From IMG/VR virus record IMGVR_UViG_3300035698_029839, positions 124,001-188,000 of that record: 64,000 bases of DNA; one strand, given 5' to 3'. The notes beneath the pieces were generated by a model. It searched no databases, was not told the origin of the DNA, and saw only the letters and a list, made by a program, of their open reading frames with translations. The translations under genes and the position numbers were made by a program. Numbering within the stretch: position 1 is the stretch's first letter; every line of letters begins with the position of its first letter. This document shows positions 1 through 64,000 of this stretch, one piece after another.

Positions 1-78
1 AAGAAAAATTAGACGAAATGGTAAAAGGTGAAAATATGATTGCACGATCAGATAACTGCGAAGGACTGGGAGATATGC

Positions 79-534
79 ATGGCTAAAGCTACTAAGAAAA
101 AGACTTTAAAAGTGAAAAGCAAAACGGTAAAATCTAAAAATAAGGTTACTAAGAAAAAAGTAACTAAAAAAAAGATTAAGAAAAAGTCCCTTGCTAAGAA
201 AAAGACTACTAGAAAAAAGGTTAAGAAAAAAACTAAAAAGAGAGTCAAGAAGAGAGCAAGGAGAAAGAAAATATTAATGGAAGATATTTATTCTATCATC
301 AATAAGGTACAATTTGGTAAAAGAAAAACTACATTTGTTACCGAAATAACGGACGCACCTACAATAGAAAATAATATTAAAGATGTAGATTTAAGGTATG
401 ATAAGGTAGAAATGAAAACTCAAGTAGTTTTTACTCTTTATCCTAATGAACAACAACATAATGACGAAATGGATACTATACATTTCGAAATAATGGATGA
501 TGAAATTCCCGATATAGGGCAAATTTTTGGGTAA
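79..534 (+). CDS. Lys-rich (histone H1-like N-terminus) protein with acidic C-terminus
   Basis: Long KKK/TKKK run followed by acidic tail; start moved to ATG 79 (AGGA/GGAG upstream). Confidence 0.55.
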   Translation: MAKATKKKTLKVKSKTVKSKNKVTKKKVTKKKIKKKSLAKKKTTRKKVKKKTKKRVKKRARRKKILMEDIYSIINKVQFGKRKTTFVTEITDAPTIENNIKDVDLRYDKVEMKTQVVFTLYPNEQQHNDEMDTIHFEIMDDEIPDIGQIFG

Positions 535-585
535 GTCGTTTGCTAATAACGATTTATATTATTTCTTTATAATTTAAAAAAACAT

Positions 586-613
586 TTGAAAGTGAAAACG
601 AATCAATTATAAT
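586..613 (+). promoter_or_regulatory. sigma70-type promoter with AGTGAAA box
   Basis: TTGAAA-16nt-TATAAT, recurring pattern. Confidence 0.7.
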
Positions 614-668
614 AATTATTCATAGTGGGTTGAGATCAATAAAAGTAGAAATTGTGATAGGATAAAGT

Positions 669-1553
669 GTGAAAGTAAAAGATGAACAATTATTAGAAGA
701 AGCTCTTAAAACTCCAGATTTTCTTTGTGAATCAGGTAGTCATTTGTACGGAATGACTACGCCTACATCAGATTATGATTTGAGAGGTTTTGTATTCCCA
801 CCATTTGCTTATTTTGTAGGTGTTAAGAAATTTGAATGTAGAGAGATGGAGGGAGATAAAAAAGTTTATAGTGCTGCTCATTTTCTTAAGTTAGTTATGA
901 AAGGAGATCCTCAATGTTCAGAATTGTTCTTTGCTAGTGATAAGAATATCATTAATTGCTCTGATCTCGGTAAGGAAATAATGGATATGAGGGACGATAT
1001 AATTAGTAATGCTATTTATGGCAGGATTATGGGTTATAGTACTGGGGAATGGCGTAAGGCAATGGCTGTTCGTCTTGTCTCTAAAGAGCGTAGCAAAAAT
1101 AAGAAAGAAGTTATTAATGATGTCAGAACATTTTGGCAACTCAATAAAGAGAAGATGGATAATATTATTGAGATTTTAGATTCTGTTGATGAGAAAAAAA
1201 TGATTTCTTCTCAAGCTGGGTTGGGAGTAAAAAGAAAAGCAGATATTAAGAAATATGGCTTTTGTAGAAAAAGTGCTGCCCACTCTATTCGTCTTGTAAA
1301 GCAGTTAACAGAACTTATGAATACTGGCAAAATGGTATTTCCTCTTTCTTTCAAAGAGATGTTGTTGGATATTAAAAATGGCAAGTACACTAAAAAAGAG
1401 CTAGAATTAATTCATGATGAAGTTGTTGCTGATGCAGAAAAAATGCGTGATAGATCTGTTCTTCCAGATAAACCAAATGAGAAAAAAGTTTGGAATACAT
1501 ATCTAAAATTAGTAAAAAAAGTAATAAAAAAAGATAAAGAATTTTTAAATTAA
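669..1553 (+). CDS. DNA polymerase beta-superfamily nucleotidyltransferase (phage/YcgL type)
   Basis: SGSHLYG..TPTSDYDLRG (GS..DxD) motif; C-terminal HSIRL..L..IK.G..S.LP.KP. Confidence 0.85.
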   Translation: MKVKDEQLLEEALKTPDFLCESGSHLYGMTTPTSDYDLRGFVFPPFAYFVGVKKFECREMEGDKKVYSAAHFLKLVMKGDPQCSELFFASDKNIINCSDLGKEIMDMRDDIISNAIYGRIMGYSTGEWRKAMAVRLVSKERSKNKKEVINDVRTFWQLNKEKMDNIIEILDSVDEKKMISSQAGLGVKRKADIKKYGFCRKSAAHSIRLVKQLTELMNTGKMVFPLSFKEMLLDIKNGKYTKKELELIHDEVVADAEKMRDRSVLPDKPNEKKVWNTYLKLVKKVIKKDKEFLN

Positions 1554-1567
1554 AGGAGCTTCTTGTT

Positions 1568-2062
1568 ATGCAATCAAAAAGAAAATATAGAGGTTTAAAA
1601 AAATATGAGTCTCTTTTGCAGGTTATTTGTAAAACTGAAAGTCCTGAGTGGCTTATGGCAAAGGAGTGGGAAAATTATTTGGGTATTCAAGGTCTTTCTT
1701 CTCATATAAAAAATAACTATGATAATTTAACAGAAGAAGAATGGGAGGGGTGCTTAGGGGTGGCGTGTGTTATTTCTGTTATAGAGGGCGTGAATTCTAG
1801 TTTGTTCTCTCTATCAAAACATTTAGATATTTCTAATAATAATCCTCATTTACAGAATGCTTTTGAGAGGTTAAGGGTTAGTGGTGTTTTTAATGCTAAG
1901 AGAGATATTAGGAATGATCCGTTATTGACGGGAAATGGTAAGGATAAGGAATTGAGAGCTGCTGCTGATTCTGAAAGAAGCGCATGGTGTCATATTGCTG
2001 GTATTGGTGCTGGACTAATTGGGCTAGGAAAAACCTTGAAAAGTGAAAGTGAAGTAGTATAA
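1568..2062 (+). CDS. hypothetical protein
   Basis: ORF with AAGGAG SD. Confidence 0.6.
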   Translation: MQSKRKYRGLKKYESLLQVICKTESPEWLMAKEWENYLGIQGLSSHIKNNYDNLTEEEWEGCLGVACVISVIEGVNSSLFSLSKHLDISNNNPHLQNAFERLRVSGVFNAKRDIRNDPLLTGNGKDKELRAAADSERSAWCHIAGIGAGLIGLGKTLKSESEVV

Positions 2063-2063
2063 T
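2036..2063 (+). promoter_or_regulatory. sigma70-type promoter with AGTGAAA box
   Basis: TTGAAA-16nt-TATAAT. Confidence 0.7.
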
Positions 2064-2107
2064 AATAGAATATTGTTAAAGGTTATTTCGTAAAATAGGA
2101 GAATATA

Positions 2108-2323
2108 ATGAAAGTTCAAAAAAGACGAGTAAATGTAAAAAGACATACAACAGGATATAAGATTGGTGGGAAATGGGTCTCTCGTAAAAAGGCGTGGGAA
2201 CTTGCTAAATCAGGGAAGATAGATGGTGTTGTGGCTTGCCGAGGTGAACATGGGGTTTATATACAATCCCATCCTGAGGCGGTTGAACGACTTTATGATC
2301 TTGAAGAAGTTATAGAAGCTTAA
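2108..2323 (+). CDS. small protein, DUF3892-like
   Basis: SR..A..LAKSGKIDGV...YIQS.P....L.DL pattern; AGGAG SD. Confidence 0.5.
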   Translation: MKVQKRRVNVKRHTTGYKIGGKWVSRKKAWELAKSGKIDGVVACRGEHGVYIQSHPEAVERLYDLEEVIEA

Positions 2324-2356
2324 AGATATTAAATAAAATTCTTCATCCTCCTCCAC

Positions 2357-2405
2357 GACATAGGTGTGTAAATTTTTATATTTATGTGCCTATGTCATTT
2401 TTTTT
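2357..2405 (+). terminator. intrinsic terminator
   Basis: GACATAGG.../...CCTATGTC stem then T-run. Confidence 0.65.
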
Positions 2406-2417
2406 AAAGGGTTATAT

Positions 2418-5400
2418 ATGGCAAAATATTTAGTAATAGTAGAGTCTCCTAAAAAAACAGGGTATATTAAAAAATTTCTTGGTAAGGATTATGAAGTAAC
2501 AGCTTCTGTAGGGCATATTAGGGACTTACCACCTAAAAAAATTGGTGTTAGTATTAAAAAAGATTTTGAACCAACATATGAAATTTATCCTGATAAAAAA
2601 GATATAGTAAAAAATATACAAAAAATGGCTGGTAGATCAGATCTTGTTTATATAGCAACGGACATGGATCGTGAAGGAGAAGGAATAGCTCAACATATAG
2701 CAGATATACTTCCCCAAGGAACAGATTTTAAAAGAATAGTTTATGGTTCGGTTACTAAAAAGGCAGTAGAAGATGCTATAAATAATGCTGGTGAAATAAA
2801 TAAGGATATGGTTAATAGTTATGAGTGTAGGCGTATACTGGATCGTATCGTAGGATGGAAATCTAGTTTCATTGTCTCTCAGGCTACTGGAGGAAGATCA
2901 GCAGGAAGAGTTCAAAGTGCGGCCTTAAGAATACTTGCTGAAAGAGAGAAAGAAATACAAAATTTTATCCCAAAAGAATATTGGCCTATCGAGGTAGAAT
3001 TGGAAAGAGAAAATGGAGAAAGGGTTATTGCCACTATTAAAGTCCCAAAATCCTTAGACATTAAGACTGGGGAAGAAGCTAATAAAATTATCGATGTCCT
3101 TAAAAAAGAAAAATGGGTTGTTTCTAAGTATGAAGCAAAAGAAAAAACAAATAAAGCTTATGCTCCATTCACAACATCCACCTTATATCAATCATCTTCT
3201 TCTATTCTTGGTTGGAGTTCCAAGAAAACAGCATCTGTAGCTCAACAACTATATGAAGAGGGGTTGTGTTTGTCGGGAGATGAAGTTATAACTATGGAGA
3301 ATGGAGCAATTATTCCTATAAAAGATGCTGGTAAATATATTGGTCAAAATGTTAAGGTATTCGGGGGAATAGAAGAAGAAATAAATTTGAAGATTCAAAA
3401 CGCTAAAATTAAAGATTATCAAAAAATTCCTTATGCAGGACATATGTATAATATTAAAACTTTTGATGGACAAGAGATATCTGTTACTCACGATCATAAA
3501 CTGTTAACATATAATAAAAATGGATTTGAATGGAAAAAAGCTTGTCATTTATATAAAAATGATTTTGTCATTTGTGCAAAAAAAATAGAATGTAGCAGGG
3601 GGGATAGGGACATTCATATAATAGATTTTATTTCTCAAATGCCGTCGTCGATAACTGATAAAATTTTGGTAGGCTTTTATCCTAAATATAAAAATAAAAT
3701 ATTAAAAATTATAGAGGATAATAGAGGTTTTATATCATCTCAGTCTACTTATTATAAATATAAAAGAAATCTTAAAATACCGCTTTCTTTTTTTAATCTG
3801 TATTACGATATGGATTTTCTAAAAAAGAGTATAAAATATTTTCAATGGCAAAGTGCTGGCTCTAAAAAAGAATACATGAAAGCAGACAATTTTTCTTATT
3901 TTTTGGGATTATGTCTTGGAGATGGACATATATGCAAAGATAAAGCAATGATTAATTTCCCGAAATGCGTAGCAAAGGAAGGGGAATGGAAAAAGATATT
4001 TAAAGGTATTATTTATGAGCAAAAAATTAATTTGAATAGAAATGAAATTCAGTTTTCAGGTAAAATTTTATATGAATTATGTGCTTATTTCGGTGGGGCT
4101 AAGGGATCTAAAAGTGATAAAATTTATATTCATCCATTTGTTTCGTCTTTGCCTGAAAAATATATATATAATTTTATAGCTGGTTTGTTCGATTCTGACG
4201 GGTGTATTAATCTTTCGAAAAATCGAAAAATTAGCATATCGTATACTAGTATCAGCCAGAAGATGTTGAAACAATTTGTAGTGCTTCTTAGAACACTGGG
4301 ATACTGTAGTAGTTTGCATCGCAGAAAGAATGATAATAAAAATGGAAATATTAAAATTTGGGAAGAATCAATTAAAGATTTTCTTCTAAATATAAAAAAA
4401 TATTTGATAGTCAAGCAGTTTAAAGTTTCAAGTTTGTTAAATTTGATAGATGAAAAATCAGTTGTTTTTACAGGAAAAAGTAGGAACCAGAATTATCCAG
4501 TTATGAATATTATTGAATATGAGAGACAAAAACAAGGTATAACAAAACAAAAGTTATCTCAGCATGTTTTTAAAAATAATAGCGGATATTGGTCTTATAC
4601 AAGAACAAATGATGGTCATACAAGAAGTAGTTTTCCTAGTAAAAAAAATCTTTTAAAAATAAATGAAATACTAAAAATAAAAGATATTGAAAAAATAATT
4701 AACGGAGATGAATATTTTGCGAGAATAAAGGAAATTGATGTTCAGTATTTTGATGGATATGTTTATGACATTTCTACTTCTTCAGAGAACTTTATAGCTA
4801 ATACATTTTATAGTCATAATTGCACATATATTAGAAGCGATTCAACGTTTATTGTCCCTGATTTTGTTGATGGGATAAGATGCTCAATTCCTGCTAAATA
4901 TGGGGATAATTATCTCCCTAATAAATCTAACGTGTTTTCTAATAAGGCATCTGCTCAAGAAGCTCATGAGGCTATCAGAATCACCAATATAGCTGTTGAA
5001 ACTGTTGGGGGTGTTGATACCCAAAAGCTTTATAAAATCGTCTGGAGACGAACTGTGGCTTCTCAGATGGCAAATATGGAGCAGTTTGTGGGGAATGCTG
5101 ACTTTGACTGTAAAAAGTATAAATTTACGGCAAGCGGAAGTAGAGTTATCTTCGATGGCTGGAAAAAAGTATGGACTTACGGCTCATATTCTGACTCAAT
5201 TTTACCTGAATTTGTGGTTGGGGAAGAGTTAAAATTGATAGATGTGAAAACCGAACAAAAATTCACTTCTCCACCTCCGAGATACTCAGAATCATCTCTT
5301 ACAAAAGAATTGGAAAAAAGAGGTATTGGCCGTCCGAGCACCTATGCTTCCGTCCCAAATACTCTATTTTCTAGAGGTTATATAGAAAAACAGAAAAATA

Positions 5401-5978
5401 TTATCCATACAACAGATATGGGAGTTAGAGTATCCGATTTCCTAGTCGATGTCGATTTCTGCTTCGTAGATCTTGATTTCACCAAAAATATGGAGAATGA
5501 TTTAGATTGTGTGGCAAAAGGAGATTGTAATAAATTAGATATTTTAAATTGTTTCTGGAATAGGTTGAAAAGTGATATTACCAATGCAAAAAATAAAAGA
5601 GAAGAAAATAGTAAGACAGATTATAAGTGTCCAGAATGTGGGGCTTATCTTCAAAAGAAACATTCTAAGTATGGTCCGTTTCTGAGTTGCTCAAATAGGG
5701 CTAATAAAACTATTGAATGTCAGTATAAAGCGGATATTAGTTGTGACGGAAAACCGAAGGAGAAAATAAAGGTAGAATTAGAGAAAAGTGATTTTAATTG
5801 TCCTAATTGTGGAAAGCCGCTACTTAAAAAGAAGAGCAAAAAAAACTGGGAGTATTTAGGCTGCGAATCATGGAATAAGGATGATCAGTGCAAAGGTTTC
5901 TATGATAAAGAGAGTGGAGAAAAAATAGTATTTAAAAAGAAAAAATATAAGAAGTGGGGAAAAAAGAAAAAAAAATAA
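2418..5978 (+). CDS. topA: DNA topoisomerase IA with intein and C-terminal zinc ribbons
   Basis: LVIVESP, ATDMDREGE, SAGRVQS, TYIRSDS, AHEAIR, GIGRPSTY motifs; true start ATG 2418 (MAKYLVIVESP). Confidence 0.95.
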   Translation: MAKYLVIVESPKKTGYIKKFLGKDYEVTASVGHIRDLPPKKIGVSIKKDFEPTYEIYPDKKDIVKNIQKMAGRSDLVYIATDMDREGEGIAQHIADILPQGTDFKRIVYGSVTKKAVEDAINNAGEINKDMVNSYECRRILDRIVGWKSSFIVSQATGGRSAGRVQSAALRILAEREKEIQNFIPKEYWPIEVELERENGERVIATIKVPKSLDIKTGEEANKIIDVLKKEKWVVSKYEAKEKTNKAYAPFTTSTLYQSSSSILGWSSKKTASVAQQLYEEGLCLSGDEVITMENGAIIPIKDAGKYIGQNVKVFGGIEEEINLKIQNAKIKDYQKIPYAGHMYNIKTFDGQEISVTHDHKLLTYNKNGFEWKKACHLYKNDFVICAKKIECSRGDRDIHIIDFISQMPSSITDKILVGFYPKYKNKILKIIEDNRGFISSQSTYYKYKRNLKIPLSFFNLYYDMDFLKKSIKYFQWQSAGSKKEYMKADNFSYFLGLCLGDGHICKDKAMINFPKCVAKEGEWKKIFKGIIYEQKINLNRNEIQFSGKILYELCAYFGGAKGSKSDKIYIHPFVSSLPEKYIYNFIAGLFDSDGCINLSKNRKISISYTSISQKMLKQFVVLLRTLGYCSSLHRRKNDNKNGNIKIWEESIKDFLLNIKKYLIVKQFKVSSLLNLIDEKSVVFTGKSRNQNYPVMNIIEYERQKQGITKQKLSQHVFKNNSGYWSYTRTNDGHTRSSFPSKKNLLKINEILKIKDIEKIINGDEYFARIKEIDVQYFDGYVYDISTSSENFIANTFYSHNCTYIRSDSTFIVPDFVDGIRCSIPAKYGDNYLPNKSNVFSNKASAQEAHEAIRITNIAVETVGGVDTQKLYKIVWRRTVASQMANMEQFVGNADFDCKKYKFTASGSRVIFDGWKKVWTYGSYSDSILPEFVVGEELKLIDVKTEQKFTSPPPRYSESSLTKELEKRGIGRPSTYASVPNTLFSRGYIEKQKNIIHTTDMGVRVSDFLVDVDFCFVDLDFTKNMENDLDCVAKGDCNKLDILNCFWNRLKSDITNAKNKREENSKTDYKCPECGAYLQKKHSKYGPFLSCSNRANKTIECQYKADISCDGKPKEKIKVELEKSDFNCPNCGKPLLKKKSKKNWEYLGCESWNKDDQCKGFYDKESGEKIVFKKKKYKKWGKKKKK
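3267..4820 (+). mobile_element. intein with LAGLIDADG homing endonuclease (518 aa)
   Basis: Starts CLSGD, ends SHN followed by Cys; block B TxDH; LGLCLGDG and IAGLFDSDG motifs. Confidence 0.93.
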
Positions 5979-5979
5979 G

Positions 5980-6007
5980 AAGGATTTCTTTTTTATTATT
6001 AACAATT
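5980..6007 (+). promoter_or_regulatory. putative SigH-like promoter
   Basis: AAGGA-17nt-ACAATT upstream of HNH gene. Confidence 0.35.
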
Positions 6008-6040
6008 AATAGTATTGAATGTTAATAATAGGAGAGAATA

Positions 6041-6931
6041 ATGATAGAAGGCGATATATTTACTAAAAGAGTTAAGCATTCTAAAAATGGGACAGTGCCT
6101 TGTAAATTTGTTGTGAGAATATGCGATCATTGTGAAGAAAGAAAAGAAGTAAGATATGATACCATAGTGAGGGGAAGAAAAAAAAAGAATAATGAAAAAG
6201 ATTATTGTAAAAAATGTTCTCATTTGAGATTAAATCAAAAATCGGATAAAAGAGGAACGAATCACGGTAATTATAAACAAACATCTAATAGAAGTTATTA
6301 TAAAAATATAACCACTTCTGATGGTAGAAGGATGTCTTTGCATCGTTATTTATATGCGAAACATATAAATAGAGAGTTGAAAAAAGAAGAAAAAATACAT
6401 CATATTGATTTAGATAAACAGAATAATGATATTAAAAATTTATTTTTATTTTTAAATATGAAGGATCATACTTCCGCTCATGCATTTATGGAGAGATGTG
6501 GTTATGCTATATTGAATAATTTAATATGGTTTAATAAAAGAGATAATAAATATAAATTATACAAATCAGATAAACAAAAAGAGTTATTAGTAAATTTTGA
6601 TGAAGCAGATTATAAGTTATGCAATAGTATGCCTGTTAAAAAAAGTAAAAATAAAAAAAATAATTATTATATAAAAAGAAAAATTGATGGAGAGCTTCGT
6701 GAAGTTCATATATATATAGCTGAGAAAAAAATTGGTAGAAAATTATTTAGGGACGAGTGTGTCCATCATATAAATGGTAATAAATATAATAATTATCCAT
6801 ATAATTTAACAGTGATGTTGAAAAAAGAACATAGATTGTGTCATATATCTCTCCAACATTGTATGGCAGAATTGTATAAAAAAGGTATTGTTGGTTTTGA
6901 TATAAATATGGGAAAATATTTTGTTGTTTAA
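6041..6931 (+). CDS. HNH homing endonuclease with two HNH motifs
   Basis: HHIDLDKQNNDIKNL and HHINGNKYNNYPYNL. Confidence 0.85.
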   Translation: MIEGDIFTKRVKHSKNGTVPCKFVVRICDHCEERKEVRYDTIVRGRKKKNNEKDYCKKCSHLRLNQKSDKRGTNHGNYKQTSNRSYYKNITTSDGRRMSLHRYLYAKHINRELKKEEKIHHIDLDKQNNDIKNLFLFLNMKDHTSAHAFMERCGYAILNNLIWFNKRDNKYKLYKSDKQKELLVNFDEADYKLCNSMPVKKSKNKKNNYYIKRKIDGELREVHIYIAEKKIGRKLFRDECVHHINGNKYNNYPYNLTVMLKKEHRLCHISLQHCMAELYKKGIVGFDINMGKYFVV

Positions 6932-7241
6932 AAGTGAAAGTAAAAATTATAGAATGCAAAAAAGAAGTGATAAAGATTATAGGAAACAAATTAGTCCTCA
7001 GCAGTTATCTGTTTCTATAAAAGAAATAGAAAAAAGATTATATGAAAGACTTGAAGAAAAAGGTTATGGAGCATGGTTATCGAGACATGAAATACTTGGT
7101 TTTTTAACTGAAGAATATTATGAGGTTATCGAGGCAGTCCATAATCAATCCACTAAAGAAATAAAAGAAGAGTTAAAAGATATTGCAGTGGGGTGTATTT
7201 TCGCAATGTCGTGTATAGATGCTAAAAGTTTAGATTGGTGA
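6921..7241 (+). CDS. MazG-like NTP pyrophosphohydrolase
   Basis: EEYYE...EELKD acidic pattern; start uncertain. Confidence 0.5.
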   Translation: MLFKSESKNYRMQKRSDKDYRKQISPQQLSVSIKEIEKRLYERLEEKGYGAWLSRHEILGFLTEEYYEVIEAVHNQSTKEIKEELKDIAVGCIFAMSCIDAKSLDW

Positions 7242-7245
7242 AGAA

Positions 7246-7584
7246 ATGAATAAGAATATACCAAAAAACCTAATCGAATGTTTTGGAGAATTAAGCAGGG
7301 AACTTTCTCCTGAGAATATTGAAGAAATAAGAAGTGGAAAAGAAGAAGATATGGTTCAACATCATCATGGACTTGGAAGATATTTAAGAAATGAATGGGG
7401 GTTGTGGCAAGATTCTCTTCTCTCTAAATGGTTTAATGAAAAAGGTATTCATCATGCTGATGATATGTCTGGGATAATTCTTGATTCATTTTGGAGACAA
7501 CTTAATTTGCAACCTATTAATCTAACAGAACAAATAAAACATTATCAGGATTACTGGGTGGAAATGTCAAAAGAAAATGAGTGA
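7246..7584 (+). CDS. DUF6794-like protein
   Basis: HHGLGRYLRNEWGLW...HADDMSGIIL. Confidence 0.65.
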   Translation: MNKNIPKNLIECFGELSRELSPENIEEIRSGKEEDMVQHHHGLGRYLRNEWGLWQDSLLSKWFNEKGIHHADDMSGIILDSFWRQLNLQPINLTEQIKHYQDYWVEMSKENE

Positions 7585-8002
7585 AATGAAAAATGTAGCA
7601 GAGATGACTCGCAAAGAGTTTGATGAATTAAAACATAGGCATTGGGATGAAGATGTAGAATGCGATAGTATAATTATTTTACCTGGACGTTCGAAAGATT
7701 TACACGATTCTGGTTTTAGATGTATGGATTTTGTTGCTGTTGAAGACAATAAACCAATTTGTCTTCTTACTGGTGGAAGTGATGTTATTCATATAGATGG
7801 TATAGGTGGATTGGGTGATGATTGGTTAAATAAGAATAACAGGGTTCCCGAGTTTGTTATCCCTACAGGATGGTCTATAGATTGTTTACCAAAAAGCGGT
7901 TTATTAAGAATGTGGCCAAATAGCAGGAAAATGAAGTGCGGTAGTGCTCTTTCTAGTTTTGAAATATTTGCTATTATGAAAGATAAAGAAGATGTCAATT
8001 AG
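7577..8002 (+). CDS. hypothetical phage protein
   Basis: ORF coupled to neighbours; HDSGFRCM motif. Confidence 0.55.
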   Translation: MSEMKNVAEMTRKEFDELKHRHWDEDVECDSIIILPGRSKDLHDSGFRCMDFVAVEDNKPICLLTGGSDVIHIDGIGGLGDDWLNKNNRVPEFVIPTGWSIDCLPKSGLLRMWPNSRKMKCGSALSSFEIFAIMKDKEDVN

Positions 8003-8855
8003 ATTAAATGATCTTAAAAATATAGCCACTATTGTAAAAACAAAATATGGCTTTAATTTGCATAAAATGAATTTTATCTTTTGTTTTAAAAAAGATTTTA
8101 ATTCATATTTTATTTTTCAAGAAATACAAGGCATGCCTATAAAAAGACTGGTTTATCATGAAGAAAATAATTCTGTGACTTTTGTTTCAAGCTGGTCGTC
8201 ATGGTCAAATCCTTATGCAATGGTGGTAGATGCTAATTTCGAAAAAATAGAAAATTGGAAAGATCTTCAAGATCGTAGCAGACCATATAATTCTTATATA
8301 GAAGAAGGTGGATTCCATACTAGTTATTGGGAATCTGTCTCTAGAAAAAATAAAACAGATAAAATAAAAAAACATAAGAATAAATCTGATACTTTTGTAG
8401 AATTTAGAATTGATAAGATTCAAAGAGCAAATTTTAATAAATGGGGTTTTGAATTATATAGTCCTACTATTAGTATGATAGGTTTTGATACAAAACATAA
8501 TTTCCCGTATAGTGTTCACGATGTAGGAGAGCAAAATATTATTTATGGTTTTACTCAAGGTAGTGGCCCTCCTGTAGATGAAGATGGAATACTTAGGTAT
8601 AAAACAACATGGCAGGGAGGTAGTTTCCATGTTCCTGAATTTGAGAATAGCGGGGAAATATCTCAAGTATCAGATCCTACGGGTTTGCCAGGAGGTCAAA
8701 ACTGTGATTTGTCAAGTTATTGGGATATTAATGAATTTAATGAAGAGAATAAAGCATTTGATGAAGAAATAGCGAATATTATTCTTCCTGATAGAGAAGA
8801 TGATGATACTATTTTTGATGTGGGGCAAAAAAAAGTAGATTTATATTTTGATTAG
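7992..8855 (+). CDS. hypothetical protein
   Basis: 287 aa ORF in operon. Confidence 0.6.
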   Translation: MSIRLNDLKNIATIVKTKYGFNLHKMNFIFCFKKDFNSYFIFQEIQGMPIKRLVYHEENNSVTFVSSWSSWSNPYAMVVDANFEKIENWKDLQDRSRPYNSYIEEGGFHTSYWESVSRKNKTDKIKKHKNKSDTFVEFRIDKIQRANFNKWGFELYSPTISMIGFDTKHNFPYSVHDVGEQNIIYGFTQGSGPPVDEDGILRYKTTWQGGSFHVPEFENSGEISQVSDPTGLPGGQNCDLSSYWDINEFNEENKAFDEEIANIILPDREDDDTIFDVGQKKVDLYFD

Positions 8856-8967
8856 GATTTATGTGAAAAATCGTTAGGACAGGTTAAAGAAATGGTAAAA
8901 GAAAAAGGGATCACAGTTTGTGATACCTTAAATTAAGTTGCTAAGTATTTAAATAGGAGCAAATATT

Positions 8968-9168
8968 ATGGCAGAGTTTTGTGAGCTTTGTGCTAAAGAT
9001 CTTAATTTTCCATATGGAGATTTTAAAGGACTGACTGCTAAGAAAGCGTGGAGTGAAGGGAGGGCAGCTGTTGTTATTTGCGAGGGTTGCGGTCCTATCC
9101 AAGTAGATCCTGAAGGGAATTGTGTAACTATTGATTGTTTTAAAAAACATGGAAAAAAAGTTAAATAG
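8968..9168 (+). CDS. small Cys-rich protein
   Basis: CxxC pairs; AGGAG SD. Confidence 0.55.
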   Translation: MAEFCELCAKDLNFPYGDFKGLTAKKAWSEGRAAVVICEGCGPIQVDPEGNCVTIDCFKKHGKKVK

Positions 9169-9179
9169 GAGTAAAGAGT

Positions 9180-9713
9180 ATGAATAATTTAGATGGAATA
9201 AAAGCGTTTTTGTCTGGTGGAATAGATAGAGTAGAAGATGATGGGACGCAATGGAGACAAGAAATTAGACAGAAATGTGAGGATCTACCGATAATTTTTT
9301 TTGATCCTACTGATAAACCTGATGGACTAGGATGTGAAGTTGGAATGGAAAAAGATACAATTAAAAAATACTTAAGACAAGGAGATTGGGAGTCTGCTTC
9401 TGAATGGAGTAAAAATGTACGTCATATTGATCTTAGAATGATTGATAAAACAGATTTATATATTATTTATGTGGATTTAGACTGCCACTTATGTGGTACT
9501 TATAATGAGCTTTTTGAGGCAGAAAAACAACAAAAACCACTTTTTGCAATAATGAAAGAACCTTATAGGAAATGTGATTTTCCTGCATGGTTGGTTTCTA
9601 TATTTAGAGAAAAAGAGGTTTTTGAGGGCATCGACAATTGTGTAGATTATCTAAAGCAGATTAATAATGGTCAAATAAAGATGGACGATAGGTGGCTGAG
9701 AATTAATGTTTAA
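9180..9713 (+). CDS. nucleoside 2-deoxyribosyltransferase-like protein
   Basis: FLSGGI..WR, DP, DLRMID..D, GTYNEL motifs. Confidence 0.75.
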   Translation: MNNLDGIKAFLSGGIDRVEDDGTQWRQEIRQKCEDLPIIFFDPTDKPDGLGCEVGMEKDTIKKYLRQGDWESASEWSKNVRHIDLRMIDKTDLYIIYVDLDCHLCGTYNELFEAEKQQKPLFAIMKEPYRKCDFPAWLVSIFREKEVFEGIDNCVDYLKQINNGQIKMDDRWLRINV

Positions 9714-9791
9714 TGTTTGTAAAGTGAAAGTAAAGATATTAAGATAGTAGAATATTAAGTAATTTTAAAAATAAATATAGGAGTTATAAGA

Positions 9792-10241
9792 ATGGCACAA
9801 GAAAAACCAAATTATGAAGTAAATGATGAATTCAATAACATGGCAGTCAAACTTGTTGAGAAGTATTCTGAAAAATTTAATAACATTGAAGTTGGTAAGG
9901 TGTGTTGTGTCAATTTGACGAACAAGCCTCGTAAAGAGGTGGAGGGAGTGGTTGAGAGAATATGGAAACTTAAGGCTGTTAAAATGCCTGAGGCTATTCA
10001 TAACCCATTCGGGTGGTACGTTATTCTTCACACGGATGACTGGGAAGCAATGAGTGAAAAACATAAATTAGCTCTTGTCGCTGATGTCCTTCATGGAATA
10101 CCAAATGATCAAGATAATGAGGGTAGGGTCAATCCTTGTAATGTCAAAGGTTATCTTCCTATATTTGAAACTCTTGGAATCAAATATCTTGATGATCCTA
10201 ACATCCCTCATCTTCTTGATGAGGATGTTGTCTGGAAATAA
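9792..10241 (+). CDS. phage metallopeptidase-like protein (degenerate site)
   Basis: W..MSEKHKLALVADVLH resembles HELxH family but lacks HE. Confidence 0.4.
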   Translation: MAQEKPNYEVNDEFNNMAVKLVEKYSEKFNNIEVGKVCCVNLTNKPRKEVEGVVERIWKLKAVKMPEAIHNPFGWYVILHTDDWEAMSEKHKLALVADVLHGIPNDQDNEGRVNPCNVKGYLPIFETLGIKYLDDPNIPHLLDEDVVWK

Positions 10242-11425
10242 TGAATAAAGATAAATGTAAAAGAAATCCTGTTTGTATGTCAACTGCTGGAAAATGTAAT
10301 TGGTGTAATAACAAAAGAGCAGTTATTTCTGATGGGACATATGTTTATTGTTCTAAAGAATGTAAAGAAAAATTCTTAAAGAATGCCATGGAAGCAATGA
10401 GAGATCCTTATAGCCAATTAGGAGATAATGATGAGTAGACAAAGAGTAGGTATAATTATAGGTGATTTGAGCGGTGGAGATGCTATTTTCCAAGTGGTTT
10501 CTGAAGAAGATTATAAAACAGTATGTGCTTTTAATCCAACAAGAGAATATGATGATATACAACATGGGAAAAAACAAATTCTTGATGTGGACAAATATCA
10601 GGAGATGGTTGGAGCATATTTTTATGATGCAGAAAAAGATGGAAGTAATGAGAAAGTCTTAAAAGAATTCTTTACTCAAATATTTGCTCCTAAAAAAATA
10701 GATTTATCGGAATATGATATCGTTGGCATATTGACTTTACCAGATTAAAAGAATAGGAAAAAATTATGTGTTGGCATAAATATTCAAAATGGGAATTAAC
10801 TGGAGGATATGACATTTGTAATTATCCTATTCAATCCAGAATATGTAAGAAATGTGGAAAAGCAAAGGTACGTTCAATTAAAGGCACTTTTATTATTATT
10901 AGTAGAAACTCTATTTCCGTTGTAACAGAAAAAATAAAGGAGCAACAAGAATGTATAGAATAGATGAATTTTTAAAATATTATGATAGTTTAAAAGGGGT
11001 TGATACATTGATTTCTCCAGGGGTTTGGGTACATGCTAGACCTTTACCTTTTTATTATGGTATTCTTTCTAAATCTTTTTGGAGAGAAAGAAAACAAAGA
11101 AAAAAAGATGCTAAAGCTGTCCTAAAAGGAGAAGCTATAGCAGTAACTTGGAAAGCAGAAAAATGAAATTAGAATTATTAAAAATTGATAAAGAATTTCT
11201 CAAAGAAAATTGTTTTATTGTAAAGGTAGGGAGTGAAGATAGACCTGCTGATGTCATAGACATACAAAATATTCAAGAGTGCTTGAAGGATTTATTTAAA
11301 ACGATGGAACTGGATTTTGAACCTGCTGTTTTAGTGACTCATCATTGTATGGATTTTGAGAAAATTAGTAAAAAAGAGGCAAAAGAATTAGTAAATAGTT
11401 TACTTAAATAAAAATAGGAGTAAAA

Positions 11426-11881
11426 ATGGCAAAGTATCAATTGTGGTCAAGAGATGAGTACGGACAAGGAAGTATTATTACGACTTCCGAAGATGTAGAT
11501 GAAGTTATCAAAGCAGCTAAGGAAGAAGTTACAAATCTTAATGTTAATAATGCTTTAACCGCTACGGACAGAGAAAATAACTGGGAAGCTTATTTTGTAG
11601 ATGTCAAAAACTCAGCAAAAAATTCAAAAATAAAATATGCTTACTGTGGCATGGATCTTCATACTAAAGATAGAGTTTATGCTATTTCAGAGGATAGCGT
11701 AGAATCTACTGTTATGTCAGAAGTTTCTGATGTAGCTGTTGAAATTTATCTTGGTAATGTTTCTACAAGTAGAAAAGAAGAGAAGGATTGGATCGGGACG
11801 GATTTGAGAGTTAGACCAATCCACAATACAGATCATCCAGATCTGCAAGGTAAGACGATGTTTTTTGTAAAAAAGATATAA
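11426..11881 (+). CDS. hypothetical protein
   Basis: AGGAG SD, 151 aa. Confidence 0.6.
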   Translation: MAKYQLWSRDEYGQGSIITTSEDVDEVIKAAKEEVTNLNVNNALTATDRENNWEAYFVDVKNSAKNSKIKYAYCGMDLHTKDRVYAISEDSVESTVMSEVSDVAVEIYLGNVSTSRKEEKDWIGTDLRVRPIHNTDHPDLQGKTMFFVKKI

Positions 11882-11882
11882 T

Positions 11883-12302
11883 ATGGCAAAAAAATTTGAT
11901 AAAGTAAAAGATAGTGGAAAAAGACAGGAATTTGGAACAGGTAGTGTCAGAGATACGAATATAGGAAAAGGACGCTTTGATTTAATGCCTCCATATGCTC
12001 TTTTAAGATTAGCCCAGCATTATGAAAATGGGGCAGAAAAGTATGGAGACCGAAACTGGGAGAAGGGCCAACCATTAAGTAGATATGTTGATTCTGCTTT
12101 AAGGCATATGTTAAAGTTATTGATGGGTTTAGAAGATGAAGATCATCTTAGTGCCGCAGCTTGGAATATTTTAGCTGTTGTAGAAACTCAAATGAGAATA
12201 AGGTTAGGTCTTTTGCCTAAAGAGCTGGACGATCTTCCAACTGTTTATAAAGATTTTTTTGATGAATTATTTCCACCAGAAGAAAAAGAGAGTAAAAAAT
12301 GA
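11883..12302 (+). CDS. dATP/dGTP diphosphohydrolase-like (DUF5664)
   Basis: KGRFDLMP, GAEKYGDRNWEKG, SALRH, HLSAAAWN. Confidence 0.85.
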   Translation: MAKKFDKVKDSGKRQEFGTGSVRDTNIGKGRFDLMPPYALLRLAQHYENGAEKYGDRNWEKGQPLSRYVDSALRHMLKLLMGLEDEDHLSAAAWNILAVVETQMRIRLGLLPKELDDLPTVYKDFFDELFPPEEKESKK

Positions 12303-12918
12303 AAAAAACTTATTGTAATATTTGCGAAAATAAATTTGATGATAGAGATGAATATATCAATGGCAAAATGATACTTTCATATACAGAATATCTCGGAGAT
12401 GATGGTTCTTCTTCTGTGGAAGAAGATAATGATCTTTGCGAAGAGTGTCTTATTAAGATTAGAAATTATATTTATGATATAAGGAAGAAATAATAATGAT
12501 TAAAGTAGAACAAGCAGAAATAGATATATCGGAAACAACGGTTAGGGCTCTATTAGCAGCTATAGAAAAGGCAAAAGAAACTGTTGAATTTTCAGAGGGC
12601 ATGAGTCCTATGCCTGATGGAGATATGTCTATGTATCAATATGAAGTAGAAAAAAGAAAAAGAGGTTGTGTCCTAGTTTCTACTCCTTACAGTGGAATAA
12701 AATATAGGGTTGAGGTTGAGGTTATACCTCATTCTCAAGAAGGTTTGGGATATAAGTTAGAAGAGCTACAAGAACCAAAACCTTCTAGTTGCAGTGGAAT
12801 TATTTTAGAAAAGAAAAAGGAATCTGAAAAAAATAATACTGAACTTTGGCATGATAAATCCTTGTCCAGAGATATGAAAGATAAAAAACAATAATATAGT
12901 TAATGAAAGGGTAATAAA

Positions 12919-13185
12919 ATGAAAGAAGTTGAAGGTGTAGATTTAAATGATTTAGTATCTGAAGTATCTGAAAAGATTTTGGTGGAAAGAAGAAGTTCGG
13001 CAGCAGGTCTTATTAAACATTAGTTGCAAAGAATAGAGCAATTAGTTTGTGATGTTAATAGTGGAGAAAAAGAATTGAAAAAGAAAAAAGAGAAACTTGC
13101 TAAAGCACAAGAAAAAATAGATAAAATAAAAAGTGGTAATTGGCAAGTCCTTTCAGAAATAGATAATAAAAATAGAGAACAATAA
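12919..13185 (+). pseudogene. coiled-coil ORF interrupted by one in-frame TAG (13021-13023)
   Basis: Frame open on both sides of the TAG; terminal TAA overlaps next ATG. Confidence 0.6.
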
Positions 13186-14165
13186 TGATCCCTGATCCCA
13201 TAGAAAGAATGGAAGCATCTGTTGAAAGATGGGCAGGGAAAAATATTAAGGGTGATAAGTTTTTATGCGGATGTGGCAAATGGTGTGATTTGGATAAAGC
13301 AGAATCGTTGAGCGACAATCCTTATGCTATTCCTGTTTGTCGTGATTGTTGTAAAGAATATATGAAAGAATAAAAGATGAAAGTCCTATTTGTTACGAGT
13401 GATGGAGATTATGGTGCTTGGAATTTTGAAGAGTATTGTGATCTGAAAAAAATTAGCCACATAGAGATATGGGAAAAAGTAAATAATTCTTCCCAGGAAA
13501 TATGGACTTATGAAAATGAAAAAGAAGGTCTTAACTTTGAGGTGTCCTCTTTTGAATTCGGAGATATTGATACTGATTTTGTTAATTTTATCAATGATAA
13601 AATTGTAGATTATGATGGTGGTAAACATACAAATTTCTATGTAATAGAAGAAGAATAAAAATGAAAGTATGGGTTACAAGAGATAAGACAGATAGTGTGA
13701 GGGGTATTGTAAAGGTATGGGCAAGAGAACCTGAGAAAAAAGATAATAGTTTTTTTGATCCTATTTTTACTGCGATTCGAGGATGGATAATTATGTCAGC
13801 GAGAGATTTTAAAGATTCTTTTGGTTTTACTCCCCGCAAAGGAAGTTGTAAACAATATGAATTAAAGATTGAGAAAGGATAAAAAATGAAAGAAACCAAA
13901 AAATCATTAATACCATATTATAAAAAAATAAGCTTAAGAGGTAGAGAAACAGTAAGAAATTATGTTTTTCCAGGTGGAGAAATGGTTACGATTTCTCATC
14001 CTGATTTTTTAATAATATCTGATAACGGGCATAGATTATATGATATGGAGGGGGTGTCTCATTATATTCCTTATGGATGGATACATTTGTATTGGGAAAA
14101 TAAAGGTGATAGATCATTTTTTTGTGAAGCGCCCATTAAAGAACAAGAAGATATGTTAGGAGAGA

Positions 14166-15281
14166 ATGATAGTGAAAGTTGAAACCCCACTCTCTCTAAA
14201 ATATCGTCCTAAAAAATTATCTGAAGTTATTGGACAACCAGTAGTAGTTAAGGCATTCAGGAATGCTTTTAAGATGAATAATCTTCATCATGCTTATATT
14301 CTAGCAGGTCAATTTGGTTGCGGGAAGACTAGTGTTGCTAGAATTGTAGCAGCTACAGAAAATTGTTTGGAGAATAAGAAAGATCCATGTGGCAAATGTA
14401 GTAATTGTAAAGAAATTTTGCTTGGTAAATCATATGAAGTTTTAGAAATAGATGCTGGCAGCGAAGGAAAAGTAGACAATATTAGGAGTCTACATAGGTC
14501 ATTACAGATATGTCCCGTTGAGTGTAAAACAAAATATGTTATTATTGATGAAGCTCATTCTCTAACAGGTTCTGCGGCAGAGGCCTCTCTTAAAATGATA
14601 GAAGAACCTCCTCCAATGGTTAGATTTATTCTTTGCACAACAGAGCCTCAAGCTTTTAAGGAGACTATTCTTAGCCGTTGTATTATGTGGTCTTTCAATA
14701 AGGTTTCTAGATCTGATATATTTCAGCATTTACAGAATATTTCTGAAAAAGAGCAATTAAATTGTGATGATAAAACACTTCAAATAATTTCAAGATATTC
14801 AAAAGGGTCAGTAAGAAATTCCTTACAACATTTACATAAGATTATGAATTATGTAGGAGAGGAACCTATAACATATGAATCTGCTGTTGAAGCACTCGGA
14901 GTTATAGATGATGTATTATATTTTGATCTTTTTGATGGTATTATAGCAAAAGATGCTATAAAATGTTTTATTACTATTAATAAAATATTTAGCGATGGCA
15001 AAGAAGCTAAGATAGTTATAGATGGAGTTTATGAACATCTAAATAATTTGCTTATTTCAAGAACTTGCAGAAAAGAACTTGATTCTTTTGATTTTACACA
15101 AGAAGAGGTTAAGAGATATTTACATCAAAATTCTACTATTGCCAAAAATGGTGGGGATGATATATTGCGAATGATGAATCTTTTAAGTTCAGTTTCGTTT
15201 GGAGTAGAGTATAGTTTGAATCCTGCTCAATTGCTTAACAAATTTGCTGTAGAATCGATTCGAATGTTTGCAAAAAGATAA
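14166..15281 (+). CDS. dnaX: DNA polymerase III clamp-loader gamma/tau subunit
   Basis: KYRP, GxxGCGKTS, PCGKCSNC, IIDEAH, SRC motifs. Confidence 0.93.
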   Translation: MIVKVETPLSLKYRPKKLSEVIGQPVVVKAFRNAFKMNNLHHAYILAGQFGCGKTSVARIVAATENCLENKKDPCGKCSNCKEILLGKSYEVLEIDAGSEGKVDNIRSLHRSLQICPVECKTKYVIIDEAHSLTGSAAEASLKMIEEPPPMVRFILCTTEPQAFKETILSRCIMWSFNKVSRSDIFQHLQNISEKEQLNCDDKTLQIISRYSKGSVRNSLQHLHKIMNYVGEEPITYESAVEALGVIDDVLYFDLFDGIIAKDAIKCFITINKIFSDGKEAKIVIDGVYEHLNNLLISRTCRKELDSFDFTQEEVKRYLHQNSTIAKNGGDDILRMMNLLSSVSFGVEYSLNPAQLLNKFAVESIRMFAKR

Positions 15282-15360
15282 TAAAATCGGGCCTCAAGAC
15301 AATTTCAATCATATGTCGATATAAATACATAATTTATAAATATGATTGAAAGGAGTCCAT

Positions 15361-16077
15361 ATGGGTAAACATAGACCCGTTAGACGGATCTCTGGCCCAC
15401 TTGAAAAATTAGAATATGAAGATTTAGTTGAAGTTGTGAGGGGGAAAGCAAGAGATAATAAGAAGAATAATGCTTATAATGAAATTGAGAAAAGAATTAA
15501 AATTAAAGTCTTTTATATTACGAGACAATTTTATATTCCAGGTTTTAATTATGATGATGTGTTACAAGAAGCTTTATACGCTTTAAGATTTAAAGCTATC
15601 CCTGATTATGATGGTAGTAAAGGACAAGGAGATCAACCTTATCCTTTTGATAAATTTGCCATGCTTTGTATAAGGAGGCATTTATCAACGATATTAAAAA
15701 GTAGTTTTCGCAATAAAGAAAAAGCTTTAAATACTAGTTTTTCTTTGGATCAAGATAGAAGTTCTCATGATGATGAAAATTTATATTTATCAGATATTCT
15801 TTCTACTACTAACGAATCGTTGTTGGATAAAGTTAGTCAACAAGAATATTATAAAGAATTAATGGAGAAATTATACGGAAGACTCTCCAAGTTAGAAAAA
15901 AATGTTTTTGTTCTATATATCTGTAAATATTCTTACGATGAGATAACTGATAAGATTAACAAGTTTTATAAGTCCAGAGGAAAAAAAAGGAAGGTTAATG
16001 TAAAAAGCGTTGATAACGCATTGAGTCGTGTGAAAGTGAAGGCTAAAGAAATTTTTGACAAATATGAAAGTGAATAA
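15361..16077 (+). CDS. SigH-like sigma70-family factor
   Basis: DDVLQEA, FAMLCIRR, KALN, LSKLEK, SY.EI, KSVDNALSRVK; ATG 15361 after AAGGAG. Confidence 0.85.
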   Translation: MGKHRPVRRISGPLEKLEYEDLVEVVRGKARDNKKNNAYNEIEKRIKIKVFYITRQFYIPGFNYDDVLQEALYALRFKAIPDYDGSKGQGDQPYPFDKFAMLCIRRHLSTILKSSFRNKEKALNTSFSLDQDRSSHDDENLYLSDILSTTNESLLDKVSQQEYYKELMEKLYGRLSKLEKNVFVLYICKYSYDEITDKINKFYKSRGKKRKVNVKSVDNALSRVKVKAKEIFDKYESE

Positions 16078-16285
16078 CAATGATATTATTTGAATCACAT
16101 GAAATTGGTTGCGGTTGTTCATACTGTCGAGGAAAGCATAAATTGCATTATGGATTAAACATCCCTCCTCAATGGTGGGGCTGGAACTCGTGGTATGTTA
16201 TTAAATTATGGTCTCGTATTTATTTCCGATGGACAAATAGGTGGTTTCCAAGGCTGAAAAAAATAAATATGAAATAGAATAATAA

Positions 16286-16313
16286 TTGAAAAGTGAATGT
16301 AAATAGATATAAT
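16286..16313 (+). promoter_or_regulatory. sigma70-type promoter with AGTGAA box
   Basis: TTGAAA-16nt-TATAAT. Confidence 0.7.
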
Positions 16314-16360
16314 GAAGTAGTAAATTAGCTAATTAGCAAATATTTCTTAAGGAGTAAAAC

Positions 16361-17674
16361 ATGATTTTTGAGGTTAATCGAGAAGAATTCACAAGAGCTA
16401 TTAGACCTGCTGTAGAAGTAGCAAGTAAGAATACTCTAAAAGATTTTAAGTACGAGAATTTATTAACAATCAAAGCAGAACAAGATAGGGTTATTTTGTT
16501 TGCTTATGGTGGAACGGTAAGTCTTGTTGCTCCTATATCGGGAAGCAATTTTGGGGGATTGGATTATAGTTGTGAAGAAGAGGGTAAAACTACTGTTTAT
16601 GCTGATGATCTATTGACGTTTATGCTATCTCTTCCTAAAAGTTATGATAAGGTAAAGATATCGTTAGATTCTAATCAGCTTAAAATAGCATCAGCTTCGA
16701 AAAAAGATAAAAGTAAGAAGGCTAGTTCTGAACGATCTATGCCTACACTATCTGATTTTGTTCGTCCACCAAATATCGGAACAACATACGATCAAGACAT
16801 TGAGTTAGATAGAGAAATTTTTGTTAATGGTATTGATAGTGTTATTTTCGCTCCTGCATATGAGGAAAAATCGTTTTCTTATATGTGTATGTTGTTTGAG
16901 GTTAAGATGGGATTAGATCAAGAAATTAGATTTTCAGCAGGTACGGGTGGAAGATTTGCTATCAAATCTGTTAAGGGCAAGAATATAGTTCTTAATCAAA
17001 ATGAAGCAAAGATGATTTTTCCAAAAAATAGTCTTCCCTCTATATCTAAAATTTTAGCGAGCACAGACAAGCCTTCAATAAGCATTAAATCTGTAGGAGT
17101 AGATCAAGAAAAGAATATTCCTGAGCAAATTATGATTGAGTTTAATGAAATGGTAATGTGTATTTTTGGATTAGAACATTTTACCAAGTATCCTGATCTT
17201 GATAAGTTTTTAGCACATAAATATTCCAATAGGATTTATAGTAGTCTAGAAGATTGGAGGTCCATCGAAAAGACTATTGAAGGAACAAGACATAGATGGG
17301 ATGACAGTATTCATAATACAGAAGTTATTATCGAAGAAGAAGATGAGATTTTTAAGGTAACTCCTAAGACTCCCCATGCTAGTCCTACTTTTATCGATAT
17401 GGTAGATGTTAAGGATTGTATTATAAAGGGAGAAAAAATATGGTTTCGTTGTAATTCTGATTATCTTAGAGAATTAGTAGTACAAGGAAGCGGTAAAGGA
17501 CGTATTCAGTTTAACTTTGAAAGTCAGTCATTAATAGAAGATGTAAAAGATGAGAAACAAGCACAGAAGTTAATGAAACCAGTACTTGTTAAATTTGAAG
17601 AGAATGTTGATGATGCTAAGAACACTGTTGATAATTTTTATATATTCTTTTCAGTGTCTACTAGTAAATCATGA
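16361..17674 (+). CDS. dnaN: divergent DNA polymerase III beta sliding clamp
   Basis: MIFEVNREEF start, three-domain length, GTGGRFA (TDGHRL-like), KYPD, NSDYLRE; context with dnaX. Confidence 0.65.
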   Translation: MIFEVNREEFTRAIRPAVEVASKNTLKDFKYENLLTIKAEQDRVILFAYGGTVSLVAPISGSNFGGLDYSCEEEGKTTVYADDLLTFMLSLPKSYDKVKISLDSNQLKIASASKKDKSKKASSERSMPTLSDFVRPPNIGTTYDQDIELDREIFVNGIDSVIFAPAYEEKSFSYMCMLFEVKMGLDQEIRFSAGTGGRFAIKSVKGKNIVLNQNEAKMIFPKNSLPSISKILASTDKPSISIKSVGVDQEKNIPEQIMIEFNEMVMCIFGLEHFTKYPDLDKFLAHKYSNRIYSSLEDWRSIEKTIEGTRHRWDDSIHNTEVIIEEEDEIFKVTPKTPHASPTFIDMVDVKDCIIKGEKIWFRCNSDYLRELVVQGSGKGRIQFNFESQSLIEDVKDEKQAQKLMKPVLVKFEENVDDAKNTVDNFYIFFSVSTSKS

Positions 17675-18843
17675 ATCAAATAATAGTTATAGATGGTAAT
17701 ATATCTGAACGCAAAAGAATCCTTAAAAAGATTAAGGATTCTTTTGCTAACGATTATGATGTTATTATTTTTGACAAAAAAGATCAGTATGACCATGTTG
17801 CTCAGGCACTTACTGAAGTTTCATGTTTTTCTGGATATAAGTTATTTATCATGCAAGAACTTCCTACTATTGAAGCTCCTACTGCGTCTCAGGCAAGGAC
17901 TAAAGTTTTAAATCATCTTAAGAAACTTTTCCCTTTTATTCCCGCTGGTAATGTTTTACTGATGGACAATATCGGTATTTCTGGAGAGTCATTTTTAAAA
18001 GAAGTTAAAAAATATGGGGAAGTTCACAAATTCGACCAAAAGATTAAAAAATCTGATGGAAATAGAATAATTAATAACTATTTTAAAAGTAAAAAAATTG
18101 TAATTAGTCAGGAAATTTCTCAATTATTAGTAGATTCGTTAAATTTGCATGGTGATGATATAGATGTTGATAAATTACATTTATTGTTAAAGAAATTTCA
18201 TCATTATATTCATGGAAAAAGCAAAATAGTCAAAGAAGACGTGTACTCTATTTGTTCTTCTCATGATTTTATTATTTGGTCTCTTTATAATGAACTAGAT
18301 AGTATAAGTTCATCAAAGGAGAAAAATATTGGATCGATTGTTAGTTCAGTTTATGATTATTTGGACAATGTTAAATATTTTGAACATGAAGTTGTTATGA
18401 TTATCAGAGGAATGATTTGGAGATATGGGCTTTTGTTATTAACTAAGAATGGGGTAAATAATAAGATGTCCCAGCAAGAAATTAAAAAGAATATATCGAA
18501 TATAAGTAAACTTGAAAGTCATGGTAGATCTTATAAGATACAAATGAATCCTAAAATATTAAAAGATTCATTAGTGCCAGAATATTCGAGTAAAATGATT
18601 AATTCTGTTATGAATGATTATTATGGCAAGCCTTCATTAGCTTGTTATGCTTATGATCAGTTATTGTTGATTTATTATACTTTAATAAAAACTCTTCTAA
18701 AGATAAGGTCTGGGTGTACGGATTCAGAGAAGAAAATAGCAATGTTGATTATTATTTCTGTTATTTGTGGGGTGATAACTAAGAAAAATACGATAGATGG
18801 AGTATTAGAGCATAGTAAGTTAATGTACGGGATTAATGGATAA
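17671..18843 (+). CDS. holA: DNA polymerase III delta subunit-like
   Basis: A LTEVSCF (clamp-binding helix-like), KL..Y, I..EDV, IWSL pattern; adjacent to dnaN. Confidence 0.55.
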   Translation: MNQIIVIDGNISERKRILKKIKDSFANDYDVIIFDKKDQYDHVAQALTEVSCFSGYKLFIMQELPTIEAPTASQARTKVLNHLKKLFPFIPAGNVLLMDNIGISGESFLKEVKKYGEVHKFDQKIKKSDGNRIINNYFKSKKIVISQEISQLLVDSLNLHGDDIDVDKLHLLLKKFHHYIHGKSKIVKEDVYSICSSHDFIIWSLYNELDSISSSKEKNIGSIVSSVYDYLDNVKYFEHEVVMIIRGMIWRYGLLLLTKNGVNNKMSQQEIKKNISNISKLESHGRSYKIQMNPKILKDSLVPEYSSKMINSVMNDYYGKPSLACYAYDQLLLIYYTLIKTLLKIRSGCTDSEKKIAMLIIISVICGVITKKNTIDGVLEHSKLMYGING

Positions 18844-19118
18844 TGGAAGAGATTTATAAAAATATTTTATTATTAGTTCATTCTTTAACTCAATTGTCTG
18901 GCATAACTTACAAGTATAATGAAGATCCTACAGAAGAGAATGGTGAGAAAATAGTTGAAATAGCAGACAAATGTGAAAATAAGTTCTTGAAAGTGAAAGA
19001 AGAAATTGTTAGAATGATTCAAGAAGTAGAAAAAGGTAAAGAGACAGAAGATACAGAAATAAAAGAGATAAAAATTATTGAAAAAGAACAAGGTTTTTTA
19101 ATTAAGGAATAATATATC

Positions 19119-19313
19119 ATGGCAGGATTAAAAACAGTTACAGTATTAATTAATGATGATGGGACAATGGAATTTGATCAGATCGGTTGGGAAGGTAAGA
19201 AATGTGAAGGCGAACTTGATGAGTTAATTGCCGCTATGGGAGAAGAGAAAAAGGTAACTAGAAAACCCGAATATTACAAAGATCAAAAAGTTCAAGTAAA
19301 ACAAAGATTTTAA
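19119..19313 (+). CDS. DUF2997-like protein
   Basis: I.DDG.....G.EG..C....AMG.......PEYY. Confidence 0.7.
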   Translation: MAGLKTVTVLINDDGTMEFDQIGWEGKKCEGELDELIAAMGEEKKVTRKPEYYKDQKVQVKQRF

Positions 19314-19326
19314 TAAGGAGAATGTT

Positions 19327-19695
19327 ATGGGATTTAAAAAAGTCCTAACATCGGATGGTCGTCCTATAATTATAGGATCTACTAAAGAAGAATATCTTAA
19401 ATTTCTTCCTGGTTTTTCTTACAGGATAGGTGGTTTGATCTATACTGTTAAAGAAGATGTTACACAAGAAGCTAATTCCCCTACAAGGGAAGTGATTGTT
19501 AGTGATGGTTCCGTGGAAATTATGCTTGTAACAAGTATAAAAAGAGATTTAAAAGAGTCCGATTGTCAAATTCTGCCCTTAGATATGAAATATGCTAAGA
19601 CAGTAGAAAAAAAAGAGACCAAAAAGACAACAGCTAAAAAGAAAATTGTCAAAAAAAAAGTTGTTAAAAAAAAGAAAAAAAATGCAAACAAATGA
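19327..19695 (+). CDS. hypothetical protein with Lys-rich tail
   Basis: AAGGAG SD; KKK-rich C-terminus. Confidence 0.55.
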   Translation: MGFKKVLTSDGRPIIIGSTKEEYLKFLPGFSYRIGGLIYTVKEDVTQEANSPTREVIVSDGSVEIMLVTSIKRDLKESDCQILPLDMKYAKTVEKKETKKTTAKKKIVKKKVVKKKKKNANK

Positions 19696-20158
19696 TATTA
19701 AATTAGAGATTCTTCCAAGTGGACATATAAAATTCAGACGTGGAAATAAGGCATATAATGAAAAGATGAGGGAGATTATATCATTTGTTGTTGATGGTGA
19801 TGAAAAAGTGTTAAAAGAAATAGATGATTTTCTAAGTGGATCAGAAGATACTGAGTTGTTAATAGGGGACACAATATTTTGCGGTTGATGAAAGTATTTG
19901 ATTGTACTGACATGCCTGACGAAGTAAATGAAGCATTTTTTGAAGAGACTGATAATGCTGACGGTATCGGTAATGACATTTATGTATCTTGGGACCTATC
20001 GGGTTTTTGGCGTGATATAGATGGATATACAGAAAACGAAAAAATGGTTGATAGTTGGCTTATTGAAAAGGGGGCAGTCATAGAAGATCAGGAAGTTATT
20101 ATCAAACGTTGGTGGTAATATTTGATTGGTTTCATTGTCATTTATGAAACTCCTTAAG

Positions 20159-20192
20159 AATAGCTATGTGATACTCCTCATATAGCTATTTT
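20159..20192 (+). terminator. hairpin, probable terminator
   Basis: AATAGCTATGTGA/TCATATAGCTATT inverted repeat. Confidence 0.55.
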
Positions 20193-20253
20193 CATTAAAT
20201 AGTCCTCTTAAGTCGATATATATAAAGATTATATATTGATTTAGGAGAATAAA

Positions 20254-20886
20254 ATGGCAAATAAGTTTGATATTATTATAGGTTTAGATCCAGGAGTAGT
20301 TGGTGGGATATCTATTATTTATAAAAATGGAGTAATTGATATAAATAGGATACCAGTCCAGAGCATAGTTGTTAATAAAAAGAATAAGAAAGTTTATGAT
20401 CTTGTAAAAATCGTTGATATGTTAAAACCGTTTAGTGATAAAAAAGTTCTATTTGTTCAGGAGAAAGTGTCATCACATCCTGGAGAAGGAAGCGTATCAG
20501 CTTTTAATTTCGGTAAATCATCTGGTTCTACTGTCGGAATAGCTCATGCTTTGGGTTTTGAAGTAGTAGAAATCAGTTCAATGAGATGGAAAAATCACTT
20601 TCCACAGTTGGTAACTAACGAAATTGTTGATAAAAAAGAAGTGATTAAGAAATTAAGGGCCTTATCCAAAACATTAAAGGATTCGCAAGCTAAAAAATCG
20701 AATAAAAAAGAGATAGATAAATTTAATAGGCAGATTAAGACGCTTGCTAAAGCAGAAGCTAGAAATTTAGCTTCTACTATGTACCCGCAATCAGCAGATG
20801 AATTCAAACAAAAGAATAGTGACGGAATAGCAGAAAGCCTATTAATAGCCTTATATGGTAGGGATAAACAAAATGAACTGGTTTAA
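20254..20886 (+). CDS. ruvC: RuvC-like Holliday junction resolvase
   Basis: IGLDPG, QEKV, SAFNFG, W, DGIAESLLIA. Confidence 0.8.
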   Translation: MANKFDIIIGLDPGVVGGISIIYKNGVIDINRIPVQSIVVNKKNKKVYDLVKIVDMLKPFSDKKVLFVQEKVSSHPGEGSVSAFNFGKSSGSTVGIAHALGFEVVEISSMRWKNHFPQLVTNEIVDKKEVIKKLRALSKTLKDSQAKKSNKKEIDKFNRQIKTLAKAEARNLASTMYPQSADEFKQKNSDGIAESLLIALYGRDKQNELV

Positions 20887-21235
20887 ATTTGCAAAAAACT
20901 TTGGTGACAGAAACACGATTAATTCTAAAATAAGATATTTGCAAGAATTGAGAGAAGCTATAGAGTCTAATTCTAAAATAGTTTTTCAAAGCGGTAAGAC
21001 TGTTAAGGAGTCAAATTATGGTATTATAACTTCTTCTAATATTACGTCTTACCCCTCATTACATGAGGTTCTAATTAGGGCTGATTCTTTAGCTTTAGAT
21101 AGCCCTTGGAGATTCGGTGAGTTATGTAATGAAGCTCTTAAGATAGTCGATAGATTAACTTTTGGCTTAAAAAAAGAAAGAGAAGATTTTACTTATGATG
21201 GTAAGAAAAAGAAACCTAAGAAGGGATGGATATAA
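20873..21235 (+). CDS. hypothetical protein beginning MNWFKFAK
   Basis: Likely ATG 20873; shares W[YF]K N-terminal motif with 25504 and 24286. Confidence 0.5.
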   Translation: MNWFKFAKNFGDRNTINSKIRYLQELREAIESNSKIVFQSGKTVKESNYGIITSSNITSYPSLHEVLIRADSLALDSPWRFGELCNEALKIVDRLTFGLKKEREDFTYDGKKKKPKKGWI

Positions 21236-21894
21236 TGTCCAAGAAAATTGATGTACAGAAAAACTCTATTGTAGTTACTAATGTCCAAAATACAAATATA
21301 GTACCTTATCTGTTTAGTTTAGATAGGATAGAAAAAACAAATTGTAATTTGTGCCAATGCAATCATAGAGATTTTGCAGAAGAGATTTATGAGAATCAGA
21401 AAAGAAAAAACTATTCTGAGATTAAAAGAAAATTGAAAGAAGAACATGATTATGATGCAACCGTAGGTGGGATTAAAAATCATATGATATATCATTATCA
21501 GGCAGCTAAAAGAAATGCTTCCTTACAAGAATATGCTGATGATGTTCAAAAATGGGTGAATATGCAAACTAATAAAGTTGCGGCATTAAAAACCAGAATA
21601 GCGGTACTAGAAAGAGAAATGTTTACTATTGCACAAGAAGGCGAAGAGCTTGAAATATCTGAAAGAAGAAAAAATGCGGAAACAGTTAAAAAATTAGCAG
21701 AAACTATTTTAACTTATGAAGATAAATTAGCAGAGTACCAAGAAGAAGTAAAACCTGTTAGTTTGGTTTTTAATCAATTAAAAGTTATTGTTAATGATGA
21801 ATTATCTCATATTGATAATATTAAGACTAAAAAAGTTGTAAGTACTATTCTTAGTAGATTACATCAAAGTGTTGGTAGTATGATAATAGAATAA
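21226..21894 (+). CDS. hypothetical protein (CxxC plus helical/coiled coil)
   Basis: CNLCQC..H, long helical C-terminus. Confidence 0.55.
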   Translation: MDIMSKKIDVQKNSIVVTNVQNTNIVPYLFSLDRIEKTNCNLCQCNHRDFAEEIYENQKRKNYSEIKRKLKEEHDYDATVGGIKNHMIYHYQAAKRNASLQEYADDVQKWVNMQTNKVAALKTRIAVLEREMFTIAQEGEELEISERRKNAETVKKLAETILTYEDKLAEYQEEVKPVSLVFNQLKVIVNDELSHIDNIKTKKVVSTILSRLHQSVGSMIIE

Positions 21895-21919
21895 TAGAAT
21901 AATAGAATAATAGAATAAT
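21885..21919. repeat. octamer tandem repeat (AATAGAAT) x4
   Basis: Direct reading. Confidence 0.8.
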
Positions 21920-22146
21920 TTGTTTAAAAAGGTTATGTCATGAAAGAAATAGAAAGTAATAATTTTACATATACACAAAAAGATATTATGGTAGGTAATA
22001 GAAAAAGAAATATTATTATTATCGATAAGAAACCAGGTGTTAATCTTGGAGAAAATAAGATTTCGAATACGACTTCTTCTAAAAACAAAACTGTAACAAT
22101 AAGAAAAAAAAGATGTGGCGGTTGTGGAAGAAGAAGGAAGGGATAA

Positions 22147-24600
22147 GTGGATAAGGATTTAATTTTATCATCTTTAAAAAAAATAAGATCTTTGTTTTCT
22201 TATGTGGTTGATTGTCCAGATAAGTTACTAGGAGATCTTGCGTCTATAATCCCCGCCAGACATATGATATATCCTTGTGATATTATAGATTTGAGAAATT
22301 TTCTTATTAAAGATAGAATTGTTTCCTCTAATCCTATTTTATTGTTTTCTAATCAATTTGCTGAGAAATATTTAAAAGATCACTCTTTATTTTTGGTATT
22401 AGATTCTGAAAAAACAGGGGTAGATAATGATAGGTATGGAGGTTTGCAATTAAATTATTGTGAAGAGCTAGATATTACTAAACTTATTGTGAGGATTATA
22501 GTTAATGAACCTGCTGCTTCTGGATCTTTTAATGAGATAAAAGATATGGTTAAGGAGTTTGGGTTGGAAGTGGAATGTCTAATATCTAATAGTGTGCCAG
22601 GAATTTCTTTTCCAAATAAAAAATTATCATATAGTGTTACTCATAAAAAAGCACAAAGAATAATAGGAAAACATTCTGATCTTCCTCTTTCTCCAAAAGA
22701 AAAAAATATCTTTGAATTTTTAAGAAGAGTTAAAAAAGATAATGGTCTTAATGTCCAAATGAGAGTAGCAGGTGGATGGGTTAGAGATAAACTTCTCGGT
22801 CAAGAAAGTGATGATATAGATATTGCTGTTGATATGCCAGGATATGATTTTGCTAAGATAGTGGCTGCCGATGCTGTTAAAAATAATATAACACATGATC
22901 CTAGAGCTTATAGAGTTAGTCTGGAAAAGTCAGCAGATCCTAATGAGATAGGTATGGCTAATGATGATTTAATGGTAGGTGCTGTTTCTTTATTCGGCCA
23001 AAAAATAGAATTTGTTCCTATGAGAACAGAACATTATCCAGATATTAATAGTCGTCAGCCAACTATTGCTCTTACTAATGACCCAAGAGAAGATGTAAAG
23101 AGAAGAGACCTTACTATTAACTCTATTTATTATAATATTGATACAGGACAAATAGATGATTTTGTAGGCGGGGTAAAAGATTTAGGGTTAGAAGATGGAG
23201 AAATGAATTTAAGAACACCTGATAAAACTAAAAAAACTTATACGGAAGACCCATTAAGATTATTAAGGGCATTACGTTTTCATAGTCGTTATCCTAACAG
23301 TGTATTAGATCCTAAGATTATAGAATCTATGTCTGATCCTAATATCCAAGAAGCATATACAAAAAAAGTTGCTACAGAAAGGGCTGGTCCTGAAATAGTT
23401 AAAATGATGATGGGAGAAAATCCTATCGACTCTATTAAAATTTTATTTGATAGTGGTTTATATAAGAATATTTTTAAAGTTCCTTCGATGGAAGATCTTA
23501 ATGAAGAAGGTATTCATATGGAACAACAAACTCCTTATCACCAATATAATTTAAAAGATCATACTATCGAAGTAGTGAAAAATTTAAATAATATTATGAA
23601 AGATAATGGAGAGAGTGATTACATGAGGGGTCTTATGAATGTTGCTGCTTTATTTCATGATTTTGGAAAAATGAAAAGTGGAGTGCAAAAACCTCATCCT
23701 AAGAATAAAGGGCAAATGCAATATATAGGGCATGAAATAGAATCAACAAAGATGGCTAATGAAATATTAAAATCCATAGGGGTGGGAAAAGATGATAGAG
23801 ATATAGTAAATCAAGTTATTAGTTTGCATATGAGGCCTCATGGTGCTGAGAAATGGGGCCTAAAAGGTAAGGGTAATTTTCTTAGGAAAACAAGAATGCA
23901 TGGTAAGGATGAAGAGCATAAAGATTTATGGAAATATGTTTTGAATTTTAATAAAGCTGATGAGATGTCTTCTCAACCTGATAATTTTGATGAGGCAAAA
24001 TGGCAGAGTAAATATGATAATATTAGAAATTTTGTAGAAAGTCCTACAGGTGTATTTAAAGGAACGGTTTTGAATGGAAAGGATATCATGACTATATTTC
24101 CCGATTTAAATCCATCAACAGGGTATATTAAAGAAGTTCTTAATTTTATTAAAGAGAAACAAGATGAAGGGATAATTAATGTTGCTGCAGATTTAGAAGA
24201 GGCAAAACAGGAAGCATTCAATCAAATTAATATAATAGCTTCATCTATAAGAGATAAATATGGTTATAAGGGAGAGGAAAATAAAATGGGATCTAATTGG
24301 TATAAAAAGGTAAAGACTTCACAAATAGCTCCATTGACTAATAATGTTAAAGATAAAGAAATGGATGCAGAAATAAAAAAAGGTCCTAATGAAGCTCTTC
24401 CAAAATATCATGTGGGTATGAGGGTTAGAGATAGAAGAAAATCTATCTCTCAAGAACAGACTTACGGGAAAGTAGAACAAATAAAAGACAATAAAATAAA
24501 AATAGTTTGGAACTTCGACAATAAAGAAAAAAGACAAGAAGAAATTCTTGACATGGTGGAGAATACAGAAATATTATCTTTAATTGTATCGGAGATATAA
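22147..24600 (+). CDS. cca: CCA-adding tRNA nucleotidyltransferase with HD domain and N/C extensions
   Basis: AGGWVRD, DIDI, RRDLTIN, EDPLRLLRALRF, ER, HDFGK. Confidence 0.9.
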   Translation: MDKDLILSSLKKIRSLFSYVVDCPDKLLGDLASIIPARHMIYPCDIIDLRNFLIKDRIVSSNPILLFSNQFAEKYLKDHSLFLVLDSEKTGVDNDRYGGLQLNYCEELDITKLIVRIIVNEPAASGSFNEIKDMVKEFGLEVECLISNSVPGISFPNKKLSYSVTHKKAQRIIGKHSDLPLSPKEKNIFEFLRRVKKDNGLNVQMRVAGGWVRDKLLGQESDDIDIAVDMPGYDFAKIVAADAVKNNITHDPRAYRVSLEKSADPNEIGMANDDLMVGAVSLFGQKIEFVPMRTEHYPDINSRQPTIALTNDPREDVKRRDLTINSIYYNIDTGQIDDFVGGVKDLGLEDGEMNLRTPDKTKKTYTEDPLRLLRALRFHSRYPNSVLDPKIIESMSDPNIQEAYTKKVATERAGPEIVKMMMGENPIDSIKILFDSGLYKNIFKVPSMEDLNEEGIHMEQQTPYHQYNLKDHTIEVVKNLNNIMKDNGESDYMRGLMNVAALFHDFGKMKSGVQKPHPKNKGQMQYIGHEIESTKMANEILKSIGVGKDDRDIVNQVISLHMRPHGAEKWGLKGKGNFLRKTRMHGKDEEHKDLWKYVLNFNKADEMSSQPDNFDEAKWQSKYDNIRNFVESPTGVFKGTVLNGKDIMTIFPDLNPSTGYIKEVLNFIKEKQDEGIINVAADLEEAKQEAFNQINIIASSIRDKYGYKGEENKMGSNWYKKVKTSQIAPLTNNVKDKEMDAEIKKGPNEALPKYHVGMRVRDRRKSISQEQTYGKVEQIKDNKIKIVWNFDNKEKRQEEILDMVENTEILSLIVSEI

Positions 24601-24601
24601 A

Positions 24602-25492
24602 ATGTTACAAGCTGCATATGGGGGATATATTCTTGTTGATGAAGGAACGACAGATTATGTTGACATTCTTAATTATTATGAGCCAGGTTTTAATTTGATG
24701 TCACCATTAGAAATGTCTATTCCTAAAGTTGATCGTCTTTTTATTCTTATCAGGAAAAGAAGTGATGAAACAGGAGATAATTTTGAAAATCTGGAATATA
24801 CCGATGTTTCAGTTACTGCTGTTGATGCTACTAATGGGGAAAGTTTATCGGTCATAACTTCTAATAATAATGTGTACACACCGTGGAATCAAAATCCATC
24901 TGCCAATACTCCGATATTATTGCAAATTGATAGTCAGTTAGATATAGTTGATCCTATTTTAAGAGTTAGGGTTATAGATTGTAAGGTTAAAGATCTTACA
25001 GATGATAATTTTATAAATTTTAGAGTTGTTGTAGATGATGATCCCACTTCTTTGTATTTTAATTATATTCCTGTACATAGAAAAATATATTCAGATAGAA
25101 ATACATTTACTATTGCTGGTAGACAAGCTTATATAAAAATGAGGAGCGAAAGCGATGCTTATATTTTAGTGTCTCCTTATGCGTGGTTAAAAGAAGTAAC
25201 AAAAGATAAATTTGATTTTTCTTATCCACCCGATACATTTTATTATCAAAGGGAGGATACTTATAATAAGGAAGATTTTATTTTTTCTTTATCAGAATGG
25301 AGTCATTCTTTTATCACTGAGAATGTTTCAGTGTTAAATATTCCAAGTTATAAGAAAGTAGCTGTTATCCTAATAGATAACGCTATTTATGAAAATATTA
25401 AAAAAACAAGAGGTGGTGTGAGTTTAACGATGTCTATAACGGGAGAACTCAGCGGCATAGAAGATACGTTTATAATTAATTTTGCTACATAG
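24602..25492 (+). CDS. hypothetical beta-rich protein (possibly virion)
   Basis: ATG 24602 after GGAG. Confidence 0.55.
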   Translation: MLQAAYGGYILVDEGTTDYVDILNYYEPGFNLMSPLEMSIPKVDRLFILIRKRSDETGDNFENLEYTDVSVTAVDATNGESLSVITSNNNVYTPWNQNPSANTPILLQIDSQLDIVDPILRVRVIDCKVKDLTDDNFINFRVVVDDDPTSLYFNYIPVHRKIYSDRNTFTIAGRQAYIKMRSESDAYILVSPYAWLKEVTKDKFDFSYPPDTFYYQREDTYNKEDFIFSLSEWSHSFITENVSVLNIPSYKKVAVILIDNAIYENIKKTRGGVSLTMSITGELSGIEDTFIINFAT

Positions 25493-25503
25493 GGAGATAA
25501 ATA

Positions 25504-26016
25504 ATGGGGTGGTTTAAAGAATCTCAAAATAATGTTTTTGTAAAAAAGGTAAAAGATGTATTAAAAAATCATTCTTTTACTAAGGCAATAGCTAACTATT
25601 ATCATATTCCTATTGAGGAAGTAGATACTCATTTAGAAATAGAAGTATGCGATCTTCATGGTAAATTTGCTGAAGGCAATGGTAAATTAATTAGAATTGA
25701 TAAGAAATTATTGGAAGATGATTTTTTTAATGATAATTTTCATTTCATTATTCACGAATTCTTTCATTGGCTAAAAAGAAGGTCAGAAGATAAATTTTAT
25801 TTTAATGACTCAGAAGAGGTTCAGAGTTTTGTTTTACAAATGACTTGGAATTTAATAGGTGGAAAAAGTAAGGAAGAAGTAACTAGAAAAATTTATCCTA
25901 TCATTAAGGCTCATTTTAAGAATCAAGACAGATTTGAAAGCATATTTAAAGAGATGTTAAATAAAGCTATCAAATTATATGAGGTTTATAAAAAAGGAGG
26001 AGAATTTTCGATTTAA
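25504..26016 (+). CDS. HExxH zincin-like protein
   Basis: IHEFFHW plus downstream EE. Confidence 0.55.
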   Translation: MGWFKESQNNVFVKKVKDVLKNHSFTKAIANYYHIPIEEVDTHLEIEVCDLHGKFAEGNGKLIRIDKKLLEDDFFNDNFHFIIHEFFHWLKRRSEDKFYFNDSEEVQSFVLQMTWNLIGGKSKEEVTRKIYPIIKAHFKNQDRFESIFKEMLNKAIKLYEVYKKGGEFSI

Positions 26017-26046
26017 ATATAATTACAGATTTTTTATGGAGATATC

Positions 26047-26766
26047 ATGAAACGAATTAAAGTAACTCACTTTTTGCAAGATCCAGCACATTGTGCAGTT
26101 GCTGCCGCATCAACTATCGTGAATTTTTATAATCCAGATATAGATTACGAAAGTACTAAAAAAATAGCTTATAAGAAAATTAGTAAGAAAATAGCTGAAG
26201 GAGTAGGACTTGATTCTCCTGAGATTTGTACTCTTTTTAATCATCTTGGTTTTCATGATGTTTGTTTAATTACTAGTGATTTTTCATGTATAGATTATGC
26301 ATGGCGTAAATATGGTAAAAGAAAAATGAAAGAAGTTTTGCAGGAATCAATTAATCACAAAAAAGATAAAGAAGAAAAAAATTTAGTTAAAAGTCTTTAT
26401 AAGTGGTACACATTAAAGGGTTTTAATAATAATATTAAAATTGATTATAATTTTGGAAGATATATAAGGAAACAATTGAATCGAAGAAAGCCTCTTATTC
26501 TATCTTTTAATTGGACTATGTTTTTTAAATTTGCTCAAGAAGGAGATTTGGGGGCAGATTCAATTAATGGAGAATATCAAGAACATGCAGTTGTAGTAAA
26601 TGGCTATGACAAAAATGGAGTGTGGGTAGTTGACTCTCATCATAATTTTTATACCTATAATAGAAAAAAATATAGGAGAGGTTTCTATAAAATTTCTTGG
26701 GAAAATTTATTCACTTGCATGGGGCAAGGAGATGTTATTATACCTAACGATTATTATATTGAGTAG
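26047..26766 (+). CDS. C39-like (papain-fold) cysteine peptidase
   Basis: Q.P.HC, EHAVVVNGYD, VVDS catalytic pattern. Confidence 0.75.
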   Translation: MKRIKVTHFLQDPAHCAVAAASTIVNFYNPDIDYESTKKIAYKKISKKIAEGVGLDSPEICTLFNHLGFHDVCLITSDFSCIDYAWRKYGKRKMKEVLQESINHKKDKEEKNLVKSLYKWYTLKGFNNNIKIDYNFGRYIRKQLNRRKPLILSFNWTMFFKFAQEGDLGADSINGEYQEHAVVVNGYDKNGVWVVDSHHNFYTYNRKKYRRGFYKISWENLFTCMGQGDVIIPNDYYIE

Positions 26767-26775
26767 AGAGATACA

Positions 26776-27822
26776 ATGGTGTTTAATAGATATGTAGAGG
26801 GGTTTGATCAGTGTGATTCACCTGTATGTCCTGAAGATGTTGTTATAACTGTTGTGGGGATTACATGTACGTCCAATAAAATATTATATATAGAATGGAT
26901 TGTTGAGGACAAGTTTGATAGAACAATTAATTTAAATTATGTGGCGTGGTCTTGTGATTCTTTTGATTTTGACAATACTTCTTATCCTACAAATAATACT
27001 CAACCTTATAAAACTTCCCTTAATGTCTCAACATACTCTGGTCTTATTTATTTAAAAGTAAAAGTAAGAATAGGTACAACTTTTGTTGACGGCGACAGCG
27101 AGACATTTGATACTGAATTATGCGGTGGAAGCGAGAAAAATTTAGCAGTCCCAGTAATATGGTGTGGAGATTGTCCTGATAGTATAGATTCCCCACCAGA
27201 GTATCTATTATATGTTAGGTCTTCTACTATTCTTTCATATCCTGTTTATTTTAGTTATGGAGGACTATGTTGGTATGCAGATAATAGTGATAATAAAATA
27301 TCCGTAGAAGAAATACCCCTTGGTTCTATTTTAATAGATGTCAGTACTATTTATTCATCTTGTGATGGTTGCTGTTTAAAATTAGATTGCCCTAGCCCAT
27401 GGACAGTGCTGCCAGCAGATGCTCAGTCATTTTCAGGAGAGACCTCGGGAGTTTTTTATTTTGAATATCAAACGTATGCTTGTCCTGATCAACTATATGT
27501 GGTTAAGAATTTTACAACAGCAGATTGCAATTCGGAAGGTCCTTATATTCCCCCTCCTGAAAAAATATTATTTAATACAGGTTGTGTTGCTACTAGCCTT
27601 GAAGACTGTCCGTCTTTCTTTGTTGGAACTCCTTCATGTATAGATCATAATAGTCCTACATATGGTTTTTGTTTGACTGTTAGAGAAAGTGATCTACCTA
27701 TAGGAATTGTAAATGATGGTGATTGTTATAGTGGCTGTACTACCTATTGGAGGATGTGTGCTGTAGATCCAGATGGGAATACTTCCAACTGGGAAGGTGA
27801 AAATGAGTGTGTAGAGGTATAA
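26776..27822 (+). CDS. Cys-rich protein, paralog of 29628..31076
   Basis: Shared blocks FNRYVEGFDQC, KILFNTGCVATSLEDCPSFFVGTPSCI. Confidence 0.75.
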   Translation: MVFNRYVEGFDQCDSPVCPEDVVITVVGITCTSNKILYIEWIVEDKFDRTINLNYVAWSCDSFDFDNTSYPTNNTQPYKTSLNVSTYSGLIYLKVKVRIGTTFVDGDSETFDTELCGGSEKNLAVPVIWCGDCPDSIDSPPEYLLYVRSSTILSYPVYFSYGGLCWYADNSDNKISVEEIPLGSILIDVSTIYSSCDGCCLKLDCPSPWTVLPADAQSFSGETSGVFYFEYQTYACPDQLYVVKNFTTADCNSEGPYIPPPEKILFNTGCVATSLEDCPSFFVGTPSCIDHNSPTYGFCLTVRESDLPIGIVNDGDCYSGCTTYWRMCAVDPDGNTSNWEGENECVEV

Positions 27823-27872
27823 GTTTTTCAAATGGTAAATAATTAATATATTAAATAGTAAAGAAATAATAT

Positions 27873-27959
27873 ATGGCGTTTAACAAACATATAGAAGAGT
27901 TTGATCAGTGTGAACCATCCGTATGTTCTGAAGATGTTAATAGAAAAGTTATTTTGTAA
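27873..27959 (+). pseudogene. truncated third copy of the Cys-rich gene 5' end (28 aa)
   Basis: MAFNKHIEEFDQCEPSVCSEDV aligns with both paralog N-termini. Confidence 0.7.
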
Positions 27960-27972
27960 AAAGGAATTAAAA

Positions 27973-29616
27973 ATGTTGGATTGTCAAAAAGAAACAAAAA
28001 ATAAAGATATGTTTATTTGTAAGAAATTAGTAGAGAGAACTAATTATGATGATTTTAAAATTCATAAAATGAGTTGTGAACAATGTCAAAAAGTCGAAGA
28101 TCGTGACCAATTTCTATCGCGATTAGAAGAGGGATTTTATATCCAAACCCTGTTGATGCTGGATCGTAAGGATTATGTAGATGATGCAAAAAAATATATC
28201 ATTAATTGTGATAATGAAAAAGTAAGTAAAAGACTTATGCATACTTTATCTACTTTTCTCTATAAAGTTTTTATAAATAAGAATGAAATTGAGCAAAAAG
28301 AATATTTTTTAAAGAATATAAAAAGTTTAGGTATAAAAGAATTTGATGAATTTTTAGAAGATGAAGAAAATATATATTTTTATTTTAAAAATCAAATGTT
28401 ATCTGCTTTGAAAAATCATCAAGATATTGTTGAAAAAAATATAAAACAAGCAGTAGCACTTTTACTCTATAAAAAAGAATTAGTTGAAAGATTAATAGAA
28501 GAAGAAAGAGATAAATTCAGTGAATTATTTCTTGAAGATATTAAAAAATCTTTTAAAGAACAAGATTCTAATATTCGGAAGAAATTAGAAGATTCTAATT
28601 ATAGACCTACTTTAAAAGTTTCCTTAAAAGATAAAATAAAAGGGATAAAGGGGGCATTTAAAAGGATTAAAGATGTGGCCAAGAAAGAGGGTAAAGAAGC
28701 TTTATGGGTTGATGAAAAAGAAGCTCAAGAAAGAGTGGTTTGTTGCTCTACTTGTACAGAGGGAGGAAGTTGTCCTTATTGCGGTTGCCAAATAAAAAAG
28801 TCATGGTTTATGCCATTAGGTAAATCAGAATTAACTACAGAAGGATGTCCTAATCCTAATACTTATCCTCATCTTAAAAGATTCCCCCCTAAAAATTATT
28901 GGGAAGTATGTAATGAAAAAACGTCTGTTATTATTTCCGCGAAAAATGAAAAATATTTAAACAGGACTATTAATGATTTAATAGAAAAGTCTACAGGAGA
29001 TATAGAAATAATAGTAGGATTAGATGGATGTAAATACGATATTGTAGAAAATGAAATAGTTACTGTGTTTCAACGTAATAAATCTGTGGGTAGGAGAAAT
29101 ATATCTAATCAATTAGTTAATCTATCAACTGGTAAATATTTATTCGAAATAGATGCTCATTGCTCTATATCCTATGGATGGGATACTAAACTTAAATGTG
29201 TTTGTGATGACAATACTATTGTTGGATGCTCTGTAAACGCTTTAAATGAAGATTCATGGGAAGGTAATGATGATAGGTGGGTGGGTGGTAAAATAGTTGA
29301 TGATATTAAATGGAATTGGGATAAAATAAATAAAGAAGAAATGAATAAAACAGAAGAAGTAGAAAGTTTTAATTCCTGTGGATGGATGATTAGAAGAGAT
29401 TCTTTTGATGTATTAGGTGGTCACGATGAAGAATTAGGAGAATGGGGATGGGAGAATGTGGAATTTACATTAAAGAATAAAAATAATGGTGGCAAAATTA
29501 TTGTAAGAACAGATGTGATCGTTTCTCATTTGTTCAGAGAAGATTATCCCTATGAAATAAAAGGAAAGAAGTACGATGAAGTAATAAAAATATTTAAGAA
29601 TAAAAATTATTTATAA
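27973..29616 (+). CDS. GT-A glycosyltransferase, polypeptide GalNAc-transferase-like, with helical N-terminus and Cys cluster
   Basis: SVIISAKNE, EIDAHC..GW, GGHDE....WGWENVE, SHLFR..PY; start ATG 27973 after AAGGA. Confidence 0.75.
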   Translation: MLDCQKETKNKDMFICKKLVERTNYDDFKIHKMSCEQCQKVEDRDQFLSRLEEGFYIQTLLMLDRKDYVDDAKKYIINCDNEKVSKRLMHTLSTFLYKVFINKNEIEQKEYFLKNIKSLGIKEFDEFLEDEENIYFYFKNQMLSALKNHQDIVEKNIKQAVALLLYKKELVERLIEEERDKFSELFLEDIKKSFKEQDSNIRKKLEDSNYRPTLKVSLKDKIKGIKGAFKRIKDVAKKEGKEALWVDEKEAQERVVCCSTCTEGGSCPYCGCQIKKSWFMPLGKSELTTEGCPNPNTYPHLKRFPPKNYWEVCNEKTSVIISAKNEKYLNRTINDLIEKSTGDIEIIVGLDGCKYDIVENEIVTVFQRNKSVGRRNISNQLVNLSTGKYLFEIDAHCSISYGWDTKLKCVCDDNTIVGCSVNALNEDSWEGNDDRWVGGKIVDDIKWNWDKINKEEMNKTEEVESFNSCGWMIRRDSFDVLGGHDEELGEWGWENVEFTLKNKNNGGKIIVRTDVIVSHLFREDYPYEIKGKKYDEVIKIFKNKNYL

Positions 29617-29627
29617 AGATAAGTATA

Positions 29628-31076
29628 ATGGCATTTAATAGATATGTAGAGGGGTTTGATCAGTGTGAGCCTCCCGTATGTCCTGAAAACGTTGTTGTAG
29701 AAATTGTAAGCACTATTTGTACAGAAGATAAAGTATTACATGTAGGGTGGAGTGTAGCTGATGCATTTAACAGAAGTTTAAGTTCTAATGTAATTTTATG
29801 GTCTTGTGGCAATCAAGATTTTAATAATACTTCTTATCCTACAAATAATACCGAACCGTATAAAACTTCATTTGATATATCGGGTTGTTCTGGTGTTATT
29901 TATTTAAAAGCAAGGATTAGAATAGGTACAACTTTTGTAGAGGGTGATACGGAGACATTTAACACTGAATTATGCGGTCATGGCGGCGGCCCCGAGGAAA
30001 ATTTGGCAGTTCCAGCTATGCAGTGTGACAATTGTTCCAATGGAATACAACTAGAGGGTCTGTTATATGTCAAATCTTCTACTATTCCTTCTTACCCTGT
30101 TTATTTTAGTTATGTGGGAATATGTTGGTATATAAATAGTAATGATAATGAAATATCTATAGGAGATTTACCAGTTGGTTCTATTTCTATGGACATTACC
30201 ACTACTTACTCTTCTTGTGAAGATTGTTGTTTACAAATAGATTGCCCCAGTCCTTGGGTAGAAACAGAGGATGGTACTGAAATGATAGGAACTTATTATT
30301 TTGAATATCAAACGTATGCTGTTCCTGATCGGATATACGTAGTTAAGAATTTCGTAGAAGGAGAACAGTGTATTCGGGACGAAAAAAATGGGTGGTGGGT
30401 TATTAGCCCTCCCCCCCCTGAAAAAATATTATTTAATACAGGTTGCGTTGCTACTAGTCTTGAAGATTGTCCGTCTTTCTTTGTTGGAACTCCTTCGTGT
30501 ATAGAATGGGAATATCCTACATATGGTTTTTGTTTGACTGTTAGAGAAAGTGATCTACCTATAGGTGTAGTCATTGACTGTGGTTGTGATACTATTTCTC
30601 ATACTTATTGGAGAGTATGTTCTATAACTCCTGATGGAGATACTCTTTCATGGGAAGGTGGGGACGAATGCTTATGTGTATCTGATGATATTTCAAGCTC
30701 AAGCAGCTCAAGCTCAAGTAGTTCAAGTAGTTCAAGTAGTTCAAGTAGTTCAAGTAGTTCAAGTAGTTCAAGTAGTTCAAGTAGTTCAAGTAGTTCAAGT
30801 AGTTCAAGTAGCTCAAGTAGTTCAAGTAGTTCAAGTAGTTCAAGTAGTTCAAGCTCAAGTAATGATTGCGATTGTACCCAGCCAGGATTATGTGAATCTG
30901 TGCCTAAACTATGGCTTGGTGGTAATTGTGATGGGGTTGGTGCTGGTGATTGTCCTCCAGGCATAGATGATTACTGTTTATCTCATCCAACATTTACGGA
31001 GCTTTGCTCATATAGAGATCCAACTTGTATTAGTCATGAGTGCTGGTATGCTACTGTTTGTCATTGTGATTGTTAA
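29628..31076 (+). CDS. Cys-rich protein with 56-residue poly-Ser linker and Cys-rich tail
   Basis: Paralog of 26776; Ser run then CDC..C..C domain. Confidence 0.8.
   Translation: MAFNRYVEGFDQCEPPVCPENVVVEIVSTICTEDKVLHVGWSVADAFNRSLSSNVILWSCGNQDFNNTSYPTNNTEPYKTSFDISGCSGVIYLKARIRIGTTFVEGDTETFNTELCGHGGGPEENLAVPAMQCDNCSNGIQLEGLLYVKSSTIPSYPVYFSYVGICWYINSNDNEISIGDLPVGSISMDITTTYSSCEDCCLQIDCPSPWVETEDGTEMIGTYYFEYQTYAVPDRIYVVKNFVEGEQCIRDEKNGWWVISPPPPEKILFNTGCVATSLEDCPSFFVGTPSCIEWEYPTYGFCLTVRESDLPIGVVIDCGCDTISHTYWRVCSITPDGDTLSWEGGDECLCVSDDISSSSSSSSSSSSSSSSSSSSSSSSSSSSSSSSSSSSSSSSSSSSSSSSSSSSSSSSNDCDCTQPGLCESVPKLWLGGNCDGVGAGDCPPGIDDYCLSHPTFTELCSYRDPTCISHECWYATVCHCDC
30693..30860 (+). repeat. (TCAAGTAGT)n repeat encoding poly-serine
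   Basis: 168 nt, 9-nt period, 56 Ser codons. Confidence 0.95.
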
Positions 31077-31554
31077 TAGTTATTTTTAATTTATAAAAAA
31101 TTTTTATAGAAATATAAATATTGGAGATTATGATAAATTTAAAAGATATTCTTAAAAAATATTTTGACAGAAATAAAAAATATTTATTGTCAGATAATGT
31201 TGTTCATGAAATGAATGGAGTAGTTCTTTATAGGTCACAAAATCAAATATTTGATTTTCATTCTTCTCTTATAGAAGAAATTAAGGCTTATTGTAAAGAT
31301 AATGGTTTTGAGCAAGTTGATAAAATTATCTTTTTATCTTCTTATGATATAGATATTCATGAGACTCCTGCAATAAAATTAAAAATGGAAGGACATTCAA
31401 GAATAAAAATAATTAAAGAGCATGGAGATACTATAGTATTAGTATGTATTTGCGAAAGTGTAAATATTAAAGAAAGATGGCAAGAATATGTGTGATAATA
31501 GTGGCTAGTTATATGACGAAAAATGTTTTTAAGTTATTATAAAAGAGAATAAAA

Positions 31555-32688
31555 ATGAAGAGAAATAATAAAGAACAAAAAGAAATACTAGAACAAAAAG
31601 AGTTTTTAAGACAAGTTATAGATGCATCTCCTAGTTTAGTTTTTGTTAAGGATATTAATGGAAAATATATTTTAGCAAATAAAGCAATGGCTAAATTATA
31701 TGGAACAACTATTACTGAAATGGAGGGAAAAACTGATCATGATTTCGCTAAAAAAAATATAATTAATGTCAAAGAAGCAGATAAATATGTTGATGCAGAT
31801 AGAGAAGTAATAGAAAATAGAAAAGAAAAATATATTAGTGAAGAAACTGTTACCAGTTTTGATGAAAAAATTACTTATTTTCAAACTAATAAAATTCCTA
31901 TTATTTTAAATGATGGTTCTGTATGTTGTCTTGGAGTTTCTTCTGATATTACAGCAAGAAAGAAATCAGAAGAAGAATTGTTAAAAGTCAATGCAGAATT
32001 AGAACAGTTTGCTTATGTGGCTTCTCATGACCTTCAAGAACCATTAAGAGCAGTTTATTCTTATTGCCAATTATTAAAAGAAAAAGAATATGATAATGTT
32101 AATGATGAGGGGAAGAAGTATTTTAACTATATAATAGATTCTAGTCTAAGAATGAGAAATCTTATTAAAGAACTTCTCGATTATTCGAGAGTTGGGAGAA
32201 AAGATAAACCATTTGAAAAAATTAATTTAGGAGAAGTATTAGAGGAAGTATTGAATGATTTTGAAGTTCTGATAAAAGAGACAGAAGCTAATATAATTAT
32301 TGATCGCGATATACCACATATTTTTGGTATACGTTTTAGAATTAAACAATTGTTACATAATATAATTAGTAATTCATTAAAATTCAAAAGTGAGGAAAAA
32401 CCTGTTATAAGAATAATTTGTTGCAATTATAAAAAAAATTCTCATTATTGGCTTTTTTATATTAAAGATAATGGACTAGGAATAGAGCCAAAATATTATG
32501 ATCGTATTTTTGGGATTTTTAAAAGATTGTATTCAAGAGAAGAATATCCTGGTACAGGAATAGGATTAGCATTATGCAAAAGGATTGTAGAGGCCCATGG
32601 TGGTAAAATATGGGTAAAATCTCAAAAAGATAAAGGAACTTGTATCTATTTTACGATTGCTAAATCATGGGGTATTTTTGATAATTAA
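31555..32688 (+). CDS. cytoplasmic PAS-domain histidine kinase
   Basis: PAS (FVKDING.Y..AN), ASHDLQEPLR, N-box, DNGLGI, GTGIGLA; no TM segment. Confidence 0.93.
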   Translation: MKRNNKEQKEILEQKEFLRQVIDASPSLVFVKDINGKYILANKAMAKLYGTTITEMEGKTDHDFAKKNIINVKEADKYVDADREVIENRKEKYISEETVTSFDEKITYFQTNKIPIILNDGSVCCLGVSSDITARKKSEEELLKVNAELEQFAYVASHDLQEPLRAVYSYCQLLKEKEYDNVNDEGKKYFNYIIDSSLRMRNLIKELLDYSRVGRKDKPFEKINLGEVLEEVLNDFEVLIKETEANIIIDRDIPHIFGIRFRIKQLLHNIISNSLKFKSEEKPVIRIICCNYKKNSHYWLFYIKDNGLGIEPKYYDRIFGIFKRLYSREEYPGTGIGLALCKRIVEAHGGKIWVKSQKDKGTCIYFTIAKSWGIFDN

Positions 32689-32706
32689 ATATAAGTTATT
32701 TTTAGG

Positions 32707-32734
32707 TTGAAAAGTGAAAGTGATATGGTATAAT
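32707..32734 (+). promoter_or_regulatory. sigma70-type promoter with AGTGAAA box
   Basis: TTGAAA-16nt-TATAAT with TG extension. Confidence 0.75.
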
Positions 32735-32770
32735 AATTCCATTAAAGTATTTTATTATTTTTATCGATAA

Positions 32771-32822
32771 TAGAATAGTTAGTTTAGTTTAGTTTAGTTT
32801 AGTTTAGTTTAGTTTAGTTTAG
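32771..32822 (+). repeat. 11 x TAG array (mostly TAG-NN) in 5' leader
   Basis: TAG at 32771, 76, 80, 85, 90, 95, 32800, 05, 10, 15, 20; SD follows. Confidence 0.9.
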
Positions 32823-32838
32823 AGAAAAGGAGTACAAA

Positions 32839-33456
32839 ATGAAAAAGGGTAAAGCGGAATTAGTGTTTATTGTTGATCGCTCAGGTTCAATGAGCGATAT
32901 TGCCTCAGATATGCAAGGGGCAATCAAGTCAGTTCTATCAGATCAAAAGAAAAAATATAAAGGTGATATCGATGTAACCTTTGTGCGTTTTGATTCTGAA
33001 TACGAAGAAGTATTTAGTGGTCGATCTATTAAAGAAGTTTCTGAAAAAGATTTAGAGATTGATCCAAGAGGAGCTACGGCTCTATTGGACGCAATGGGAA
33101 AAACTATCAATAATTTTGAAAGAAAATTCTCTGAAAAAGAAGAGAAGGACAGACCTGAAAAAGTTTTGTTTCTTATCATCACTGATGGAGGAGAAAATGC
33201 TAGTGATGAATTTTCAAAAGATAAAGTTTTTGGTATGATTAAGACTGTTGAGAGAGATCACAAATGGGGATTTACGTTTATTGGGGCCAATCAAGATGCT
33301 ATTTCTGAAGGTAGCAATATTGGAGTAGCAAGAGGTAAATCTCTTAATTATGCAGCAAGTAGTGCTGGAGTTAGATGTATGTCTCAAGAAGTTAGTAATT
33401 TTACAACAAGTTACCTTAGTAAAGGTGATGCAAGTTACTCTTCCGATGATGAGTAA
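32839..33456 (+). CDS. von Willebrand factor A domain protein
   Basis: DRSGSM MIDAS, T.LLDA, ITDGGENAS, FIGANQDA. Confidence 0.92.
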   Translation: MKKGKAELVFIVDRSGSMSDIASDMQGAIKSVLSDQKKKYKGDIDVTFVRFDSEYEEVFSGRSIKEVSEKDLEIDPRGATALLDAMGKTINNFERKFSEKEEKDRPEKVLFLIITDGGENASDEFSKDKVFGMIKTVERDHKWGFTFIGANQDAISEGSNIGVARGKSLNYAASSAGVRCMSQEVSNFTTSYLSKGDASYSSDDE

Positions 33457-33460
33457 TTTT

Positions 33461-33509
33461 TAGTTTAGTTTTAGTTTAGAATAGAATAGAATAGAATAGT
33501 TTAGTTTAG
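33461..33509 (+). repeat. 10 x TAG array in intergenic leader
   Basis: TT- and AA-spaced TAG units, followed by the same AGAAAAGGAGTACAAAATGA as the first leader. Confidence 0.9.
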
Positions 33510-33525
33510 AGAAAAGGAGTACAAA

Positions 33526-34395
33526 ATGAGTTACGATCAAAAGATCCAGTCTGCTCGCAAAGTCATTGACGAGCACAACAACAATGCCGACAAGAAAATT
33601 AATTTTGAGGATTTCATCAAAAAATTGATAGACTTGGGAGGTTCTTCGGAAGACGCATTGAAAGCCGCAAGTTGGGACGACCTCGAAAAATGTGGAATCC
33701 CTACAATTATGGCAAGAAGATTAACATTTCTTTTTAGACAAGATTCTGATAATGGAGGTGGCAAATCTACCTACATTTCAGAAAAGAAGGTTGCAGGACT
33801 TTCTTATAAGGAATTAATTGAACGTTACAATCCAAAAGATGTTAAAAATCCTGTAGGTAAAAGATTAAAAGATCTTTCAGATGGCAAAAAGTTTATTGTA
33901 TTTAATGATAATAGTAAAGTTAATGTCGAAGAAACAGTCAAACTTTTAGAAGATCTTTTAAATGGTCTGGAAGAAGTAAAAACAGCTTTTGTATGTAATA
34001 GGCCATTTCCAACATTTTGTATTGGAGAACGTCCAGACTTCTACGTTGAAGAAAATCCTATTTATCCTGGAAGAGCATTACGTTCTAATGAAACATGTGA
34101 TCAAACAGGACGTTCATGGCAAGGAGTTTCATTAGAAATTCGTCAGTTGTTATATATGGCAGTTGCCACGTATGAGCTTGAAATATCATCTGTATCGAAT
34201 GCTCATGATATACTTGATAAAGTTTTGTCAAAGGATTGTTCTTTAGATAGTATTAGAGCGAGGTACCCAGAAGCATCCAAGCAGTTTGATGGAGATTCTA
34301 AAATAGGACAACTCCCTCTTCTTAAGATCAGAGTAGGAGAACAGGGGAATAAAGGAAAAAGTAACGTTCCTTTTGGTGAAAACACCACTTATTAA
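33526..34395 (+). CDS. hypothetical protein (possible SAM-like helical N-terminus)
   Basis: L...SWDDLEKCGIP...AR pattern. Confidence 0.6.
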   Translation: MSYDQKIQSARKVIDEHNNNADKKINFEDFIKKLIDLGGSSEDALKAASWDDLEKCGIPTIMARRLTFLFRQDSDNGGGKSTYISEKKVAGLSYKELIERYNPKDVKNPVGKRLKDLSDGKKFIVFNDNSKVNVEETVKLLEDLLNGLEEVKTAFVCNRPFPTFCIGERPDFYVEENPIYPGRALRSNETCDQTGRSWQGVSLEIRQLLYMAVATYELEISSVSNAHDILDKVLSKDCSLDSIRARYPEASKQFDGDSKIGQLPLLKIRVGEQGNKGKSNVPFGENTTY

Positions 34396-34401
34396 TATTA
34401 A

Positions 34402-34440
34402 TGATAAGGGGGCAACTTCGGTTGCCCCTTTGTCTTATCA
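34402..34440 (+). terminator. UUCG hairpin, terminator or processing stem
   Basis: GGGGCAAC-TTCG-GTTGCCCC, extendable by TGATAAG/CTTATCA. Confidence 0.75.
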
Positions 34441-34452
34441 AGGAGACAAATA

Positions 34453-35619
34453 ATGTCACAAGAAATGTCAGTAAAACAAGATTTAAAATGCGTTTTTAAT
34501 ATGCCTGAAAAAATAAGTAGTCAATTTGATGGAGATCAAGAAGCATATCATGGGCTTCCACCGTATGCTCCGATAGATGCTTGTCCTGTAGATGAGTACG
34601 AGGCTTGTCCCACTAGTTGGATACATGGCTCAGATATGGTAAGTAGTTATTTCGTAGGAGTAAAAGAAGGTCATGGTATGTGGATAGATCTTAATGAATG
34701 CTTCTATCATACTCATGATGTTGCTATTGTTATTTCTATTCAGGGTATCAATCCTATTACAGGTCAAAAAATGGTAGCTGAGAAAGCTTTAAAGCTAGAG
34801 CAGTATCATAAGAAATGTCCTATTCATAAAGTGAATTTTAAACAAGATAGATATTGTGAAAAATGTGGTTTTAAATGGCCTGGACAAAATTATCTAGCAA
34901 CAACTGGAACTCCCGAAATGAGGTTATGGTTGGATGGTTTTAGAACTCCAGAGGGAACAGTAAGGCAGTATATTTTTACAGAAGATGAAATGAGAGGAGT
35001 AGCTTCTCAGCTAATAGGAAAGGAAAGAGTTTTTGCTATAGGTATTGCTTATTATCTTAGTAAGAATAAGAAACCTTATACTTTGAAACGTCCTGAAAAA
35101 AGAGAATTGTCTGTTGATCATACAGGAGATTCTTTTACCCCACCTATATTTTTTAGCCCCTGGCATACTTCTCAGAGTTTGAATAAAAAAAGCAACGCGG
35201 GTTCTCCACCATCTTATATGGGGCTAGGACATGACTCAAATACTAACATTGATTCTTTAGAATCTATGAATATAAGTTCTTCTGGTGGTTCAGCAGGTGA
35301 TGCTCCCATTGGTAGTAATATGACTAATAGCAGTAAAAAATCTTCTATGAGAGGAGTAATTACTCCTGATAGTGCTCCAGTAGAAGCGCAAGCAGTTCAA
35401 CCAATTACTCCTGTTAAACAATTAGAGATAGGAGCAGGAGCATTAATACAACAACAAGTTTATGATGATCCTAAAATATTAAATTATTGGGAAGAAAAAC
35501 CCGCTGGTATGATTTACATTAATTATTGTGATGAAGGAACAAAGAAGAAAATTTTAGATGCTGGTAGAAGAGCAGATAAAAAAGATGGTTTTATGAAAGA
35601 TCTTAAAGTAGGTGGATGA
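34453..35619 (+). CDS. uncharacterised conserved-domain protein (WLDG..G.VRQ family)
   Basis: LPP..PVDEY, MWI, INPITG, NY, WLDGF....VRQ, GAGALIQQ..Y.D. Confidence 0.6.
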   Translation: MSQEMSVKQDLKCVFNMPEKISSQFDGDQEAYHGLPPYAPIDACPVDEYEACPTSWIHGSDMVSSYFVGVKEGHGMWIDLNECFYHTHDVAIVISIQGINPITGQKMVAEKALKLEQYHKKCPIHKVNFKQDRYCEKCGFKWPGQNYLATTGTPEMRLWLDGFRTPEGTVRQYIFTEDEMRGVASQLIGKERVFAIGIAYYLSKNKKPYTLKRPEKRELSVDHTGDSFTPPIFFSPWHTSQSLNKKSNAGSPPSYMGLGHDSNTNIDSLESMNISSSGGSAGDAPIGSNMTNSSKKSSMRGVITPDSAPVEAQAVQPITPVKQLEIGAGALIQQQVYDDPKILNYWEEKPAGMIYINYCDEGTKKKILDAGRRADKKDGFMKDLKVGG

Positions 35620-35630
35620 TTAGTACAGAG

Positions 35631-35667
35631 AAGGACTGTTCTTTACGTATTGTAGGAACAGTCCTTT
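35631..35667. terminator. bidirectional terminator between convergent genes
   Basis: AAGGACTGTTC/GAACAGTCCTT inverted repeat. Confidence 0.8.
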
Positions 35668-36111
35668 TTACATTGCAGCAGATTTTTTAGATGAATGCGT
35701 TGAATTTAAAGTAGCAAAAGTCAAAGCTCTGGAAAGATCTTTTGGTTGTATTTCGTCTTTAATTAAATAATCTTTAATTCCTAATAACCATGCTTTTCGT
35801 CCGATAGAATAATCTTCTAATCCTGTTAGAACGATAACTGGTATATTTTTGTTGTGTTTTCCGAGATGGTTTAATGTCGTTTCTACTGTTTCTATTCCAT
35901 CTGATTCTGGTAGCGCTAAATCAAGGATGATAGCGTCATAATTCTGTGAGGATAATTTTGTTAGTCCATGTTTTAGACAATTGCATTCGTCAATTATGAT
36001 GTTATTTTTTTCAAATTGGTTAATATAGTTAATTATTAAGTCCCTGTCTTCTTTACTATCTTCTATTAGTAGTACTTTCATTTTTTTTTTGTCCTTTCTA
36101 TTTATAAACAA
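35668..36111 (-). CDS. single-domain response regulator
   Basis: LLIED, ILDLALPESDG, VLTG, DYLIK. Confidence 0.92.
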   Translation of the reverse strand: MFINRKDKKKMKVLLIEDSKEDRDLIINYINQFEKNNIIIDECNCLKHGLTKLSSQNYDAIILDLALPESDGIETVETTLNHLGKHNKNIPVIVLTGLEDYSIGRKAWLLGIKDYLIKDEIQPKDLSRALTFATLNSTHSSKKSAAM

Positions 36112-36551
36112 GAATTCTTATTATCTGGTAGTTTGTTAGATTTTAACCAGTATTCTCCTATCATATTTACTTTTTCATATAATTCATTAATGTCAAAAGT
36201 TTTAGTGACGTATGAATTAGCATGTAATTTATATGTTTCTTCTATATCAGAATAATCTTCAGAAGTGCTAAATATAATGACAGGTATCGCTTTGTAGTTT
36301 TCGTCATTTTTTATTGCTTTAAGTATTTCTTTTCCACTAAGTCCTGGCAAATTTATATCTAAAAGAATAATATTAGGAGTTGGTGCGGATTCAAATTTGT
36401 CTTTTTTATAGAGGAAATTTAAAGCGTCGCCGCCATTAGTTAGATTGAGGATATTTAATGAAAGATTAGGAATCTTGTTTAAAGCTTGTTTTATAAGCTC
36501 AAAATCAGCTTCATTGTCTTCTATAGATAGCACAGTGAATCTTTTACACAT
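36102..36551 (-). CDS. single-domain response regulator (Rcp1/CheY-like)
   Basis: IEDN.AD, LLDINLP, FSTS, ANSYVTK. Confidence 0.92.
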   Translation of the reverse strand: MCKRFTVLSIEDNEADFELIKQALNKIPNLSLNILNLTNGGDALNFLYKKDKFESAPTPNIILLDINLPGLSGKEILKAIKNDENYKAIPVIIFSTSEDYSDIEETYKLHANSYVTKTFDINELYEKVNMIGEYWLKSNKLPDNKNSCL

Positions 36552-36592
36552 ATTTTATTCCCAACTTAGTCAATAAAGGCAGAATACTTACT

Positions 36593-36620
36593 AATTCTTA
36601 TAATCTTATTAAGAATCCTT
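36593..36620 (-). promoter_or_regulatory. putative SigH-like promoter for the response regulators
   Basis: AAGGA-17nt-AGAATT on minus strand. Confidence 0.45.
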
Positions 36621-36626
36621 TTTTAT

Positions 36627-36654
36627 TTGAAAGTGAAAACAAATAAATTATAAT
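36627..36654 (+). promoter_or_regulatory. sigma70-type promoter with AGTGAAA box
   Basis: TTGAAA-16nt-TATAAT. Confidence 0.7.
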
Positions 36655-36685
36655 ATAGAAAACGAAAGTATTAATAGGAGATAAA

Positions 36686-37633
36686 ATGAGTAATGGTAAT
36701 ATTCCAGTTATTAGTATCAGTGCAAAAACCATCCCTGAGGCATGGGAAAGGGCGGTTTTGGCAGTTTGGAGTCAGGGCACGAAAGTGAAAACGCAGTATG
36801 ATAAGCCAGAAGATCCACCAAGTAGAGATGCTACAGTAATGGTATCTGTGGAAGATCCCTTTGCTGAGCCAAGAATTCATAAGAATTTTCCTGGGGGACC
36901 AGCAGAATTAGAATCATATAGGCAAGAAGTGGTAAATGGTATTCATGACCATTGGATAGATCCCGAGAATGATAAATGGACATATACTTACCATGAAAGA
37001 CTATTTAACTATTCTCCTTGTGTAGATTTGAGTAAATCAGACTCTTTACGACCTTTTATTCCTGTTGATCAGATACAGTATATTATAGATTATTTAGCTA
37101 AATCGGGTCACACAAGACGAGCACAGGCTATTACTTGGCAACCTACATGTGATCCACAGACATATGATCCACCATGCTTACAGAGGGTCTGGTGTCGTAT
37201 GATGGAAGATGAGGAAGGTAATCCTGTTTTGAATATGAATACACACTGGAGATCTCGTTGTCTCTATAAGGCTTGGTTTATGAATGCATATGCTATGACT
37301 GATCTTCAAAGATTTATGGCCGAAAAAATAAGTGAAAAAATAGAAAAAACTGTAAAAGTAGGAAGATATATGGATATAAGTGATTCTTTACATCTTTATG
37401 GTAGTTATTTTGGTGAAATTGAGCCAGAAGTTAAGAAAATGAAAGAAAATCCTATATGTCTTGACTGTTCTTTAGAATATAATGAATGTACAGCAGATTA
37501 TATAGAATCTATAAGAAACAATTTAACGCAAAGGACTTATAATACAACAGATACTGCTTTTAAGATGATGACAGATGAAGCAAAAGAAAATCTTAAAAGA
37601 AATCCTGATTATTATAGCGAAGGCGATAAATGA
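36686..37633 (+). CDS. thymidylate synthase-family enzyme (archaeal-like)
   Basis: YTYHERL, RRA, DPPCLQ, RS, N, SLHLY. Confidence 0.85.
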   Translation: MSNGNIPVISISAKTIPEAWERAVLAVWSQGTKVKTQYDKPEDPPSRDATVMVSVEDPFAEPRIHKNFPGGPAELESYRQEVVNGIHDHWIDPENDKWTYTYHERLFNYSPCVDLSKSDSLRPFIPVDQIQYIIDYLAKSGHTRRAQAITWQPTCDPQTYDPPCLQRVWCRMMEDEEGNPVLNMNTHWRSRCLYKAWFMNAYAMTDLQRFMAEKISEKIEKTVKVGRYMDISDSLHLYGSYFGEIEPEVKKMKENPICLDCSLEYNECTADYIESIRNNLTQRTYNTTDTAFKMMTDEAKENLKRNPDYYSEGDK

Positions 37634-37932
37634 TAGATTTTATAGATGAAAAATATGGAAGAGTTGTAATATATGATATAGGAGAACTTGGAGAAATACC
37701 AACTGGAGAATCTATAATAGATGCTATTATGGTGAAAAAACTATCACAATTATCAGAGGCTAGTGTTGTAGGATATAGAAATCTTAAAAAAAGAAAAGTA
37801 AAGATATTAAAAAATAGATATGCTTCGATTGAAGATTATGAAACTGAGCAGTTTGTTCTTAACTATGGCGTAAAAAAAGAAAAAGAAGTATATGATCCTA
37901 TAAAAACGAGATTTGAGATATTAGACTTATGA
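37630..37932 (+). CDS. hypothetical protein ending RFEILDL
   Basis: ATGA-coupled ORF with shared tail. Confidence 0.65.
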   Translation: MIDFIDEKYGRVVIYDIGELGEIPTGESIIDAIMVKKLSQLSEASVVGYRNLKKRKVKILKNRYASIEDYETEQFVLNYGVKKEKEVYDPIKTRFEILDL

Positions 37933-38201
37933 AATATAAAGTAGGCGATAGAATAAAAATAAAAGAAGAAAATTCATTTATAAATGAGTGTAGGGATCTT
38001 CTTGAATCAGTAAATCCTCCTTATGTTCTTACTATAATAGAAGCCTGCGATAAGTATGATAGAAATGACGGTTATTGTGGTGAAAGATATAAAGTAAAAG
38101 AAAATGGACAGTGGAACTGGTATACAGACAATATAGAAGGTTTGTATAAAGAAGAAGTATTTGATCCTATAGAATCAAGATTGGATATTTTAGACTTATG
38201 A
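37929..38201 (+). CDS. KOW/SH3-like small protein ending RLDILDL
   Basis: MKYKVGDRIKI start; shared tail. Confidence 0.65.
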   Translation: MKYKVGDRIKIKEENSFINECRDLLESVNPPYVLTIIEACDKYDRNDGYCGERYKVKENGQWNWYTDNIEGLYKEEVFDPIESRLDILDL

Positions 38202-38351
38202 GTGAGGCAAATTATAGAACTGTAGAATGTTGTAAAAATTGCAAGTGGTGGGATGATGGCTTTGGCGATTATAAATCAACTTGTATCAAATATATTTTTG
38301 AGTCTTATCTCAGTGATAGTATTTGCGATAATTATAAATCAAGGTTTTTAA

Positions 38352-38699
38352 ATGAATAGTGATATAGCTGATAGATTTGATTTATTAATATTTGAAGATG
38401 CTCAACAAATGTTCGACAGAAGAGCAAACGAAGCAGAAAGTAGAAAGAAAAAACTTGCAAAAATAGAGGGAATAGGTTATTGTGAAGGTTTTGAAGGAAG
38501 ATGTGAAGGTGTCGAAGAGGGATGTGAAAATACAGAAAGTGTAAAATGGACACCTTCTAGGACTTTTTATCCTTGGAATATTGATAAAGATCCATTAGAA
38601 GATCCGAATAGGGATATATTCCTATGTGATTGTTGTGAAATAAGATATAACGAATACTGGAATGAAACGTGGAAAGAGTATAATGCAGGAAGATTATGA
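38352..38699 (+). CDS. Cys-rich protein starting DRFDLLIFEDA
   Basis: Related to 38712 ORF. Confidence 0.6.
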   Translation: MNSDIADRFDLLIFEDAQQMFDRRANEAESRKKKLAKIEGIGYCEGFEGRCEGVEEGCENTESVKWTPSRTFYPWNIDKDPLEDPNRDIFLCDCCEIRYNEYWNETWKEYNAGRL

Positions 38700-38711
38700 G
38701 ATATTAGATTT

Positions 38712-39173
38712 ATGATTTATAACGATATGACAGATAGATTTGATCTTTTAATTTTTGAAGATGCAGAAGAATATATTAAAAGAAAAAAGAAAGAGAAAAG
38801 AGAAAAAAAGAAAAAAGACAAAGAAGATAATAGAGAAATGGCAATCAAAGGAGTATGCGAAGGTTGCGAAGAGAAAAAAGAAAATTTAAGATGGGTTAGG
38901 AATCATGAGTATTATTCTTGTTATGACTGTTTCATACATGACTTACAATGTGAATCAAGCGTAATGGTCCCATCTAGGTCATGTGATCAGCTTGAAGATT
39001 ATATGAGCGAAGGTGTTTGGGACGAACTGTGTGAGGCAGATAGGTACAGAAGATATTGTGATATTTGTGAGTGGAGTAGTTTTAATTTTGAAGATGAATA
39101 TTATTGTGAGCATTGGAATGGGTTAGTAGAAGAAATAATAGTATGTGAAAAATGTTATGAGAAAAGGAAATAA
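38712..39173 (+). CDS. Cys-rich protein starting DRFDLLIFEDA
   Basis: Multiple CxxC. Confidence 0.6.
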   Translation: MIYNDMTDRFDLLIFEDAEEYIKRKKKEKREKKKKDKEDNREMAIKGVCEGCEEKKENLRWVRNHEYYSCYDCFIHDLQCESSVMVPSRSCDQLEDYMSEGVWDELCEADRYRRYCDICEWSSFNFEDEYYCEHWNGLVEEIIVCEKCYEKRK

Positions 39174-39765
39174 AATGACAAAATATGAAAAAAAACAAAA
39201 AGAAGCAGCATTAATAATTTCAAGTATTAGTATAATAGTAGGTATTATAGCTTTATGTATAGGTCAATTTGGTTTGGTTTTTATTGGCTTGGTTCTTATT
39301 TGTGGTTTTTACGATATAGAAATAATACTAAAGAAAATTGAAAAAATAATGAAAGAAAAAGAATTAAAATGAAATATGAATATATTCATTTTGTAGAAAT
39401 AGAACAAAAACCTAGAACAAAAGTTTATTCTTGTAGAAATAATAAAAGTAAAGAAGAACTAGGTTTGGTTAAATGGTTTCCTAGTTGGAGACAATATTGT
39501 TTTTATCCCATTGCTAATATAATTCTTAGCAAAGGGTGTTTAAAAGATATACAAAATTTTATGGAGCAATTGTAATGGTTTTAATAAAAAAATCAGTGAG
39601 TAATGTCCCTACATTAAAAGAGTTAATACTGTGTCTTTCTCCTGAAGGAAGAAAAAAAGTATTGGAACTTGTTCAGAATACTCAAGCAGATATGGGCGAT
39701 TGTAATGGCATAATAGAAATAGAATCTCAATATTTTGCAATTGAAGAAGAAATAAAGAAATATAT

Positions 39766-40785
39766 ATGTGGTTAACAAGAAAACAATTTAGAGAAGGAGT
39801 ATTTAAGAGAGATAACAATCTATGTGTTATCTGCGAAGAATTTGCGGACGCAGCTCATCATATTCTGGAGAGAAAATTGTGGGGAGAATCTCAAGGATAT
39901 ACATTAAATAATGGTGCTTCCTTGTGCCCTAAACATCATATAGAAGCAGAACAAACAGTTTTAAGTTGTGAAGAGATAAGAGAAGATGCAGGAATAACAG
40001 AAGTTATATTACCTGAACATCTATATAAAGATAATACTTATGATAAATGGAGTAATATTATACTTCCTGATGGCAGAAGAGTTAAAGGGGAATTATTCTT
40101 TGACGAATCTGTTCAGAAAATATTGAAAGATGGAGGAGTTTTAGGAGAATTTTGTAAATATATAAAGTATCCGAGAACGATGCATTTATCTTTTAGTCAA
40201 AAAGTTACAGATGATGATAGAATATTGAAAAATGAAGATCAATTTCTGAATAAGAGAGTAATTATTAGTGAAAAACTTGATGGAGAATCATCTTCTTTGT
40301 ATAATGACTACATGCATGCTCGTTCCATTGACGGTCAAAATCATATTTCAAGAAATTGGTTAAAGAATTTTCATAGCAAAATGGGATATAATATTCCTGA
40401 AGAATGGAGAGTGTGTGGTGAAAATATGTTTGCTAAACATACTGTTTATTATGAAAATTTAGAAACTTATTTTTATGTATTTTCAATATGGAATGAAAGA
40501 AATGAGTGTTTAAGCTGGAGTGATACTATAATATGGGCAGAGCTTTTAGAACTTAATTTAGTTCCTGTTTTGTTTGATGGGATTTGGAACGAGGAAATAA
40601 TAAAAGAATTTTGTAAAGACGATAAGAGAGAAGGTTTTGTGGTTAGGATCGCAGATAGTTTTTCTTATGGAGATTTTAGAAAATCTATAGCAAAATTTGT
40701 TAATCCTAAATTTAAAAATAAGTTAAAAGAAGAGGACACTTATCACTGGAGGTATAGTGCTATTACTCCAAATAAGCTAAAATAG
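39766..40785 (+). CDS. HNH domain fused to ATP-dependent RNA ligase
   Basis: RD...CVIC..HHI..NGASLCPKHH; KYPRT.HL, EKLDGE, GE, EGFVVR, AKFV. Confidence 0.85.
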   Translation: MWLTRKQFREGVFKRDNNLCVICEEFADAAHHILERKLWGESQGYTLNNGASLCPKHHIEAEQTVLSCEEIREDAGITEVILPEHLYKDNTYDKWSNIILPDGRRVKGELFFDESVQKILKDGGVLGEFCKYIKYPRTMHLSFSQKVTDDDRILKNEDQFLNKRVIISEKLDGESSSLYNDYMHARSIDGQNHISRNWLKNFHSKMGYNIPEEWRVCGENMFAKHTVYYENLETYFYVFSIWNERNECLSWSDTIIWAELLELNLVPVLFDGIWNEEIIKEFCKDDKREGFVVRIADSFSYGDFRKSIAKFVNPKFKNKLKEEDTYHWRYSAITPNKLK

Positions 40786-41320
40786 AAAAGGTAGTCTGTA
40801 TAGGGGCTTATGCCAATAAATCAAGGCAAAATGATTAAAGTAATTATGGAATTGGAGTTAGTATTTCCTTATAGGTTATCAATGGGGGTGTTGGTGGAAT
40901 TTTGTTATTTGTGGGATACTCTTCTTGTTAAGGGTGGAACAAAGAAATTAAAATCTATTATTTCTATGCCTGGTCATCATTTTAAAAAGATTTTTGGGAC
41001 TAATCCTAGAGAAAGAGAATTTTCTATTCCCAGTGGTATGGAAAAATTTATAAGTAAAATAACAGTTAAAAAGATATTGATTAAAGGAGAGTAAGATTTT
41101 TATTATTTTAGAGGAGTATGGAGTGTTTATAATAATGATATTGACTATAAATCATATCATTATTCAGGAAGAATAGATAAGAGAAATGGCAATTTAAATA
41201 AAGATACTTATATTGTAAAAATATATAAAATAAAAAGTATAAAAAAATTAAGAAAAAAAGCATTTTTTAATATAAAGGAATCTTTGAATGATTAATTTGC
41301 AAGGAGATAATAAAATAGTT

Positions 41321-41893
41321 ATGGGGAGTAAAAAGAATAATGGCCTTCGTTGTGCTTTGGATCTTGATGGGTGCATCGCGTACTGGGAAAAATCTGCAGC
41401 AAGAACTTGCGATATTGATTATGAGGATAAGGAGATAAGAGAAGCTATTAAAAATGGTAAAAGATTAGAGAAATTTGTAGGTGGAGATCCGAAGATGTGG
41501 AAAATGATCGATGCTGAAGGTGAGAAGTGGTGGGAGAATCTCGAGAAACTTCCATGGGCAGATGATCTTATTGAACTCCTAAAGGCAGAAACAAAAGATT
41601 TCTTTTTCTTAAGCTCTCCTTCTAAAAGCCCTATTTGTTATTCAGGAAAAATAAAATGGGTATTGAAAAACTATCCTAAAATGGATAGGAATCTATTCCT
41701 TGGGTGTAAGAAACATCTTTTTGCTAATCCTAATATTCTCCTAGTAGATGATACCGAAAAGAAAGTTAAAGAGTTTAGAGAGTATGGAGGACATGTTTTT
41801 AAATGGCCTTGTCCTCTCAGTATCATAGATGGAGATGTTGAGATAGAAGATGTTTTTCAGGATCTTAAAGATTATATAAAAGAAATAAAATGA
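41321..41893 (+). CDS. HAD 5'(3')-deoxyribonucleotidase-like
   Basis: DLDG, LSSP, GK..W, LVDD; ATG 41321 after AGGAG. Confidence 0.8.
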   Translation: MGSKKNNGLRCALDLDGCIAYWEKSAARTCDIDYEDKEIREAIKNGKRLEKFVGGDPKMWKMIDAEGEKWWENLEKLPWADDLIELLKAETKDFFFLSSPSKSPICYSGKIKWVLKNYPKMDRNLFLGCKKHLFANPNILLVDDTEKKVKEFREYGGHVFKWPCPLSIIDGDVEIEDVFQDLKDYIKEIK

Positions 41894-42198
41894 AATATGT
41901 AATTACTGGAAAATCGGATTCTTATTGGATTTATCTTAAGAATAATCAATATCATAATGGGGAACAAACAGTACACGCTCGAACAAAAAAGAGATTTGAT
42001 GAAATTGCAGAAAATGATACTATAGTGTTGCTAAATGGTTGGTGGGCCAGGAGTTGGGCAATAGATGCTATTAAAGAAATAACTAAGGCATATCCTACAA
42101 TCACTTTCGAATATCTCGATGGTCCATTTGGTGAAATTGAAAGAAAAAATTTGAAAAGTGAAAACATATCGAATAGATTTGATATATTAGATTTGTAA
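41890..42198 (+). CDS. hypothetical protein ending RFDILDL
   Basis: Shared tail. Confidence 0.65.
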   Translation: MKYVITGKSDSYWIYLKNNQYHNGEQTVHARTKKRFDEIAENDTIVLLNGWWARSWAIDAIKEITKAYPTITFEYLDGPFGEIERKNLKSENISNRFDILDL

Positions 42199-42212
42199 AT
42201 TTTTGAGTATGA

Positions 42213-42593
42213 ATGGCAAAAATAGATCCAAGATATGATAATGCAACAATCACCATTGGTGAAGACGGGCTTGAAAGAGTTACAGACTTTCAATTTATAG
42301 AAACTCATTTTGCTTCAGCATCTGCGCCTCCTCTGGTTTCCGTACCTGAAGAATTACCATCTTCTATATGTCCAGTTTGTGGAAGTCCTGATATTCAAAT
42401 AGTTAATGGTCATGGTTCTTGTAATGACTGCCAATCAGAAATGACCTACAGTGTAGAACTTACTTGTTCAACTTTGGCAGATATGGGTATTAGTAATCCA
42501 TGTGGTGAGATAAAAAAAGAAATACCTCCTGTTAAAAAATACAAAGATATAGTAAGTGATATAAATGACAGGTTTAAAATTTTAGATTTGTGA
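42213..42593 (+). CDS. zinc-ribbon protein ending RFKILDL
   Basis: CPVC..CNDC; shared tail. Confidence 0.65.
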   Translation: MAKIDPRYDNATITIGEDGLERVTDFQFIETHFASASAPPLVSVPEELPSSICPVCGSPDIQIVNGHGSCNDCQSEMTYSVELTCSTLADMGISNPCGEIKKEIPPVKKYKDIVSDINDRFKILDL

Positions 42594-42602
42594 GGTAATA
42601 AA

Positions 42603-42962
42603 ATGATAATAGCAATTATTCCATTAATACCAGTAGCATATGCTGCAGGAGGATTAGTTCTTGGGGGAGTTACTGGGTGGTTGAGAGGGAAGAGAAAAAA
42701 GAAAAAAGAACAAAAATTCCAAGAAGAGATATTAAAAGAGTTGCAGACTATAAAGAAAACACAAAAAAAACAAGAAAAAGATATTAAAGAAGTTAAAGAT
42801 AATACAGCAGTAGAGGAAGATGATGAGGAATTAGATAATACTCCCGTTCCTCTGCCTACTAGTTCTGTTCCAGACAAAGTTTTAAACAAAGTAAAAAAAT
42901 CTAAAAAAGACGATATTATTGAATGTGGTGGGGATGAAAGATTTGATATATTGGATCTTTAG
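42603..42962 (+). CDS. membrane-anchored protein ending RFDILDL
   Basis: Hydrophobic N-terminus, basic stretch, shared tail. Confidence 0.65.
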   Translation: MIIAIIPLIPVAYAAGGLVLGGVTGWLRGKRKKKKEQKFQEEILKELQTIKKTQKKQEKDIKEVKDNTAVEEDDEELDNTPVPLPTSSVPDKVLNKVKKSKKDDIIECGGDERFDILDL

Positions 42963-42988
42963 AATTGATATTATAAGGAGAATTAAAA

Positions 42989-43312
42989 ATGTTAAAAGAG
43001 CTTACTGATGCTAATTTTCAACAGGAAGTCACAGAAGAAGCAGGCGTTATTCTTGTTGATTTTTATGCTCAATGGTGTGTACCTTGTAAAGCTATGACTA
43101 AAGCGGTAGAAGAATTAGATAATGAAGGTAATGGGAATGCTAAGATATGTAAGGCAGATATAGAAGAGAACAGCTCGGCTGTAAAAGATTTAAATATCAG
43201 TAGCGTTCCTTTTGTTGTCCTATATAAAGATGGGAAGATCGTTAATAAACATGTTGGACTTCGTTCCAAGCAGGACTTGCAGAAAGATATAGAAAAGGCT
43301 TGCAATGGATAA
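42989..43312 (+). CDS. trxA: thioredoxin
   Basis: VDFYAQWCVPCK, SVP. Confidence 0.9.
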   Translation: MLKELTDANFQQEVTEEAGVILVDFYAQWCVPCKAMTKAVEELDNEGNGNAKICKADIEENSSAVKDLNISSVPFVVLYKDGKIVNKHVGLRSKQDLQKDIEKACNG

Positions 43313-44301
43313 AGAAAGAAATATGTTTTGCGAAAAAGCTAGAATTATAGTTGCTAAAGAAATGAATATATCTCCCGATGATATAGATATGGAGTCTATT
43401 TTTAATTGTGCAGAAAGATCAGTAAGAAATCTTTGTCAAGAGATTTATCCAGAGTATAGGATTACCTGTAAGAACAAAAAAGAAGAAGAGGCAATCTTAA
43501 CTGTTCATGGAGCTAAAATTATTGAAAAAATGTTTGAAGAAGCTCCTCCATTTTTTAGTTGGATTTATGAGTATGAGGAATCATATATTCAATCTTTGTT
43601 AGAGGGGAAAAATTGATGGCTTATTTACACTGTCATTCATGTGATTTTTCCCAAGATGATTTTTGGGATTTTTCATTCGGGAAACATGGATATAAAAAAA
43701 TACTATTCTGGAGCTGGAAATACAATCCTATCAGTTGTTTTTTAAGTTATGTCTTCGGACAATCTAATTTTTCTTTTAGAGATGCTTTTATTATTCCTAG
43801 GAGAAGAGAATTCGGATCAGAAGTAATTGAGGAATTTGGGTGGAAAAGAACAGATCCTCATTCATGGTGGCTTATATATAATAGTTTTAAGCATATGATT
43901 GGAAAGTTTAAATATCAAAAGTATTGGACATATAAAAGCTGGGAAAAAGCAATTGAAAAAAATGGTGGAGATTGGCCTTGTTGCCATGAATGTGGAAAGA
44001 AGGAATTAGATATTGACTAATTTTGAGGAACTAAAAACAAGAATAATAATAGCTCAGTCTATTGGTCTGGCTCCTGATGATGTAGAGATGCTGGCTGAAG
44101 GGCTAAAAGAAGAATATAGTATTTATAGTTTTTATACTTTACACCATTTTAAAGAAAATCATATGTTATTGGGATTTGATAGTGTCCCCACTATATCTAA
44201 GGTTAGAGAACAGGTGAAGGATTTATATCTAATTATGGCAGAAATGGATTTTGATGAAGAAATGTTAAATTTAGATAAAGAAATGAAAGATGTTTAAAAT
44301 T

Positions 44302-44583
44302 TTAAATTTGATTGAATTGTTCTTTTCCAGAACTGTTAATATAATTTAATAATTTACCACCTGTAGAATCGAATACTCCTATTATCTTTATTTCATCAGA
44401 ATGAATTAATCGATGGCATTTAACACAAACACAGAGACAATTATCATTGGAATATTTTCCACCATCTTTTCCTTCAATTCCCCATCGATGAACATCTAGG
44501 AGCTTATACTCGGTTTCTCCACATATGTGACAGTGTTTGTTTTTTCTCTTGAAAATTTTTTTACTAATAAAAGGTATTTTCAT
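44302..44583 (-). CDS. small HNH endonuclease
   Basis: CHICG..LDVH..GGKYS.DN...CVKCH. Confidence 0.75.
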   Translation of the reverse strand: MKIPFISKKIFKRKNKHCHICGETEYKLLDVHRWGIEGKDGGKYSNDNCLCVCVKCHRLIHSDEIKIIGVFDSTGGKLLNYINSSGKEQFNQI

Positions 44584-44670
44584 TTTTTATACTTCAAAAG
44601 TGAAAGTAAATAATGTATATAGTATATAATCGAGTGAAAAAGAAATTAAGTTTAATTTAGGAGTTAAGTA

Positions 44671-45123
44671 ATGTCAGATTTTAATAGGGTTTTTTTGATC
44701 GGGAATTTCGCACAAGATCCAGAGCTAAAAGATATTGGTAGCAGCAATAAGGTAGCTAATTTTGTTATTGCTAGTAATAGAAATTGGACTGGGCCTGAAG
44801 GCGAGAAGGCAGAAGAAGTTTCATTTATTGATTGTGTCTCTTACGGAAAACGAGCCGAAACAATTGCTCAGTATTTTTCAAAAGGAAGAAAAATATTTAT
44901 TGAAGGCCGTTTGAAACAAGAGAAATGGATTGATAAGGAAACTAAAAAGTCACAAAGTAGGATCAGGGTCATTGTTGAAAGTTTTAATTTTATGGATAGC
45001 AAAAAAGAAAATGGTACTTGTAGTAGTACTTGTCCAGCAACAGGAGCTATTCCTGTGGTAGCAGGTAATGATATACCTATTGTTGATGCACCTGCTAAAG
45101 ACGGTGATTTCGAGATTATTTAG
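44671..45123 (+). CDS. ssb: single-stranded DNA-binding protein
   Basis: NRVFLIGN..DPE, KG..IFIEGRL, acidic tail DGDFEII. Confidence 0.93.
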   Translation: MSDFNRVFLIGNFAQDPELKDIGSSNKVANFVIASNRNWTGPEGEKAEEVSFIDCVSYGKRAETIAQYFSKGRKIFIEGRLKQEKWIDKETKKSQSRIRVIVESFNFMDSKKENGTCSSTCPATGAIPVVAGNDIPIVDAPAKDGDFEII

Positions 45124-45140
45124 ATGAAAGTTTTTTCATT

Positions 45141-46058
45141 ATGACTAAATTAAAAAAAATTAGGCTTAAAAATTACTGTGGTTATAGGGATTTTGAGTTA
45201 GATTTAACAGATGGTGATAATGTTAAAACATGGGCAATTTTCTACGGCCCTAATGGAAGCGGTAAAAGTAATTTCATTAGGGCAGTAGATTTACTAGCCA
45301 GACCTAAAGCCTTTTTGCAAAAAAAGAATACCTTAACATTCCGAAAACTTAAGTACCATCATGATTACATAGCTGGTGTAGAAACTATGTATAAAGAAAT
45401 TAATGATTTAATGATGGAGGGAGTATTCCTTGTTGATGGAGAACAAAAAAGAGTAATTCTTGAAGATAATATTAAGGGTGTTATTTATGCTGGAAGAACT
45501 GTTGATGAAGAAAAAGGAGAAATCAGCGGTATAAGACTGAATGAACTTGGACCTGATAAACAAGGGGTTATTTTTATAGATGCTGATAGCAGAAACATGA
45601 TGACTAAATTTCAGATTATTTCTTCTATGCAGGAACAATTTTGTGATTTTGCTAGAGAGGTATATGGATTTAACTGTTATTGTCCTTCAGGAGCGATAAG
45701 TTATGATCATGGGATAGAATACATATCAGATTTTGTGATAGAAAAATCTGATGGCACTAAAGTTCACTACAAAAGATTTTCTGATGGAGAGAAAAAAATA
45801 GCTACATTAATTTCTAGCCTATTCAAGAGAGCATATAATGATAGTCCTGATTATGAGGGAAAGGATATTCTTATTATAGACAACATTGAGATGCACATTT
45901 ATTTTAAAAGACATATGAAGTTAATGGAAAAGATGGAAGAATATTTCCCTACTAAACAGATTATAGCTACAACTCATTCTCCAGTTATTATCCAAAATTT
46001 TGAAAGTAAATATATGTATGATTTAGAAGAGTTGTTAAGGGAGAAGATTGTTGGATAA
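45141..46058 (+). CDS. ABC-type ATPase (AAA_21/SMC-like)
   Basis: GPNGSGKS, FSDGEKK, IIDNIEMH, TTHSP. Confidence 0.85.
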   Translation: MTKLKKIRLKNYCGYRDFELDLTDGDNVKTWAIFYGPNGSGKSNFIRAVDLLARPKAFLQKKNTLTFRKLKYHHDYIAGVETMYKEINDLMMEGVFLVDGEQKRVILEDNIKGVIYAGRTVDEEKGEISGIRLNELGPDKQGVIFIDADSRNMMTKFQIISSMQEQFCDFAREVYGFNCYCPSGAISYDHGIEYISDFVIEKSDGTKVHYKRFSDGEKKIATLISSLFKRAYNDSPDYEGKDILIIDNIEMHIYFKRHMKLMEKMEEYFPTKQIIATTHSPVIIQNFESKYMYDLEELLREKIVG

Positions 46059-46395
46059 AATTTGCGTTGTTGATTTTGATGGGACAATATGCGAATTTGC
46101 ATTTCCCGAAATGGGGGAACCAAAGAAGGGGGTAAAAGAAGCATTAACAAAAATAAGAGAGATGGGTTATGAAATCCATATTTTCTCTTGCAGGACTAAT
46201 GTTGAATTATTTAAACATCCTATTGATAGACAAGAGCAAGTTAGAGAGATGAAAAAATATATGGACAAATTTGAGATTCCATATGATCAAATTTTAAATA
46301 AAGATAAACCCTTAGGTCATATTTATATAGATGATAGGGCCATAGGATTTAGAGATGACTGGGAAAAAGCTGTTGAAGAAATGAGGGAATTATGA
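46048..46395 (+). CDS. HAD-superfamily phosphatase
   Basis: VDFDGTI, FSCR, KP...YIDDRA. Confidence 0.85.
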   Translation: MLDKICVVDFDGTICEFAFPEMGEPKKGVKEALTKIREMGYEIHIFSCRTNVELFKHPIDRQEQVREMKKYMDKFEIPYDQILNKDKPLGHIYIDDRAIGFRDDWEKAVEEMREL

Positions 46396-46951
46396 ACAGA
46401 GATTTAGACATATATATAGATGAACCTATTGACTCTGATTTTTTAGAAAGTATTAAAGGCATAACTTCAAATGATATTGTAAAGAAAATCAAATATCCAA
46501 ATCCATTACATACTTTTAAATATAATCTTGAATTAACTAATCAGTGTGTAAATACTGCAAGATTTATGATGGAGGGAGTTGGTTTTTCAGCTAAATATTG
46601 GTTGTGTACAGGTATGAAAACGTTGGATAATATTATTAAATATAATATGAAAGACGAGCATTATAATGAATTGATAAACATAAGTGGTAGAAAAGATGTT
46701 TTGTGTATGAGTGGTTTGCCATTGTTTTATTCAATTGAACATACTTTTGGAGACACTCTATTCTTGGTTTCTGATGTAAGAAAAATACGAGTTATAGTGA
46801 GTTGTTTTATGTGTGATTTGAAAGGTAAAGATGTTGGTGAAAAAACACCACCAAAGACTGCTGAACCAAGAAAAGCAAGAGTAAAGAAAGCTCCAAAAGC
46901 TCCATCATATCTGGACACTGTCGAAGATGACGATTGGGAGGATGATATATA

Positions 46952-47578
46952 ATGTTAAATAAAGAAAAAGCAGAAGTTGTTTTTAAAGAAGAATTAGAAT
47001 ATATAAAACATTCTGGTCTTAAAAATTTTACTCTTAAATGTTTTGAAGAGTTGACTCCAGATTATTTTTGGGAATTTACTGCTTCTTCAACTCAAACTCA
47101 TCATCCTAAAGTAAGTAATAAAAAACATGGTATAGTTTTACATACTAAATTATGTGTGTGGTGGGCTAGGAAATTAGCTGATAATTTTAATGTTAAAGAT
47201 TTGGACATAATAGTATCAGCGTTGCTTCTTCATGATCTACAAAAATTTGGTAAGACATTAGATAAGAATAATAAGCCCACCTTAGCAGAGTATACAGGAG
47301 CTCACGGTCCTGTTCTAGCTGTTCAAATGGAAAATATTTATGATAATACAAATATTAATGAGGAAGTTCAATATGATATTAATTCAATTGTTACCTGTGT
47401 GGCTCTACACATGGGGAGATTTACAAATAAATCTTTAGCTTTTTCATGGGGTAAAATGCCAAGAGATAAAGATGGGCAATTGGTAAATATTGTTCAGCTA
47501 GCAGATTATTGCGCATCAAGACAATCAGATAAAAAAATGGAAGAATTAGATAATTATATATTCCCAGGAGATCAGTAG
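46952..47578 (+). CDS. HD-domain hydrolase
   Basis: HH..G.VLHT, LLHDLQKFG, HG, HMG, LADY. Confidence 0.85.
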   Translation: MLNKEKAEVVFKEELEYIKHSGLKNFTLKCFEELTPDYFWEFTASSTQTHHPKVSNKKHGIVLHTKLCVWWARKLADNFNVKDLDIIVSALLLHDLQKFGKTLDKNNKPTLAEYTGAHGPVLAVQMENIYDNTNINEEVQYDINSIVTCVALHMGRFTNKSLAFSWGKMPRDKDGQLVNIVQLADYCASRQSDKKMEELDNYIFPGDQ

Positions 47579-48270
47579 TGGCATCAGTAATTTTAATAAT
47601 TGATTGGGAAAGTTATGCTGACGATAAAATTGAAGATGTTAGAGTAATGGAAAATGATGCAGGAGATGTTTGGATTTTCTCTTCGATGGAAGATGCCGAC
47701 GAATGGATAGAAGAAAATCATAAGATAGGTCAGGGTTATCATATAGCAGAATTGTAAATTTTTAGGAGTTAAAATGAGATTACCAAAACTACAAAAGGAT
47801 AAAAATTTTCTTATACAAACAAAGTATGCTGTAAGTAATATAGATAATATTGCTGGTGTTTTAACTTGTTTATCAGTAGAAGCTAAACGAAATGATTTAA
47901 CGTCTATGGCATATGTTTTGATGGAATTAGCTGATGGTTTGGGCGCATCGGCGGAAGAGATTGAAACTTTAATTAGATGTACAGAAAGGCAAAGAGAGAA
48001 TGAGCAAGAGCAAAATAAGAAGGATTAATCTTAGTAAGGAGAATAAACAATGTATATCAAATTAAAAGTATTAAGACCAGATGGTAAATTAAATGGAATA
48101 TTAGTTAATATAAATAATATATCTATTATTAGTGAGCATATAGAAACAAAAGAACGAGGAAATTATTTGGAAGATCTTTCAAAAATATGTATGATCGGTA
48201 GAGATTATTATATAATTGCTTGCAGTTTTTCAGATTTAGAAGAAAAATTATTAAATAGTTAATTTTATTA

Positions 48271-48298
48271 AAGGAGCTGGAAGGGAATATATCGAATA
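48271..48298 (+). promoter_or_regulatory. putative SigH-like promoter
   Basis: AAGGA-17nt-CGAATA. Confidence 0.45.
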
Positions 48299-48332
48299 TA
48301 AGTTATAACAGTATTTTAATAGGAGAAATGTT

Positions 48333-49172
48333 ATGATTTATACAAGAATATGCCCACAGTGTAAAGAAGAATTAACTTATAAATATAAATGTAGTTGGAA
48401 AAAAGCAGAAGAAGGGAATAAAATTTGTCTCCCTTGCACTCGTAAGAATTATTGCAATTCGGAAAGAGGCAGAAAAAAAATGGCTTCTACGTTGTGGAAG
48501 CCTCGATATGGTAAGGACAACCCATTTTATGGAAAGAAGCATTCTAAAAAAACAAAAAAGATACTTGCAGAAAAATGTCCTAACATTGGCAAAAATAATG
48601 GGATGTTTGGTAAAAATGTTTATGATGTTTGGACAGAAAAATACGGAGAGGAAGAAGCTAATAAAAAAATGTCTGAAGCGAAAGTTAAGTGGTCTAAGGC
48701 ATCAAGTGGTTCAAATAATCCTATGTATGGCAAACCTAGCCCTCAAGGATCTGGTAATGGATGGAGTGGATGGTATAAAGAATGGTATTTTAGAAGTTTA
48801 AAAGAATTGTCTTATGTTATTAATGTTTTGGAAAAAAATAATCTAAAATGGATATCTGCTGAAAAAAAGGAATTTACAATACCTTATAAAGATTGGGATG
48901 GAACTAATAGAACTTATCGAGCAGATTTTTTTGTTGAAAATAAAAAGTTAGTAGAAGTTAAACCTAATAGATTAAAACAAGCAATAACTAATAGATTAAA
49001 AACAAAAGCGGCTAAAAAGTTTTGTAAAGAAAATGGTTATGAGTATGAAATGGTAGAAGCTAAAAGATTAAAAGATGATCAAATTTTAGATTTGTATAAA
49101 AAGGGTTTGATAAAATTTATAGATAGATATGAAATAAAATTTAAAGAAAGATATTTAGATGGAAAAAAATAA
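48333..49172 (+). CDS. homing endonuclease (NUMOD3 repeats plus PD-(D/E)xK, TnsA-like)
   Basis: NPFYGKKHS, NPMYGK; RSLKE, YRADF, VEVKP. Confidence 0.8.
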   Translation: MIYTRICPQCKEELTYKYKCSWKKAEEGNKICLPCTRKNYCNSERGRKKMASTLWKPRYGKDNPFYGKKHSKKTKKILAEKCPNIGKNNGMFGKNVYDVWTEKYGEEEANKKMSEAKVKWSKASSGSNNPMYGKPSPQGSGNGWSGWYKEWYFRSLKELSYVINVLEKNNLKWISAEKKEFTIPYKDWDGTNRTYRADFFVENKKLVEVKPNRLKQAITNRLKTKAAKKFCKENGYEYEMVEAKRLKDDQILDLYKKGLIKFIDRYEIKFKERYLDGKK

Positions 49173-49713
49173 AAAAATTAGGCGTATCTGTCTTTTCGGA
49201 GGTGCTTCGTCAGGTAAGTCCATTACAGCAACAAATGTCAGAGCACAGTTAGGATTTAAGGGTTATGATATCGAACTTGTTGAAGAGGTAATTAAAGATT
49301 GGACTTATATTCCTCGTATTCCTAAAGACTGTGATAGTATTTATCTTCAAGCTTCTCAAATACAAAAAGAAGATATTAGATTGAGAGCAGGAGTAGATCT
49401 TATAGTGAGCGATTCTCCTCTTATGCTTCAATATTTTTATGCTTTTTATCATAATGTCCCCTTACAAAAAGCTATGTTATCAGCAGCTCTAGATTTTGAG
49501 AAAATATATCCTTCTTTGAATATTTTTATTGATAGAGAAGATAAATTTTATGATGAAGTAGGGAGATACGAGAAACTACCAGAAGCAAAAAGCATAGATA
49601 GATTAATAAGGGCCGTGTTGGCAGAAAATAAAATATCTTTTAGAAGTTTTTCTTGTTTGGATCAAGAAGGAATTGTTGATTATATTATTGAGAAATTGTC
49701 ATGCCAAAAATAG
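49159..49713 (+). CDS. P-loop kinase/ATPase (AAA_28/NadR-like)
   Basis: GGASSGKS, SDSPL, GRYE. Confidence 0.7.
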   Translation: MEKNKKIRRICLFGGASSGKSITATNVRAQLGFKGYDIELVEEVIKDWTYIPRIPKDCDSIYLQASQIQKEDIRLRAGVDLIVSDSPLMLQYFYAFYHNVPLQKAMLSAALDFEKIYPSLNIFIDREDKFYDEVGRYEKLPEAKSIDRLIRAVLAENKISFRSFSCLDQEGIVDYIIEKLSCQK

Positions 49714-50849
49714 AACTTATAGATAATGAAAAATTAAAAAAGCAATTTTTATTACTTAAGGGAGATTCTAAAGATGTCCTAAAAGATCTTCCTGAGAATT
49801 TCGTTCATACCGTAGTTACAAGTCCTCCTTATTGGCAGTTAAGAGATTATTTTGCTGATGATCAACTAGGTCAAGAAACTACTCCAGAAGAATATGTAGA
49901 AAATTTAGTTATTATATGTAGAGAAATAAAAAGAGTGCTCAGAAAAGATGGAACTTTCTGGCTCAATATGGGAGATGGCTATAATAATAGTTCTGGATTT
50001 GAAAGGACTACTGATTGGAAAAGAGATGGTAGAACAGGCGGTTCGTCTGATAAGAAATCTTTTAAGCATTCCGTTATAAAAGTAAAAGATCTTGTAGGTA
50101 TGCCGTGGAAAGTTGCTTTTGCTTTGCAAGCTGATGGGTGGTATTTACGTTGTGATATTATCTGGGAAAAAACAAATCCTATGCCAGACGGAGCTAAAGA
50201 TAGACCAACAAGAGGTCATGAATACATATTTCTATTAACTAAATCTCCACGATATTTTTATGATTATTATAGGGTATTAGAAGATACAGCAGAGCAACCA
50301 GAACAGATTCAAGGGTTTGGAGCAAATGAGCAATATGGGACTTATAGAATGGATCAAGAGAGAACATTTGAACATTATGGTAAAAGAAATAAAAGATCTG
50401 TATGGAGAACCTCTGTCTCTACTTTTAAAGGGAAACATTTTGCTACATACCCAGCTAAACTCATAGAGCCATGTATTAAAGCAAGTACATCTGAGAAGGG
50501 CTGTTGTGTAGATTGTGGAACTCCGTGGTCTCGTCTTTTTGAGAAAGAAAAGAAACCATCAGATAATAAGAAAGGATACACCTTAGAGTTGGTTGATAAG
50601 GGTTGGAAAAAAGGCTGTTCTTGCGAAACAGACGAAGTAAAAAAATGTATTGTGTTAGATCCTTTTAATGGTTCTGGGACTACGTGTAAGGTGACGTTAA
50701 AATATGATCAAGATTATATAGGAATAGATACTAACGAAGAGTATCTAGAAATTGCAAGACAAAATATAAAAGGTAGTAAAAAAGATACTGAAGATTCTCT
50801 TTCTATTACCGAGGCATCTACATTGGAGAGTTTTTTAAATGATAGTTGA
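49701..50849 (+). CDS. DNA amino-methyltransferase (beta class, N4-C/N6-A)
   Basis: TSPPYW, HFATYP, DPFNGSGTT. Confidence 0.92.
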   Translation: MPKIELIDNEKLKKQFLLLKGDSKDVLKDLPENFVHTVVTSPPYWQLRDYFADDQLGQETTPEEYVENLVIICREIKRVLRKDGTFWLNMGDGYNNSSGFERTTDWKRDGRTGGSSDKKSFKHSVIKVKDLVGMPWKVAFALQADGWYLRCDIIWEKTNPMPDGAKDRPTRGHEYIFLLTKSPRYFYDYYRVLEDTAEQPEQIQGFGANEQYGTYRMDQERTFEHYGKRNKRSVWRTSVSTFKGKHFATYPAKLIEPCIKASTSEKGCCVDCGTPWSRLFEKEKKPSDNKKGYTLELVDKGWKKGCSCETDEVKKCIVLDPFNGSGTTCKVTLKYDQDYIGIDTNEEYLEIARQNIKGSKKDTEDSLSITEASTLESFLNDS

Positions 50850-51546
50850 AGAATTAAATTTAGATCAATTTCAAACAGGGCTAGAGTTAGAAAAAGAATT
50901 TAATAGAGTTAGCCGCTTCTATGAAGATAAAGAAATGGGATATGACGGAACAGAAAAAATTCTTAAAGAGATATTTAATCACGGCAAAACGACTGGAAAG
51001 TTTCCACAAAATGCCTGCAAATATTATATGAAAAGAAAAAACTACAATAATGATGGCACAAAAAGAACTCATTTGGGATTTGCTCTTTCCTTAAGAAAAT
51101 TTCAAAAATTAGAAAAGAAAATTGTTATTGATTTTTTAAGTTTTTGGAGAAAAAAATATTCTAATAAATTTATGGGATATAAAAAATATGGGACAGATGA
51201 AAATGGGTATATGATGATAGTTAGCCCTCAGCTTAAACAGGTTATAAAGCCAGATTATATAATACGTATAGGTAAAAAAGATTCTTTGTTAGAGGTAAAA
51301 TATTTTCCCTACAGGGCTAAGTTTAAAATAGCTAATATTAAGGGATACCTTACTTATGGTAAAGGGGGATGTTTTTTAGCATTTAGGTTAATGAACAAAA
51401 ATTATTGGACAGGAAGTATTGGAATGAAATCAATTTTAAAATTTATACCGACTCATGCGATGGGCCAACAGACAATTATTCTATCTAATGAGCAAATAAA
51501 TACATTAGTCAAAGATAAATTATTAATGGAGTTTACTAGTGCTTGA
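50839..51546 (+). CDS. putative PD-(D/E)xK nuclease
   Basis: KPDY..LLEVK. Confidence 0.5.
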   Translation: MIVEELNLDQFQTGLELEKEFNRVSRFYEDKEMGYDGTEKILKEIFNHGKTTGKFPQNACKYYMKRKNYNNDGTKRTHLGFALSLRKFQKLEKKIVIDFLSFWRKKYSNKFMGYKKYGTDENGYMMIVSPQLKQVIKPDYIIRIGKKDSLLEVKYFPYRAKFKIANIKGYLTYGKGGCFLAFRLMNKNYWTGSIGMKSILKFIPTHAMGQQTIILSNEQINTLVKDKLLMEFTSA

Positions 51547-52168
51547 TATATTAGCAAAAGAAAAAGGTTTTGTATTATCGGAAGAAAATGGTTTTGATGA
51601 TCTTGGAAGACCATGTATCGATTTATATTATATGAATTTATGTTTTGGAGTTAATCTTAGGTCTATTGATAAATCTTCGAAGTGTGGCTGTATCGCTGCT
51701 CATAAGGACGGAGCATTTTTATCATCAGGATATAATAATCCCTTAAGGGGATCGGACGATCATAATATTCCTGATGTAAGGCCAGATAAATATGCTTATA
51801 TGGAACATAGTGAAAGAAATGCTATTTATAATGCAGCAAGGCATGGTATTAAGATATATGGAAGTACCTTCTACATAACAGGGTTTCCTTGTATTGATTG
51901 TCTTAGAGGTATGGTTCAGTCTGGTGCTAAGAAGATCATATATGGGCCTTTGCAGGTTAAAATGCCCGAAATAAGGGAAGATGCTTTGTACAGCGGAGTA
52001 TTGAAGAAGCAGACTATAGTGATTAAAAGATTTGTATATGATGAGGGTTTGTTCTTTTTAAATCCCATAGCTAAATTTATGGTAGATCTGAAAAAAGAAG
52101 CTGGAATACCAGATGTAAAATTTGAGTGGAATGTCCCTCGTTTGCTAAATAATAAAAGAGGTTTTTGA
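51539..52168 (+). CDS. dCMP deaminase
   Basis: GYN, HSERNAI, PCIDC. Confidence 0.9.
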   Translation: MLDILAKEKGFVLSEENGFDDLGRPCIDLYYMNLCFGVNLRSIDKSSKCGCIAAHKDGAFLSSGYNNPLRGSDDHNIPDVRPDKYAYMEHSERNAIYNAARHGIKIYGSTFYITGFPCIDCLRGMVQSGAKKIIYGPLQVKMPEIREDALYSGVLKKQTIVIKRFVYDEGLFFLNPIAKFMVDLKKEAGIPDVKFEWNVPRLLNNKRGF

Positions 52169-52483
52169 TTCGCTAATTTTAATATATATGAATAACATAT
52201 TCATAAAAGGAGATTTGTTTAGCGATGACCTGAACAAATCTTTTTGTTTTAATATGTCATTATTGAAAGAATTTCTTATGACTTCTTTATCAAAAGGTTT
52301 ATTTTTTGCGAGATGGATGAGAATTTACTTAAAATCAAGAAAAGAAAAAAAACAAAGAAAAAGCACAGCCTATTATGAAAGACAGTGGGATAAGAAACTA
52401 AGAGGTTTGAAATAAAAGCAGGATTTTTGCAGGAAAAATACGATGTAATATATAGAAATGTTTAAAGGAGCAATAGAATTAAT

Positions 52484-52861
52484 ATGATAGATGAAAGATT
52501 TCCACCAGAACCAACTACACACAATCCTATAAGTATGAGGATACTAGGACTTGCAAAAACTCCATCAGCATGGGCCCAAATAGCTAGAAGAGCAGAAAAA
52601 GCAAATAAGTTCGGAGATGCTTATTATTACTGGAATGCAGGGGCAACTGCCTATACAAGAAGTTCAGAAAAAAGAGTAGTATATGAAGGATTTAGAGATA
52701 AATGTCTTGAAGTATGGAGAAAAGATAATAAATCATGCGAAGAAGAACATACTCCTAACTCCTTGACTAAAAAGGCATTAGAAGAAACAGATAAGAATAT
52801 AGACTGCTTATGGGTTGATAGTGTGGAAGAATTATTCGAAGAATTAGAAAAAGATGATTGA
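52484..52861 (+). CDS. protein with RelB/DinJ-like antitoxin C-terminus
   Basis: PNSLTKKALEE...DSVEELFEEL. Confidence 0.5.
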   Translation: MIDERFPPEPTTHNPISMRILGLAKTPSAWAQIARRAEKANKFGDAYYYWNAGATAYTRSSEKRVVYEGFRDKCLEVWRKDNKSCEEEHTPNSLTKKALEETDKNIDCLWVDSVEELFEELEKDD

Positions 52862-52885
52862 CAGAGTATAATTTTTTGGTATAAT
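52858..52885 (+). promoter_or_regulatory. consensus sigma70 promoter for the RNA cluster
   Basis: TTGACA-16nt-TATAAT with TG extension. Confidence 0.85.
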
Positions 52886-52895
52886 ACTGTTTGAA

Positions 52896-53164
52896 ATATT
52901 AATATGTTAGATGCATGGTGTGAAAATGTTGAGAGGCGACATGCCGAAACCACATGAAAAACTTTGAATCCGTTATTAGCTGAAAGGTGAGGTCAAGAAG
53001 TTTAATAGAAGGTGGGTATAAAAAATTATCCGAGGATATCGAGGGCCTTTGGAAGCCAAACGCGTAGGTAAGCCATAAATCGTAGCAAGTAACGGAGAGT
53101 TATATTTTACTTGACTTTGACTCAATGAGAGATAACAAGCCAATCTTGTCTGATATATTAATGT
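52896..53164 (+). ncRNA. unidentified structured RNA 1
   Basis: 17-bp closing stem, internal helices, no ORF. Confidence 0.65.
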
Positions 53165-53184
53165 TATTGTTCTTTAAAAATATA

Positions 53185-53309
53185 GTAGCAGTGGCGTGGA
53201 AGTCTGACAAAACCGTTTGCCAAAACGTATCTCGGGGATAATATTTGGCGAGTATATATAGGCATATATATCAGTTAAAGAGTTAGTTGCAAACCAAATT
53301 GCCTGCTAT
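53185..53309 (+). ncRNA. unidentified structured RNA 2 (tRNA-like ends)
   Basis: GTAGCAG/CTGCTAT stem, TGGCG start, internal hairpins. Confidence 0.5.
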
Positions 53310-53329
53310 TGTTCTTTAAAAATTTAAAA

Positions 53330-53679
53330 GGGGATAAACTGGTTATCGATTCTTACGGTAGAGAGTTGAATGGCGTGTACGAGATGGTAGTCGGCTCGTT
53401 TAAAAATCTACTAACAATTTATAACTGACACTAGTTATGCAAAAGCTGCTTAAGCTAAATTAAGCTGTTTGTTCCAGATTCCTGTTATGGAAACAAGCAC
53501 GAAAACAGGATGGTTGATTATCTTTTTTCTCAAGAGGATATGATGCGAGATTAATTTGAGATAGAAATGAAGAACCTTGTTAATTAGGGTCGGATTTTTG
53601 AATTTTAAATAATTAACTACGCACGTAGAAGTTTAATTTAAAAGTAAAGAAGACGCGAGTTCGAATCTCGCTATCTCCA
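53330..53679 (+). ncRNA. ssrA: tmRNA, tag (A)DTSYAKAA
   Basis: GGGGATA/TATCTCC-A acceptor with G3-U; T-arm GCGAG-TTCGAAT-CTCGC; ATAACT then tag ORF 53427-53453 ending Ala-Ala-stop. Confidence 0.93.
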
Positions 53680-53702
53680 TTATTTTAAAAAGGAAAGAAA
53701 AA

Positions 53703-53837
53703 ATGAATAAAGATAAAGAAACATTACAACTTGTTGTTAAAGATCCAGCTTTTATAAAATTGCTGAAAGAATCTGTTGAAGAAATAAAGAATGATGATGT
53801 TATTCCTGTAGATAAAAATTATTTTAGAGAGGAATAA
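53703..53837 (+). CDS. 44-aa peptide resembling the YefM/Phd antitoxin C-terminus
   Basis: ETLQLVVKDPAFIKLLKESVEEI; AAGGA SD; stop overlaps next ATG. Confidence 0.45.
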   Translation: MNKDKETLQLVVKDPAFIKLLKESVEEIKNDDVIPVDKNYFREE

Positions 53838-54160
53838 TGATGCAAGAAATGATTTTTGGGGTCGGACATAATCCGATGGCAGAGGATTTTGAAGAAGGAG
53901 AAGATGATTCAGATGTTTCATCATTTGTTGTCTATGTATCTGATAAAAAGACGTGGGAAGAGAAACATTGCTGTAATGATACGATAGAGCAAGAAGTCCG
54001 TGATGAATTGGAATATATTGGTTTTCTTGAATTTGAAGAAGCTATGTTTGAACCGAATGATCAGAGTATTAGTCGAGAGAGCATGATGCAGAAGATGATA
54101 GATTTAGGATTTTTGCATGATCCTGATTTTGAAAAATTTATGGCAAGTGCAACCGAATAA
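53837..54160 (+). CDS. acidic hypothetical protein
   Basis: GAGG SD; very acidic. Confidence 0.55.
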   Translation: MMQEMIFGVGHNPMAEDFEEGEDDSDVSSFVVYVSDKKTWEEKHCCNDTIEQEVRDELEYIGFLEFEEAMFEPNDQSISRESMMQKMIDLGFLHDPDFEKFMASATE

Positions 54161-54239
54161 TTAAAATTTATTAATCTTTTTAAAGAATCTATTAAAGAAA
54201 TAAGGAATGATGATGTTATTTTCGTAGAGGAAAACTATT

Positions 54240-54503
54240 ATGGAAGACAAACCAATAGATAAACCTTTTAGTGAAGAGGATCTACAAAAAGCAAAAAAAC
54301 TTGCTAGAGATTCTCATATCGTTCTTGAAGGAGATCAAAAATCAGGATTCATTGGGACTTGTGCAGAAATGCCCACAGTGATGAACGATGGAGAAACAGA
54401 CGAAGAGTGTATAGAGAAGACAAGAGAATCCATTCAAGTAGCAATAGCTTTTATGCTTGAAGAAGGAATGAAAATACCTAAACCAAATTCACGGAAAAAA
54501 TAA
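54240..54503 (+). CDS. HicB-like antitoxin domain
   Basis: GFIGTCAEMP....GET.EE......E.I......G..IP.P. Confidence 0.8.
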   Translation: MEDKPIDKPFSEEDLQKAKKLARDSHIVLEGDQKSGFIGTCAEMPTVMNDGETDEECIEKTRESIQVAIAFMLEEGMKIPKPNSRKK

Positions 54504-55009
54504 ATTGATTATGATTAAGGTTAATGTTTTATATAATTTCTACTATCGTAGATTAAGGAGTTGTGATGTCTTATAGGTTTTAGTAAATTAAAATTTTATT
54601 AGGAGATCATAACATGAGTAAAACTTGTAGAAGATCTATGATGTACATGGATTGTAATTGTGGAGCGCTAGTTCGTCCTCGTCAGAGCTGGAACAATGGC
54701 AAATGGTGCGGAAGTGTTCAGGAAGAGATTAATATCTCAAAAAGAAGAGAAAGTCCACCAGATAGAGAATGTCGTTGCGAACAAAAAATAGATTATTATT
54801 CCAAAAGAAATAGTAAAAGAGATCGTAAGAATCCATGGAGACCTGATAAAGCTTTTAAAGATGTTAGTAGAAAACTTTTTAAAGCACAAGTAAGAAATGC
54901 AATGAACCAAAGAAGATACGATTGCATGCCTATTATTAAAAAAACTAATATCTGGGATTGGAATTAAATGATAAATGTCGAGATAGTAACCTAGTATTTC
55001 CTTTCATGG

Positions 55010-55050
55010 AACCTCTCATTTTTAGTAATTGCGAAATGAGAGGTTTTTTT
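55010..55050 (+). terminator. intrinsic terminator
   Basis: AACCTCTCATTT/AAATGAGAGGTT plus T-run. Confidence 0.75.
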
Positions 55051-55062
55051 CGCAGAAAATAC

Positions 55063-55090
55063 TTGAAAGTGAAAGTGTGTATGGTATAAT
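55063..55090 (+). promoter_or_regulatory. sigma70-type promoter with AGTGAAA box
   Basis: TTGAAA-16nt-TATAAT. Confidence 0.75.
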
Positions 55091-55109
55091 GCTTTCGAAA
55101 GTTATTAAG

Positions 55110-55661
55110 ATGAAGAATATCCAATTAACAGAGAAACAACAAAAATTAATTACAGATAACTATAGGTTATTATGGAGTTTCATACATAAGACTATTGAGA
55201 ACGGAGAGGTTCCTAAGCATTTAGAAGATGATTTTATTAGCGATATGTTTTTTAAGTTTTGTTTGTCAGCCTTAAAATTTAGTGAGGAATCAGGTTTTAA
55301 ATTTTCTACTTATGCGTATGGAGGTTTTAAATTCGGACTTCATAATATTTTAATGTATAAAAAAAACAAGTTTGGAAGATTATATTATTTTGAAAATATT
55401 GATGAGTACAAATTAAAATATAAAAAAATAGATAAATTAGAAAGTGATTCTTTACATAAATTTATTGATGATGTAGATTTAGATCAAAGAGATAAGTCTA
55501 TAATAAAAGATTATTCTTATGAAGGATTGACTTTTAAAGATATAGGACAAAAACTCAATATGAGTGCTGAGGCTGTTCGGATGAGATTTAAAAAATCTTT
55601 GAAAAAAATTAAGCGTGTTGCTAGTCTAAAAAGATTGAAGTTTGAAGATTTTTATAAATAA
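55110..55661 (+). CDS. sigma70-family factor
   Basis: KFSTYAY region 2; TFKDIGQKLNMSAEAVR region 4; start moved downstream of promoter. Confidence 0.8.
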   Translation: MKNIQLTEKQQKLITDNYRLLWSFIHKTIENGEVPKHLEDDFISDMFFKFCLSALKFSEESGFKFSTYAYGGFKFGLHNILMYKKNKFGRLYYFENIDEYKLKYKKIDKLESDSLHKFIDDVDLDQRDKSIIKDYSYEGLTFKDIGQKLNMSAEAVRMRFKKSLKKIKRVASLKRLKFEDFYK

Positions 55662-55674
55662 GTGAAGGAACAAA

Positions 55675-56247
55675 ATGAAGCAAAAAATACTTAAATCAGA
55701 GAAGATAACAGATCAGTTGTGGATCAACCTGTTCAAAGTCAAGTACCTCAACTCCAAAGATAAAGTATGTAATTGGATTTTTGCGTCCAGAAAAAAAGAT
55801 CCATTTAAAGATAAAAAGGTAGATGCGGTAGTTATTGTTGCTACCGTTGATACTCCTGAAGGACGAAAATTAGCAGTAACAAAAGAGTATCGAGCACCAA
55901 TTCATGATTATGAATATGGATTTCCTGCTGGTCTAATAGATGAAGGAATGACAATAGACGAAACGGTAGAGAAAGAATTAAAAGAAGAAACAGGCTTAGA
56001 TCTGATTAGGATTATAGATAAGAGCGGCTCTGTGTATTCTTCTGCTGGGCTATCTGATGAAGCAGTAGTTATAGTATTTGTAGAAGCAAAAGGAGAAATT
56101 AGCGTAAAACATCAAGAAGACACTGAAGATATAGAAATTTTTCTTTATGATATAAATGATATTAATGATTTATTAACCTCTAATAAAAAAATAGGGGCAA
56201 AAGGTTGGGGTGTTTTGTATTATTATTCTAAAATAGGTAAAATATAA
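55675..56247 (+). CDS. Nudix hydrolase (ADP-ribose pyrophosphatase-like)
   Basis: PAGLIDEG.......KELKEETG, SSAGLSDE. Confidence 0.9.
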   Translation: MKQKILKSEKITDQLWINLFKVKYLNSKDKVCNWIFASRKKDPFKDKKVDAVVIVATVDTPEGRKLAVTKEYRAPIHDYEYGFPAGLIDEGMTIDETVEKELKEETGLDLIRIIDKSGSVYSSAGLSDEAVVIVFVEAKGEISVKHQEDTEDIEIFLYDINDINDLLTSNKKIGAKGWGVLYYYSKIGKI

Positions 56248-56969
56248 TGAAGGAAGATAGACAAGATGTTAAATACACTTTTGAACAGGTGGAAAATATA
56301 CTGTACAAACAAGCTCATAAAGTTCATGAAGTATGGCCTAATAAATATGAAGTAGATGAATTAGTTAATGAAGTATGGCTCAAAGGTGATATACAAAAAC
56401 TCAATAATATTAAATTTGTCTCTAGTAGAGCATATTGGGATATGATAGATTATATAAGAATTTCTGAAGGTAGAGATTTGATTAGAAAAAGTGGAATAAT
56501 TAAAAGACCTAAATATATAAACAATATGCATGATATTCTGCACGATAGGGAAAGCTCTAGCAGAAAAGGTTATGATTTTTTTGACGATATAGAATCAAAA
56601 GAACAAGATATTTCAAAATTTATTGATAATAAAGATGAAATTGATTATTTGCTTAAATGCTTGCCTAAGAAAAAACGTATAATACTAGAAAAATATTTTT
56701 TAGAAGGTATGAGTCTGACAGAAGTAGGAGAAATATTGGGGCTTAAAGATGTAACTGTTTGCAATTTTAAAAGAATGGCTATAGAAAGAATTAGAAAATA
56801 TAATAATATTAAGCCGATAAATTCAAAGATATTGAGAATTATTAATACTCCTAAAAAACAAGTTCTTCCTTTAGAAGAAGTTTTACCAGAATATGTAGTC
56901 GATTATGAAATAGATAATGAATGCGCATTAGAAGAAGATATAGACCTGATAGAGAAAACTTTATTATAG
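56247..56969 (+). CDS. sigma70-family factor (FliA/ECF-like)
   Basis: DELVNE, MIDYIR, LP......MSLTEVGEILG....V. Confidence 0.75.
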   Translation: MKEDRQDVKYTFEQVENILYKQAHKVHEVWPNKYEVDELVNEVWLKGDIQKLNNIKFVSSRAYWDMIDYIRISEGRDLIRKSGIIKRPKYINNMHDILHDRESSSRKGYDFFDDIESKEQDISKFIDNKDEIDYLLKCLPKKKRIILEKYFLEGMSLTEVGEILGLKDVTVCNFKRMAIERIRKYNNIKPINSKILRIINTPKKQVLPLEEVLPEYVVDYEIDNECALEEDIDLIEKTLL

Positions 56970-57184
56970 AATAGGAGTTATTATGTTTGAAACAATTTTA
57001 TTAATTATTATTGGTGTAATTTTATTTATGTTTGTCGTGTCATTAATGTTAAGTCTTAGTCCAGATTTTTTACTATGGGGAGCAGGAAAAGATAATCCTA
57101 AATGGAAAGAAGAATATGACAAACACCTTTCTGATTTTTTAAGGTTAAAACGTCAAGGTAATTCTACTGATTGGGGAGTGTAAA

Positions 57185-57457
57185 ATACCTACTTACGATT
57201 ATAAATGTGCTTCTTGTAACCATAAATTTGAACTTATGCAGGGCATAAATGACCTTGTTAAGAAGAAGTGCCCTAAGTGCAAAAAGATGAAACTACAAAG
57301 ATTAATAGGTTCGGGTTCAGCAGTGCTTTTTAAAGGACCTGGATTCTATGCTACTGATTACAGATCTGAAAATTATAAAAAGAGCACAGAGAAAAAGCCC
57401 GTTTTTAGTAATAAAACAATTAAAAAAGGACCTGCTAAAACACAAAGAGAACAGTGA
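57185..57457 (+). CDS. FmdB-family zinc ribbon protein, apparent ATA start
   Basis: PTYDYKCASCNHKFE..CPKC..FKGPGFYATDY. Confidence 0.75.
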   Translation: MPTYDYKCASCNHKFELMQGINDLVKKKCPKCKKMKLQRLIGSGSAVLFKGPGFYATDYRSENYKKSTEKKPVFSNKTIKKGPAKTQREQ

Positions 57458-57545
57458 AAGTGATAAAGTTGTATTTCTTATTGTGATTTTATGTAATCTG
57501 TAAGTCTTTTTCAAATAAGGAGTTAAAATTTTTTATATTTTCTTC

Positions 57546-57573
57546 TTGCAAATAATAGAAATAATTGTATAAT
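57546..57573 (+). promoter_or_regulatory. sigma70-type promoter for the PspA module
   Basis: TTGCAA-16nt-TATAAT. Confidence 0.65.
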
Positions 57574-57624
57574 TACTCTAATGTAAAAATCATATTTTAA
57601 TACTTTAGTTACGGAGATTCAAAA

Positions 57625-58293
57625 ATGAAGAAATGGAAAAGAATTACAATGGCGGCTGTAATGGCATTAGTATTGATGTTTATTTCAGTCGGTGAAGTAG
57701 AAGCAAGAAGAGGTGGTGGGGGTGGTTTTCGAAGTAGCAGTAGACCAAGCAGTAGACCAAGCAGTAGACCAAGCAGAAAATCAACTGCAAAGAAAACAAC
57801 TGCGAAAAAGAGAGCTGCAGCCAAAAGAACAGCTACTGCTCCTAAAAGAACAGCAACACAACAAAAGTCATTTGAGACAGCAAAAAAGAATGGCACAGCT
57901 TATAATAGTAAAACTGCTGCCGTTTCAGCATTCAAAACGAAGAATGCATCAACCTATACTTCTAAGTACACAACGAAACCAACAACTAGGCCTTCTCATG
58001 TTCCGCAGACAACAATGGTAGCAGGTAAAAGTTGTAATGTTTCCTACAATTCTACTATGGGGGGATATGGTTATACAAATTCTTTGGGAACTTGGATGTT
58101 GTATGATGCTATGACAGATGCGGTTATGACGAATAGTCTTATGAGGCGTAATAACTATTACTATGATACATCCCCCGTTGCTATTGCTCGTGCTCCATTT
58201 GGTTATAGTATTATCAAAGTTATTTTCTACCTCGTGATTCTTGTCGTTATTTTTATTGTTGTTGTTGCTCTGTTTAAATCACAGGGAAAGTAA
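57625..58293 (+). CDS. exported Gly/Ser/Lys-rich protein with C-terminal TM helix
   Basis: Signal peptide VEA-RRGGGGGF, SSRP repeats, hydrophobic tail. Confidence 0.7.
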   Translation: MKKWKRITMAAVMALVLMFISVGEVEARRGGGGGFRSSSRPSSRPSSRPSRKSTAKKTTAKKRAAAKRTATAPKRTATQQKSFETAKKNGTAYNSKTAAVSAFKTKNASTYTSKYTTKPTTRPSHVPQTTMVAGKSCNVSYNSTMGGYGYTNSLGTWMLYDAMTDAVMTNSLMRRNNYYYDTSPVAIARAPFGYSIIKVIFYLVILVVIFIVVVALFKSQGK

Positions 58294-58296
58294 CAA

Positions 58297-59004
58297 ATGG
58301 ATACAACTGACAAAGAAAAATTAGCTTATTGGGAAGATGTCCAAGTAGGAGATTTAATACAACTTTCTGATGAACAGACTATCTCTTATTTGATGGAAAA
58401 CCTTTGTAAGAATATAGATCACGGAGCAGATTTCGAAGTTAAAAGAATACGAAAAATTACTGCTCAGAATAGTTCTGCTCTTTGGTTTCTATTCGATATC
58501 TCTTTTTCCAATTTTATGTGGTTCGTAGTTGTGAAATCTATGGATATCAATCTTGACATAAAAGTTTATTATGCTCCTGATGATTTTGAAACAGGAAATC
58601 GTCAGGATATGATGGACAGTGATTCTCTGTGGCTTTTTGAAAGTCGAGATAATATCGACAGTTCTATTCTTCCTCAACTTGGTTTTGCATCTCAAATTGA
58701 GGAAGGAGAAGATACCGTTTATTGTACAAATGGTTCAGAGTTCGGAGAATGTAAAGAAGGTGATGAAAGATCATTTGCTACAATTACCGAATATATCACG
58801 GAATCAGATGTAGAAAATCCTGAGCTAATGATTGTTGAATTCAATAATGTGGAAGAGTTGTCTGATTCAGAAGAAGATGAAACAGATGATGAGACAGCAG
58901 AACATTCAACAATTCTGGGTGTTAATGTAGACGAAGAAAATAGTTTTATTATTTTTCTCCAAGGTTGTAAAGTAAATCCGAATGATATTAAATTGTTGAA
59001 GTAA
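58297..59004 (+). CDS. acidic protein, YjfK/DUF4178-like by context
   Basis: VGD start, G..V...DI end; position in PspA module. Confidence 0.4.
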   Translation: MDTTDKEKLAYWEDVQVGDLIQLSDEQTISYLMENLCKNIDHGADFEVKRIRKITAQNSSALWFLFDISFSNFMWFVVVKSMDINLDIKVYYAPDDFETGNRQDMMDSDSLWLFESRDNIDSSILPQLGFASQIEEGEDTVYCTNGSEFGECKEGDERSFATITEYITESDVENPELMIVEFNNVEELSDSEEDETDDETAEHSTILGVNVDEENSFIIFLQGCKVNPNDIKLLK

Positions 59005-59041
59005 AAATATTAATGTATTAACGAATTTTAGGAGTTATGTT

Positions 59042-59494
59042 GTGAATGATATTAAAACACTAGTAGATGTAGAACGTATTCTTGCAGAGCAGGGATATAA
59101 GCCACAACTGAATGAGAACAGTGTTGCTGTTCCAGTAGGTAGTGAGAGTGCCCCATTCCCATGTATTATCCTTATGGATGAAACAAATTTGACTATCAGT
59201 TGTGAGATTACAACTTGGGGTCAGATGACAAGCAAAATTACTGATGAGATGAAAGAAGATTTCTTTTTGAGTCTTCTGGATATGAACTCACAAACTCTTC
59301 CTTATGCTTTCAGTGTCCTAACTGATATTGATGGAGAAGGGGATGATAGAGAATCATGGCCTGTCGTGTTGATCGATAGTTTGGCAGTTGGAGATATCTC
59401 ACAGGACGAACTTCTTTCTTCTATGAGAAGTTTGAGTGCGGCTCTTTTAACGGCAAAAAATTTATTCGATGTTAGTCTTGTCGAATCTTTGTAA
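59042..59494 (+). CDS. YjfI/T3SS-chaperone-fold protein
   Basis: LL.MN...P..F, L...L...EL pattern; upstream of PspA. Confidence 0.55.
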   Translation: MNDIKTLVDVERILAEQGYKPQLNENSVAVPVGSESAPFPCIILMDETNLTISCEITTWGQMTSKITDEMKEDFFLSLLDMNSQTLPYAFSVLTDIDGEGDDRESWPVVLIDSLAVGDISQDELLSSMRSLSAALLTAKNLFDVSLVESL

Positions 59495-59532
59495 ACAATA
59501 ACTAATTAATAAGTAAGTAGGAGTGTTAAATT

Positions 59533-60204
59533 ATGGCAAAGTTTTGGAAAATGTTTAAAAACACTGTTCGTGAGAAAAAAGATCAGGCAGCAGAACAGAT
59601 GGCCGATCCCATTCGTGATGGTAAATTTGCTATCGAAGATTCAAAAAAGAAATTGGCTGAGATCCAAGCTAATATTGCAAAGTATTCAGCACAGATCAAA
59701 AAGAATCAACGTCAATTTGATACTGAAATGGCAGACGTGAAGAAATGGACTAATCTTGCGAAACAGGCGGCAGGGGCAGCTAATGAAGAAGATGTCCGTA
59801 AATGTATTACTCAAAAAACTCAGGCTCAGCAAAGAGCAGATAATCTTAAAGGTGTTATTGCCCAAGATGACAAAATGCTTAACAACATGAAGAATCAATG
59901 GCAGCAACATAACAACAAGGTTAGTCAGGCCGAGAGTAACCACTCTCAGTTGGCTGTTCGTAAGCAGATGGCAGAAGCTAGGAAAGAATTTGCCAAATCT
60001 TCTCAGGGTCTGGATTCGGATAATTGTTTTTCGGAGCTGGATAAACTTCAGGAATCAGTAGCATCTGATGAATGTGAAGCTGAGGCACTTGAAGAGTTGG
60101 CTCCTGTAAATGAGATTGAAGATATGTCAACTAAGTACGGTGCTTCTGGAGATTCGGCTGTTGATGACGAAGTGGCTAAGATGTTGGCAAATGCCAAAAA
60201 GTAA
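59533..60204 (+). CDS. PspA/IM30 (ESCRT-III-like) family protein
   Basis: Amphipathic N-helix, DP, W...A..A, coiled coil, VDDE tail. Confidence 0.85.
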   Translation: MAKFWKMFKNTVREKKDQAAEQMADPIRDGKFAIEDSKKKLAEIQANIAKYSAQIKKNQRQFDTEMADVKKWTNLAKQAAGAANEEDVRKCITQKTQAQQRADNLKGVIAQDDKMLNNMKNQWQQHNNKVSQAESNHSQLAVRKQMAEARKEFAKSSQGLDSDNCFSELDKLQESVASDECEAEALEELAPVNEIEDMSTKYGASGDSAVDDEVAKMLANAKK

Positions 60205-60228
60205 TTAGTAGTCTTTTAACTATAATTG

Positions 60229-60272
60229 AAACTTCCTATTGGTGTGGAGATTGCTAATAGGAAGTTTTTTTT
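60229..60272 (+). terminator. intrinsic terminator
   Basis: AAACTTCCTATT/AATAGGAAGTTT plus T-run. Confidence 0.8.
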
Positions 60273-60287
60273 AAAAGGAAAAAGGTA

Positions 60288-61370
60288 ATGAAGAAAATAT
60301 TGATATTTTTAGTTTTGCTTATATCGTGTCAATTATCTTACGCAGAGGACATTGAACGGATAATAAAAATATATGTATCTAATATGAAACCGTGTGTTAT
60401 TATTGAAGATACAGAAAATAGTCACGTCCCTCCTATTATTTCTGGTTTTGAAATAGATCTGTGGAATGAGATAGGAAAAGACTTAAAGGCTCAAAGCATA
60501 ATTAAAAGTTGGGAATTTGTTCCTGTAACTTGGTCCGAATTAGAAAAGAATGTAAGGAATGGAAATGCAGATGTAACTTGTTCGGGTCTAACTATTCGTT
60601 CTAAGAGAATGGAGTGGGCTGATTTTTCTATTCCAACTATGAATTCTGGTTTAGGTATAATGATATTAAAAAATCCTGAAAAAAATTCTTTATTGTTTAA
60701 GTTTCAGGTTCTTTATGATGCTCTTGCAATGCCAGTAACATTGTTTGGATTGTTTGTAATAATCTTTTCTAATATTATATGGATGGCAGAAAAGAAGGGA
60801 GATGGAATTGATACTAAATATTTTCCAGGAATTTTTGAAGCAATATATTTTTGTATTGTAACTTGTTCTACGGTAGGATATGGAGATTATACTCCTAGAA
60901 GATGGACGACTAAAATAGTAACGATAGCACTTATATTCTGTGGTATTATTGCTTTTTGTAATTTCACAGCCTTATTATCTGCTGACTACACCACGGAAAA
61001 AATTTCAGGAGAAATTCAATCTCCACAAGATCTTAAAGGCAAAATAGTTTTAACTCAGATAGGAACAACAAGTGTAGATTACGTTAAGGGGCTAGGAGCA
61101 TCTAAGGTTAAGACTGTTGATGATATAGATAGTGCTTGTGATAATCTACTACTTGAGAGAGGTGATGCTGTAGTATTTGATCATCCTGTTCTTCTCAATT
61201 ATGTGAAAGAGAATCCTGATAAAGTGGAGTTGGTAAATGGTCTTTTCGATGAGCAGTATTATGGGTATGTATTCCCTAAGGGAAGTGATTTAAAGAGAGA
61301 TGTGGATATAGCTATTCTTAAACTCTATGAAGATGGGACTTATAGCAGGCTTTATAAAAAGTGGTTTTAA
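60288..61370 (+). CDS. GluR0-like ligand-gated K+ channel
   Basis: Signal peptide, split solute-binding domain (GFEIDL, TIRSKR, GTTS, DHPVL), M1-P-M2 with TVGYGD. Confidence 0.9.
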   Translation: MKKILIFLVLLISCQLSYAEDIERIIKIYVSNMKPCVIIEDTENSHVPPIISGFEIDLWNEIGKDLKAQSIIKSWEFVPVTWSELEKNVRNGNADVTCSGLTIRSKRMEWADFSIPTMNSGLGIMILKNPEKNSLLFKFQVLYDALAMPVTLFGLFVIIFSNIIWMAEKKGDGIDTKYFPGIFEAIYFCIVTCSTVGYGDYTPRRWTTKIVTIALIFCGIIAFCNFTALLSADYTTEKISGEIQSPQDLKGKIVLTQIGTTSVDYVKGLGASKVKTVDDIDSACDNLLLERGDAVVFDHPVLLNYVKENPDKVELVNGLFDEQYYGYVFPKGSDLKRDVDIAILKLYEDGTYSRLYKKWF

Positions 61371-61377
61371 AAAACAT

Positions 61378-61405
61378 TTGAAAGTGAAAGCATTTGCCCT
61401 ATAAT
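61378..61405 (+). promoter_or_regulatory. sigma70-type promoter with AGTGAAA box
   Basis: TTGAAA-16nt-TATAAT. Confidence 0.75.
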
Positions 61406-61455
61406 ATATAATTAGGTGAAAATATTGCCTTTGATTGTATATTATAGGGTTTTTT

Positions 61456-61758
61456 ATGTCCAAAGAAAATCGTGATGAAATTGAAGAACGTCTTATGAAA
61501 AGATTTGAAGAACTAGATGATATTCCTAACTTAAATTTATCCGAGATGGAAGATACCATAAACAGATTTCTTAAAGAGACTGAAGGACAGTTGGCTCCAG
61601 AAATCATTAAACTTAAAAAAGAAATTAAAAAATTAGAAAAAAACGTTACAAAATGGAGGAATAGTAGTAATAAATTGTTGAAAGAAAATAAAAAATTAAA
61701 GAAAGAACTTAAAGAATATCAAGAATATTATGATCGATTTGATATTTTGGATTTATGA
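61456..61758 (+). CDS. coiled-coil protein ending RFDILDL
   Basis: Likely ATG 61456; shared tail. Confidence 0.65.
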   Translation: MSKENRDEIEERLMKRFEELDDIPNLNLSEMEDTINRFLKETEGQLAPEIIKLKKEIKKLEKNVTKWRNSSNKLLKENKKLKKELKEYQEYYDRFDILDL

Positions 61759-62312
61759 AAAAAGATTTTTGCAAACAATGTGATAGAACTCTTTATAATA
61801 GGTACGGAGGTTTTTGTTCGAGTGCCTGTTGTATAGAGTTTTCTATTAAACATAATATTCTTTTTATAGATGCTATGTCATCTTATGGAGATCAAGAAAT
61901 AGAGAGATTGGAAGATGAAATTGCTCGTTCTGAATGTAATTACTCTGGAGTAGTAGGAGAGTACGGAGATATGGAAAGAATGTTTGATAAAGCTGATATT
62001 AAGATAAATAGTTTAAAAGAAAAAGTGGAAGAGTTAAAAAATATAGATTGGGAGGTAGTAGAAAAAGAAAGATTCGAAGAAGTAAAATTTAATGAAAGTC
62101 TCTTTGCGAAAATGGATAATATTAAAGTAGAGAGAGACGGAATAAAAGAAGAAAATAAGAAAGTTAAAGTAGAAAATAAGAAAGTTAAAGTAGAAAATAT
62201 TCTTATTCATGAGCAAAATTTAGATTTGCTTAAAACTATTAAAGATTTAAAAAGTCATTCTGATCGTTTTAAATTACTGGATCTCGGAATAGAATTGGAT
62301 TACGATGAATAA
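61755..62312 (+). CDS. Cys-motif/coiled-coil protein with subterminal RFKLLDL
   Basis: CKQC..FCSSAC; coiled coil. Confidence 0.6.
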   Translation: MKKDFCKQCDRTLYNRYGGFCSSACCIEFSIKHNILFIDAMSSYGDQEIERLEDEIARSECNYSGVVGEYGDMERMFDKADIKINSLKEKVEELKNIDWEVVEKERFEEVKFNESLFAKMDNIKVERDGIKEENKKVKVENKKVKVENILIHEQNLDLLKTIKDLKSHSDRFKLLDLGIELDYDE

Positions 62313-63300
62313 AATTGTATGTGGAAATGCTTTAGATGAATTAAAAAAGTTAGAAGATGAAAGTATTGATCTTATCATTACTTCTCCTCCCTATTGGGGA
62401 CAAAGAAATTATTCGGAACATTCAGATGAGATAGGAAATGAAAAATATGTTTTTGAGTATTTAGATAATCTAGAAATTGTTTTTGCTGAATGTTTAAGAG
62501 TGTGTAAAATAACAGGTAGTATTATTTTTAATATTGGAGACAAATACATAAAAGGAGATCTTCATCTTATACCATATCGTTTTGCAATCAGGATGAAAGA
62601 GAAATATCACCCTCCTCTAAAACTTATAAATGAGATTACATGGGTTAAGACTAATCCAACTCCCAGACAATATGATAAAAGATTAATTAGTGCTACAGAG
62701 CCATTTTTTCATTTTGTTAAAAATAAAGATTACTATTATAATAGGACTGCTTTTTTAGATTATAATCAACCTATTAAAGCTAATACTTCTCCTAAAAAGG
62801 GTGAGAAATATAGAAAAATGATATATGATTCTAATTTGACTATAAAAGAAAAATTTAATGCTTTATTAAGTCTTCAAAAGACTCAACGGGAGCTTCTTCA
62901 GGGCAAAATAGCAGATTTTCGTATGAAGATACGAGGTATCCATAAGAAAGCCTTTGGAGGGCAATCTGGGGGTCGTAACAGCCAAATAGACAAGCAAGGA
63001 TATACTATAATTAGGATGTATGGAAAGAAGTTAAAAAGAGATGTTATAGAGAATTCTGTGGCAAATACAAAAAATATTGATCATCCAGCGGTTTTTCCCT
63101 TGAAAGTGATTACGGAATTGGTTAAACTACTTTCTAAAGAGAATAGTGTCGTTTTAGATCCTTTTTGCGGTAGTGGACAGGTATGTTTGGCTGCTAAGTC
63201 TTTAAATAGAAGATATTTAGGTATAGATTTAAATAAAAAATACTGTGAATTAGCCATAAAAAGATTACTTGGCATAAATAAGGTAGAAAGTGTATTATGA
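62305..63300 (+). CDS. DNA amino-methyltransferase (beta class)
   Basis: TSPPYW, HPAVFP, DPFCGSG. Confidence 0.92.
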   Translation: MNKIVCGNALDELKKLEDESIDLIITSPPYWGQRNYSEHSDEIGNEKYVFEYLDNLEIVFAECLRVCKITGSIIFNIGDKYIKGDLHLIPYRFAIRMKEKYHPPLKLINEITWVKTNPTPRQYDKRLISATEPFFHFVKNKDYYYNRTAFLDYNQPIKANTSPKKGEKYRKMIYDSNLTIKEKFNALLSLQKTQRELLQGKIADFRMKIRGIHKKAFGGQSGGRNSQIDKQGYTIIRMYGKKLKRDVIENSVANTKNIDHPAVFPLKVITELVKLLSKENSVVLDPFCGSGQVCLAAKSLNRRYLGIDLNKKYCELAIKRLLGINKVESVL

Positions 63301-64000
63301 TTTACATTAGAAAAAATGGTATATTTTATGAGAATGATTATAAACCTGAGACTGAAAAATATATCATGATAAAAATTGAGAGTGTTATCCCTTATTTGAA
63401 TGAAGTAATTCGTATTGATGCAGGAATTACTCTGGAGGATTTGTTTTCTATAATAGAAGAAGATGAAGATATTTTTAATGTAGTATTTGGATCTCATCTA
63501 GGACATTTTCCTCTTCGTCCATTTATTGATGAGATTAATAAAAATTGTCTACCAGAGAGTAGGGAAGAATTAGAGTTTATTGAATTATCGTGGGTGGCAG
63601 AACAATTCGATTATAAAAAATTCTATGAAAAATTCAAAGATGAAAAAAGAGATGAGAATAATATTTTTACTACACCTTCAGAGCCAGATGGTAGCGAAGT
63701 AAATGAGATCGACATTAATGTAGATGTTCACGGTTGGGGCAAATATGAGCCACAAGAGGATGAGGTATACGAGGAAGGAGAAGAACCTCCGACTCGTACA
63801 TGTTATGGTATTGATTTTATTCCCTTATACAGATTAAAACATTTATCTATTAAACTAAATAAAGATTTTATCTTAAGAGAAGACAAATACGATGGTAAGG
63901 AAAATATTGTAGTGCAGGGAGAAAAAGAATTTACAGTTTTTGAGGTATTCGGAGAGATACTTTCAGAAATAACATTTGCTGGGTTGCCAGAAGATAGGGA
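63297..64000 (+). CDS. acidic hypothetical protein, truncated by window end
   Basis: Open frame from ATG 63297 to the end. Confidence 0.55.
   Translation, partial: MIYIRKNGIFYENDYKPETEKYIMIKIESVIPYLNEVIRIDAGITLEDLFSIIEEDEDIFNVVFGSHLGHFPLRPFIDEINKNCLPESREELEFIELSWVAEQFDYKKFYEKFKDEKRDENNIFTTPSEPDGSEVNEIDINVDVHGWGKYEPQEDEVYEEGEEPPTRTCYGIDFIPLYRLKHLSIKLNKDFILREDKYDGKENIVVQGEKEFTVFEVFGEILSEITFAGLPEDR

What the first reader, a model, noticed from the sequence alone, without database searches (positions are those of the whole stretch)
26047..31076. Candidate phage mucin-type O-glycosylation module
Seen: a GT-A enzyme (27973) with DAHC..GW, GGHDE....WGWENVE and HLFR..PY lies between two Cys-rich paralogs. 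One of them has a 56-Ser tract tethering a small Cys-rich tail. A C39-like peptidase lies just upstream. Established: DxH, WGGEN.E and GH.FR..PY are the signature motifs of eukaryotic polypeptide GalNAc-transferases (GT27), which glycosylate Ser/Thr-rich tracts. Inference: the phage glycosylates its own poly-Ser, probably virion-surface, protein to make a mucin-like stalk for adhesion or shielding, with proteolytic maturation.
Basis: partly seen in the sequence, partly recalled or inferred. Interest (0 to 1): 0.75.

Follow-up and report, generated by a model that had tools for sequence, protein, structure and literature searches.

The report
Phage mucin-type O-glycosylation gene module
A huge phage from salt-lake metagenomes carries a sugar-adding enzyme whose closest known relatives are the animal enzymes that start mucin glycosylation, and across many unrelated phages this enzyme sits next to proteins with long poly-serine or poly-threonine stalks, so phages probably build their own mucin-like stalks, although no enzyme assay has been done.

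Summary
The four tightly packed + strand genes are:
- a C39-like cysteine peptidase
- Cys-rich paralog A (348 aa)
- a glycosyltransferase
- Cys-rich paralog B (482 aa: a base of beta-sandwich domains, a 56-Ser tract and a 71-aa tail with 12 Cys)

By sequence and by predicted fold, the GT-A domain is closest to polypeptide GalNAc-transferases (GT27). A family profile scores E 1e-18 against them, against 3e-7 for the next family. The top 50 Foldseek PDB hits are all GT27, and VIA-align gives Z 24. The DxH, WGxEN.E and H.FR..PY motifs align motif to motif. The enzyme lacks the lectin domain and membrane anchor of GT27 and instead has a conserved zinc-ribbon-like Cys cluster.

Across 34 dereplicated homologous loci, ORFs with poly-Ser, poly-Thr or SP-repeat tracts lie next to the GT. 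The count is 18 of 263 ORFs within 4 kb against 1 of 223 farther away. In small phages these proteins sit at the tail-fibre position.

The C39-like peptidase keeps its catalytic residues and travels with one N-terminal motif family.

Best reading (confidence about 0.6): a phage-encoded mucin-type protein O-glycosylation system. Enzyme activity, donor sugar, virion location in this phage and the protease's role are untested.

The parts
25504..26016 (+). 170-aa protein with an HEFFH (HExxH-type) motif. It is conserved at this syntenic position in relatives. Whether it belongs to the module is uncertain.
   Evidence: The ORF and motif are seen. Syntenic 166-170-aa genes occur in L004, L007, L008 and L009. 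Pfam, PHROGs and NCBIfam give no hit.
26047..26766 (+). Stand-alone C39-like (papain-fold) cysteine peptidase with predicted catalytic residues Q11, C16, H180 and D196.
   Evidence: Pfam PF13529 at E 3.4e-10. ESM Atlas feature score 0.98 and TM 0.83 to Peptidase_C39 clusters. Q11, C16, H180 and D196 are invariant in 9 orthologs. The gene lies within about 3 kb of the GT in 9 dereplicated loci, in varying gene order. It co-occurs with the N-terminal motif family in 7 of 9 loci against 1 of 25.
26776..27822 (+). Cys-rich paralog A (348 aa, 22 Cys). It consists only of the beta-sandwich base, with no linker and no distal domain.
   Evidence: It is 63% identical to paralog B. The AF2 model has pLDDT 74.6 and is all-beta, a string of Ig/FN3-like sandwiches. 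Homologs carry variable C-termini.
27873..27953 (+). 27-codon relic of the N-terminus of a third paralog (MAFNKHIEEFDQCEPSVCSEDVNRKVI). It is out of frame with the GT.
   Evidence: tblastn hit at E 5.3e-5; translation.
27973..29616 (+). GT27-like glycosyltransferase.
- N-terminal C4 motif and helical region: about nt 27973-28660.
- Zinc-ribbon-like Cys cluster (CCSTC...CPYCGC...C): about nt 28741-28905.
- GT-A catalytic domain: about nt 28918-29613. It carries DAHC (nt 29152), GGHDE..WGWENVE (nt 29416-29463) and HLFREDYPY (nt 29527).
   Evidence: Pfam PF00535 at E 6e-11 and a weak Glyco_transf_7C hit. phmmer against PDB returns only ppGalNAc-Ts down to E 2e-12; the next family scores 0.04. The A1 profile gives 1e-18 against 3e-7. 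The AF2 model has pLDDT 90.4. The Foldseek PDB top 50 are all GT27. VIA-align gives Z 24.0 and 21.7 for GT27 against 19.6 or less for other families. The Cys cluster is invariant in 32 homologs.
29628..30692 (+). Paralog B, N-terminal Cys-rich beta-sandwich base (aa 1-355, 23 Cys).
30693..30860 (+). Poly-Ser tract (56 Ser), the predicted O-glycosylation target and stalk. It is encoded largely by a 9-nt minisatellite.
   Evidence: It is the only run of 8 or more Ser/Thr in an ORF of the 297.7-kb genome.
30861..31076 (+). Distal 71-aa Cys-rich tail (12 Cys) of paralog B. It is an orphan domain.
   Evidence: No homologs were found. Analogous but unrelated Cys-rich distal domains follow the S/T tracts in relatives.

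Best explanation
This is a phage-encoded mucin-type protein O-glycosylation module.

The proposed mechanism has four steps.
- The GT (27973-29616) is a soluble, cytoplasmic, metal-dependent GT-A enzyme of the GT27 (polypeptide GalNAc-transferase) type.
- During infection it transfers a sugar from a nucleotide sugar onto the hydroxyls of the homopolymeric Ser tract of the neighbouring paralog B. In relatives the target would be poly-Ser, poly-Thr, PT or SP-repeat tracts.
- Dense O-glycosylation would turn the tract into a stiff, protease-resistant, mucin-like stalk.
- The stalk would hold a variable distal domain away from a conserved Cys-rich base of beta-sandwich domains. The distal domain is a Cys-rich knot here, and LamG or beta-propeller-like repeats in relatives.

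This is the architecture of a fibre or adhesin.

The stand-alone C39-like peptidase probably processes the same protein family. One candidate cleavage site is the disordered N-terminal leader that precedes the conserved G-[FY]-D-x-C-x-P-P-x-C motif.

What is shown:
- gene content and motifs
- GT27-type sequence and fold
- conserved adjacency of the GT to S/T-tract proteins
- an intact catalytic set in the peptidase

What is inferred:
- that the tract is the acceptor
- the identity of the sugar
- the stalk function
- virion attachment in this phage
- the protease's substrate
For: 1. The GT is of GT27 type.
- phmmer of the catalytic domain against all PDB sequences returns 15 ppGalNAc-T entries (best E 2.3e-12). 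The next family scores 0.04.
- A 32-member family profile gives 1.1e-18 over the whole GT-A domain, against 3.2e-7 for the next family.
- The AF2 model has pLDDT 90.4. The 50 best Foldseek PDB matches are all ppGalNAc-Ts, with E down to 7.5e-17.
- An all-against-all VIA-align search puts GalNAc-T1 at Z 24.0 with 241 aligned residues and TgGalNAc-T3 at Z 21.7. Every other GT-A family scores 19.6 or less.
- The DxH, WG.EN.E and H.FR..PY motifs align motif to motif. By established knowledge of GT27, these include the Mn ligands.

2. The GT co-occurs with S/T-tract proteins.
- The only run of 8 or more Ser/Thr in this 297.7-kb genome is in the gene next to this GT. None lies next to the seven other GT2 genes.
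- In 34 dereplicated GT clusters, S/T-tract ORFs number 18 of 263 within 4 kb of the GT and 1 of 223 farther away (Fisher odds ratio 16, p 2e-4). Most are directly adjacent.
- Examples:
  - L004: two proteins with poly-Ser tracts of roughly 100
  - L009: poly-Ser of at least 87
  - L008: PT and TSP repeats
  - L011 and L012: poly-Thr
  - L037: two poly-Ser proteins
  - L040, L046, L050, L054 and L057: further tracts
  - L027, L028 and L030: SPS repeats
.

3. The architecture recurs: base, then S/T tract, then a variable and usually Cys-rich distal domain.

4. Several neighbours point to a structural role.
- In small phages the tract protein follows the tape-measure or adaptor genes, at the tail-fibre position, with the GT right after it.
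- In L012 the tracts are fused to a homolog of a tail-module protein.
- Extra glycan-tailoring genes sit beside the GT in L011, L012 and L046: a methyltransferase, a rhamnosyltransferase and a sialyltransferase-like gene.

5. The base domain models as a string of Ig/FN3-like sandwiches. It weakly resembles invasins and the T5 fibre protein pb4.

6. The peptidase looks active and linked.
- Q, C, H and D are invariant.
- It is linked to the GT despite gene-order changes.
- It is linked to the N-terminal motif family.
Against: - There is no biochemical or proteomic evidence of any kind.
- In this huge phage the module lies among replication, nucleotide and signalling genes, not in a recognisable structural block.
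- Paralog A and several relatives (P0041, P0043) have no S/T tract yet sit next to the GT. The tract therefore need not be the only acceptor, or even the acceptor.
- 19 of 32 loci with at least two neighbouring genes showed no long tract near the GT. Many of these are short fragments, and some carry only short T/P-rich stretches.
- The enzyme lacks the lectin domain and lumenal topology of true GT27 enzymes.
- Some family members have lost the DxH motif.
- The loci are not phylogenetically independent, so the p-values are rough.
- The complex prediction of the GT with the tract gave no answer.
Confidence: 0.6

Rival explanations
1. The GT does glycosylate these proteins, but on Ser/Thr (or Cys) residues of the folded Cys-rich domains. 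The poly-Ser or poly-Thr tracts are merely flexible spacers.
For: Tract-less paralogs (paralog A, P0041, P0043) are equally adjacent to the GT. L010 and L013 neighbours have a Cys- and Pro-rich tail but no long S/T tract. Cys-rich composition is the most universal property of the neighbours.
Against: Distant GT homologs in L027, L028 and L030 neighbour SPS-repeat proteins with almost no Cys. S/T tracts are strongly enriched next to the GT. By established knowledge, GT27 enzymes act on extended, unstructured Ser/Thr/Pro-rich peptides.
Confidence: 0.12
2. The GT modifies a host envelope glycan or lipid-linked sugar, as in lysogenic conversion or superinfection exclusion. It sits near fibre genes only because such accessory genes commonly lie at the end of tail modules.
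For: In L010 the GT lies between the tail genes and an integrase, a classic position for conversion genes. The enzyme matches the generic GT2 Pfam family. The genome has many other GT2 genes plus RmlB and an RmlD-like gene, which suggests polysaccharide-type chemistry.
Against: The enzyme has no membrane segment. Its sequence and fold are nearest to polypeptide transferases, not to GtrB- or polymerase-type GT2 enzymes: GtrB scores Z 13.3 against 24 for GalNAc-T1. This reading does not explain why the neighbour specifically carries homopolymeric S/T tracts in lytic-looking huge phages and small phages alike.
Confidence: 0.1
3. This is a RiPP- or glycocin-like system. The Cys-rich distal domains are precursors that are glycosylated, possibly S-linked, and then cut free by the C39-like peptidase as secreted toxins or signals.
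For: A C39-type peptidase, a GT2-class enzyme and Cys-rich peptides are the ingredients of glycocin clusters (own knowledge of the sublancin sunA/sunS/sunT cluster). A radical SAM gene lies between the GT and the peptidase in L007 and L008. The tail of paralog B contains an LGG sequence.
Against: The precursors are 350-1000 aa with large folded bases. There is no ABC transporter, no classic double-glycine leader and no signal peptide. Small-phage members lack the peptidase altogether. Several distal domains are lectin-like or propeller-like rather than peptide-like. The peptidase correlates with the N-terminal motif, not with the distal domains.
Confidence: 0.07
4. The GT glycosylates modified phage DNA, as an anti-restriction hypermodification. 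The zinc-ribbon-like modules would bind DNA.
For: Two Cys4-type modules precede the catalytic domain. A divergent thymidylate-synthase-like gene that scores below the ThyA cut-off lies 5.6 kb downstream. Phage GTs are often DNA-modifying (PMC12619734).
Against: The fold and motifs are of the polypeptide-transferase type. In small phages the GT sits in the tail module, not with replication genes. This reading does not explain the S/T-tract neighbours.
Confidence: 0.03

Closest known systems
Eukaryotic UDP-GalNAc:polypeptide N-acetylgalactosaminyltransferases (CAZy GT27; e.g. GalNAc-T1 1xhb/8v9q, GalNAc-T2 4d0t, Toxoplasma GalNAc-T3 6s22)
   Same: - This is the best sequence and structure match by a wide margin.
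- The GT-A fold and the DxH, Gal/GalNAc-T (WG.EN.E) and H.FR..PY motifs are aligned.
- The predicted acceptors are dense Ser/Thr/Pro tracts.
   Different: - Identity is only about 22-24%.
- There is no C-terminal ricin-type lectin domain, no signal anchor and no lumenal topology.
- A conserved zinc-ribbon-like Cys cluster and an N-terminal C4/helical region are added.
- The enzyme would act in a bacterial cytoplasm.
- The donor sugar is unknown.
Mycobacteriophage virion glycosylation (Freeman et al. 2023, as cited in PMC12619734)
   Same: Phage-encoded glycosyltransferases modify the phage's own structural proteins. Glycans are reported at the C-termini of capsid and tail-tube subunits, acting as a shield.
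   Different: The targets there are capsid and tail-tube termini, not homopolymeric S/T stalks in modular fibre-like proteins. I could not compare the enzymes because the paper is not held. tblastn of this GT against 50,697 GenBank phage records, run at E<=1e-3, found nothing, so the GT is not a relative detectable at that sensitivity.
Serine-rich repeat adhesin glycosylation in Gram-positive bacteria (GtfA/GtfB plus accessory GTs such as GalT1, PDB 5hea)
   Same: In both, Ser-rich stalks of adhesins would be O-glycosylated in the cytoplasm before display (own knowledge). GalT1 of that pathway is the next-best PDB sequence match after GT27.
   Different: The initiating enzymes there are GT-B (GT4) GtfA/B, and export uses SecA2/SecY2. 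None of these is present here. Here the GT is GT27-like and release would be by lysis.
Glycocin / double-glycine bacteriocin maturation (GT2 S-glycosyltransferase plus C39 peptidase-ABC transporter)
   Same: The combination of a GT2-class enzyme, a C39-type cysteine peptidase and Cys-rich substrates is shared.
   Different: The peptidase here is stand-alone, with no ABC transporter. The substrates are large modular proteins. The GT is nearest to O-GalNAc transferases.
Uncharacterised bacterial GT27-like proteins (e.g. AFDB clusters D5SZ87, annotated 'Polypeptide N-acetylgalactosaminyltransferase', and A0A1F7YW97)
   Same: They have the same catalytic fold at Foldseek E 1e-15 to 1e-21. This shows that the GT27-like type exists outside eukaryotes. 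The phage profile finds 257 clusters (50% identity) at E<=1e-30.
   Different: None has a demonstrated function. Their architectures differ (large multidomain proteins), and their genomic contexts were not examined here.

Membership tests
GT27 polypeptide GalNAc-transferase | GT-A catalytic domain with the DxH metal-binding motif | tested here: met
   DAHC at aa 418-421 aligns with the LDAHCE motif of GalNAc-T1 and TgGalNAc-T3. It is kept in most but not all of the 32 homologs.
GT27 polypeptide GalNAc-transferase | Gal/GalNAc-T motif (D..x..WGGENxE) | tested here: met
   GGHDEELGEWGWENVE aligns with 'YD.GMDIWGGENLE'. There is also a weak Pfam Glyco_transf_7C hit at E 0.027. The second G is replaced by W.
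GT27 polypeptide GalNAc-transferase | Third metal ligand His in GH[VI]FR..PY | tested here: met
   SHLFREDYPY aligns with GHVFRKATPY.
GT27 polypeptide GalNAc-transferase | Closer to GT27 than to any other GT family by sequence and by fold | tested here: met
   Profile E 1.1e-18 against 3.2e-7 for the next family. The Foldseek top 50 are all GT27. VIA-align Z 24.0 and 21.7 against 19.6 or less.
GT27 polypeptide GalNAc-transferase | C-terminal ricin-type (beta-trefoil) lectin domain | tested here: not met
   The protein ends about 20 aa after the catalytic domain and has no Pfam lectin hit.
GT27 polypeptide GalNAc-transferase | Type II membrane protein acting in a secretory-pathway lumen | tested here: not met
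   No hydrophobic anchor or signal sequence is visible in the sequence. The context is a phage of prokaryotes.
GT27 polypeptide GalNAc-transferase | Transfers GalNAc from UDP-GalNAc to Ser/Thr of polypeptides | not testable with these tools
   This needs an enzyme assay. Only indirect support exists, from the S/T-tract neighbours.
Peptidase C39 (bacteriocin-processing) / Peptidase_C39_2 | Papain-like fold with a Gln/Cys/His/Asp catalytic set | tested here: met
   PF13529 at E 3.4e-10. TM 0.83 to C39 clusters. Q11, C16, H180 and D196 are invariant in 9 orthologs.
Peptidase C39 (bacteriocin-processing) / Peptidase_C39_2 | N-terminal domain of an ABC exporter that cleaves double-glycine leaders | tested here: not met
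   It is a stand-alone 239-aa protein with no transporter nearby. Only one relative (L040) has a true GG before the conserved motif.
Glycocin (SunS-type) biosynthetic cluster | Short leader-bearing precursor peptide, S-glycosyltransferase, C39-ABC exporter and thiol-disulfide oxidoreductases | tested here: not met
   The substrates are 348-1009 aa. There is no exporter. The GT is nearest to O-GalNAc transferases.
Serine-rich repeat protein (SRRP) glycosylation system | GtfA/GtfB GT-B initiating pair and an accessory SecA2/SecY2 export system | not tested
   No such genes are seen among the neighbours, but the whole genome was not searched for them.
Phage tail fibre / receptor-binding protein | Encoded in the tail module and attached to the virion, with a conserved N-terminus and a variable distal domain | tested here: inconclusive
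   The conserved base with a variable distal domain is met. The tail-module position is met in small phages but not in this huge phage. There is no virion proteomics.

The most novel reading that the evidence does not exclude
Tailed phages of prokaryotes carry a widespread, unrecognised family of GT27-like polypeptide O-glycosylation enzymes, numbering hundreds of sequence clusters. These enzymes would build true mucin-like, densely O-glycosylated poly-Ser or poly-Thr stalks on fibre or adhesin proteins. Mucin-type glycosylation would then not be a purely eukaryotic invention. It would also give phages a glycan stalk or shield that affects adsorption, stability in brine and recognition. In one clade of huge phages the system would be coupled to a dedicated C39-like maturation protease.
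Probability: 0.5. Interest if true: 0.8.

Novelty: new variant of a known kind. Interest (0 to 1): 0.72.

Why it matters
Mucin-type O-glycosylation started by GT27 enzymes is treated as a hallmark of eukaryotes. Protein glycosylation of phage virions has so far been shown only in mycobacteriophages.

If this enzyme family works as predicted, several things follow.
- Phages would have their own way to make glycosylated poly-Ser or poly-Thr stalks.
- The odd homopolymeric S/T tracts in many metagenomic phage proteins would have an explanation.
- Soluble, lectin-free GT27-type enzymes would become available for glyco-engineering in bacteria.
- A prokaryotic-virus branch would be added to the history of GalNAc-transferases.

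The idea is directly testable by co-expressing two adjacent genes.

Tried and rejected
- GenBank phages: a megablast of the 5-kb region and a tblastn of the GT found no match. No cultured relative was found in that collection.
- PHROGs gave nothing useful for the four genes. The only hit was a spurious RDF match at E 0.0055.
- NCBIfam gave only far-below-cut-off hits for the GT and none for the peptidase.
- ESM Atlas search for the Cys-rich base gave only weak fn3/Ig leads, with scores of 0.78 or less and TM of 0.42 or less.
- The 71-aa tail had no homologs and no usable Atlas hit.
- Complex prediction of the GT core with the tract peptide gave no answer (score 0.00). This is neither support nor evidence against.
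- Laying four salt-lake runs on the region:
  - The phage is present at 2-5x with identical pieces.
  - No contig bridges the Ser repeat.
  - The repeat attracts 80-890x depth from other loci.
  - Tract-length variation could therefore not be assessed.
- Literature searches for GT27 or ppGalNAc-T in phages, and for phage O-glycosylation, found no prior description. The key mycobacteriophage paper is not held.
- An assembly or frame artefact for the poly-Ser tract was rejected. The frame stays open into a Cys-rich tail, and relatives with different repeat units keep the same architecture.
- The DNA-glycosylation and seroconversion readings were considered and ranked low (see the rival explanations).

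Full report
**Setting.** The window is bases 124001-188000 of a 297,710-bp IMG/VR virus record. CheckV estimates the record at 62% complete, so the phage is a huge one. GC content is 31% and almost all genes are on the + strand. Pieces identical to the region occur at low depth in at least four salt-lake metagenomes. The genes around the finding are not structural. They include a CCA-adding enzyme, an intein-bearing topoisomerase, a clamp loader and sliding clamp, an RNA ligase, DNA methylases, a histidine kinase with two response regulators, a VWA protein, a thymidylate-synthase-like gene and a tmRNA.

**Observation.** Four tightly spaced + strand genes, with gaps of about 10 nt, make up the module:
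- a 239-aa C39-like peptidase (26047-26766)
- Cys-rich paralog A (26776-27822, 348 aa, 22 Cys)
- the glycosyltransferase (ORF from 27901; the likely start is the ATG at 27973, where relatives begin with MLDCQ)
- Cys-rich paralog B (29628-31076, 482 aa)

The paralogs are 63% identical. Paralog B continues into exactly 56 Ser (nt 30693-30860), encoded largely by a 9-nt tandem unit, and then into a 71-aa tail with 12 Cys. A 27-codon relic of a third paralog's N-terminus lies between paralog A and the GT, which points to past cassette shuffling.

**What the GT is.** Pfam sees only generic Glycos_transf_2, plus a weak Glyco_transf_7C hit. A search of all PDB sequences is more informative.
- The catalytic domain returns 15 polypeptide GalNAc-transferases, with a best E of 2.3e-12. 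The next family scores only 0.04.
- A profile of 32 family members raises this to 1.1e-18 over the whole GT-A domain, against 3.2e-7 for the next family.
- HMMER aligns DAHC with the DxH motif, WGWENVE with WGGENLE, and SHLFREDYPY with GHVFRKATPY.
- The AlphaFold2 model is confident, with pLDDT 90.4.
- Its 50 best Foldseek matches in PDB are all GT27 enzymes.
- An all-against-all VIA-align search puts GalNAc-T1 at Z 24.0 and Toxoplasma GalNAc-T3 at Z 21.7, above every other GT-A family at 19.6 or less. GtrB scores 13.3.

The enzyme is also not a canonical GT27 member.
- It has no lectin domain and no membrane anchor.
- All homologs carry an invariant Cys cluster, CCxxC...CPxCGC...C, just before the GT-A domain. 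This looks like a zinc ribbon.
- Many also carry an N-terminal C4 motif.

The family is large. A search of 1.84 billion representative proteins finds 257 clusters at E<=1e-30. Bacterial GT27-like proteins also exist in AlphaFold DB. I found no description of such enzymes in phages.

**Co-occurrence.** This is the decisive comparative result.
- In this genome the only run of 8 or more Ser/Thr is in the gene next to this GT. The seven other GT2 genes have no such neighbour.
- In the syntenic huge phage L004, the GT is flanked by two paralogs with Ser tracts of roughly 100 residues, plus a tract-less third paralog.
- In more distant huge phages the neighbour carries a poly-Ser tract of at least 87 residues (L009) or PT and TSP repeats (L008) on a divergent version of the same N-terminal domain.
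- In small phages with GTs only about 40% identical, the neighbours carry poly-Thr tracts followed by Cys-rich domains (L011, L012, L046, L050).
- GT-only homologs at about 30% identity sit near SPS-repeat proteins, one of which ends in a LamG domain (L027, L028, L030).

I dereplicated the fetched loci to 34 GT clusters. S/T-tract ORFs number 18 of 263 within 4 kb of the GT and 1 of 223 farther away (odds ratio 16, p 2e-4), and most are directly adjacent. The loci are not phylogenetically independent, so the p-value is only indicative. The pattern does recur with different tract chemistries and different protein bases.

**The target proteins.** The common plan has three parts: a base, an S/T tract of 20 to roughly 100 residues, and a variable distal domain.
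- In the huge-phage clade the base is a roughly 350-aa Cys-rich region. It models as a string of Ig/FN3-like sandwiches (pLDDT 74.6) and weakly resembles invasins and the T5 fibre protein pb4.
- Distal domains include Cys-rich knots, LamG and propeller-like repeats. Some are fused directly to the base without a tract (P0042, P0045).
- No signal peptides are visible, so the proteins would be made and glycosylated in the cytoplasm and released at lysis.
- In small phages the tract protein is the last gene of the tail module, after the tape-measure or SU10-type adaptor genes, and is followed by the GT. Sugar-tailoring genes sometimes come next.
- In L012 the tracts are fused to a homolog of the neighbouring tail-module protein of L011.

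These points support a virion fibre or adhesin role in small phages. For the huge phage of this window, that role is an extrapolation.

**The peptidase.** The C39-like assignment is solid. Q11, C16, H180 and D196 are invariant in nine orthologs. The gene stays within about 3 kb of the GT in nine dereplicated loci, although the gene order differs. It correlates with proteins that bear the N-terminal leader-G-[FY]D-x-C-x-PP-x-C motif: 7 of 9 loci against 1 of 25. All of these loci belong to one clade. The peptidase is absent from the small phages, so it is not required by the GT. Its substrate is unknown, and leader removal is a guess.

**Donor sugar.** The donor is unknown. The genome encodes RmlB (above the curated cut-off) and an RmlD-like reductase just upstream of the window, plus seven more GT2 genes. 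Glycan elaboration beyond the first sugar is therefore plausible.

**Verdict.** The most likely explanation, at a confidence of about 0.6, is a phage-encoded mucin-type protein O-glycosylation module. A GT27-like enzyme would decorate the homopolymeric Ser tract of the adjacent modular protein and so create a mucin-like stalk that carries a variable distal domain. The rival explanations are:
- glycosylation of the folded domains only
- modification of host glycans
- a glycocin-like peptide system
- DNA glycosylation

Each fits the data less well. The finding is a new variant of known kinds (phage virion glycosylation and GT27 chemistry), and it can be tested directly by co-expressing two adjacent genes.

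Noticed in passing
window 27873-27953: A 27-codon relic (MAFNKHIEEFDQCEPSVCSEDVNRKVI) of a third Cys-rich paralog's N-terminus lies just before the GT start and out of frame with it. It suggests that cassettes were exchanged by recombination at the conserved 5' end.
   Followed up: partly
window 25504-26016: A 170-aa ORF carries an HEFFH (HExxH-like) motif. It is conserved at the same syntenic position in related huge phages. It could be a small metallopeptidase upstream of the module. No family hit was found.
   Followed up: partly
L023:1408-2232 and L022:1495-2439 (genome 121244-123009, just 5' of the window): The phage encodes a dTDP-glucose 4,6-dehydratase (RmlB, TIGR01181, 417 bits, above the cut-off) and an RmlD-like reductase. 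The genome also has seven further GT2 genes at 12-15, 71-76 and 95-101 kb. This is a large phage-borne glycan toolkit.
   Followed up: partly
window 2364-5978: A type IA topoisomerase gene is interrupted by an intein with a LAGLIDADG homing endonuclease.
   Followed up: no
window 60288-61370: A 360-aa protein combines a solute-binding (SBP_bac_3 / Lig_chan-Glu_bd) domain with an ion-channel pore. This is a GluR0-like ligand-gated channel encoded by a phage.
   Followed up: no
window 53330-53679: ARAGORN predicts a phage-encoded tmRNA gene with the tag peptide DTSYAKAA.
   Followed up: no
window 31555-32688 (+), 35668-36111 (-) and 36102-36551 (-): A PAS-type histidine kinase (HisKA and HATPase_c domains in the syntenic L004 gene) is encoded just downstream of the module. 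Two ORFs on the minus strand sit where the syntenic relatives encode two receiver-domain response regulators. Synteny is conserved in related huge phages, where the kinase can be much longer (694 aa, with sCache and PAS domains).
   Followed up: partly
window 22147-24600: An 817-aa CCA-adding enzyme or poly(A) polymerase-like protein has an HD domain and a long C-terminal extension. It is conserved upstream of the module in all huge-phage relatives.
   Followed up: no
window 30675-30896: In four salt-lake metagenomes this Ser-repeat stretch attracts 80-890x contig depth, against 2-5x for its flanks, and the contigs have many different flanking sequences. Similar Ser-coding repeats are therefore abundant in that community.
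   Followed up: partly
L007:11143-11778 and L008:8810-9445: In one related huge phage a radical-SAM-like gene and a 196-aa ORF lie between the GT and the C39-like peptidase. This hints at further protein modification.
   Followed up: no
L010:8596-10035 and L013:8151-9698: In two small phages the gene before the GT is a trypsin-like (GDSGS) protease domain (PHROG 20754, E 3e-36). It is fused to a Pro-rich and Cys-rich C-terminal tail instead of a long S/T tract.
   Followed up: partly
window 36686-37633: A thymidylate-synthase-like protein scores well below the ThyA equivalog cut-off (130 bits against 175). Whether it is a ThyA or a pyrimidine hydroxymethylase is open.
   Followed up: no

What the first reader, a model, noticed from the sequence alone, without database searches (positions are those of the whole stretch)
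32771..33529. Two TRAP-like (UAG-NN)10-11 RNA operators in front of consecutive genes
Seen: the leader of the vWA gene has 11 TAG triplets and the leader of the next gene has 10. Nearly all are at 5-nt period, and both arrays run into an identical AGAAAAGGAGTACAAAATGA ribosome-binding site. Spacers switch between TT and AA while TAG and phase are kept, which simple slippage explains poorly. Established: Bacillus TRAP is an 11-mer ring binding up to 11 (G/U)AG triplets with 2-nt spacers and represses translation near SD sites. Inference: this operon is translationally controlled by a TRAP-like ring protein, or sponges one, possibly coupling it to amino-acid status.
Basis: partly seen in the sequence, partly recalled or inferred. 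Interest (0 to 1): 0.75.

Follow-up and report, generated by a model that had tools for sequence, protein, structure and literature searches.

The report
Conserved UAG-repeat leaders in huge phages
Two neighbouring genes of a huge salt-lake phage are each preceded by a run of 10-11 UAG triplets ending at the ribosome-binding site; dozens of related phages keep such runs, which points to a protein-binding switch on translation whose binding protein is unknown.

Summary
Array 1 (32771-32822) has 11 TAG and array 2 (33461-33509) has 10. All steps are 5 nt except one of 4 and one of 6. Both arrays run into the same 20-nt RBS block.

The window is part of a 298-kb phage contig (31% GC, standard code) that has no other such non-coding array. 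The arrays are not a private microsatellite. Across 66 non-identical leaders of the two genes (a vWA protein and a 289-aa protein, here 'p289'), nearly all carry 4-13 TAGs next to the SD. TAG is 5.1x enriched there, while TAA is depleted. Spacers drift (31% are not TT), but only about 3% of in-phase units lose TAG.

That fits a UAG-specific, multi-site RNA operator that occludes the SD, with TRAP/HutP-like geometry. The TRAP reading itself is not supported:
- No TRAP, HutP, Hfq, RegA, RRM or S1 homologue was found in this phage or its relatives, two of which are complete.
- Copy number varies freely, and the period shifts to 6-7 or 3 nt in relatives.
- Triplets are UAG only.
- The genes are unrelated to tryptophan.
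- Similar arrays occur in unrelated phages, including 61%-GC ones.

The binder is unidentified. A protein-free leader function remains a serious rival.

The parts
32707..32734 (+). Sigma-70-type promoter: TTGAAA, 16-nt spacer, TG-extended TATAAT. The predicted transcript start is near 32741.
   Evidence: 11 of 12 consensus matches plus TG. A similar promoter sits in the homologous position in relatives L005 and L061.
32745..32780 (+). 5' leader hairpin. It includes the palindrome TTATCGATAA (32761-32770) and the first AATAG units.
   Evidence: It is the only stem kept in the centroid fold of leader 1. Relatives have a TTGTCGAAT/TTATCGATAA box and often the palindrome GTAGTTGGCCAACTAC in the same place.
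32771..32822 (+). UAG array 1: 11 TAG triplets, mostly TTTAG units, in the leader of the vWA gene.
   Evidence: Homologous vWA leaders in 18 genomes carry 4-11 TAGs.
32823..32842 (+). Shared RBS block 1: SD AAGGAG at 32827-32832, ATG at 32839.
   Evidence: Identical to the block at 33510-33529; there are only two copies in the contig.
32839..33456 (+). vWA-domain protein, 205 aa, with a DxSGS MIDAS-type motif.
   Evidence: Pfam VWA E=4.6e-07; phrog_7371 E=2e-54.
33461..33509 (+). UAG array 2: 10 TAG triplets with TT, TTT and AA spacers. It fills the vWA-p289 intergenic space.
   Evidence: Homologous p289 leaders carry 4-13 TAGs.
33510..33529 (+). Shared RBS block 2: SD AAGGAG at 33514-33519, ATG at 33526.
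33526..34395 (+). p289: a conserved 289-aa protein of huge phages, function unknown. The N-terminal 78 residues form a helical domain similar to HhH or SAM domains.
   Evidence: 96 homologues, all unnamed. No Pfam, PHROG, NCBIfam or PADLOC match. AF2 pLDDT is 84. The only fold matches are weak (Z about 7) and fall in the HhH regions of DNA glycosylases and in SAM domains.
34409..34435 (+). Terminator-like GC hairpin with a short U tract, after p289.
   Evidence: Read. The stem was detected, where it is listed on the minus strand; it is a palindromic stem.
34453..35619 (+). p388: the conserved downstream partner gene, function unknown.
   Evidence: A gene of about 280-430 aa follows p289 in all the relatives examined. 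The Atlas gives only unnamed viral clusters.

Best explanation
The two arrays are RNA operators in the 5' leaders of the vWA and p289 cistrons. Each is a row of UAG triplets, usually separated by two arbitrary nucleotides, that runs up to (and in relatives into) the Shine-Dalgarno sequence. An oligomeric or cooperatively binding protein that reads UAG would coat this unstructured tract and block 30S binding. That would repress both cistrons together, as TRAP does at trpG/trpP and as T4 gp32 does on its own leader.

The number of triplets changes quickly by replication slippage, which would tune the strength of repression.

Shown: the anatomy, its conservation, and the selection on UAG. Inferred: that a protein binds, and that the effect is repression. 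The binder is unknown. It is not a recognisable TRAP, HutP, Hfq, RegA, RRM or S1 protein of the phage.
For: 1. The arrays are far beyond chance and unique in the contig.
2. Orthologous leaders found through protein homology alone carry TAG clusters next to the SD. This holds in nearly all relatives at 45-79% protein identity, and in another form (TAGTAG, TAGAAGAAG) at 35-40%.
3. In 25 non-identical leaders TAG is 5.1x over the locus background, TAA 0.36x and TGA 0.64x. The signal is therefore not AT-richness or stop codons in general.
4. Of 269 five-nt steps, 31% have a spacer other than TT (AA, AG, AT, TC, TA). Only 9 in-phase units lack TAG.
5. Wherever vWA precedes p289 (18 genomes), both leaders carry an array.
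6. The last TAG often fuses with the SD as TAGGAG, or a TAG lies between the SD and ATG.
7. The array region has no significant structure (z about 0) and is preceded by a hairpin. This is the layout of the T4 gene 32 operator: a structured nucleation site followed by an unstructured run of UUAAA repeats that holds the RBS (PMC535899).
8. TRAP binds 9-11 NAG repeats and blocks the RBS (PMC4347634). HutP reads UAG with sequence-independent spacers (PMC2425495). RB69 RegA selects UAA triplets (PMC3014915).
9. The longest array among 66 leaders has 13 triplets, whereas generic TAGNN microsatellites in phages reach 15-31.
Against: - No binding protein was identified. TRAP, HutP, Hfq, RegA, RRM and S1 are absent from this contig and from related genomes.
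- Count and period are not fixed (4-13 triplets; steps of 5, 7, 6, 4 and 3 nt). That is awkward for a rigid ring.
- The homogeneous TTTAG runs look like plain slippage products.
- Array-plus-SD combinations with TGA in place of TAG also exist in phages, though they are fewer and shorter.
- There is no expression or binding data. Assembled contigs of public runs break at both arrays.
Confidence: 0.45

Rival explanations
1. Protein-free cis element. The array is an unstructured, C-poor landing or standby tract (a translation enhancer or spacer) that cannot pair with the SD and closes all three reading frames. Its repetitive form is the product of slippage.
For: The array is unstructured. Steps of 5 and 7 nt, which rotate TAG through all frames, make up about 86% of steps, against about 8% for 3 and 6 nt. 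Unit indels separate near-identical genomes, as in L056 and L058. The element recurs in unrelated phages with no shared candidate protein.
Against: Three stops would be enough, yet 8-13 are kept. TAA and TGA are depleted rather than used interchangeably. G at triplet position 3 is almost never lost, although the spacers drift. In 61%-GC phages an AT-rich run that keeps strict TAG is costly to maintain without a sequence-specific reader.
Confidence: 0.25
2. Host TRAP (MtrB) itself binds the arrays, coupling the operon to host tryptophan.
For: (UAG-NN)n with 2-nt spacers is the published TRAP ligand type (reference titles). The window's counts of 10-11 fit an 11-mer. Promoter and SD signals resemble those of Bacillota.
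Against: - There is no TRAP in the phage genomes.
- Relatives have 4-13 triplets, and 6-7-nt or 3-nt steps.
- Triplets are UAG only, whereas natural TRAP sites mix GAG and UAG.
- The genes are unrelated to Trp.
- The element is found across phages of 28-48% GC from many habitats, and analogous arrays occur in 54-61%-GC phages.
- The host is unknown; the only relative in the phage record collection is uncultured.
Confidence: 0.08
3. Autogenous control. p289 itself binds the UAG tract of its own leader and of the vWA leader, like T4 gp32.
For: The arrays are tied to p289 in every relative and to nothing else in two genomes scanned whole. The leader layout matches the gene 32 operator. The N-terminal HhH/SAM-like domain of p289 hints at nucleic-acid binding.
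Against: The fold evidence is weak (Z about 7, within the noise stated). The phage has a separate canonical SSB. Unrelated phages use the same kind of array before unrelated genes. High-GC p289 homologues have no array.
Confidence: 0.1
4. RNase target or mRNA processing/instability element, for example cleavage after G in an AU-rich context that separates or destabilises the cistrons.
For: There is one G per unit in an A/U background, and array 2 lies exactly between the two cistrons. That RNase Y and RNase E prefer such sites is from my own knowledge and was not checked here.
Against: The strict conservation of U and A before the G is unexplained. The common spacers AA, AG, TC and TA do not fit the RNase E rule. 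There is no transcript data.
Confidence: 0.05
5. DNA-level element: overlapping TAnnnT -10-like hexamers causing sigma-dependent pausing, an AT-rich unwinding element, or a recombination site that lets the vWA cassette be gained or lost.
For: Every 5-nt unit, and the common TAGAGT(T) units, form TAnnnT. In other phages the arrays follow iteron-like direct repeats. The vWA gene is flanked by two direct arrays and is absent in some lineages.
Against: G at hexamer position 3 is not what sigma-70 prefers, yet it is invariant. The arrays sit consistently against the SD. Array 2 has no promoter upstream.
Confidence: 0.07

Closest known systems
TRAP (MtrB) binding sites of Bacillus (trp leader, trpG, trpP/yhaG, ycbK)
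   Same: Rows of NAG triplets with short, non-conserved spacers (mostly 2 nt). They lie on the mRNA next to or over the SD, and the window has about 10-11 triplets.
   Different: No TRAP gene in the phage or its relatives. Triplets are UAG only. Copy number is 4-13 and evolves by slippage. Relatives have steps of 6-7 or 3 nt. The regulated genes are a vWA protein and an unknown protein, not Trp genes.
HutP antitermination site of the Bacillus hut operon
   Same: UAG is the recognised triplet, and the spacers are sequence-independent and U-rich. Relatives with TAGAGTT units have the 7-nt period of HutP sites.
   Different: HutP needs two sets of three UAGs about 20 nt apart, and it acts on a terminator. 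Here there is a continuous run, no leader terminator and no HutP homologue.
T4 gene 32 autogenous translational operator
   Same: A 5' structured element, followed by an unstructured tract of more than 40 nt made of repeated pentamers (UUAAA there, UAGNN here) that contains the RBS. It is a phage system.
   Different: The repeat sequence differs. p289 is not shown to bind nucleic acids. The phage has a separate OB-fold SSB.
RegA translational repressor sites (T4/RB69)
   Same: A phage repressor that binds unstructured, triplet-repeat RNA (UAA triplets by SELEX) at the RBS.
   Different: No RegA homologue here. The triplets are UAG at 5-nt spacing, not contiguous UAA.

Membership tests
TRAP (MtrB) regulon site | 9-11 (G/U)AG triplets | tested here: inconclusive
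   The window has 11 and 10, but homologous leaders have 4-13. All triplets are UAG, none GAG.
TRAP (MtrB) regulon site | 2-3-nt spacers between triplets | tested here: met
   In the window, 17 of 19 steps are 5 nt. Across the family there are 234-269 steps of 5 nt, against about 50 of 7 nt and about 16 of 6 nt.
TRAP (MtrB) regulon site | A TRAP protein (PF02081) is available in the phage or host | tested here: not met
   No match in the phage contig or in five related phage genomes, two of them 100% complete; the B. subtilis control was positive. The host genome is unknown, so the host part is not testable.
TRAP (MtrB) regulon site | Regulated genes belong to tryptophan metabolism or transport | tested here: not met
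   The downstream genes are a vWA protein and two proteins with no family match.
HutP site | Two sets of three UAGs with 4-nt spacers about 20 nt apart, upstream of a terminator, plus a HutP protein | tested here: not met
   The run is continuous at 5-nt period. There is no terminator between array and start codon. No PF09021 match.
gp32-type autogenous operator | A structured 5' site, then unstructured pentamer repeats that include the RBS | tested here: met
   A hairpin at 32745-32780 is followed by an array with z about 0. The T4 layout is described in PMC535899.
gp32-type autogenous operator | The regulated gene encodes the single-strand nucleic-acid binder | tested here: inconclusive
   p289 shows only a weak HhH/SAM-like N-domain. 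A canonical SSB is encoded elsewhere, at window 44680-44994.
Hfq distal-face (ARN)n site | Contiguous A-R-N triplets and an Hfq protein | tested here: not met
   The window's period is 5, not 3. Only distant relatives have TAGTAG or AAGAAG runs. No phage Hfq.
Neutral microsatellite | Homogeneous units, not conserved at orthologous sites in diverged genomes | tested here: not met
   Arrays sit at the orthologous position across 40-79% protein identity. Spacers are mixed and TAG is kept.

The most novel reading that the evidence does not exclude
UAG-pentamer arrays fused to the SD are a recurrent, undescribed class of phage translational operator, read by a not-yet-recognised family of UAG-specific oligomeric RNA-binding proteins (phage-encoded, or a broadly conserved host factor). 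Slippage-driven copy number would act as an evolvable rheostat. The same design appears in huge phages, in small low-GC phages and in 61%-GC siphophages.
Probability: 0.3. Interest if true: 0.8.

Novelty: new variant of a known kind. Interest (0 to 1): 0.62.

Why it matters
Translational operators made of NAG repeats are known only from two Bacillus proteins, TRAP and HutP, each with a handful of targets.

Here the same RNA design is conserved at one operon across a large clade of uncultured huge phages, with clear selection on the triplet. It reappears before unrelated genes in unrelated phages, and none of the searched phage genomes has a recognisable TRAP or HutP.

If a protein reads these arrays, it is a new RNA-binding regulator with a simple, programmable recognition code. 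The arrays give an easy bait for finding it. If no protein reads them, the arrays show that a specific triplet repeat has a direct effect on initiation, and that effect is not yet understood.

Tried and rejected
- **Alternative genetic code:** rejected. ORFs are intact under table 11, and none of the 33 tRNAs is a suppressor.
- **Rfam:** no family matches the leaders.
- **Read-level copy-number variation:** public runs (salt-lake metagenomes) are held only as assembled contigs, which end at both arrays. This gives no information.
- **Function of p289:** Pfam, PHROGs, NCBIfam, PADLOC, a PDB profile search, Foldseek against PDB and BFVD, and a VIA wide search gave only a weak HhH/SAM-like N-terminal match.
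- **p388:** only unnamed viral clusters.
- **Host identification:**
  - The only hit in a species-representative genome is a 546-kb contig binned as Bacteriovoracaceae, probably itself a phage.
  - The only hit among deposited phage records is an uncultured 595-kb phage.
- **Shared candidate binder among array-bearing phages:** blastp of the fetched parts found only thioredoxin-like and SSB proteins in common.
- **Phage CsrA:** present in this contig and in G005 but absent from complete G002, which has an array.
- **Antisense partner:** there are no CTA arrays on the same strand anywhere in the contig.
- **Complex prediction:** not run. A protein-RNA job gets no verdict, and I do not claim a specific binder.

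Full report
**What is there**

The window is bases 124001-188000 of a 297,710-bp IMG/VR virus record. The record is 31% GC, CheckV puts it at 62% complete, and it comes from salt-lake metagenomes. It carries 33 tRNAs, none of them a suppressor, plus a tmRNA, and its ORFs are intact under table 11.

The operon starts at a strong sigma-70-type promoter, TTGAAA-16-TGgTATAAT at 32707-32734. This lies just after a PAS histidine-kinase gene (31555-32688). The order downstream is:
- a leader of about 97 nt containing array 1;
- the vWA gene (32839-33456);
- a 69-nt intergenic space filled by array 2;
- p289 (33526-34395);
- a terminator-like hairpin (34409-34435);
- p388 (34453-35619);
- two REC-only response-regulator genes on the other strand.

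Array 1 has 11 TAG (steps 5,4,5x8) and array 2 has 10 (steps 5,6,5x7). Both are followed by the same 20-nt block, and the identity extends to 33 nt. Four TAGs at 5-nt period occur 11 times in the window against 0.02 expected. Nothing comparable exists in non-coding DNA elsewhere in the 298-kb contig.

**It is a conserved element, not a private microsatellite**

I looked for relatives through the p289 protein only, so the arrays played no part in finding them. The searches gave 96 homologous proteins, 33 viral loci and 80 metagenome loci.

- At 45-79% identity, nearly every leader has a TAG cluster next to the SD, with 4-13 triplets. Most are at 5-nt period with spacers TT, AA, TC, AT, TA or AG. 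Others use 6-7-nt units such as TAGAGT and TAGAGTT.
- At 35-40% identity the motif changes form, to TAGTAG(tcg) or TAGAAGAAG. Homologues from 61-69%-GC phages have none.
- In all 18 genomes where a vWA gene precedes p289, both leaders have arrays.
- In the closest large relative (G001, 351 kb) the only non-coding arrays of 8 or more TAGs are again these two leaders.

**Selection is on the triplet**

Over 25 non-identical leaders, TAG is 5.1-fold above the locus background. TAA is at 0.36x and TGA at 0.64x.

Over 66 non-identical leaders, 31% of the 2-nt spacers differ from TT, but only 9 in-phase units have lost TAG.

Copy number is labile. L056 and L058 are near-identical and differ by one TAGAGTT unit. 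The two arrays of one genome have unrelated counts. The longest array has 13 triplets, whereas generic TAGNN microsatellites in phages reach 15-31.

**Position and structure**

- The arrays always lie on the sense strand and end 0-10 nt before the SD.
- In many relatives the last TAG is fused to the SD as TAGGAG, or a TAG lies between the SD and ATG.
- The array region has no significant structure (z about 0) and is preceded by a hairpin.
- Relatives share a TTGTCGAAT/TTATCGATAA box. Many have the palindrome GTAGTTGGCCAACTAC before the array, and some have a second hairpin between the array and the SD.
- No Rfam family matches.

**Mechanism**

The most economical reading is a multi-site RNA operator. 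A protein that recognises UAG, as an oligomer or by cooperative binding, would cover the unstructured tract and exclude the 30S subunit from both cistrons.

Known systems supply the logic:
- TRAP binds 9-11 NAG repeats and blocks the RBS (PMC4347634).
- HutP reads UAG with sequence-independent spacers (PMC2425495).
- T4 gp32 uses a structured site followed by UUAAA repeats that hold the RBS (PMC535899).
- RB69 RegA selects UAA triplets (PMC3014915).

Binding and repression are inferences. Nothing here measures either.

**Why it is not filed under TRAP**

- PF02081 is absent from this contig and from five related genomes, two of them complete, while the control rings in B. subtilis.
- HutP, Hfq, RegA, RRM and S1 are also absent.
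- The count of 10-11 is one value in a 4-13 range.
- The triplets are UAG only.
- The genes have nothing to do with tryptophan.
- The 'identical RBS' is found only in this lineage and in G001. Most genomes have two different RBS blocks.

**Autoregulation by p289 is possible but weakly supported**

The only fold hint for p289 is a helical N-terminal domain of HhH/SAM type at Z about 7. The phage also has a normal SSB.

**The same design occurs elsewhere**

Pattern scans of IMG/VR found TAG-pentamer arrays with mixed spacers running into an SD in unrelated phages:
- A family of small low-GC phages, before a 61-74-aa first gene of an operon and after TGTCACATGTGACA-type repeats (L147, L158, L167, L268).
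- A 61%-GC siphophage family, with 9-13 units before a Minor_capsid_2 gene and after TGCAAACTGC repeats (L224, L258, L259).
- Several single cases (L145, L149, L254/L255, L260 with 17 units, L267, L269).

A control scan with TGA in place of TAG found two families, both with the minimum five units. Most TAGNN microsatellites in phages are homogeneous and not next to an SD. The general case is therefore suggestive, not proven.

No protein is shared among the fetched parts of these phages apart from thioredoxin-like and SSB proteins.

This recurrence, especially in high-GC phages, argues against host TRAP and against a purely p289-specific loop. It leaves two live options: an unrecognised family of binders, or a direct cis effect of the repeat.

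**Limits**

- The host is unknown.
- There is no transcript or binding data.
- Public runs are held as contigs that break at the arrays.
- The AFDB and Atlas fold libraries were unavailable.

Noticed in passing
window 30714-30853 (inside ORF 29628-31076): A perfect 9-nt coding repeat (TCAAGTAGT x15.6) encodes a poly-Ser tract. It carries 15 out-of-frame TAGs 2 kb upstream of the arrays. In G001, a comparable TAG-rich repeat that looks like a poly-Ser coding tract (AGT/TCT/TCA codons) lies about 8 kb upstream of that genome's arrays; it is longer and irregular, with 37 TAGs.
   Followed up: partly
G000:C1:257495-257659 (L266), outside the window; also G005:C1:13473-13628 (L265): The phage encodes a CsrA homologue (E=1e-23) inside its tRNA cluster, and so does a complete relative. 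It is absent from G001, G002 and G004.
   Followed up: partly
window 31555-32688 (+), 35668-36111 (-), 36102-36551 (-): Phage-borne two-component parts flank the operon: a PAS-HisKA-HATPase kinase and two REC-only response regulators. The two REC-only-sized minus-strand ORFs keep their position next to p289-p388 in L003, L004 and L005.
   Followed up: partly
L147, L158, L167, L268; L224, L258, L259; L260; L254/L255; L145; L149; L267; L269: Unrelated phages (34-61% GC) have TAG-pentamer arrays with mixed spacers fused to an SD. The arrays often lie directly after 3-4 iteron-like direct repeats.
   Followed up: partly
window 32761-32770 and homologous leaders (e.g. L069, L087): A conserved TTGTCGAAT/TTATCGATAA box and, in many relatives, the perfect palindrome GTAGTTGGCCAACTAC lie between the promoter and the array. 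This could be a DNA operator or an RNA nucleation hairpin.
   Followed up: no
window 53330-53679 (G000:177330-177679) and G000:246009-257786: A phage-encoded tmRNA (tag DTSYAKAA) and a cluster of 33 tRNAs.
   Followed up: no
window 21883-21919: A perfect 8-nt repeat (ATAATAGA x4.6) places four TAGs at 8-nt period in another intergenic leader.
   Followed up: no
L135 (CALFYV010000090.1, 546 kb): The only p289 homologue in the species-representative genomes lies on a 546-kb contig binned as a Bacteriovoracaceae MAG. It is probably a huge-phage contig placed in a bacterial bin.
   Followed up: no

Follow-up and report, generated by a model that had tools for sequence, protein, structure and literature searches.

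A shared C-terminal tag on otherwise unrelated small proteins of uncultured huge phages

In the T4 family, the clamp-interaction motif LDFLF is found at the C-terminus of DNA polymerase gp43 and in a loop of T4 DNA ligase, has also been proposed for the late-transcription co-activator gp33, and binds the gp45 clamp as an amphipathic helix with a Kd of about 10 µM (PMC6212786). Bacterial beta clamps are bound through the motifs Q-L-[S/D]-L-F or Q-L-x-L-x-L, as in QADMF of Pol III alpha and QLVLGL of Pol IV. The C-terminal tip of SSB (D-D-D-I-P-F) is an acidic-hydrophobic peptide on a flexible linker that mediates docking within the replisome. The T4 capsid targeting sequence and the encapsulin cargo-loading peptides are portable short peptides that route unrelated proteins to one destination in a virus or virus-like shell, and the XB peptide of SspB and the ssrA-type degrons are terminal peptides recognised by one machine. 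Here we describe hundreds of otherwise unrelated small proteins, encoded by a clade of uncultured huge phages, that end in the same peptide, R-F-[D/E]-I-L-D-L. The peptide behaves like a portable docking tag for one shared partner, possibly the phage's own DNA sliding clamp. As far as we could search the literature, no description of it was found, in line with the statement of the initial annotation that none was known.

The tail within the window and in related phages

We analysed a stretch of 64,000 nucleotides (the window), which comes from a phage contig of 297.7 kb. The initial annotation listed six ORFs ending exactly in R[FL][DEK]ILDL and a seventh with the motif eight residues before its end. 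A six-frame regular-expression search and the translations confirmed this observation, which turned out to be much larger than first described. There was no other hit in any frame or strand. The ORFs are the following:

37630-37932 (+): tagged ORF 1 (100 aa), tail RFEILDL at 37909-37929, TGA stop overlapping the next ATG; body homologues in the related genome B keep the tail at 31-45% body identity.
37929-38201 (+): tagged ORF 2 (90 aa), a small SH3/Tudor-like beta-barrel body (predicted), tail RLDILDL at 38178-38198; a member of the largest tagged family, of 74 members.
41890-42198 (+): tagged ORF 3 (102 aa), tail RFDILDL at 42175-42195, TAA stop; the orthologue in genome B is 64% identical and has the same tail.
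42213-42593 (+): tagged ORF 4 (126 aa), Cys-rich zinc-ribbon-like body, tail RFKILDL at 42570-42590; the orthologue in genome B ends in RFKLLDL.
42603-42962 (+): tagged ORF 5 (119 aa), N-terminal hydrophobic segment and charged linker, tail RFDILDL at 42939-42959, TAG stop; the orthologue in genome B ends in RFEILDL.
61435-61758 (+): tagged ORF 6 (107 aa from TTG at 61435, 100 aa from ATG at 61456), coiled-coil-like, tail RFDILDL at 61735-61755; a homologue in the related genome C ends in RFDIIDL.
61755-62312 (+): ORF 7 (185 aa), near-terminal tag RFKLLDL at 62265-62285 followed by 8 residues; a homologue in genome C ends exactly in RFKNMDF.

To estimate how often such tails arise by chance, we searched for the back-translated pattern with up to 2 mismatches, which gave 6 hits against 0.10 expected from shuffled sequences, and 0 of 100 shuffles reached 6. 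The stops of the six ORFs are TGA (four), TAA (one) and TAG (one), and the Arg codons AGA, AGG, CGA and CGT are all seen, as the initial annotation stated. Its statement that the bodies are unrelated also holds at the BLAST level. Two of the tagged ORFs are overlapped by longer minus-strand ORFs (41952-42308 and 42446-42889), but the + frames are the real genes, as they tile co-directionally, have tagged orthologues in genome B at 44-64% identity, and are the genes called in an independent assembly (L290).

The contig holds at least 32 such ORFs, and related huge phages (100-550 kb) and metagenome loci hold hundreds more. The same tail ends 88 ORFs in IMG/VR loci of the clade, and within IMG/VR the pattern is nearly confined to this clade. 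It also ends 350 ORFs in at least 120 metagenome loci. In 830 kb of tag-enriched sampling, 437 of 1647 ORFs were tagged, and the tagged ORFs fall into more than 125 body families. The carriers are almost all small: only 1 of 146 proteins of 300 aa or more is tagged. Almost none of them matched Pfam or PHROG families.

Peptide-level selection and portability of the tail

The heptapeptide is the core of a 12-residue C-terminal motif, [ED]-P-I-x-[SND]-R-F-[ED]-I-L-D-L-COOH. In the 88 collected tails R(-7), L(-3) and D(-2) are fixed, although the collecting pattern itself required these three residues, and position -8 is S, N, D or T in 80 of 88, which are the classic helix N-cap residues. Arg at -7 is encoded by all six codons (AGA, AGG, CGT, CGA, CGC and CGG), all three stop codons are used, and third codon positions vary while first and second positions do not. 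Where body identity is 20-40%, tail identity is 89%. These results support selection on the peptide, as the initial annotation had concluded from the synonymous codons, yet codon use in the tail is not neutral. At position -5, GAG:GAA is 192:64 where about 74:182 is expected, TTA is preferred at -1, and TGA makes up 46% of the stops against 24%. Of the tagged genes, 53% overlap the start of the next gene, compared with 35% of untagged small genes, and GAG is most enriched when the next gene overlaps (122:24 against 70:40).

These biases raise the possibility that the conserved element is the nucleic acid, acting as a translation-initiation or coupling cassette for the next gene or as a recombination linker that shuffles gene cassettes, with the peptide as a by-product. 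We consider this very unlikely. Arg switches between the AGR and CGN codon families while the amino acid stays fixed, the three positions fixed by the collecting pattern use synonymous codons freely, and homologues found without that pattern rarely change them. Furthermore, 47% of tagged genes do not overlap the next gene, those next genes have their own Shine-Dalgarno sequences, and lineage variants change amino acids coherently. The nucleotide bias is best read as a secondary layer from translational coupling or copy-and-paste descent.

The tail is appended to the bodies. Tryptophan-repeat homologues in Listeria phage LPJP1 lack it, as do two distant SH3-like homologues outside the clade. 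AlphaFold2 predicts a folded body and a flexible tail; for ORF 2 the pLDDT is about 90 in the body, while the last 10 residues are coil at pLDDT 58, and its Atlas structure hits are SH3-like. Of the motif occurrences, 412 are terminal, 42 lie within 10 residues of the end and 5 are internal, and about 10% of tags in the clade carry 1-10 extra residues, as in ORF 7. It is even less likely that all tagged proteins are diverged paralogues of one ancestral protein, with the tail as the last conserved piece. Many tagged genes do lie in tandem arrays, one family has 74 members, and the shared codon preferences suggest common descent of the tail DNA. However, the bodies range from 41 to 371 aa and have incompatible architectures (SH3-like barrel, zinc ribbons, membrane-anchored, coiled coil, DUF4116 repeats and tryptophan-repeat family), they form more than 125 BLAST clusters, and families that also exist outside the clade lack the tail there.

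Tags on unrelated proteins drift together within a lineage, as expected if they share one receptor. Whole-lineage variants are RFELMDF(EL) in the locus L293, and R[YW]D[FL]I[ED][IV], RF[DE][LI]MD[LIMF] and an Arg-less [FW]DΦ[IL]DΦ[ED] form in L296-L298.

Candidate partners of the tail

The initial annotation read the tail as a portable docking signal that routes diverse cargo to one receptor, with the phage clamp, an AAA+ protease or a packaging/localisation factor as candidates. This interpretation is partly supported, indirectly but by several independent lines. In the view we favour, the motif hangs on a flexible linker behind small folded bodies and docks, probably as a short N-capped amphipathic helix, into a hydrophobic pocket of one shared hub protein, which would tether a large, fast-evolving repertoire of small accessory proteins to that hub. 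If the hub is the phage's own beta-type clamp, the tag would be a clade-specific clamp-interaction motif, and the small proteins would be recruited to, or compete at, replicating phage DNA. Three features of the window bear on this proposal:

14166-15281 (+): clamp-loader ATPase (DnaX-like; Pfam DNA_pol3_delta2, E 3.4e-37, plus the gamma domain III), showing that the phage runs its own clamp system.
16361-17674 (+): phage beta-type sliding clamp (DnaN-like, 437 aa; Pfam DNA_pol3_beta N-terminal domain, E 1.4e-6; 64 clade homologues), the leading candidate receptor (inferred).
36627-36654 (+): sigma-70-like promoter (TTGAAA-16-TATAAT, 11 of 12, a consensus match only) ahead of the operon holding thymidylate synthase and the first tagged pair, with no terminator-like site between it and 38201.

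The clamp as hub gained some support. The DnaN-like protein has a true beta-clamp fold in its AlphaFold2 model (pLDDT 90.8), whose top 50 Foldseek hits are all bacterial beta clamps (E about 1e-22). The phage Pol III alpha ends in ETVDLFA, ESFDIFA or ESIDMFA, a [ST]-Φ-D-Φ-F motif about 30 residues after the HhH domain, which is the position of E. coli QADMF. The tag shares the Φ-D-Φ-[FL] core of this motif, although this resemblance carries little information, and intermediate forms exist, for example ERIDIFSNE. Tagged genes sit inside replication and nucleotide-metabolism operons: tagged arrays lie between the two halves of the split Pol III alpha gene and next to DnaB, RecA, primase, SSB, thymidylate synthase and NT5C. 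On the other hand, the carriers are not recognisable DNA enzymes, and the recognisable ones (topoisomerase I, RNA ligase, methyltransferases, HNH, SSB, RecA and primase) all lack the tag. Thirty or more different small partners per genome is far more than any known bacterial or phage clamp interactome. The polymerase motif (D-[ILM]-F-[AG]) stays constant across lineages while the tags drift, so the two do not co-vary, and the fixed R(-7) and L(-3)-D(-2)-L(-1) differ from the canonical Q-L-[SD]-L-F.

Our analyses thus establish the motif and its excess over chance, selection at the peptide level, portability across unrelated bodies, a near-exclusive C-terminal position, predicted flexibility, concerted drift within lineages, restriction to small proteins, location within replication modules, and the presence of a clamp, a clamp loader and a Pol III alpha with a C-terminal clamp-type motif. 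That the tag binds anything at all, that a single receptor exists and that this receptor is the clamp are inferred. We regard docking to one hub as likely, while the clamp as that hub, and with it the full proposal, is tentative.

Other replisome proteins of these phages have their own distinct, conserved aromatic-acidic C-terminal tails, which hints that tail docking is common in this replisome, and a hub other than the clamp is therefore quite possible. It could be phage- or host-encoded, for example the SSB-tail binding sites, RecA, DnaB, the clamp loader, RNA polymerase or one of the phage sigma factors. The general evidence for docking, the genomic context and the lack of co-variation with the polymerase motif all fit this reading, and the phage SSB ends in DGDFEII or DSDFDAI, which also resembles F-E-I-L. 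However, the SSB tail lacks the fixed R and the LDL, and no specific candidate emerges from the sequences. Mimicry of a host tail is unsupported, as a limited and incomplete scan of bacterial genomes found no lineage whose own proteins carry the tail. The clamp remains the most likely hub, and this reading as a whole is doubtful.

A connection to a protease is somewhat less favoured still. The tag could be a degron that times the removal of early accessory proteins, or a tether like the ClpX-binding peptide of SspB, in which case the small proteins would act as adaptors delivering their bound targets to a host or phage protease. The tag is C-terminal, hydrophobic and on a flexible linker, the body-linker-terminal-peptide layout matches SspB, the carriers are small accessory proteins in early or middle operons, and the phages encode cysteine peptidases (C39-like at 26047-26766, and papain C1 in L290). 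However, no AAA+ protease was seen in the annotated parts, the fixed Arg and Asp are atypical for ssrA-like tags, and known C-terminal degrons need a free non-polar end, whereas the extra residues after some tags are often charged, such as LDIR or LDIRK.

It is unlikely that the tag is a sorting signal that loads the small proteins into the capsid for co-injection or directs them to another phage-made compartment. A portable tag on many unrelated small proteins with a size limit would suit such a role, giant phages package many proteins (PMC10052503), and small anti-defence proteins might benefit from early delivery. Yet every tagged array with annotated neighbours lies in replication or metabolism modules, one of them behind the sigma-70-like promoter, and none was seen next to structural genes. 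The replication enzymes that a DNA compartment would need to import are untagged, and no protease-site signature accompanies the tag.

Comparison with described docking and sorting peptides

Like the T4-family motif, the tag is a phage-encoded short hydrophobic-acidic peptide, usually at the extreme C-terminus and shared by functionally unrelated proteins, which the T4 motif tethers to one hub, as is proposed for the tag, and the Φ-D-Φ-L core of the T4 motif matches F-D-I-L. It differs in its fixed Arg and extra D-L, in its carriers, 30 or more small orphan proteins per genome rather than a handful of enzymes and factors, and in that its putative clamp has a predicted beta-type (DnaN) fold and not that of the gp45/PCNA type; the binding that is measured for T4 is here an inference. 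With the bacterial beta-clamp-binding motif it shares a Φ-[D/E]-Φ-Φ core in a flexible, often C-terminal segment and the presence of a cognate clamp and clamp loader, but Q is replaced by a fixed R and F by L, the trailing D-L is conserved, and the carriers are not replication or repair enzymes. The SSB tip is, like the tag, an acidic-hydrophobic C-terminal peptide on a flexible linker, but in the case of SSB one protein carries the tail and many partners bind it, while here many proteins carry the tail, its free carboxylate is not at a fixed place, and the phage SSB has its own different tail. The T4 capsid targeting sequence is N-terminal and cleaved by the prohead protease, and encapsulin peptides have a different consensus, whereas the tag described here, a possible C-terminal counterpart, is encoded in replication modules and not in head modules. 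The SspB XB peptide and the ssrA-type degrons share with the tag a terminal position on a flexible linker, but have no sequence resemblance to it, and the tag tolerates extra residues after it.

The tagged ORFs and their extent in the clade

We searched the 64 kb window in six frames with the pattern R[FL].[IL]LD[LI] and found it seven times, always on the + strand and in real ORFs. Six of the occurrences are followed at once by a stop codon (TGA in four, TAA in one and TAG in one), and one lies 8 residues from the end of its ORF. The back-translated pattern with up to two mismatches gave 6 hits, compared to 0.10 expected from dinucleotide-preserving shuffles. Longer minus-strand ORFs overlap two of the tagged ORFs, but the + frames are the genes, as they tile co-directionally, have tagged orthologues elsewhere and are the genes called in an independent assembly (L290). 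The observation made in the initial annotation, that ORFs with unrelated bodies end in the same heptapeptide, was confirmed.

The window is 31% G+C, almost everything is coded on the + strand, and the genes identified in it are listed below. Megablast of 25 kb and tblastn of the clamp against 50,697 cultured-phage records found nothing, and there is no cultured relative. Exact look-ups found no record of the window proteins, whereas proteins of genome B, a related huge phage, were on record.

Genes identified in the window
2364-5978: topoisomerase I carrying an intein with a LAGLIDADG homing endonuclease
14166-15281: DnaX-like clamp loader
16361-17674: DnaN-like clamp
26047-26766: C39-like cysteine peptidase
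31555-32688, 35668-36551 (minus strand), 55029-55661 and 56247-56969: a PAS histidine kinase, two response-regulator receiver proteins on the opposite strand, and two sigma-70-family factors
44671-45123: SSB
59533-60204 and 60288-61370: a PspA/IM30 (ESCRT-III-like) homologue next to a GluR0-type ligand-gated potassium channel fused to a solute-binding domain, unusual cargo for a phage
Also in the window: a CCA/poly(A)-polymerase-like enzyme, a GT2 glycosyltransferase, a thymidylate-synthase-like protein, an RNA ligase, NT5C, thioredoxin and DNA methyltransferases

Relatives also have inteins in thymidylate synthase and Pol III alpha, and the clade is rich in inteins and homing endonucleases.

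To estimate how widespread the tag is, we scanned IMG/VR twice with back-translated tails. Both scans hit almost only this clade, in the 297.7 kb source contig (IMGVR_UViG_3300035698_029839), a 350.9 kb contig, a 547.9 kb contig and a few fragments, while other hits are single and lie in non-ORFs. In these loci 88 ORFs of 41-371 aa (median 102) end in R-x-x-[ILM]-L-D-[LI], and at least 32, 31 and 31 distinct tagged ORFs lie in the sampled parts of the three genomes. A metagenome scan with the extended motif yielded at least 120 loci, and these 120 added 350 more tagged ORFs. Over 830 kb of clade DNA, 437 of 1647 ORFs are tagged, including 391 of 1149 ORFs of 60-200 aa but only 1 of 146 proteins of 300 aa or more. 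This sampling is biased towards tags, and the window itself gives about 6%. To examine whether the tail mimics a host tail we scanned 185,579 species genomes with the pattern, in a search of limited depth. Among the hits retrieved there were only scattered single hits and no lineage with many tails. On one Microcoleus sp. N3A4 contig (JAUBRJ010000049.1, 2023-2145) three matches to the tail DNA pattern lie within 120 bp, probably a tandem repeat unrelated to the phage tag.

Anatomy of the tag and the level of selection

The sequence logo is [ED]-P-I-x-[SND]-R-F-[ED]-I-L-D-L-COOH. R(-7), L(-3) and D(-2) are fixed in 88 of 88 collected tails, although the pattern used to collect them required those three residues. 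I(-4) is present in 82 tails, F(-6) in 66 and I(-10) in 63, and position -8 is S, N, D or T, the classic helix N-cap residues, in 80 of 88. Of 459 motif occurrences in called genes, 412 are terminal, 42 are followed by 1-10 residues (often LDIR or LDIRK) and 5 are internal. The motif must therefore be at the chain end, but the free carboxylate is not at a fixed place. For ORF 37929-38201, AlphaFold2 run with a family alignment predicted a confident small beta-barrel body (pLDDT about 90), followed by 18 terminal residues of coil, the last ten of which have pLDDT 58.

Several lines of evidence indicate that selection acts on the peptide. Arg(-7) is encoded by AGA, AGG, CGT, CGA, CGC and CGG, while Ile, Leu and Asp vary at third codon positions and all three stop codons are used. 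Homologous pairs with 20-40% body identity keep 89% tail identity. Of 60 untagged ORFs homologous to tagged bodies, 44 carry near-terminal or variant tags and most of the remaining 16 carry degenerate ones, and thus the tail is rarely lost. Codon use in the tail is nevertheless not neutral: GAG is preferred over GAA at -5, most strongly when the next gene overlaps, TTA is preferred at -1, TGA stops make up 46% against 24% in untagged genes, and 53% of tagged genes overlap the next start against 35% of untagged small genes. In the tail codons of the tagged ORFs (e.g., window 37909-37932, 38178-38201 and 61735-61758), the last Leu codon (TTA) plus a TGA stop forms the ATG of the next gene (TTATGA), and the tail-coding DNA therefore doubles as the translation-initiation region of the downstream gene. 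We read this bias as a secondary layer, caused by ATGA-type translational coupling and possibly by copy-and-paste spread of the tail DNA, and not as the primary constraint. Stalling of the nascent peptide at the stop codon was also considered and set aside, as the register shifts in about 10% of tags and the peptide has no Pro-rich signature.

Portability, drift and genomic context

The bodies that carry the tag fall into 31 BLAST clusters among the first 45 tagged ORFs and 125 clusters among 330 more. We scanned 213 tagged proteins (sets of 88 and 125) against Pfam, and the 88 also against PHROGs. These searches returned almost only unknowns, the exceptions being DUF4116 repeats, DUF551, zinc ribbons and the tryptophan-repeat family, and no polymerase, ligase, nuclease or mismatch-repair domain passed the curated cut-offs. 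The largest family has 74 members, includes window ORF 37929 and is a predicted SH3-like barrel, for which Foldseek gave only weak generic SH3, Tudor and chromo-barrel hits with E above 0.2. A tail-less profile of this family retrieved 32 proteins, of which thirty carry the tail or a variant and two distant ones lack it. Five tagged proteins belong to the tryptophan-repeat family of Firmicute jumbo phages, and their homologues in Listeria phage LPJP1 lack the tail. The LPJP1 paralogues (MZ422438.1, 29703-42457) share a conserved C-terminal stretch of their own (..L.xI[DN]x[LIM][KR]xI), which appears to be family-specific and not a portable tag.

In a 386.5 kb relative that is syntenic with the window (L293), the tags on unrelated proteins all read RFELMEL, RFELMDF(EL), RFEIMDFDD or RFDLIDLE. 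Other lineages have their own forms: R[YW]D[FL]I[ED][IV] with an acidic extension, RF[DE][LI]MD[LIMF](D), and an Arg-less x[FW]D[VIY][IL]D[LVI][ED]. Such a change of tags on unrelated proteins together within a lineage is what a single co-evolving receptor predicts.

The tagged genes sit in co-directional operons with nucleotide-metabolism and replication genes. In the window they follow thymidylate synthase (behind a sigma-70-like promoter) and NT5C, and they precede a methyltransferase. Elsewhere, arrays lie next to DnaB helicase, PRPP synthetase, an NMNAT/CoaE-like enzyme, RecA, primase and a PD-(D/E)XK nuclease, and also between the two halves of a split gene for the replicative Pol III alpha (DnaE-type). 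This split was seen at locus L179 (109-5153) and at loci L294-L300 (in the source genome, L300:3878-10440). The N piece has about 470-480 aa (PHP domain plus the start of the palm) and the C piece 466-819 aa, often with an intein. Two to eight small tagged ORFs sit between the halves, and both halves match overlapping positions of the Pfam palm profile. The recognizable enzymes themselves are untagged, and no array with annotated neighbours lay in a structural module. The large untagged neighbours turned out to be replisome and metabolism genes, with no obvious peptide-binding receptor such as PDZ, TPR or Clp among them.

Candidate receptors and comparison with known docking peptides

Taken together, the tag is real, highly non-random and widespread in an uncultured clade of huge phages, and literature searches for the peptide strings and for phage C-terminal tags found no description of it. 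These statements rest on the sequence analyses, whereas binding of the tag to any protein, the existence of a single receptor and the identity of that receptor are inferred. A C-terminal docking motif for one hub is the best explanation and a likely one. The interpretation in the initial annotation, a portable docking signal routing diverse cargo to one receptor, with the phage's own clamp among the candidates, is thus partly supported. The phage beta clamp is the single most likely hub, but only tentatively so, followed by another replisome or host hub, a link to a protease, and sorting to the virion or a compartment.

The clamp lead rests first on the DnaN-like protein (16361-17674), which was modelled by AlphaFold2 with pLDDT 90.8 and whose top Foldseek hits are all bacterial beta clamps (E about 1e-22, TM 0.7-0.84). 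PDB sequence searches with the clamp and with a 24-residue tail returned nothing useful. Second, the C-terminal piece of Pol III alpha ends about 30 residues after its HhH domain in ETVDLFA (source genome), ESFDIFA, ESIDMFA, ETIDIFG or ESVDMFEDLF, an [ST]-Φ-D-Φ-F motif at the position of QADMF in E. coli. The tag shares the Φ-[DE]-Φ-[LF] core, and forms such as ERIDIFSNE are intermediate. However, the polymerase motif stays constant while the tags drift, and no co-variation between the two was found across 8 lineages. In addition, the carriers are not DNA enzymes and the number of partners would be unprecedented. Other replisome proteins of these phages have their own distinct C-terminal tails: in L294-L301, downstream of the Pol III alpha C piece (e.g., L300:10663-13000), three conserved replisome-module proteins each have a conserved aromatic-acidic tail across lineages, ..[DE]xDF[DF].., ..[IV][GS]W[GDN][ED]I and ..DD[WF]xxN[WF], which suggests a replisome wired by several different tail-docking contacts.

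A more novel possibility, not excluded but less likely than not on present evidence, is that the tag is the address label of a previously unknown phage sorting or hub system. In this view a single receptor other than the clamp gathers 30 to 100 or more fast-evolving small effector proteins per genome, and could load them into the virion, concentrate them in a replication compartment, or couple them as interchangeable target-binding adaptors to one enzyme such as a protease or a transpeptidase-like cysteine peptidase. A large share of huge-phage "dark matter" ORFs would then be members of one functional network. A C-terminal degron of the ssrA type has terminal non-polar residues that are recognized by an AAA+ protease or adaptor, giving a short protein half-life. 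In the annotated parts we saw no AAA+ protease, and the only peptidases found were the C39-like one and a papain C1 peptidase (L290:18473-19456), whose link to the tag is pure speculation. A membrane-targeting helix was set aside because the tag is acidic. A resemblance to the ESCRT-III MIM1 motif (Φ-x-x-R-Φ-x-x-L) was also considered and set aside: a PspA homologue is nearby, but no MIT or Vps4 partner was seen.

Huge phages carry hundreds of small ORFs with no homologues and no functional handle. A single, easily recognized tail of 7-12 residues, which marks about a third of the small ORFs in the sampled regions of this clade, provides such a handle and groups more than 125 orphan families into one functional class. 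It also reveals a new evolutionary pattern, in which one linear motif spreads across unrelated phage genes and drifts in concert within lineages. If the hub is the sliding clamp, this would be by far the largest clamp interactome known outside eukaryotes and would imply that many accessory proteins act on replicating phage DNA. If it is something else, the tag points to an undescribed sorting or adaptor system. The tail could also serve as a tool for tethering cargo to phage machinery.

Compared with docking peptides of other systems, the tag differs from the T4 capsid targeting sequence, an N-terminal peptide removed by the prohead protease on proteins made for the head, in that it is C-terminal and its genes lie in replication or metabolism modules. 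The SSB C-terminal tip is an acidic run ending in a hydrophobic residue whose free carboxylate is bound, while the tag has a fixed Arg and about 10% of tags carry 1-10 extra residues. The phage SSB has a different tail, ending in DGDFEII in the source genome and in DSDFDAI in genome B (L290:12504-12947), an SSB-type acidic-hydrophobic tip that is distinct from the tag but shares F-[ED]-[IA]-I. Bacterial beta-clamp-binding motifs have the consensus Q-L-[S/D]-L-F or Q-L-x-L-x-L and bind the hydrophobic cleft between clamp domains II and III. The tag keeps a Φ-[DE]-Φ-Φ core with R in place of Q and L in place of F in 88 of 88 tails, in a comparison with a consensus that is degenerate in its known members. 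Like these motifs it lies in a terminus, here one predicted to be flexible, and a cognate clamp and clamp loader are present, but its carriers are not recognizable replication or repair proteins. T4 offers a precedent, as LDFLF at the C-terminus of gp43 (EKASLDFLFG), also proposed for gp33, and in a ligase loop binds the gp45 clamp as an amphipathic helix (PMC6212786). The tag, like this tail, is a hydrophobic-acidic motif at the extreme C-terminus that is shared by unrelated phage proteins, whereas the T4 partner is a trimeric gp45/PCNA-type clamp and the only clamp found here is a three-domain DnaN-type protein.

Follow-up and report, generated by a model that had tools for sequence, protein, structure and literature searches.

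Why does a phage carry a tmRNA gene among short open reading frames (ORFs) that resemble the toxin-neutralising parts of bacterial antitoxins, and do these genes form one functional unit? The question is raised by positions 52484 to 54503 of a window of 64,000 nucleotides (positions 124,001 to 188,000 of the IMG/VR record IMGVR_UViG_3300035698_029839), i.e., by a piece of a phage record of 298 kb that is found in salt-lake metagenomes. The record is 62% complete, and the phage is huge and lytic-looking. An original prediction described the stretch as a translation-rescue island, in which a tmRNA stands together with three minimal antitoxin mimics that lack DNA-binding domains. The three ORFs all exist: one with PNSLTKKALEE near its end, one of 44 aa, and one with a HicB-like domain only. 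They are referred to here as ORFs A, B and D. All features lie on the plus strand, and coordinates are those of the window.

The locus is genuine and not an assembly artefact, as two ENA contigs match the window at 100% identity, and contigs assembled in Logan for four salt-lake runs contain both ORF A with its tail and the stretch from the end of ORF B through ORF C and B' to the start of ORF D, with zero differences. The sequence of the locus is unchanged between samples from 2017 and 2019. No RNA run is found among the runs carrying the locus.

The predicted tmRNA is confirmed at 53330-53682 by both ARAGORN and Rfam, where it matches RF00023 with 95 bits (gathering score 47, E=1e-35) over model positions 1-374. 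The tag is (A)DTSYAKAA, and its frame ends in a stop after a protease-type ...AA C-terminus (DTSYAKAA-stop in the ARAGORN call, DTSYAMAA-stop in the relatives). Orthologs are present in the related contigs L004, L007 and L010 (90-125 bits), as well as in L119-L122. SmpB (PF01668) is absent from the phage record and its relative, so the phage tmRNA would use the SmpB of the host.

Upstream of the tmRNA lies a sigma70 consensus promoter (52858-52885, TTGACA-16 nt-TATAAT with a TG before the -10 box) that agrees with the consensus at 12 of 12 positions. Its -35 box contains the TGA stop of ORF A, and it is directed into a structured leader RNA of about 300 nt (52886-53186) and the tmRNA. The same promoter arrangement is found in L004, L007 and L010. 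The leader aligns with L010 and L007 and is conserved; RNAalifold predicts 53 pairs, six of them with compensatory changes, and there is no match in Rfam. Between the leader and the tmRNA, repeat analysis reveals a window-specific insert of 142 nt (53187-53328), bounded by the direct repeat TGyTATTGTTCTTTAAAAAT and absent from L010 and L007. No terminator is predicted between the tmRNA and ORFs B, C and D. Promoter and leader had been overlooked in the original prediction, as had ORF C and the pseudo-copy B', see below. At the other end of the locus, the ORF list contains a small basic ORF of 75 aa (52188-52415), located just upstream of ORF A or, in relatives, of a peptidase gene. It is conserved in the clade, with homologs in L004, L007, L010, L119 and L120, and has no family match in Pfam, PHROGs, NCBIfam or PADLOC.

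ORF A (52484-52861, 125 aa) ends ...PNSLTKKALEE...SVEELFEELEKDD and consists of two parts. The N-terminal domain (residues 1 to about 86, 52484-52741) is a conserved phage helical bundle with a generic TPR/MIT-like shape. AlphaFold2 (AF2) models residues 15-83 as four helices (pLDDT 80-93), for which Foldseek retrieves only generic TPR/MIT-like matches (E>0.07). Weak matches to the NCBIfam family ANR_neg_reg recur (E=0.52 and 0.029), and neither ORF A nor its isolated tail is assigned to any family by Pfam, PHROGs, NCBIfam or PADLOC. The homologs of ORF A are 88-89 aa long, 61-72% identical, and stop where the N-domain ends. These close tail-less homologs persist well, from which it follows that the tail is dispensable for the function of the N-domain. 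In most of the seven clade relatives, a papain-like peptidase gene occupies the place of ORF A.

The second part, the tail (residues 87-125 and the stop codon, 52742-52861), is a clean in-frame indel of 111 nt relative to L004. It is confined to one phage lineage, represented by one population with zero sequence variation. In DinJ antitoxins, the C-terminal segment wraps around and silences ribosome-dependent mRNases of the YafQ/RelE family. The tail aligns with residues 53-84 of E. coli DinJ without gaps and end-to-end at about 30% identity (Smith-Waterman z=7, with none of 2000 shuffles scoring as high). It keeps the pattern PN.LT...ELF..L anchored at the C-terminus as in DinJ, and its EELFEEL is the counterpart of DDLFDKL in alpha4 of DinJ. 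Deletion of residues 77-86 of DinJ, which removes this alpha4 segment, abolishes the DinJ-YafQ complex (PMC12301738).

Profile comparisons agree with the pairwise alignment. With a DinJ-family HMM built without the window sequence, ORF A ranks first of the 5,501 six-frame ORFs of the genome (E=3.1e-4, the runner-up having E=0.067), and the tail reaches 22.5 bits, whereas none of 20,000 composition-preserving shuffles exceeds 11.4. Hhalign places residues 87-122 on positions 50-85 of 86 in the DinJ family (75% probability, E=2.4e-5). When 7.3 Gb of plasmid sequence were searched by tblastn, the sole match of the tail was the C-terminus of a Zymomonas RelB/DinJ antitoxin (pZA1003, WP_012817728; last 36 residues, 41.7% identical), whose gene is immediately followed by one of the YafQ_toxin family (Pfam 1.5e-30). 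Other searches were negative: the RelB/DinJ family PF04221 matches neither ORF A (E<=1) nor the tail (E<=10), nor anything in the genome, a PDB-wide phmmer search with the tail has no match at E<=10, a word-index search of 5.8 billion proteins retrieves only the tail itself, and scans of collections of genome contigs and viral contigs find no relatives. A language-model atlas offers a weak lead, a fragment cluster with 17% RelB (score 0.84).

Taken on sequence, the tail is significantly similar to the YafQ-binding C-terminus of DinJ-type antitoxins, and we regard the two as homologous. The HMM and hhalign alignments cover DinJ positions 50-85 only, and ORF A contains no ribbon-helix-helix domain. 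The DNA-binding domain is thus missing, as predicted; the mimic is, however, not minimal, since ORF A is by its alignments a tail graft on an unrelated helical domain of 85 residues and no member of the DinJ-antitoxin family. Comparison with the relatives shows that the 111-nt insertion put the DinJ-type tail on this conserved phage helical protein in this lineage only.

A complex of the tail with YafQ is predicted by co-folding. Residues 84-125 of ORF A with YafQ_ECOLI score 0.74 compared to 0.03 for the best control, which is a prediction and not a measure of binding, and may reflect the likeness alone as the DinJ-YafQ complex is already solved. Of 78 solved complexes, 51 attain the mark used, as do 2 of 108 mismatched pairs. 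The predicted interface includes the entire tail and, in YafQ, residues 87 and 90-92 among others. In the AF2 model of ORF A alone, the N-domain is folded while the tail has low confidence and one terminal helix, as is expected for a tail that folds upon binding.

ORF D (54240-54503, 87 aa) is probably a stand-alone HicB N-domain, as judged from family matches. Its best Pfam matches are HicB_lk_antitox (PF15919, E=1.7e-5, 25.4 bits, i.e., under the cut-off of 27) and UPF0150 (E=5e-4). It also matches the HicB-like PHROG 497 (E=4e-7), its best PDB matches are HicB chains (E=0.04, residues 11-61 of 138), and its best tblastn matches in phages are annotated as HicB family. The ortholog in L010 has the same Pfam match with 25.7 bits. 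An AF2 model from a two-sequence alignment (pLDDT 50) is too poor for fold comparison. ORF D ends at residue 87, directly after the N-domain, and the absence of a DNA-binding domain (RHH or HTH) is again as predicted. Its neighbours are ORF C and a 117-aa ORF with no family match; there is no hicA. Two relatives have ORF D after the tmRNA, and in L007 it looks frameshifted.

ORF C (53837-54160, 107 aa) lies between B and D, is acidic (pI 4.1) and is conserved in the clade, with 48% identity to its homolog in L010 and 42% to that in L120. In translation it is invariably coupled to an antitoxin-like gene in front of it, which is D in L010 (ATGA overlap) and B in the window (TAATG). In L120, ORF C is present without D. 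No match to ORF C exists in Pfam, PHROGs, NCBIfam, PADLOC or the language-model atlas. The homolog in L010 has a faint match of 15 residues to HicA_toxin (E=0.11), which is missing in ORF C of the window. ORF C was also considered as a hidden HicA-like toxin and rejected on account of its acidity, the lack of a catalytic motif and the occurrence of the faint match in one ortholog only.

ORF B (53703-53837) is an acidic ORFan of 44 aa with a plausible ribosome-binding site, and its stop overlaps the start of ORF C (TAATG). The gene calls of the independent ENA contig L116 include it as well. An HMM of seven YefM-family members gives ORF B 6.5 bits, a score that 4 of 20,000 shuffles attain; in the scan of the whole genome, it ranks second to fourth (E=0.3-5). 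Hhalign against the YefM family gives 8% probability (P=0.004). When 1.84 billion proteins were searched exhaustively by phmmer, only ORF B itself and one repeat protein were retrieved. This protein with seven repeats was rejected as a relative because the repeats inflate its score. No match is found in the PDB (phmmer, E<=10), and tblastn finds none in plasmids and, in phages, only chance matches antisense to tape-measure genes. Scans of the collections of genome contigs and viral contigs with ORF B retrieve no relatives, a scan of the viral contigs with a single YefM finds nothing, and the language-model atlas contains nothing usable. Neither YoeB nor Doc is encoded next to ORF B, which is followed by the acidic ORF C.

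Behind ORF C lies B' (54161-54259), a pseudo-copy that corresponds to the 3' half of ORF B, has no start codon, is in frame after the stop of C and runs into the start of D. The direct repeat of 53751-53828 and 54167-54244 is 78% identical over 78 nt, and 53% at the protein level. Neither ORF B nor B' matches Pfam (including PF02604), PHROGs, NCBIfam or PADLOC.

The three resemblances of the original prediction thus fare differently when profiles are searched. That of the ORF A tail to DinJ is significant (E=3.1e-4), that of ORF D to HicB is consistent although below the cut-off (25.4 vs 27 bits), and the likeness of ORF B to the YefM tail is marginal (E=0.3-5).

The original prediction also noted that no cognate toxin is visible, and this holds in the 298 kb record as well as beside the tmRNA in seven relatives. 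No Pfam match to HicA, ParE/RelE, YoeB or YafQ is found in the record by a six-frame search whose controls rarely passed the cut-off for short families, and the same low-sensitivity search finds no match to YafQ_toxin in a relative of 351 kb. The part missing from the 62%-complete record could hold a cognate toxin. Toxins adjacent to the locus in related genomes, which would speak against orphan antitoxins, were looked for, and the tmRNA neighbourhoods of the seven relatives contain no toxin domain.

The idea of a co-located arsenal is not supported by the comparison within the clade. The slot after the tmRNA is filled differently in the seven relatives, by D followed by C, by a D that looks frameshifted, by C on its own, by a gene for a zinc-finger protein, by lipoprotein-like ORFs or by other genes. 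The tail and ORF B are lineage-specific, and the clade does not inherit them together with the other components. A search of the phage genome finds no second copy of the tail, of B or of D. The surrounding genes (methylase, dCMP deaminase, sigma factors and NUDIX) are syntenic by descent, so the co-location with the tmRNA is no evidence for functional coupling. An island in the sense of a conserved unit is therefore not supported. That the tmRNA stands beside these genes is accounted for by synteny through descent and by a slot in which the insertions vary, and it does not demonstrate a functional island.

We suggest that the locus is best explained as a tmRNA locus with accumulated accessory genes, in which ORF A is a decoy antitoxin against host toxins, a reading to which we give an even chance. 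Upon infection, labile host antitoxins would decay and RelE/YafQ-type toxins would be freed, leading to abortive infection. ORF A could counter this if the disordered tail were to fold upon the host toxin so that the face with the active site is blocked, with the helical N-domain serving only as a stable carrier. As ORF A has no DNA-binding domain, we propose that it would not autoregulate. ORF D could likewise sequester HicA-type RNases; its role is less clear as it is an older, clade-conserved gene that is paired with the acidic ORF C. The phage tmRNA, together with host SmpB, would free ribosomes that have stalled on truncated mRNAs, irrespective of the cause.

The nature of the slot invites another explanation, namely that the tail, B and B' are non-functional debris, left behind when host or plasmid toxin-antitoxin (TA) loci recombined illegitimately near a highly expressed tmRNA gene, and tolerated without being used. 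In nearly all relatives the slot has a different content, B' is plainly a partial duplicate in decay, the L007 copy of D appears frameshifted, and the tail and B occur in one lineage, where there are no diverged copies to show selection. On the other side, the tail is exactly in frame, is C-terminal as in DinJ, keeps the alpha4 motif that the complex needs (PMC12301738) and is predicted with high confidence to dock on YafQ; the locus is also identical from 2017 to 2019. We consider debris rather unlikely. That the similarity itself is due to chance or convergence of an acidic amphipathic helix is very improbable. The segment is short (about 36 residues) and was not matched in the PDB, in Pfam or by the word search, but its score is about twice the shuffle maximum, the match is co-linear and C-terminus-anchored in both proteins, and the best match among all plasmids is a RelB/DinJ antitoxin, in agreement with hhalign.

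Alternatively, the partner could be encoded by the phage, either as a RelE/YafQ-like toxin bound by the tail, or as ORF C with D (in L010) or B (in the window) as its antitoxin, and the genes would then form a phage TA or superinfection-exclusion module. The incompleteness of the record, the constant coupling of C directly behind an antitoxin-like gene and the faint HicA_toxin match of the L010 homolog are in line with this. On the other hand, no toxin-family domain was found in the searches of the 298 kb record and the 351 kb relative, the low pI of C is unlike that of RNA-binding toxins and C has no toxin signature, the faint match is missing in the window, and C occurs without D in L120. 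A phage-encoded partner is thus unlikely. The original prediction in full, i.e., one coordinated island of tmRNA, DinJ-tail decoy, YefM-tail micropeptide B and HicB-N decoy, gains from the assignments of the ORF A tail and D, from the likeness of B to the YoeB-binding part of YefM, which beats almost all shuffles, and from the strong upstream promoter with no terminator predicted from the tmRNA to B-C-D. Further, HicA cleaves tmRNA according to a statement in PMC5408214 that cites Jorgensen 2009. However, B is significant neither genome-wide nor in any database, and the components are not co-inherited while synteny explains their co-location, which makes the coordinated island quite unlikely. 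It can be speculated that the tmRNA locus of the clade is a modular counter-defence hub, where the phage's own tmRNA would clear stalled ribosomes and bare modules would act against YafQ/RelE (DinJ tail), against HicA, which also cuts tmRNA (HicB N-domain), and against YoeB (YefM-tail-like micropeptide); we see this as distinctly improbable.

If ORF A, read as a decoy antitoxin, does neutralise toxins of the YafQ/RelE family, antitoxin tails would be portable anti-defence modules, and the locus an example of a phage defending itself against ribosome-dependent mRNases. Such modules would escape ordinary domain annotation, as no match was obtained here with Pfam, PHROGs, NCBIfam or PADLOC, and searching with tail-only profiles would then be justified as a simple strategy for finding more of them. 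The natural tail-less homologs are a ready-made control.

Among known systems, ORF A is closest to DinJ of the DinJ-YafQ type II TA system (RelB/DinJ family, E. coli b0226), which its C-terminal 36 residues match column for column (PN.LT...D...DS..ELF..LE). However, it lacks the ribbon-helix-helix domain for DNA binding and dimerisation, the 86 residues at its N-terminus are unrelated, it is phage-encoded, and it is followed by a promoter, leader and tmRNA instead of a toxin gene. Residues 5-34 of ORF B can be aligned with the YoeB-binding residues 48-76 of YefM (YefM-YoeB; Phd/YefM family) along ETL.L..P.....L..S[IV], a likeness that is not significant genome-wide or in databases. As it has neither a Phd/YefM fold domain nor a YoeB or Doc neighbour, ORF B is not filed as a member. 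Residues 27-84 of ORF D match the HicA-binding N-terminal domain of HicB and the UPF0150 single-domain proteins (PF15919, PF21748, PHROG 497) with scores just below the Pfam cut-off; unlike HicB, it lacks both the DNA-binding domain at the C-terminus and a neighbouring hicA, carries an N-terminal extension of 26 residues and is paired with the acidic C in a relative.

The tmRNA resembles those of the mycobacteriophage Bxz1 group, Bacillus phage G and huge phages, where a complete tmRNA is likewise encoded by a large phage lacking SmpB (PMC4131195), but here it is preceded by a clade-conserved leader of about 300 nt and a consensus sigma70 promoter. Countering TA defences by orphan antitoxins is an established phage strategy (PMC11825919, PMC11481870). 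Antitoxin-derived elements with no toxin, as in our locus, include the DarG-like proteins of T4-like phages, ICP1 and chimalliviruses, and the predicted YefM, TacA and MazE of cyanophage S-CREM1, which presumably act against abortive infection by TA systems of the host (PMC11825919, PMC11481870, PMC13309987, PMC9964418). The characterised phage antitoxins act mostly against DarT, ToxN or RnlA. Dmd of T4 is a phage antitoxin or antitoxin mimic. The known examples are whole domains, enzymes or unrelated mimics, whereas ORF A, as predicted from its sequence, carries only the disordered toxin-binding peptide of the RelB/DinJ type. The locus thus appears to fit the known theme of phage orphan antitoxins, and the grafting of the tail alone onto an unrelated protein appears to be a new element.

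The locus around the phage tmRNA encodes ORF A (52484-52861, 125 aa), in which a conserved helical phage protein carries an in-frame graft, a DinJ-type toxin-binding tail. The standard annotation libraries give no match for ORF A and no ribbon-helix-helix (RHH) domain was found in it. Its only relatives are proteins of 88-89 aa, 61-72% identical, that end where the antitoxin-like part starts. At the DNA level, the tailed and tail-less forms differ by a single clean in-frame indel of 111 nt, just before the common stop codon and the promoter.

The 37 extra residues align without gaps to residues 53-84 of E. coli DinJ, C-terminus to C-terminus, with a score of 49 (z=7) that is reached by none of 2,000 shuffles. 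The same pairwise test gives nothing for RelB or YefM. A tblastn search of 7.3 Gb of plasmid sequence (E<=10) gives a single match, to the C-terminal 36 residues of an annotated RelB/DinJ antitoxin of Zymomonas pZA1003 (41.7% identical); its gene is found directly upstream of one for a toxin of the Pfam family YafQ_toxin (1.5e-30). DinJ-family HMMs were built from 51 distinct sequences from metagenome and viral loci, leaving out the window sequence. With these, ORF A ranks first among the phage genome's 5,501 stop-to-stop ORFs (E=3.1e-4 for the tail model and 1.7e-3 for the full model; runner-up E=0.067), and the tail scores 22.5 bits vs a maximum of 11.4 in 20,000 shuffles. Using hhalign, residues 87-122 align to positions 50-85 of 86 of the DinJ family (75% probability, E=2.4e-5), a stretch that covers the equivalent of DinJ helix alpha4 (DDLFDKL vs EELFEEL). 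DinJ's C-terminus winds around YafQ, and deletion of DinJ residues 77-86 abolishes the complex (PMC12301738). The ORF A tail is very probably homologous to DinJ-type tails; the pairwise, plasmid, HMM and hhalign comparisons all bear out the DinJ/RelB-like toxin-neutralising part that the original prediction had seen in this ORF.

In the AF2 model, the N-domain of ORF A forms four confident helices (residues 15-83, pLDDT 80-93), with only generic TPR/MIT-like structural neighbours. The tail is modelled at low confidence with one terminal helix at 114-121, a predicted picture that one would expect of a tail that becomes ordered on binding. The N-domain (52484-52741) and its homolog P0002 also have weak matches at the same position to NCBIfam ANR_neg_reg (E=0.52 and 0.029, respectively), a family of small AraC-negative regulators. 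Co-folding of residues 84-125 with YafQ_ECOLI, in one pairing, scored 0.74 vs 0.03 for the best control, which indicates likeness and not binding because DinJ-YafQ is already a solved complex; the co-fold mark is attained by 51 of 78 complexes of solved structure and by 2 of 108 pairs that were mismatched. The predicted interface takes in all of the tail and, on YafQ, residues that include 87 and 90-92; we take these YafQ residues to be at the active site.

The DNA comes from a huge phage rather than from a bacterial chromosome, and the window spans bases 124001-188000 of an IMG/VR virus record of 297,710 bp. This record is 62% complete (CheckV), has a GC content of 31% and carries nearly all genes on the plus strand; many salt-lake metagenome runs of 2017 to 2019 contain a near-identical sequence. 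The surroundings of the tmRNA locus include genes for a DNA methylase and a dCMP deaminase, together with two sigma factors and a NUDIX hydrolase. The sigma factors, of the sigma-70 family, are encoded on either side of the NUDIX hydrolase gene just downstream (55029-56969), and the conservation of these genes in relatives suggests phage-directed transcription control. The window is matched at 100% identity by two independent ENA contigs, over 1,716 and 596 nt. Logan contigs from four salt-lake runs, covering the tailed ORF A and the region from the end of ORF B to the start of ORF D, contain zero differences, and no tail-less ORF A variant was seen among them. An assembly artefact is excluded for the locus arrangement.

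The original prediction described a tmRNA flanked by three orphan antitoxin-like ORFs. The tmRNA and all three ORFs (A, B and D) are present, but ORF C, a partial copy of ORF B, a sigma70 promoter and a leader RNA had been overlooked. The tmRNA (53330-53682) is secure, with the tag DTSYAKAA* and an Rfam score of 95 bits vs a gathering score of 47; phage tmRNAs are already known (PMC4131195). SmpB was not found in either huge-phage record, this one or that of a relative (G001), so the phage tmRNA must use host SmpB. tRNA-like matches were noted near genome position 251.4 kb.

Seven relatives were collected, the contigs L004, L007 and L010 via proteins and L119-L122 via the conserved tmRNA core pattern, and all carry a tmRNA. 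ARAGORN missed those of L007 (4194-4553) and L010 (5608-5955, from a 351-kb relative), both of which are found by Rfam (90 and 125 bits, respectively); read by eye, their tags end in AIAA and AMAA. The perfect sigma70 promoter (52858-52885) has the ORF A stop codon within its -35 box. Between it and the tmRNA lies a conserved, structured leader RNA of ~300 nt (52886-53186), with counterparts in L010 (5345-5607) and L007 (3900-4193) and no Rfam family. In its predicted fold, a long closing helix encloses five hairpins, and 6 of the 53 pairs show compensatory changes across three sequences. It may represent either a leader of the tmRNA precursor or a phage sRNA in its own right. A 142-nt insert (53187-53328), not present in relatives, has the direct repeat TGyTATTGTTCTTTAAAAAT at both bounds (53162 and 53304). 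As this motif is directly 5' of the tmRNA in every relative, a possible reading is that a processing site or promoter element is duplicated in the window.

ORF B (53703-53837, 44 aa) has a plausible ribosome-binding site, is coupled to ORF C by a TAATG overlap and is among the genes called in an independent assembly. It is an ORFan: phmmer against 1.84 billion representatives returns only ORF B itself and one repeat protein, which was rejected as a relative because seven repeats inflate its score. No meaningful match exists in PDB, NCBIfam, plasmids or phages, nor in Pfam, which gives only DUF2683 (E=0.01). A YefM-family profile, which combines the E. coli protein with six diverse plasmid-borne homologs that each adjoin a YoeB gene, gives ORF B 6.5 bits, attained by 4 of 20,000 shuffles, and a rank of 2nd to 4th genome-wide (E=0.3-5). 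The hhalign probability is 8% (P=0.004; negative control against DinJ P=0.75). Given these weak scores and the database nulls, the likeness to the YoeB-binding part of YefM is a lead, not a finding, and the proposed YefM/Phd assignment is not sustained. The partial copy B' (54167-54244, frame 54161-54259) repeats 78 nt of the ORF B 3' half with 78% DNA identity and conservative amino-acid changes. It lacks a start codon, continues in frame after the TAA stop of ORF C and overlaps the ORF D start. B' marks a past rearrangement from the D-C order of relatives to B-C-B'-D.

ORF C (53837-54160, 107 aa), between B and D, is acidic (pI 4.1) and is kept with an invariant KKTWEEKHCC motif in L010 (6258-6587) and L120 (2445-2756, minus strand). 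Its gene occupies the "toxin position", coupled in translation to a preceding antitoxin-like gene that is ORF B in the window and ORF D in L010. No toxin signature was found in ORF C; one ortholog has a faint HicA match (E=0.11).

ORF D (54240-54503, 87 aa) is probably a stand-alone HicB-like N-domain. Its residues 27-84 match UPF0150 (E=5e-4) and PHROG 497 "HicB-like" (E=4e-7), its best PDB matches are HicB chains aligned over the N-terminal domain (E=0.04), and its best tblastn matches in phage records are annotated as HicB family. ORF D ends right after the HicB-like domain and therefore has no DNA-binding domain. The original assignment thus agrees with consistent HicB matches, but the Pfam score of residues 27-84 against HicB_lk_antitox (E=1.7e-5, 25.4 bits) is below the cut-off of 27, as is that of the ortholog in the 351-kb relative. 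The AF2 model is poor (pLDDT 50). Phages often carry HicB-like genes (PHROG 497); this one is kept in part of the clade. The L007 ortholog (4575-4823) looks broken, with a short MKDKPIDAPYQ* frame, a restart and divergence after residue ~40, from either gene decay or assembly error.

In searches whose controls were insensitive for short families, HicA_toxin, ParE_toxin, YoeB_toxin and YafQ_toxin were not found in the incomplete phage record, nor YafQ_toxin in the incomplete 351-kb relative. Next to the tmRNA of relatives, the unassigned ORFs contain no toxin domain. No cognate toxin was thus found here, as first noted, and adjacent cognate toxins in relatives, which would speak against the original prediction, were looked for beside the tmRNA without success.

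After the tmRNA, L010 has D then C with an ATGA overlap, L007 a frameshifted-looking D and L120 only C. The gene at this point encodes a zinc-finger protein in L004; L119 and L121 have lipoprotein-like or glycine-zipper ORFs there, and L122 has other genes. In L010 (4049-5032), L007 (2833-3867), L119, L120 and L121, a papain-like Peptidase_C1 gene stands where the window has ORF A, with a small basic ORF on one side and the tmRNA promoter on the other. The small basic ORF (52188-52415, 75 aa, ending ...ERQWDKKLRGLK) is kept throughout the clade and has a terminator-like 16-bp hairpin (52207-52245) in its 5' part. The DinJ-like tail and ORF B are absent from all seven relatives. Since the contents vary and tail and B occur in no relative, the co-location is best read as a variable accessory slot in an otherwise syntenic region, not a conserved functional unit, and the proposed translation-rescue island does not hold as a unit. 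The background invoked for it is correct: RelE-family toxins cut mRNA on ribosomes (PMC12301738), and HicA cleaves mRNAs and tmRNA, according to a passage in PMC5408214 citing Jorgensen et al. 2009. This makes a tmRNA-antitoxin link plausible; it is improbable that all of the locus acts as a single arsenal.

We suggest that labile host antitoxins would decay during infection and host YafQ/RelE-type mRNases would be released. ORF A could then serve as a decoy antitoxin, with the N-domain as carrier for a tail that folds onto these mRNases. ORF D may likewise sequester HicA-type RNases, and the phage tmRNA would clear stalled ribosomes with host SmpB. The chances that the ORF A tail neutralises a host toxin are about even. 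This is readily testable, with the natural tail-less homologs as controls.

ORF A has the toxin-suppression module in common with the RelB/DinJ antitoxins but is not a member of them, because it has neither their RHH domain nor a cognate toxin. Orphan antitoxins or mimics in phages are established for DarTG and predicted elsewhere (PMC11825919, PMC11481870, PMC13309987, PMC9964418). The novelty lies in the architecture: only the tail has been grafted, and every standard annotation library missed it.
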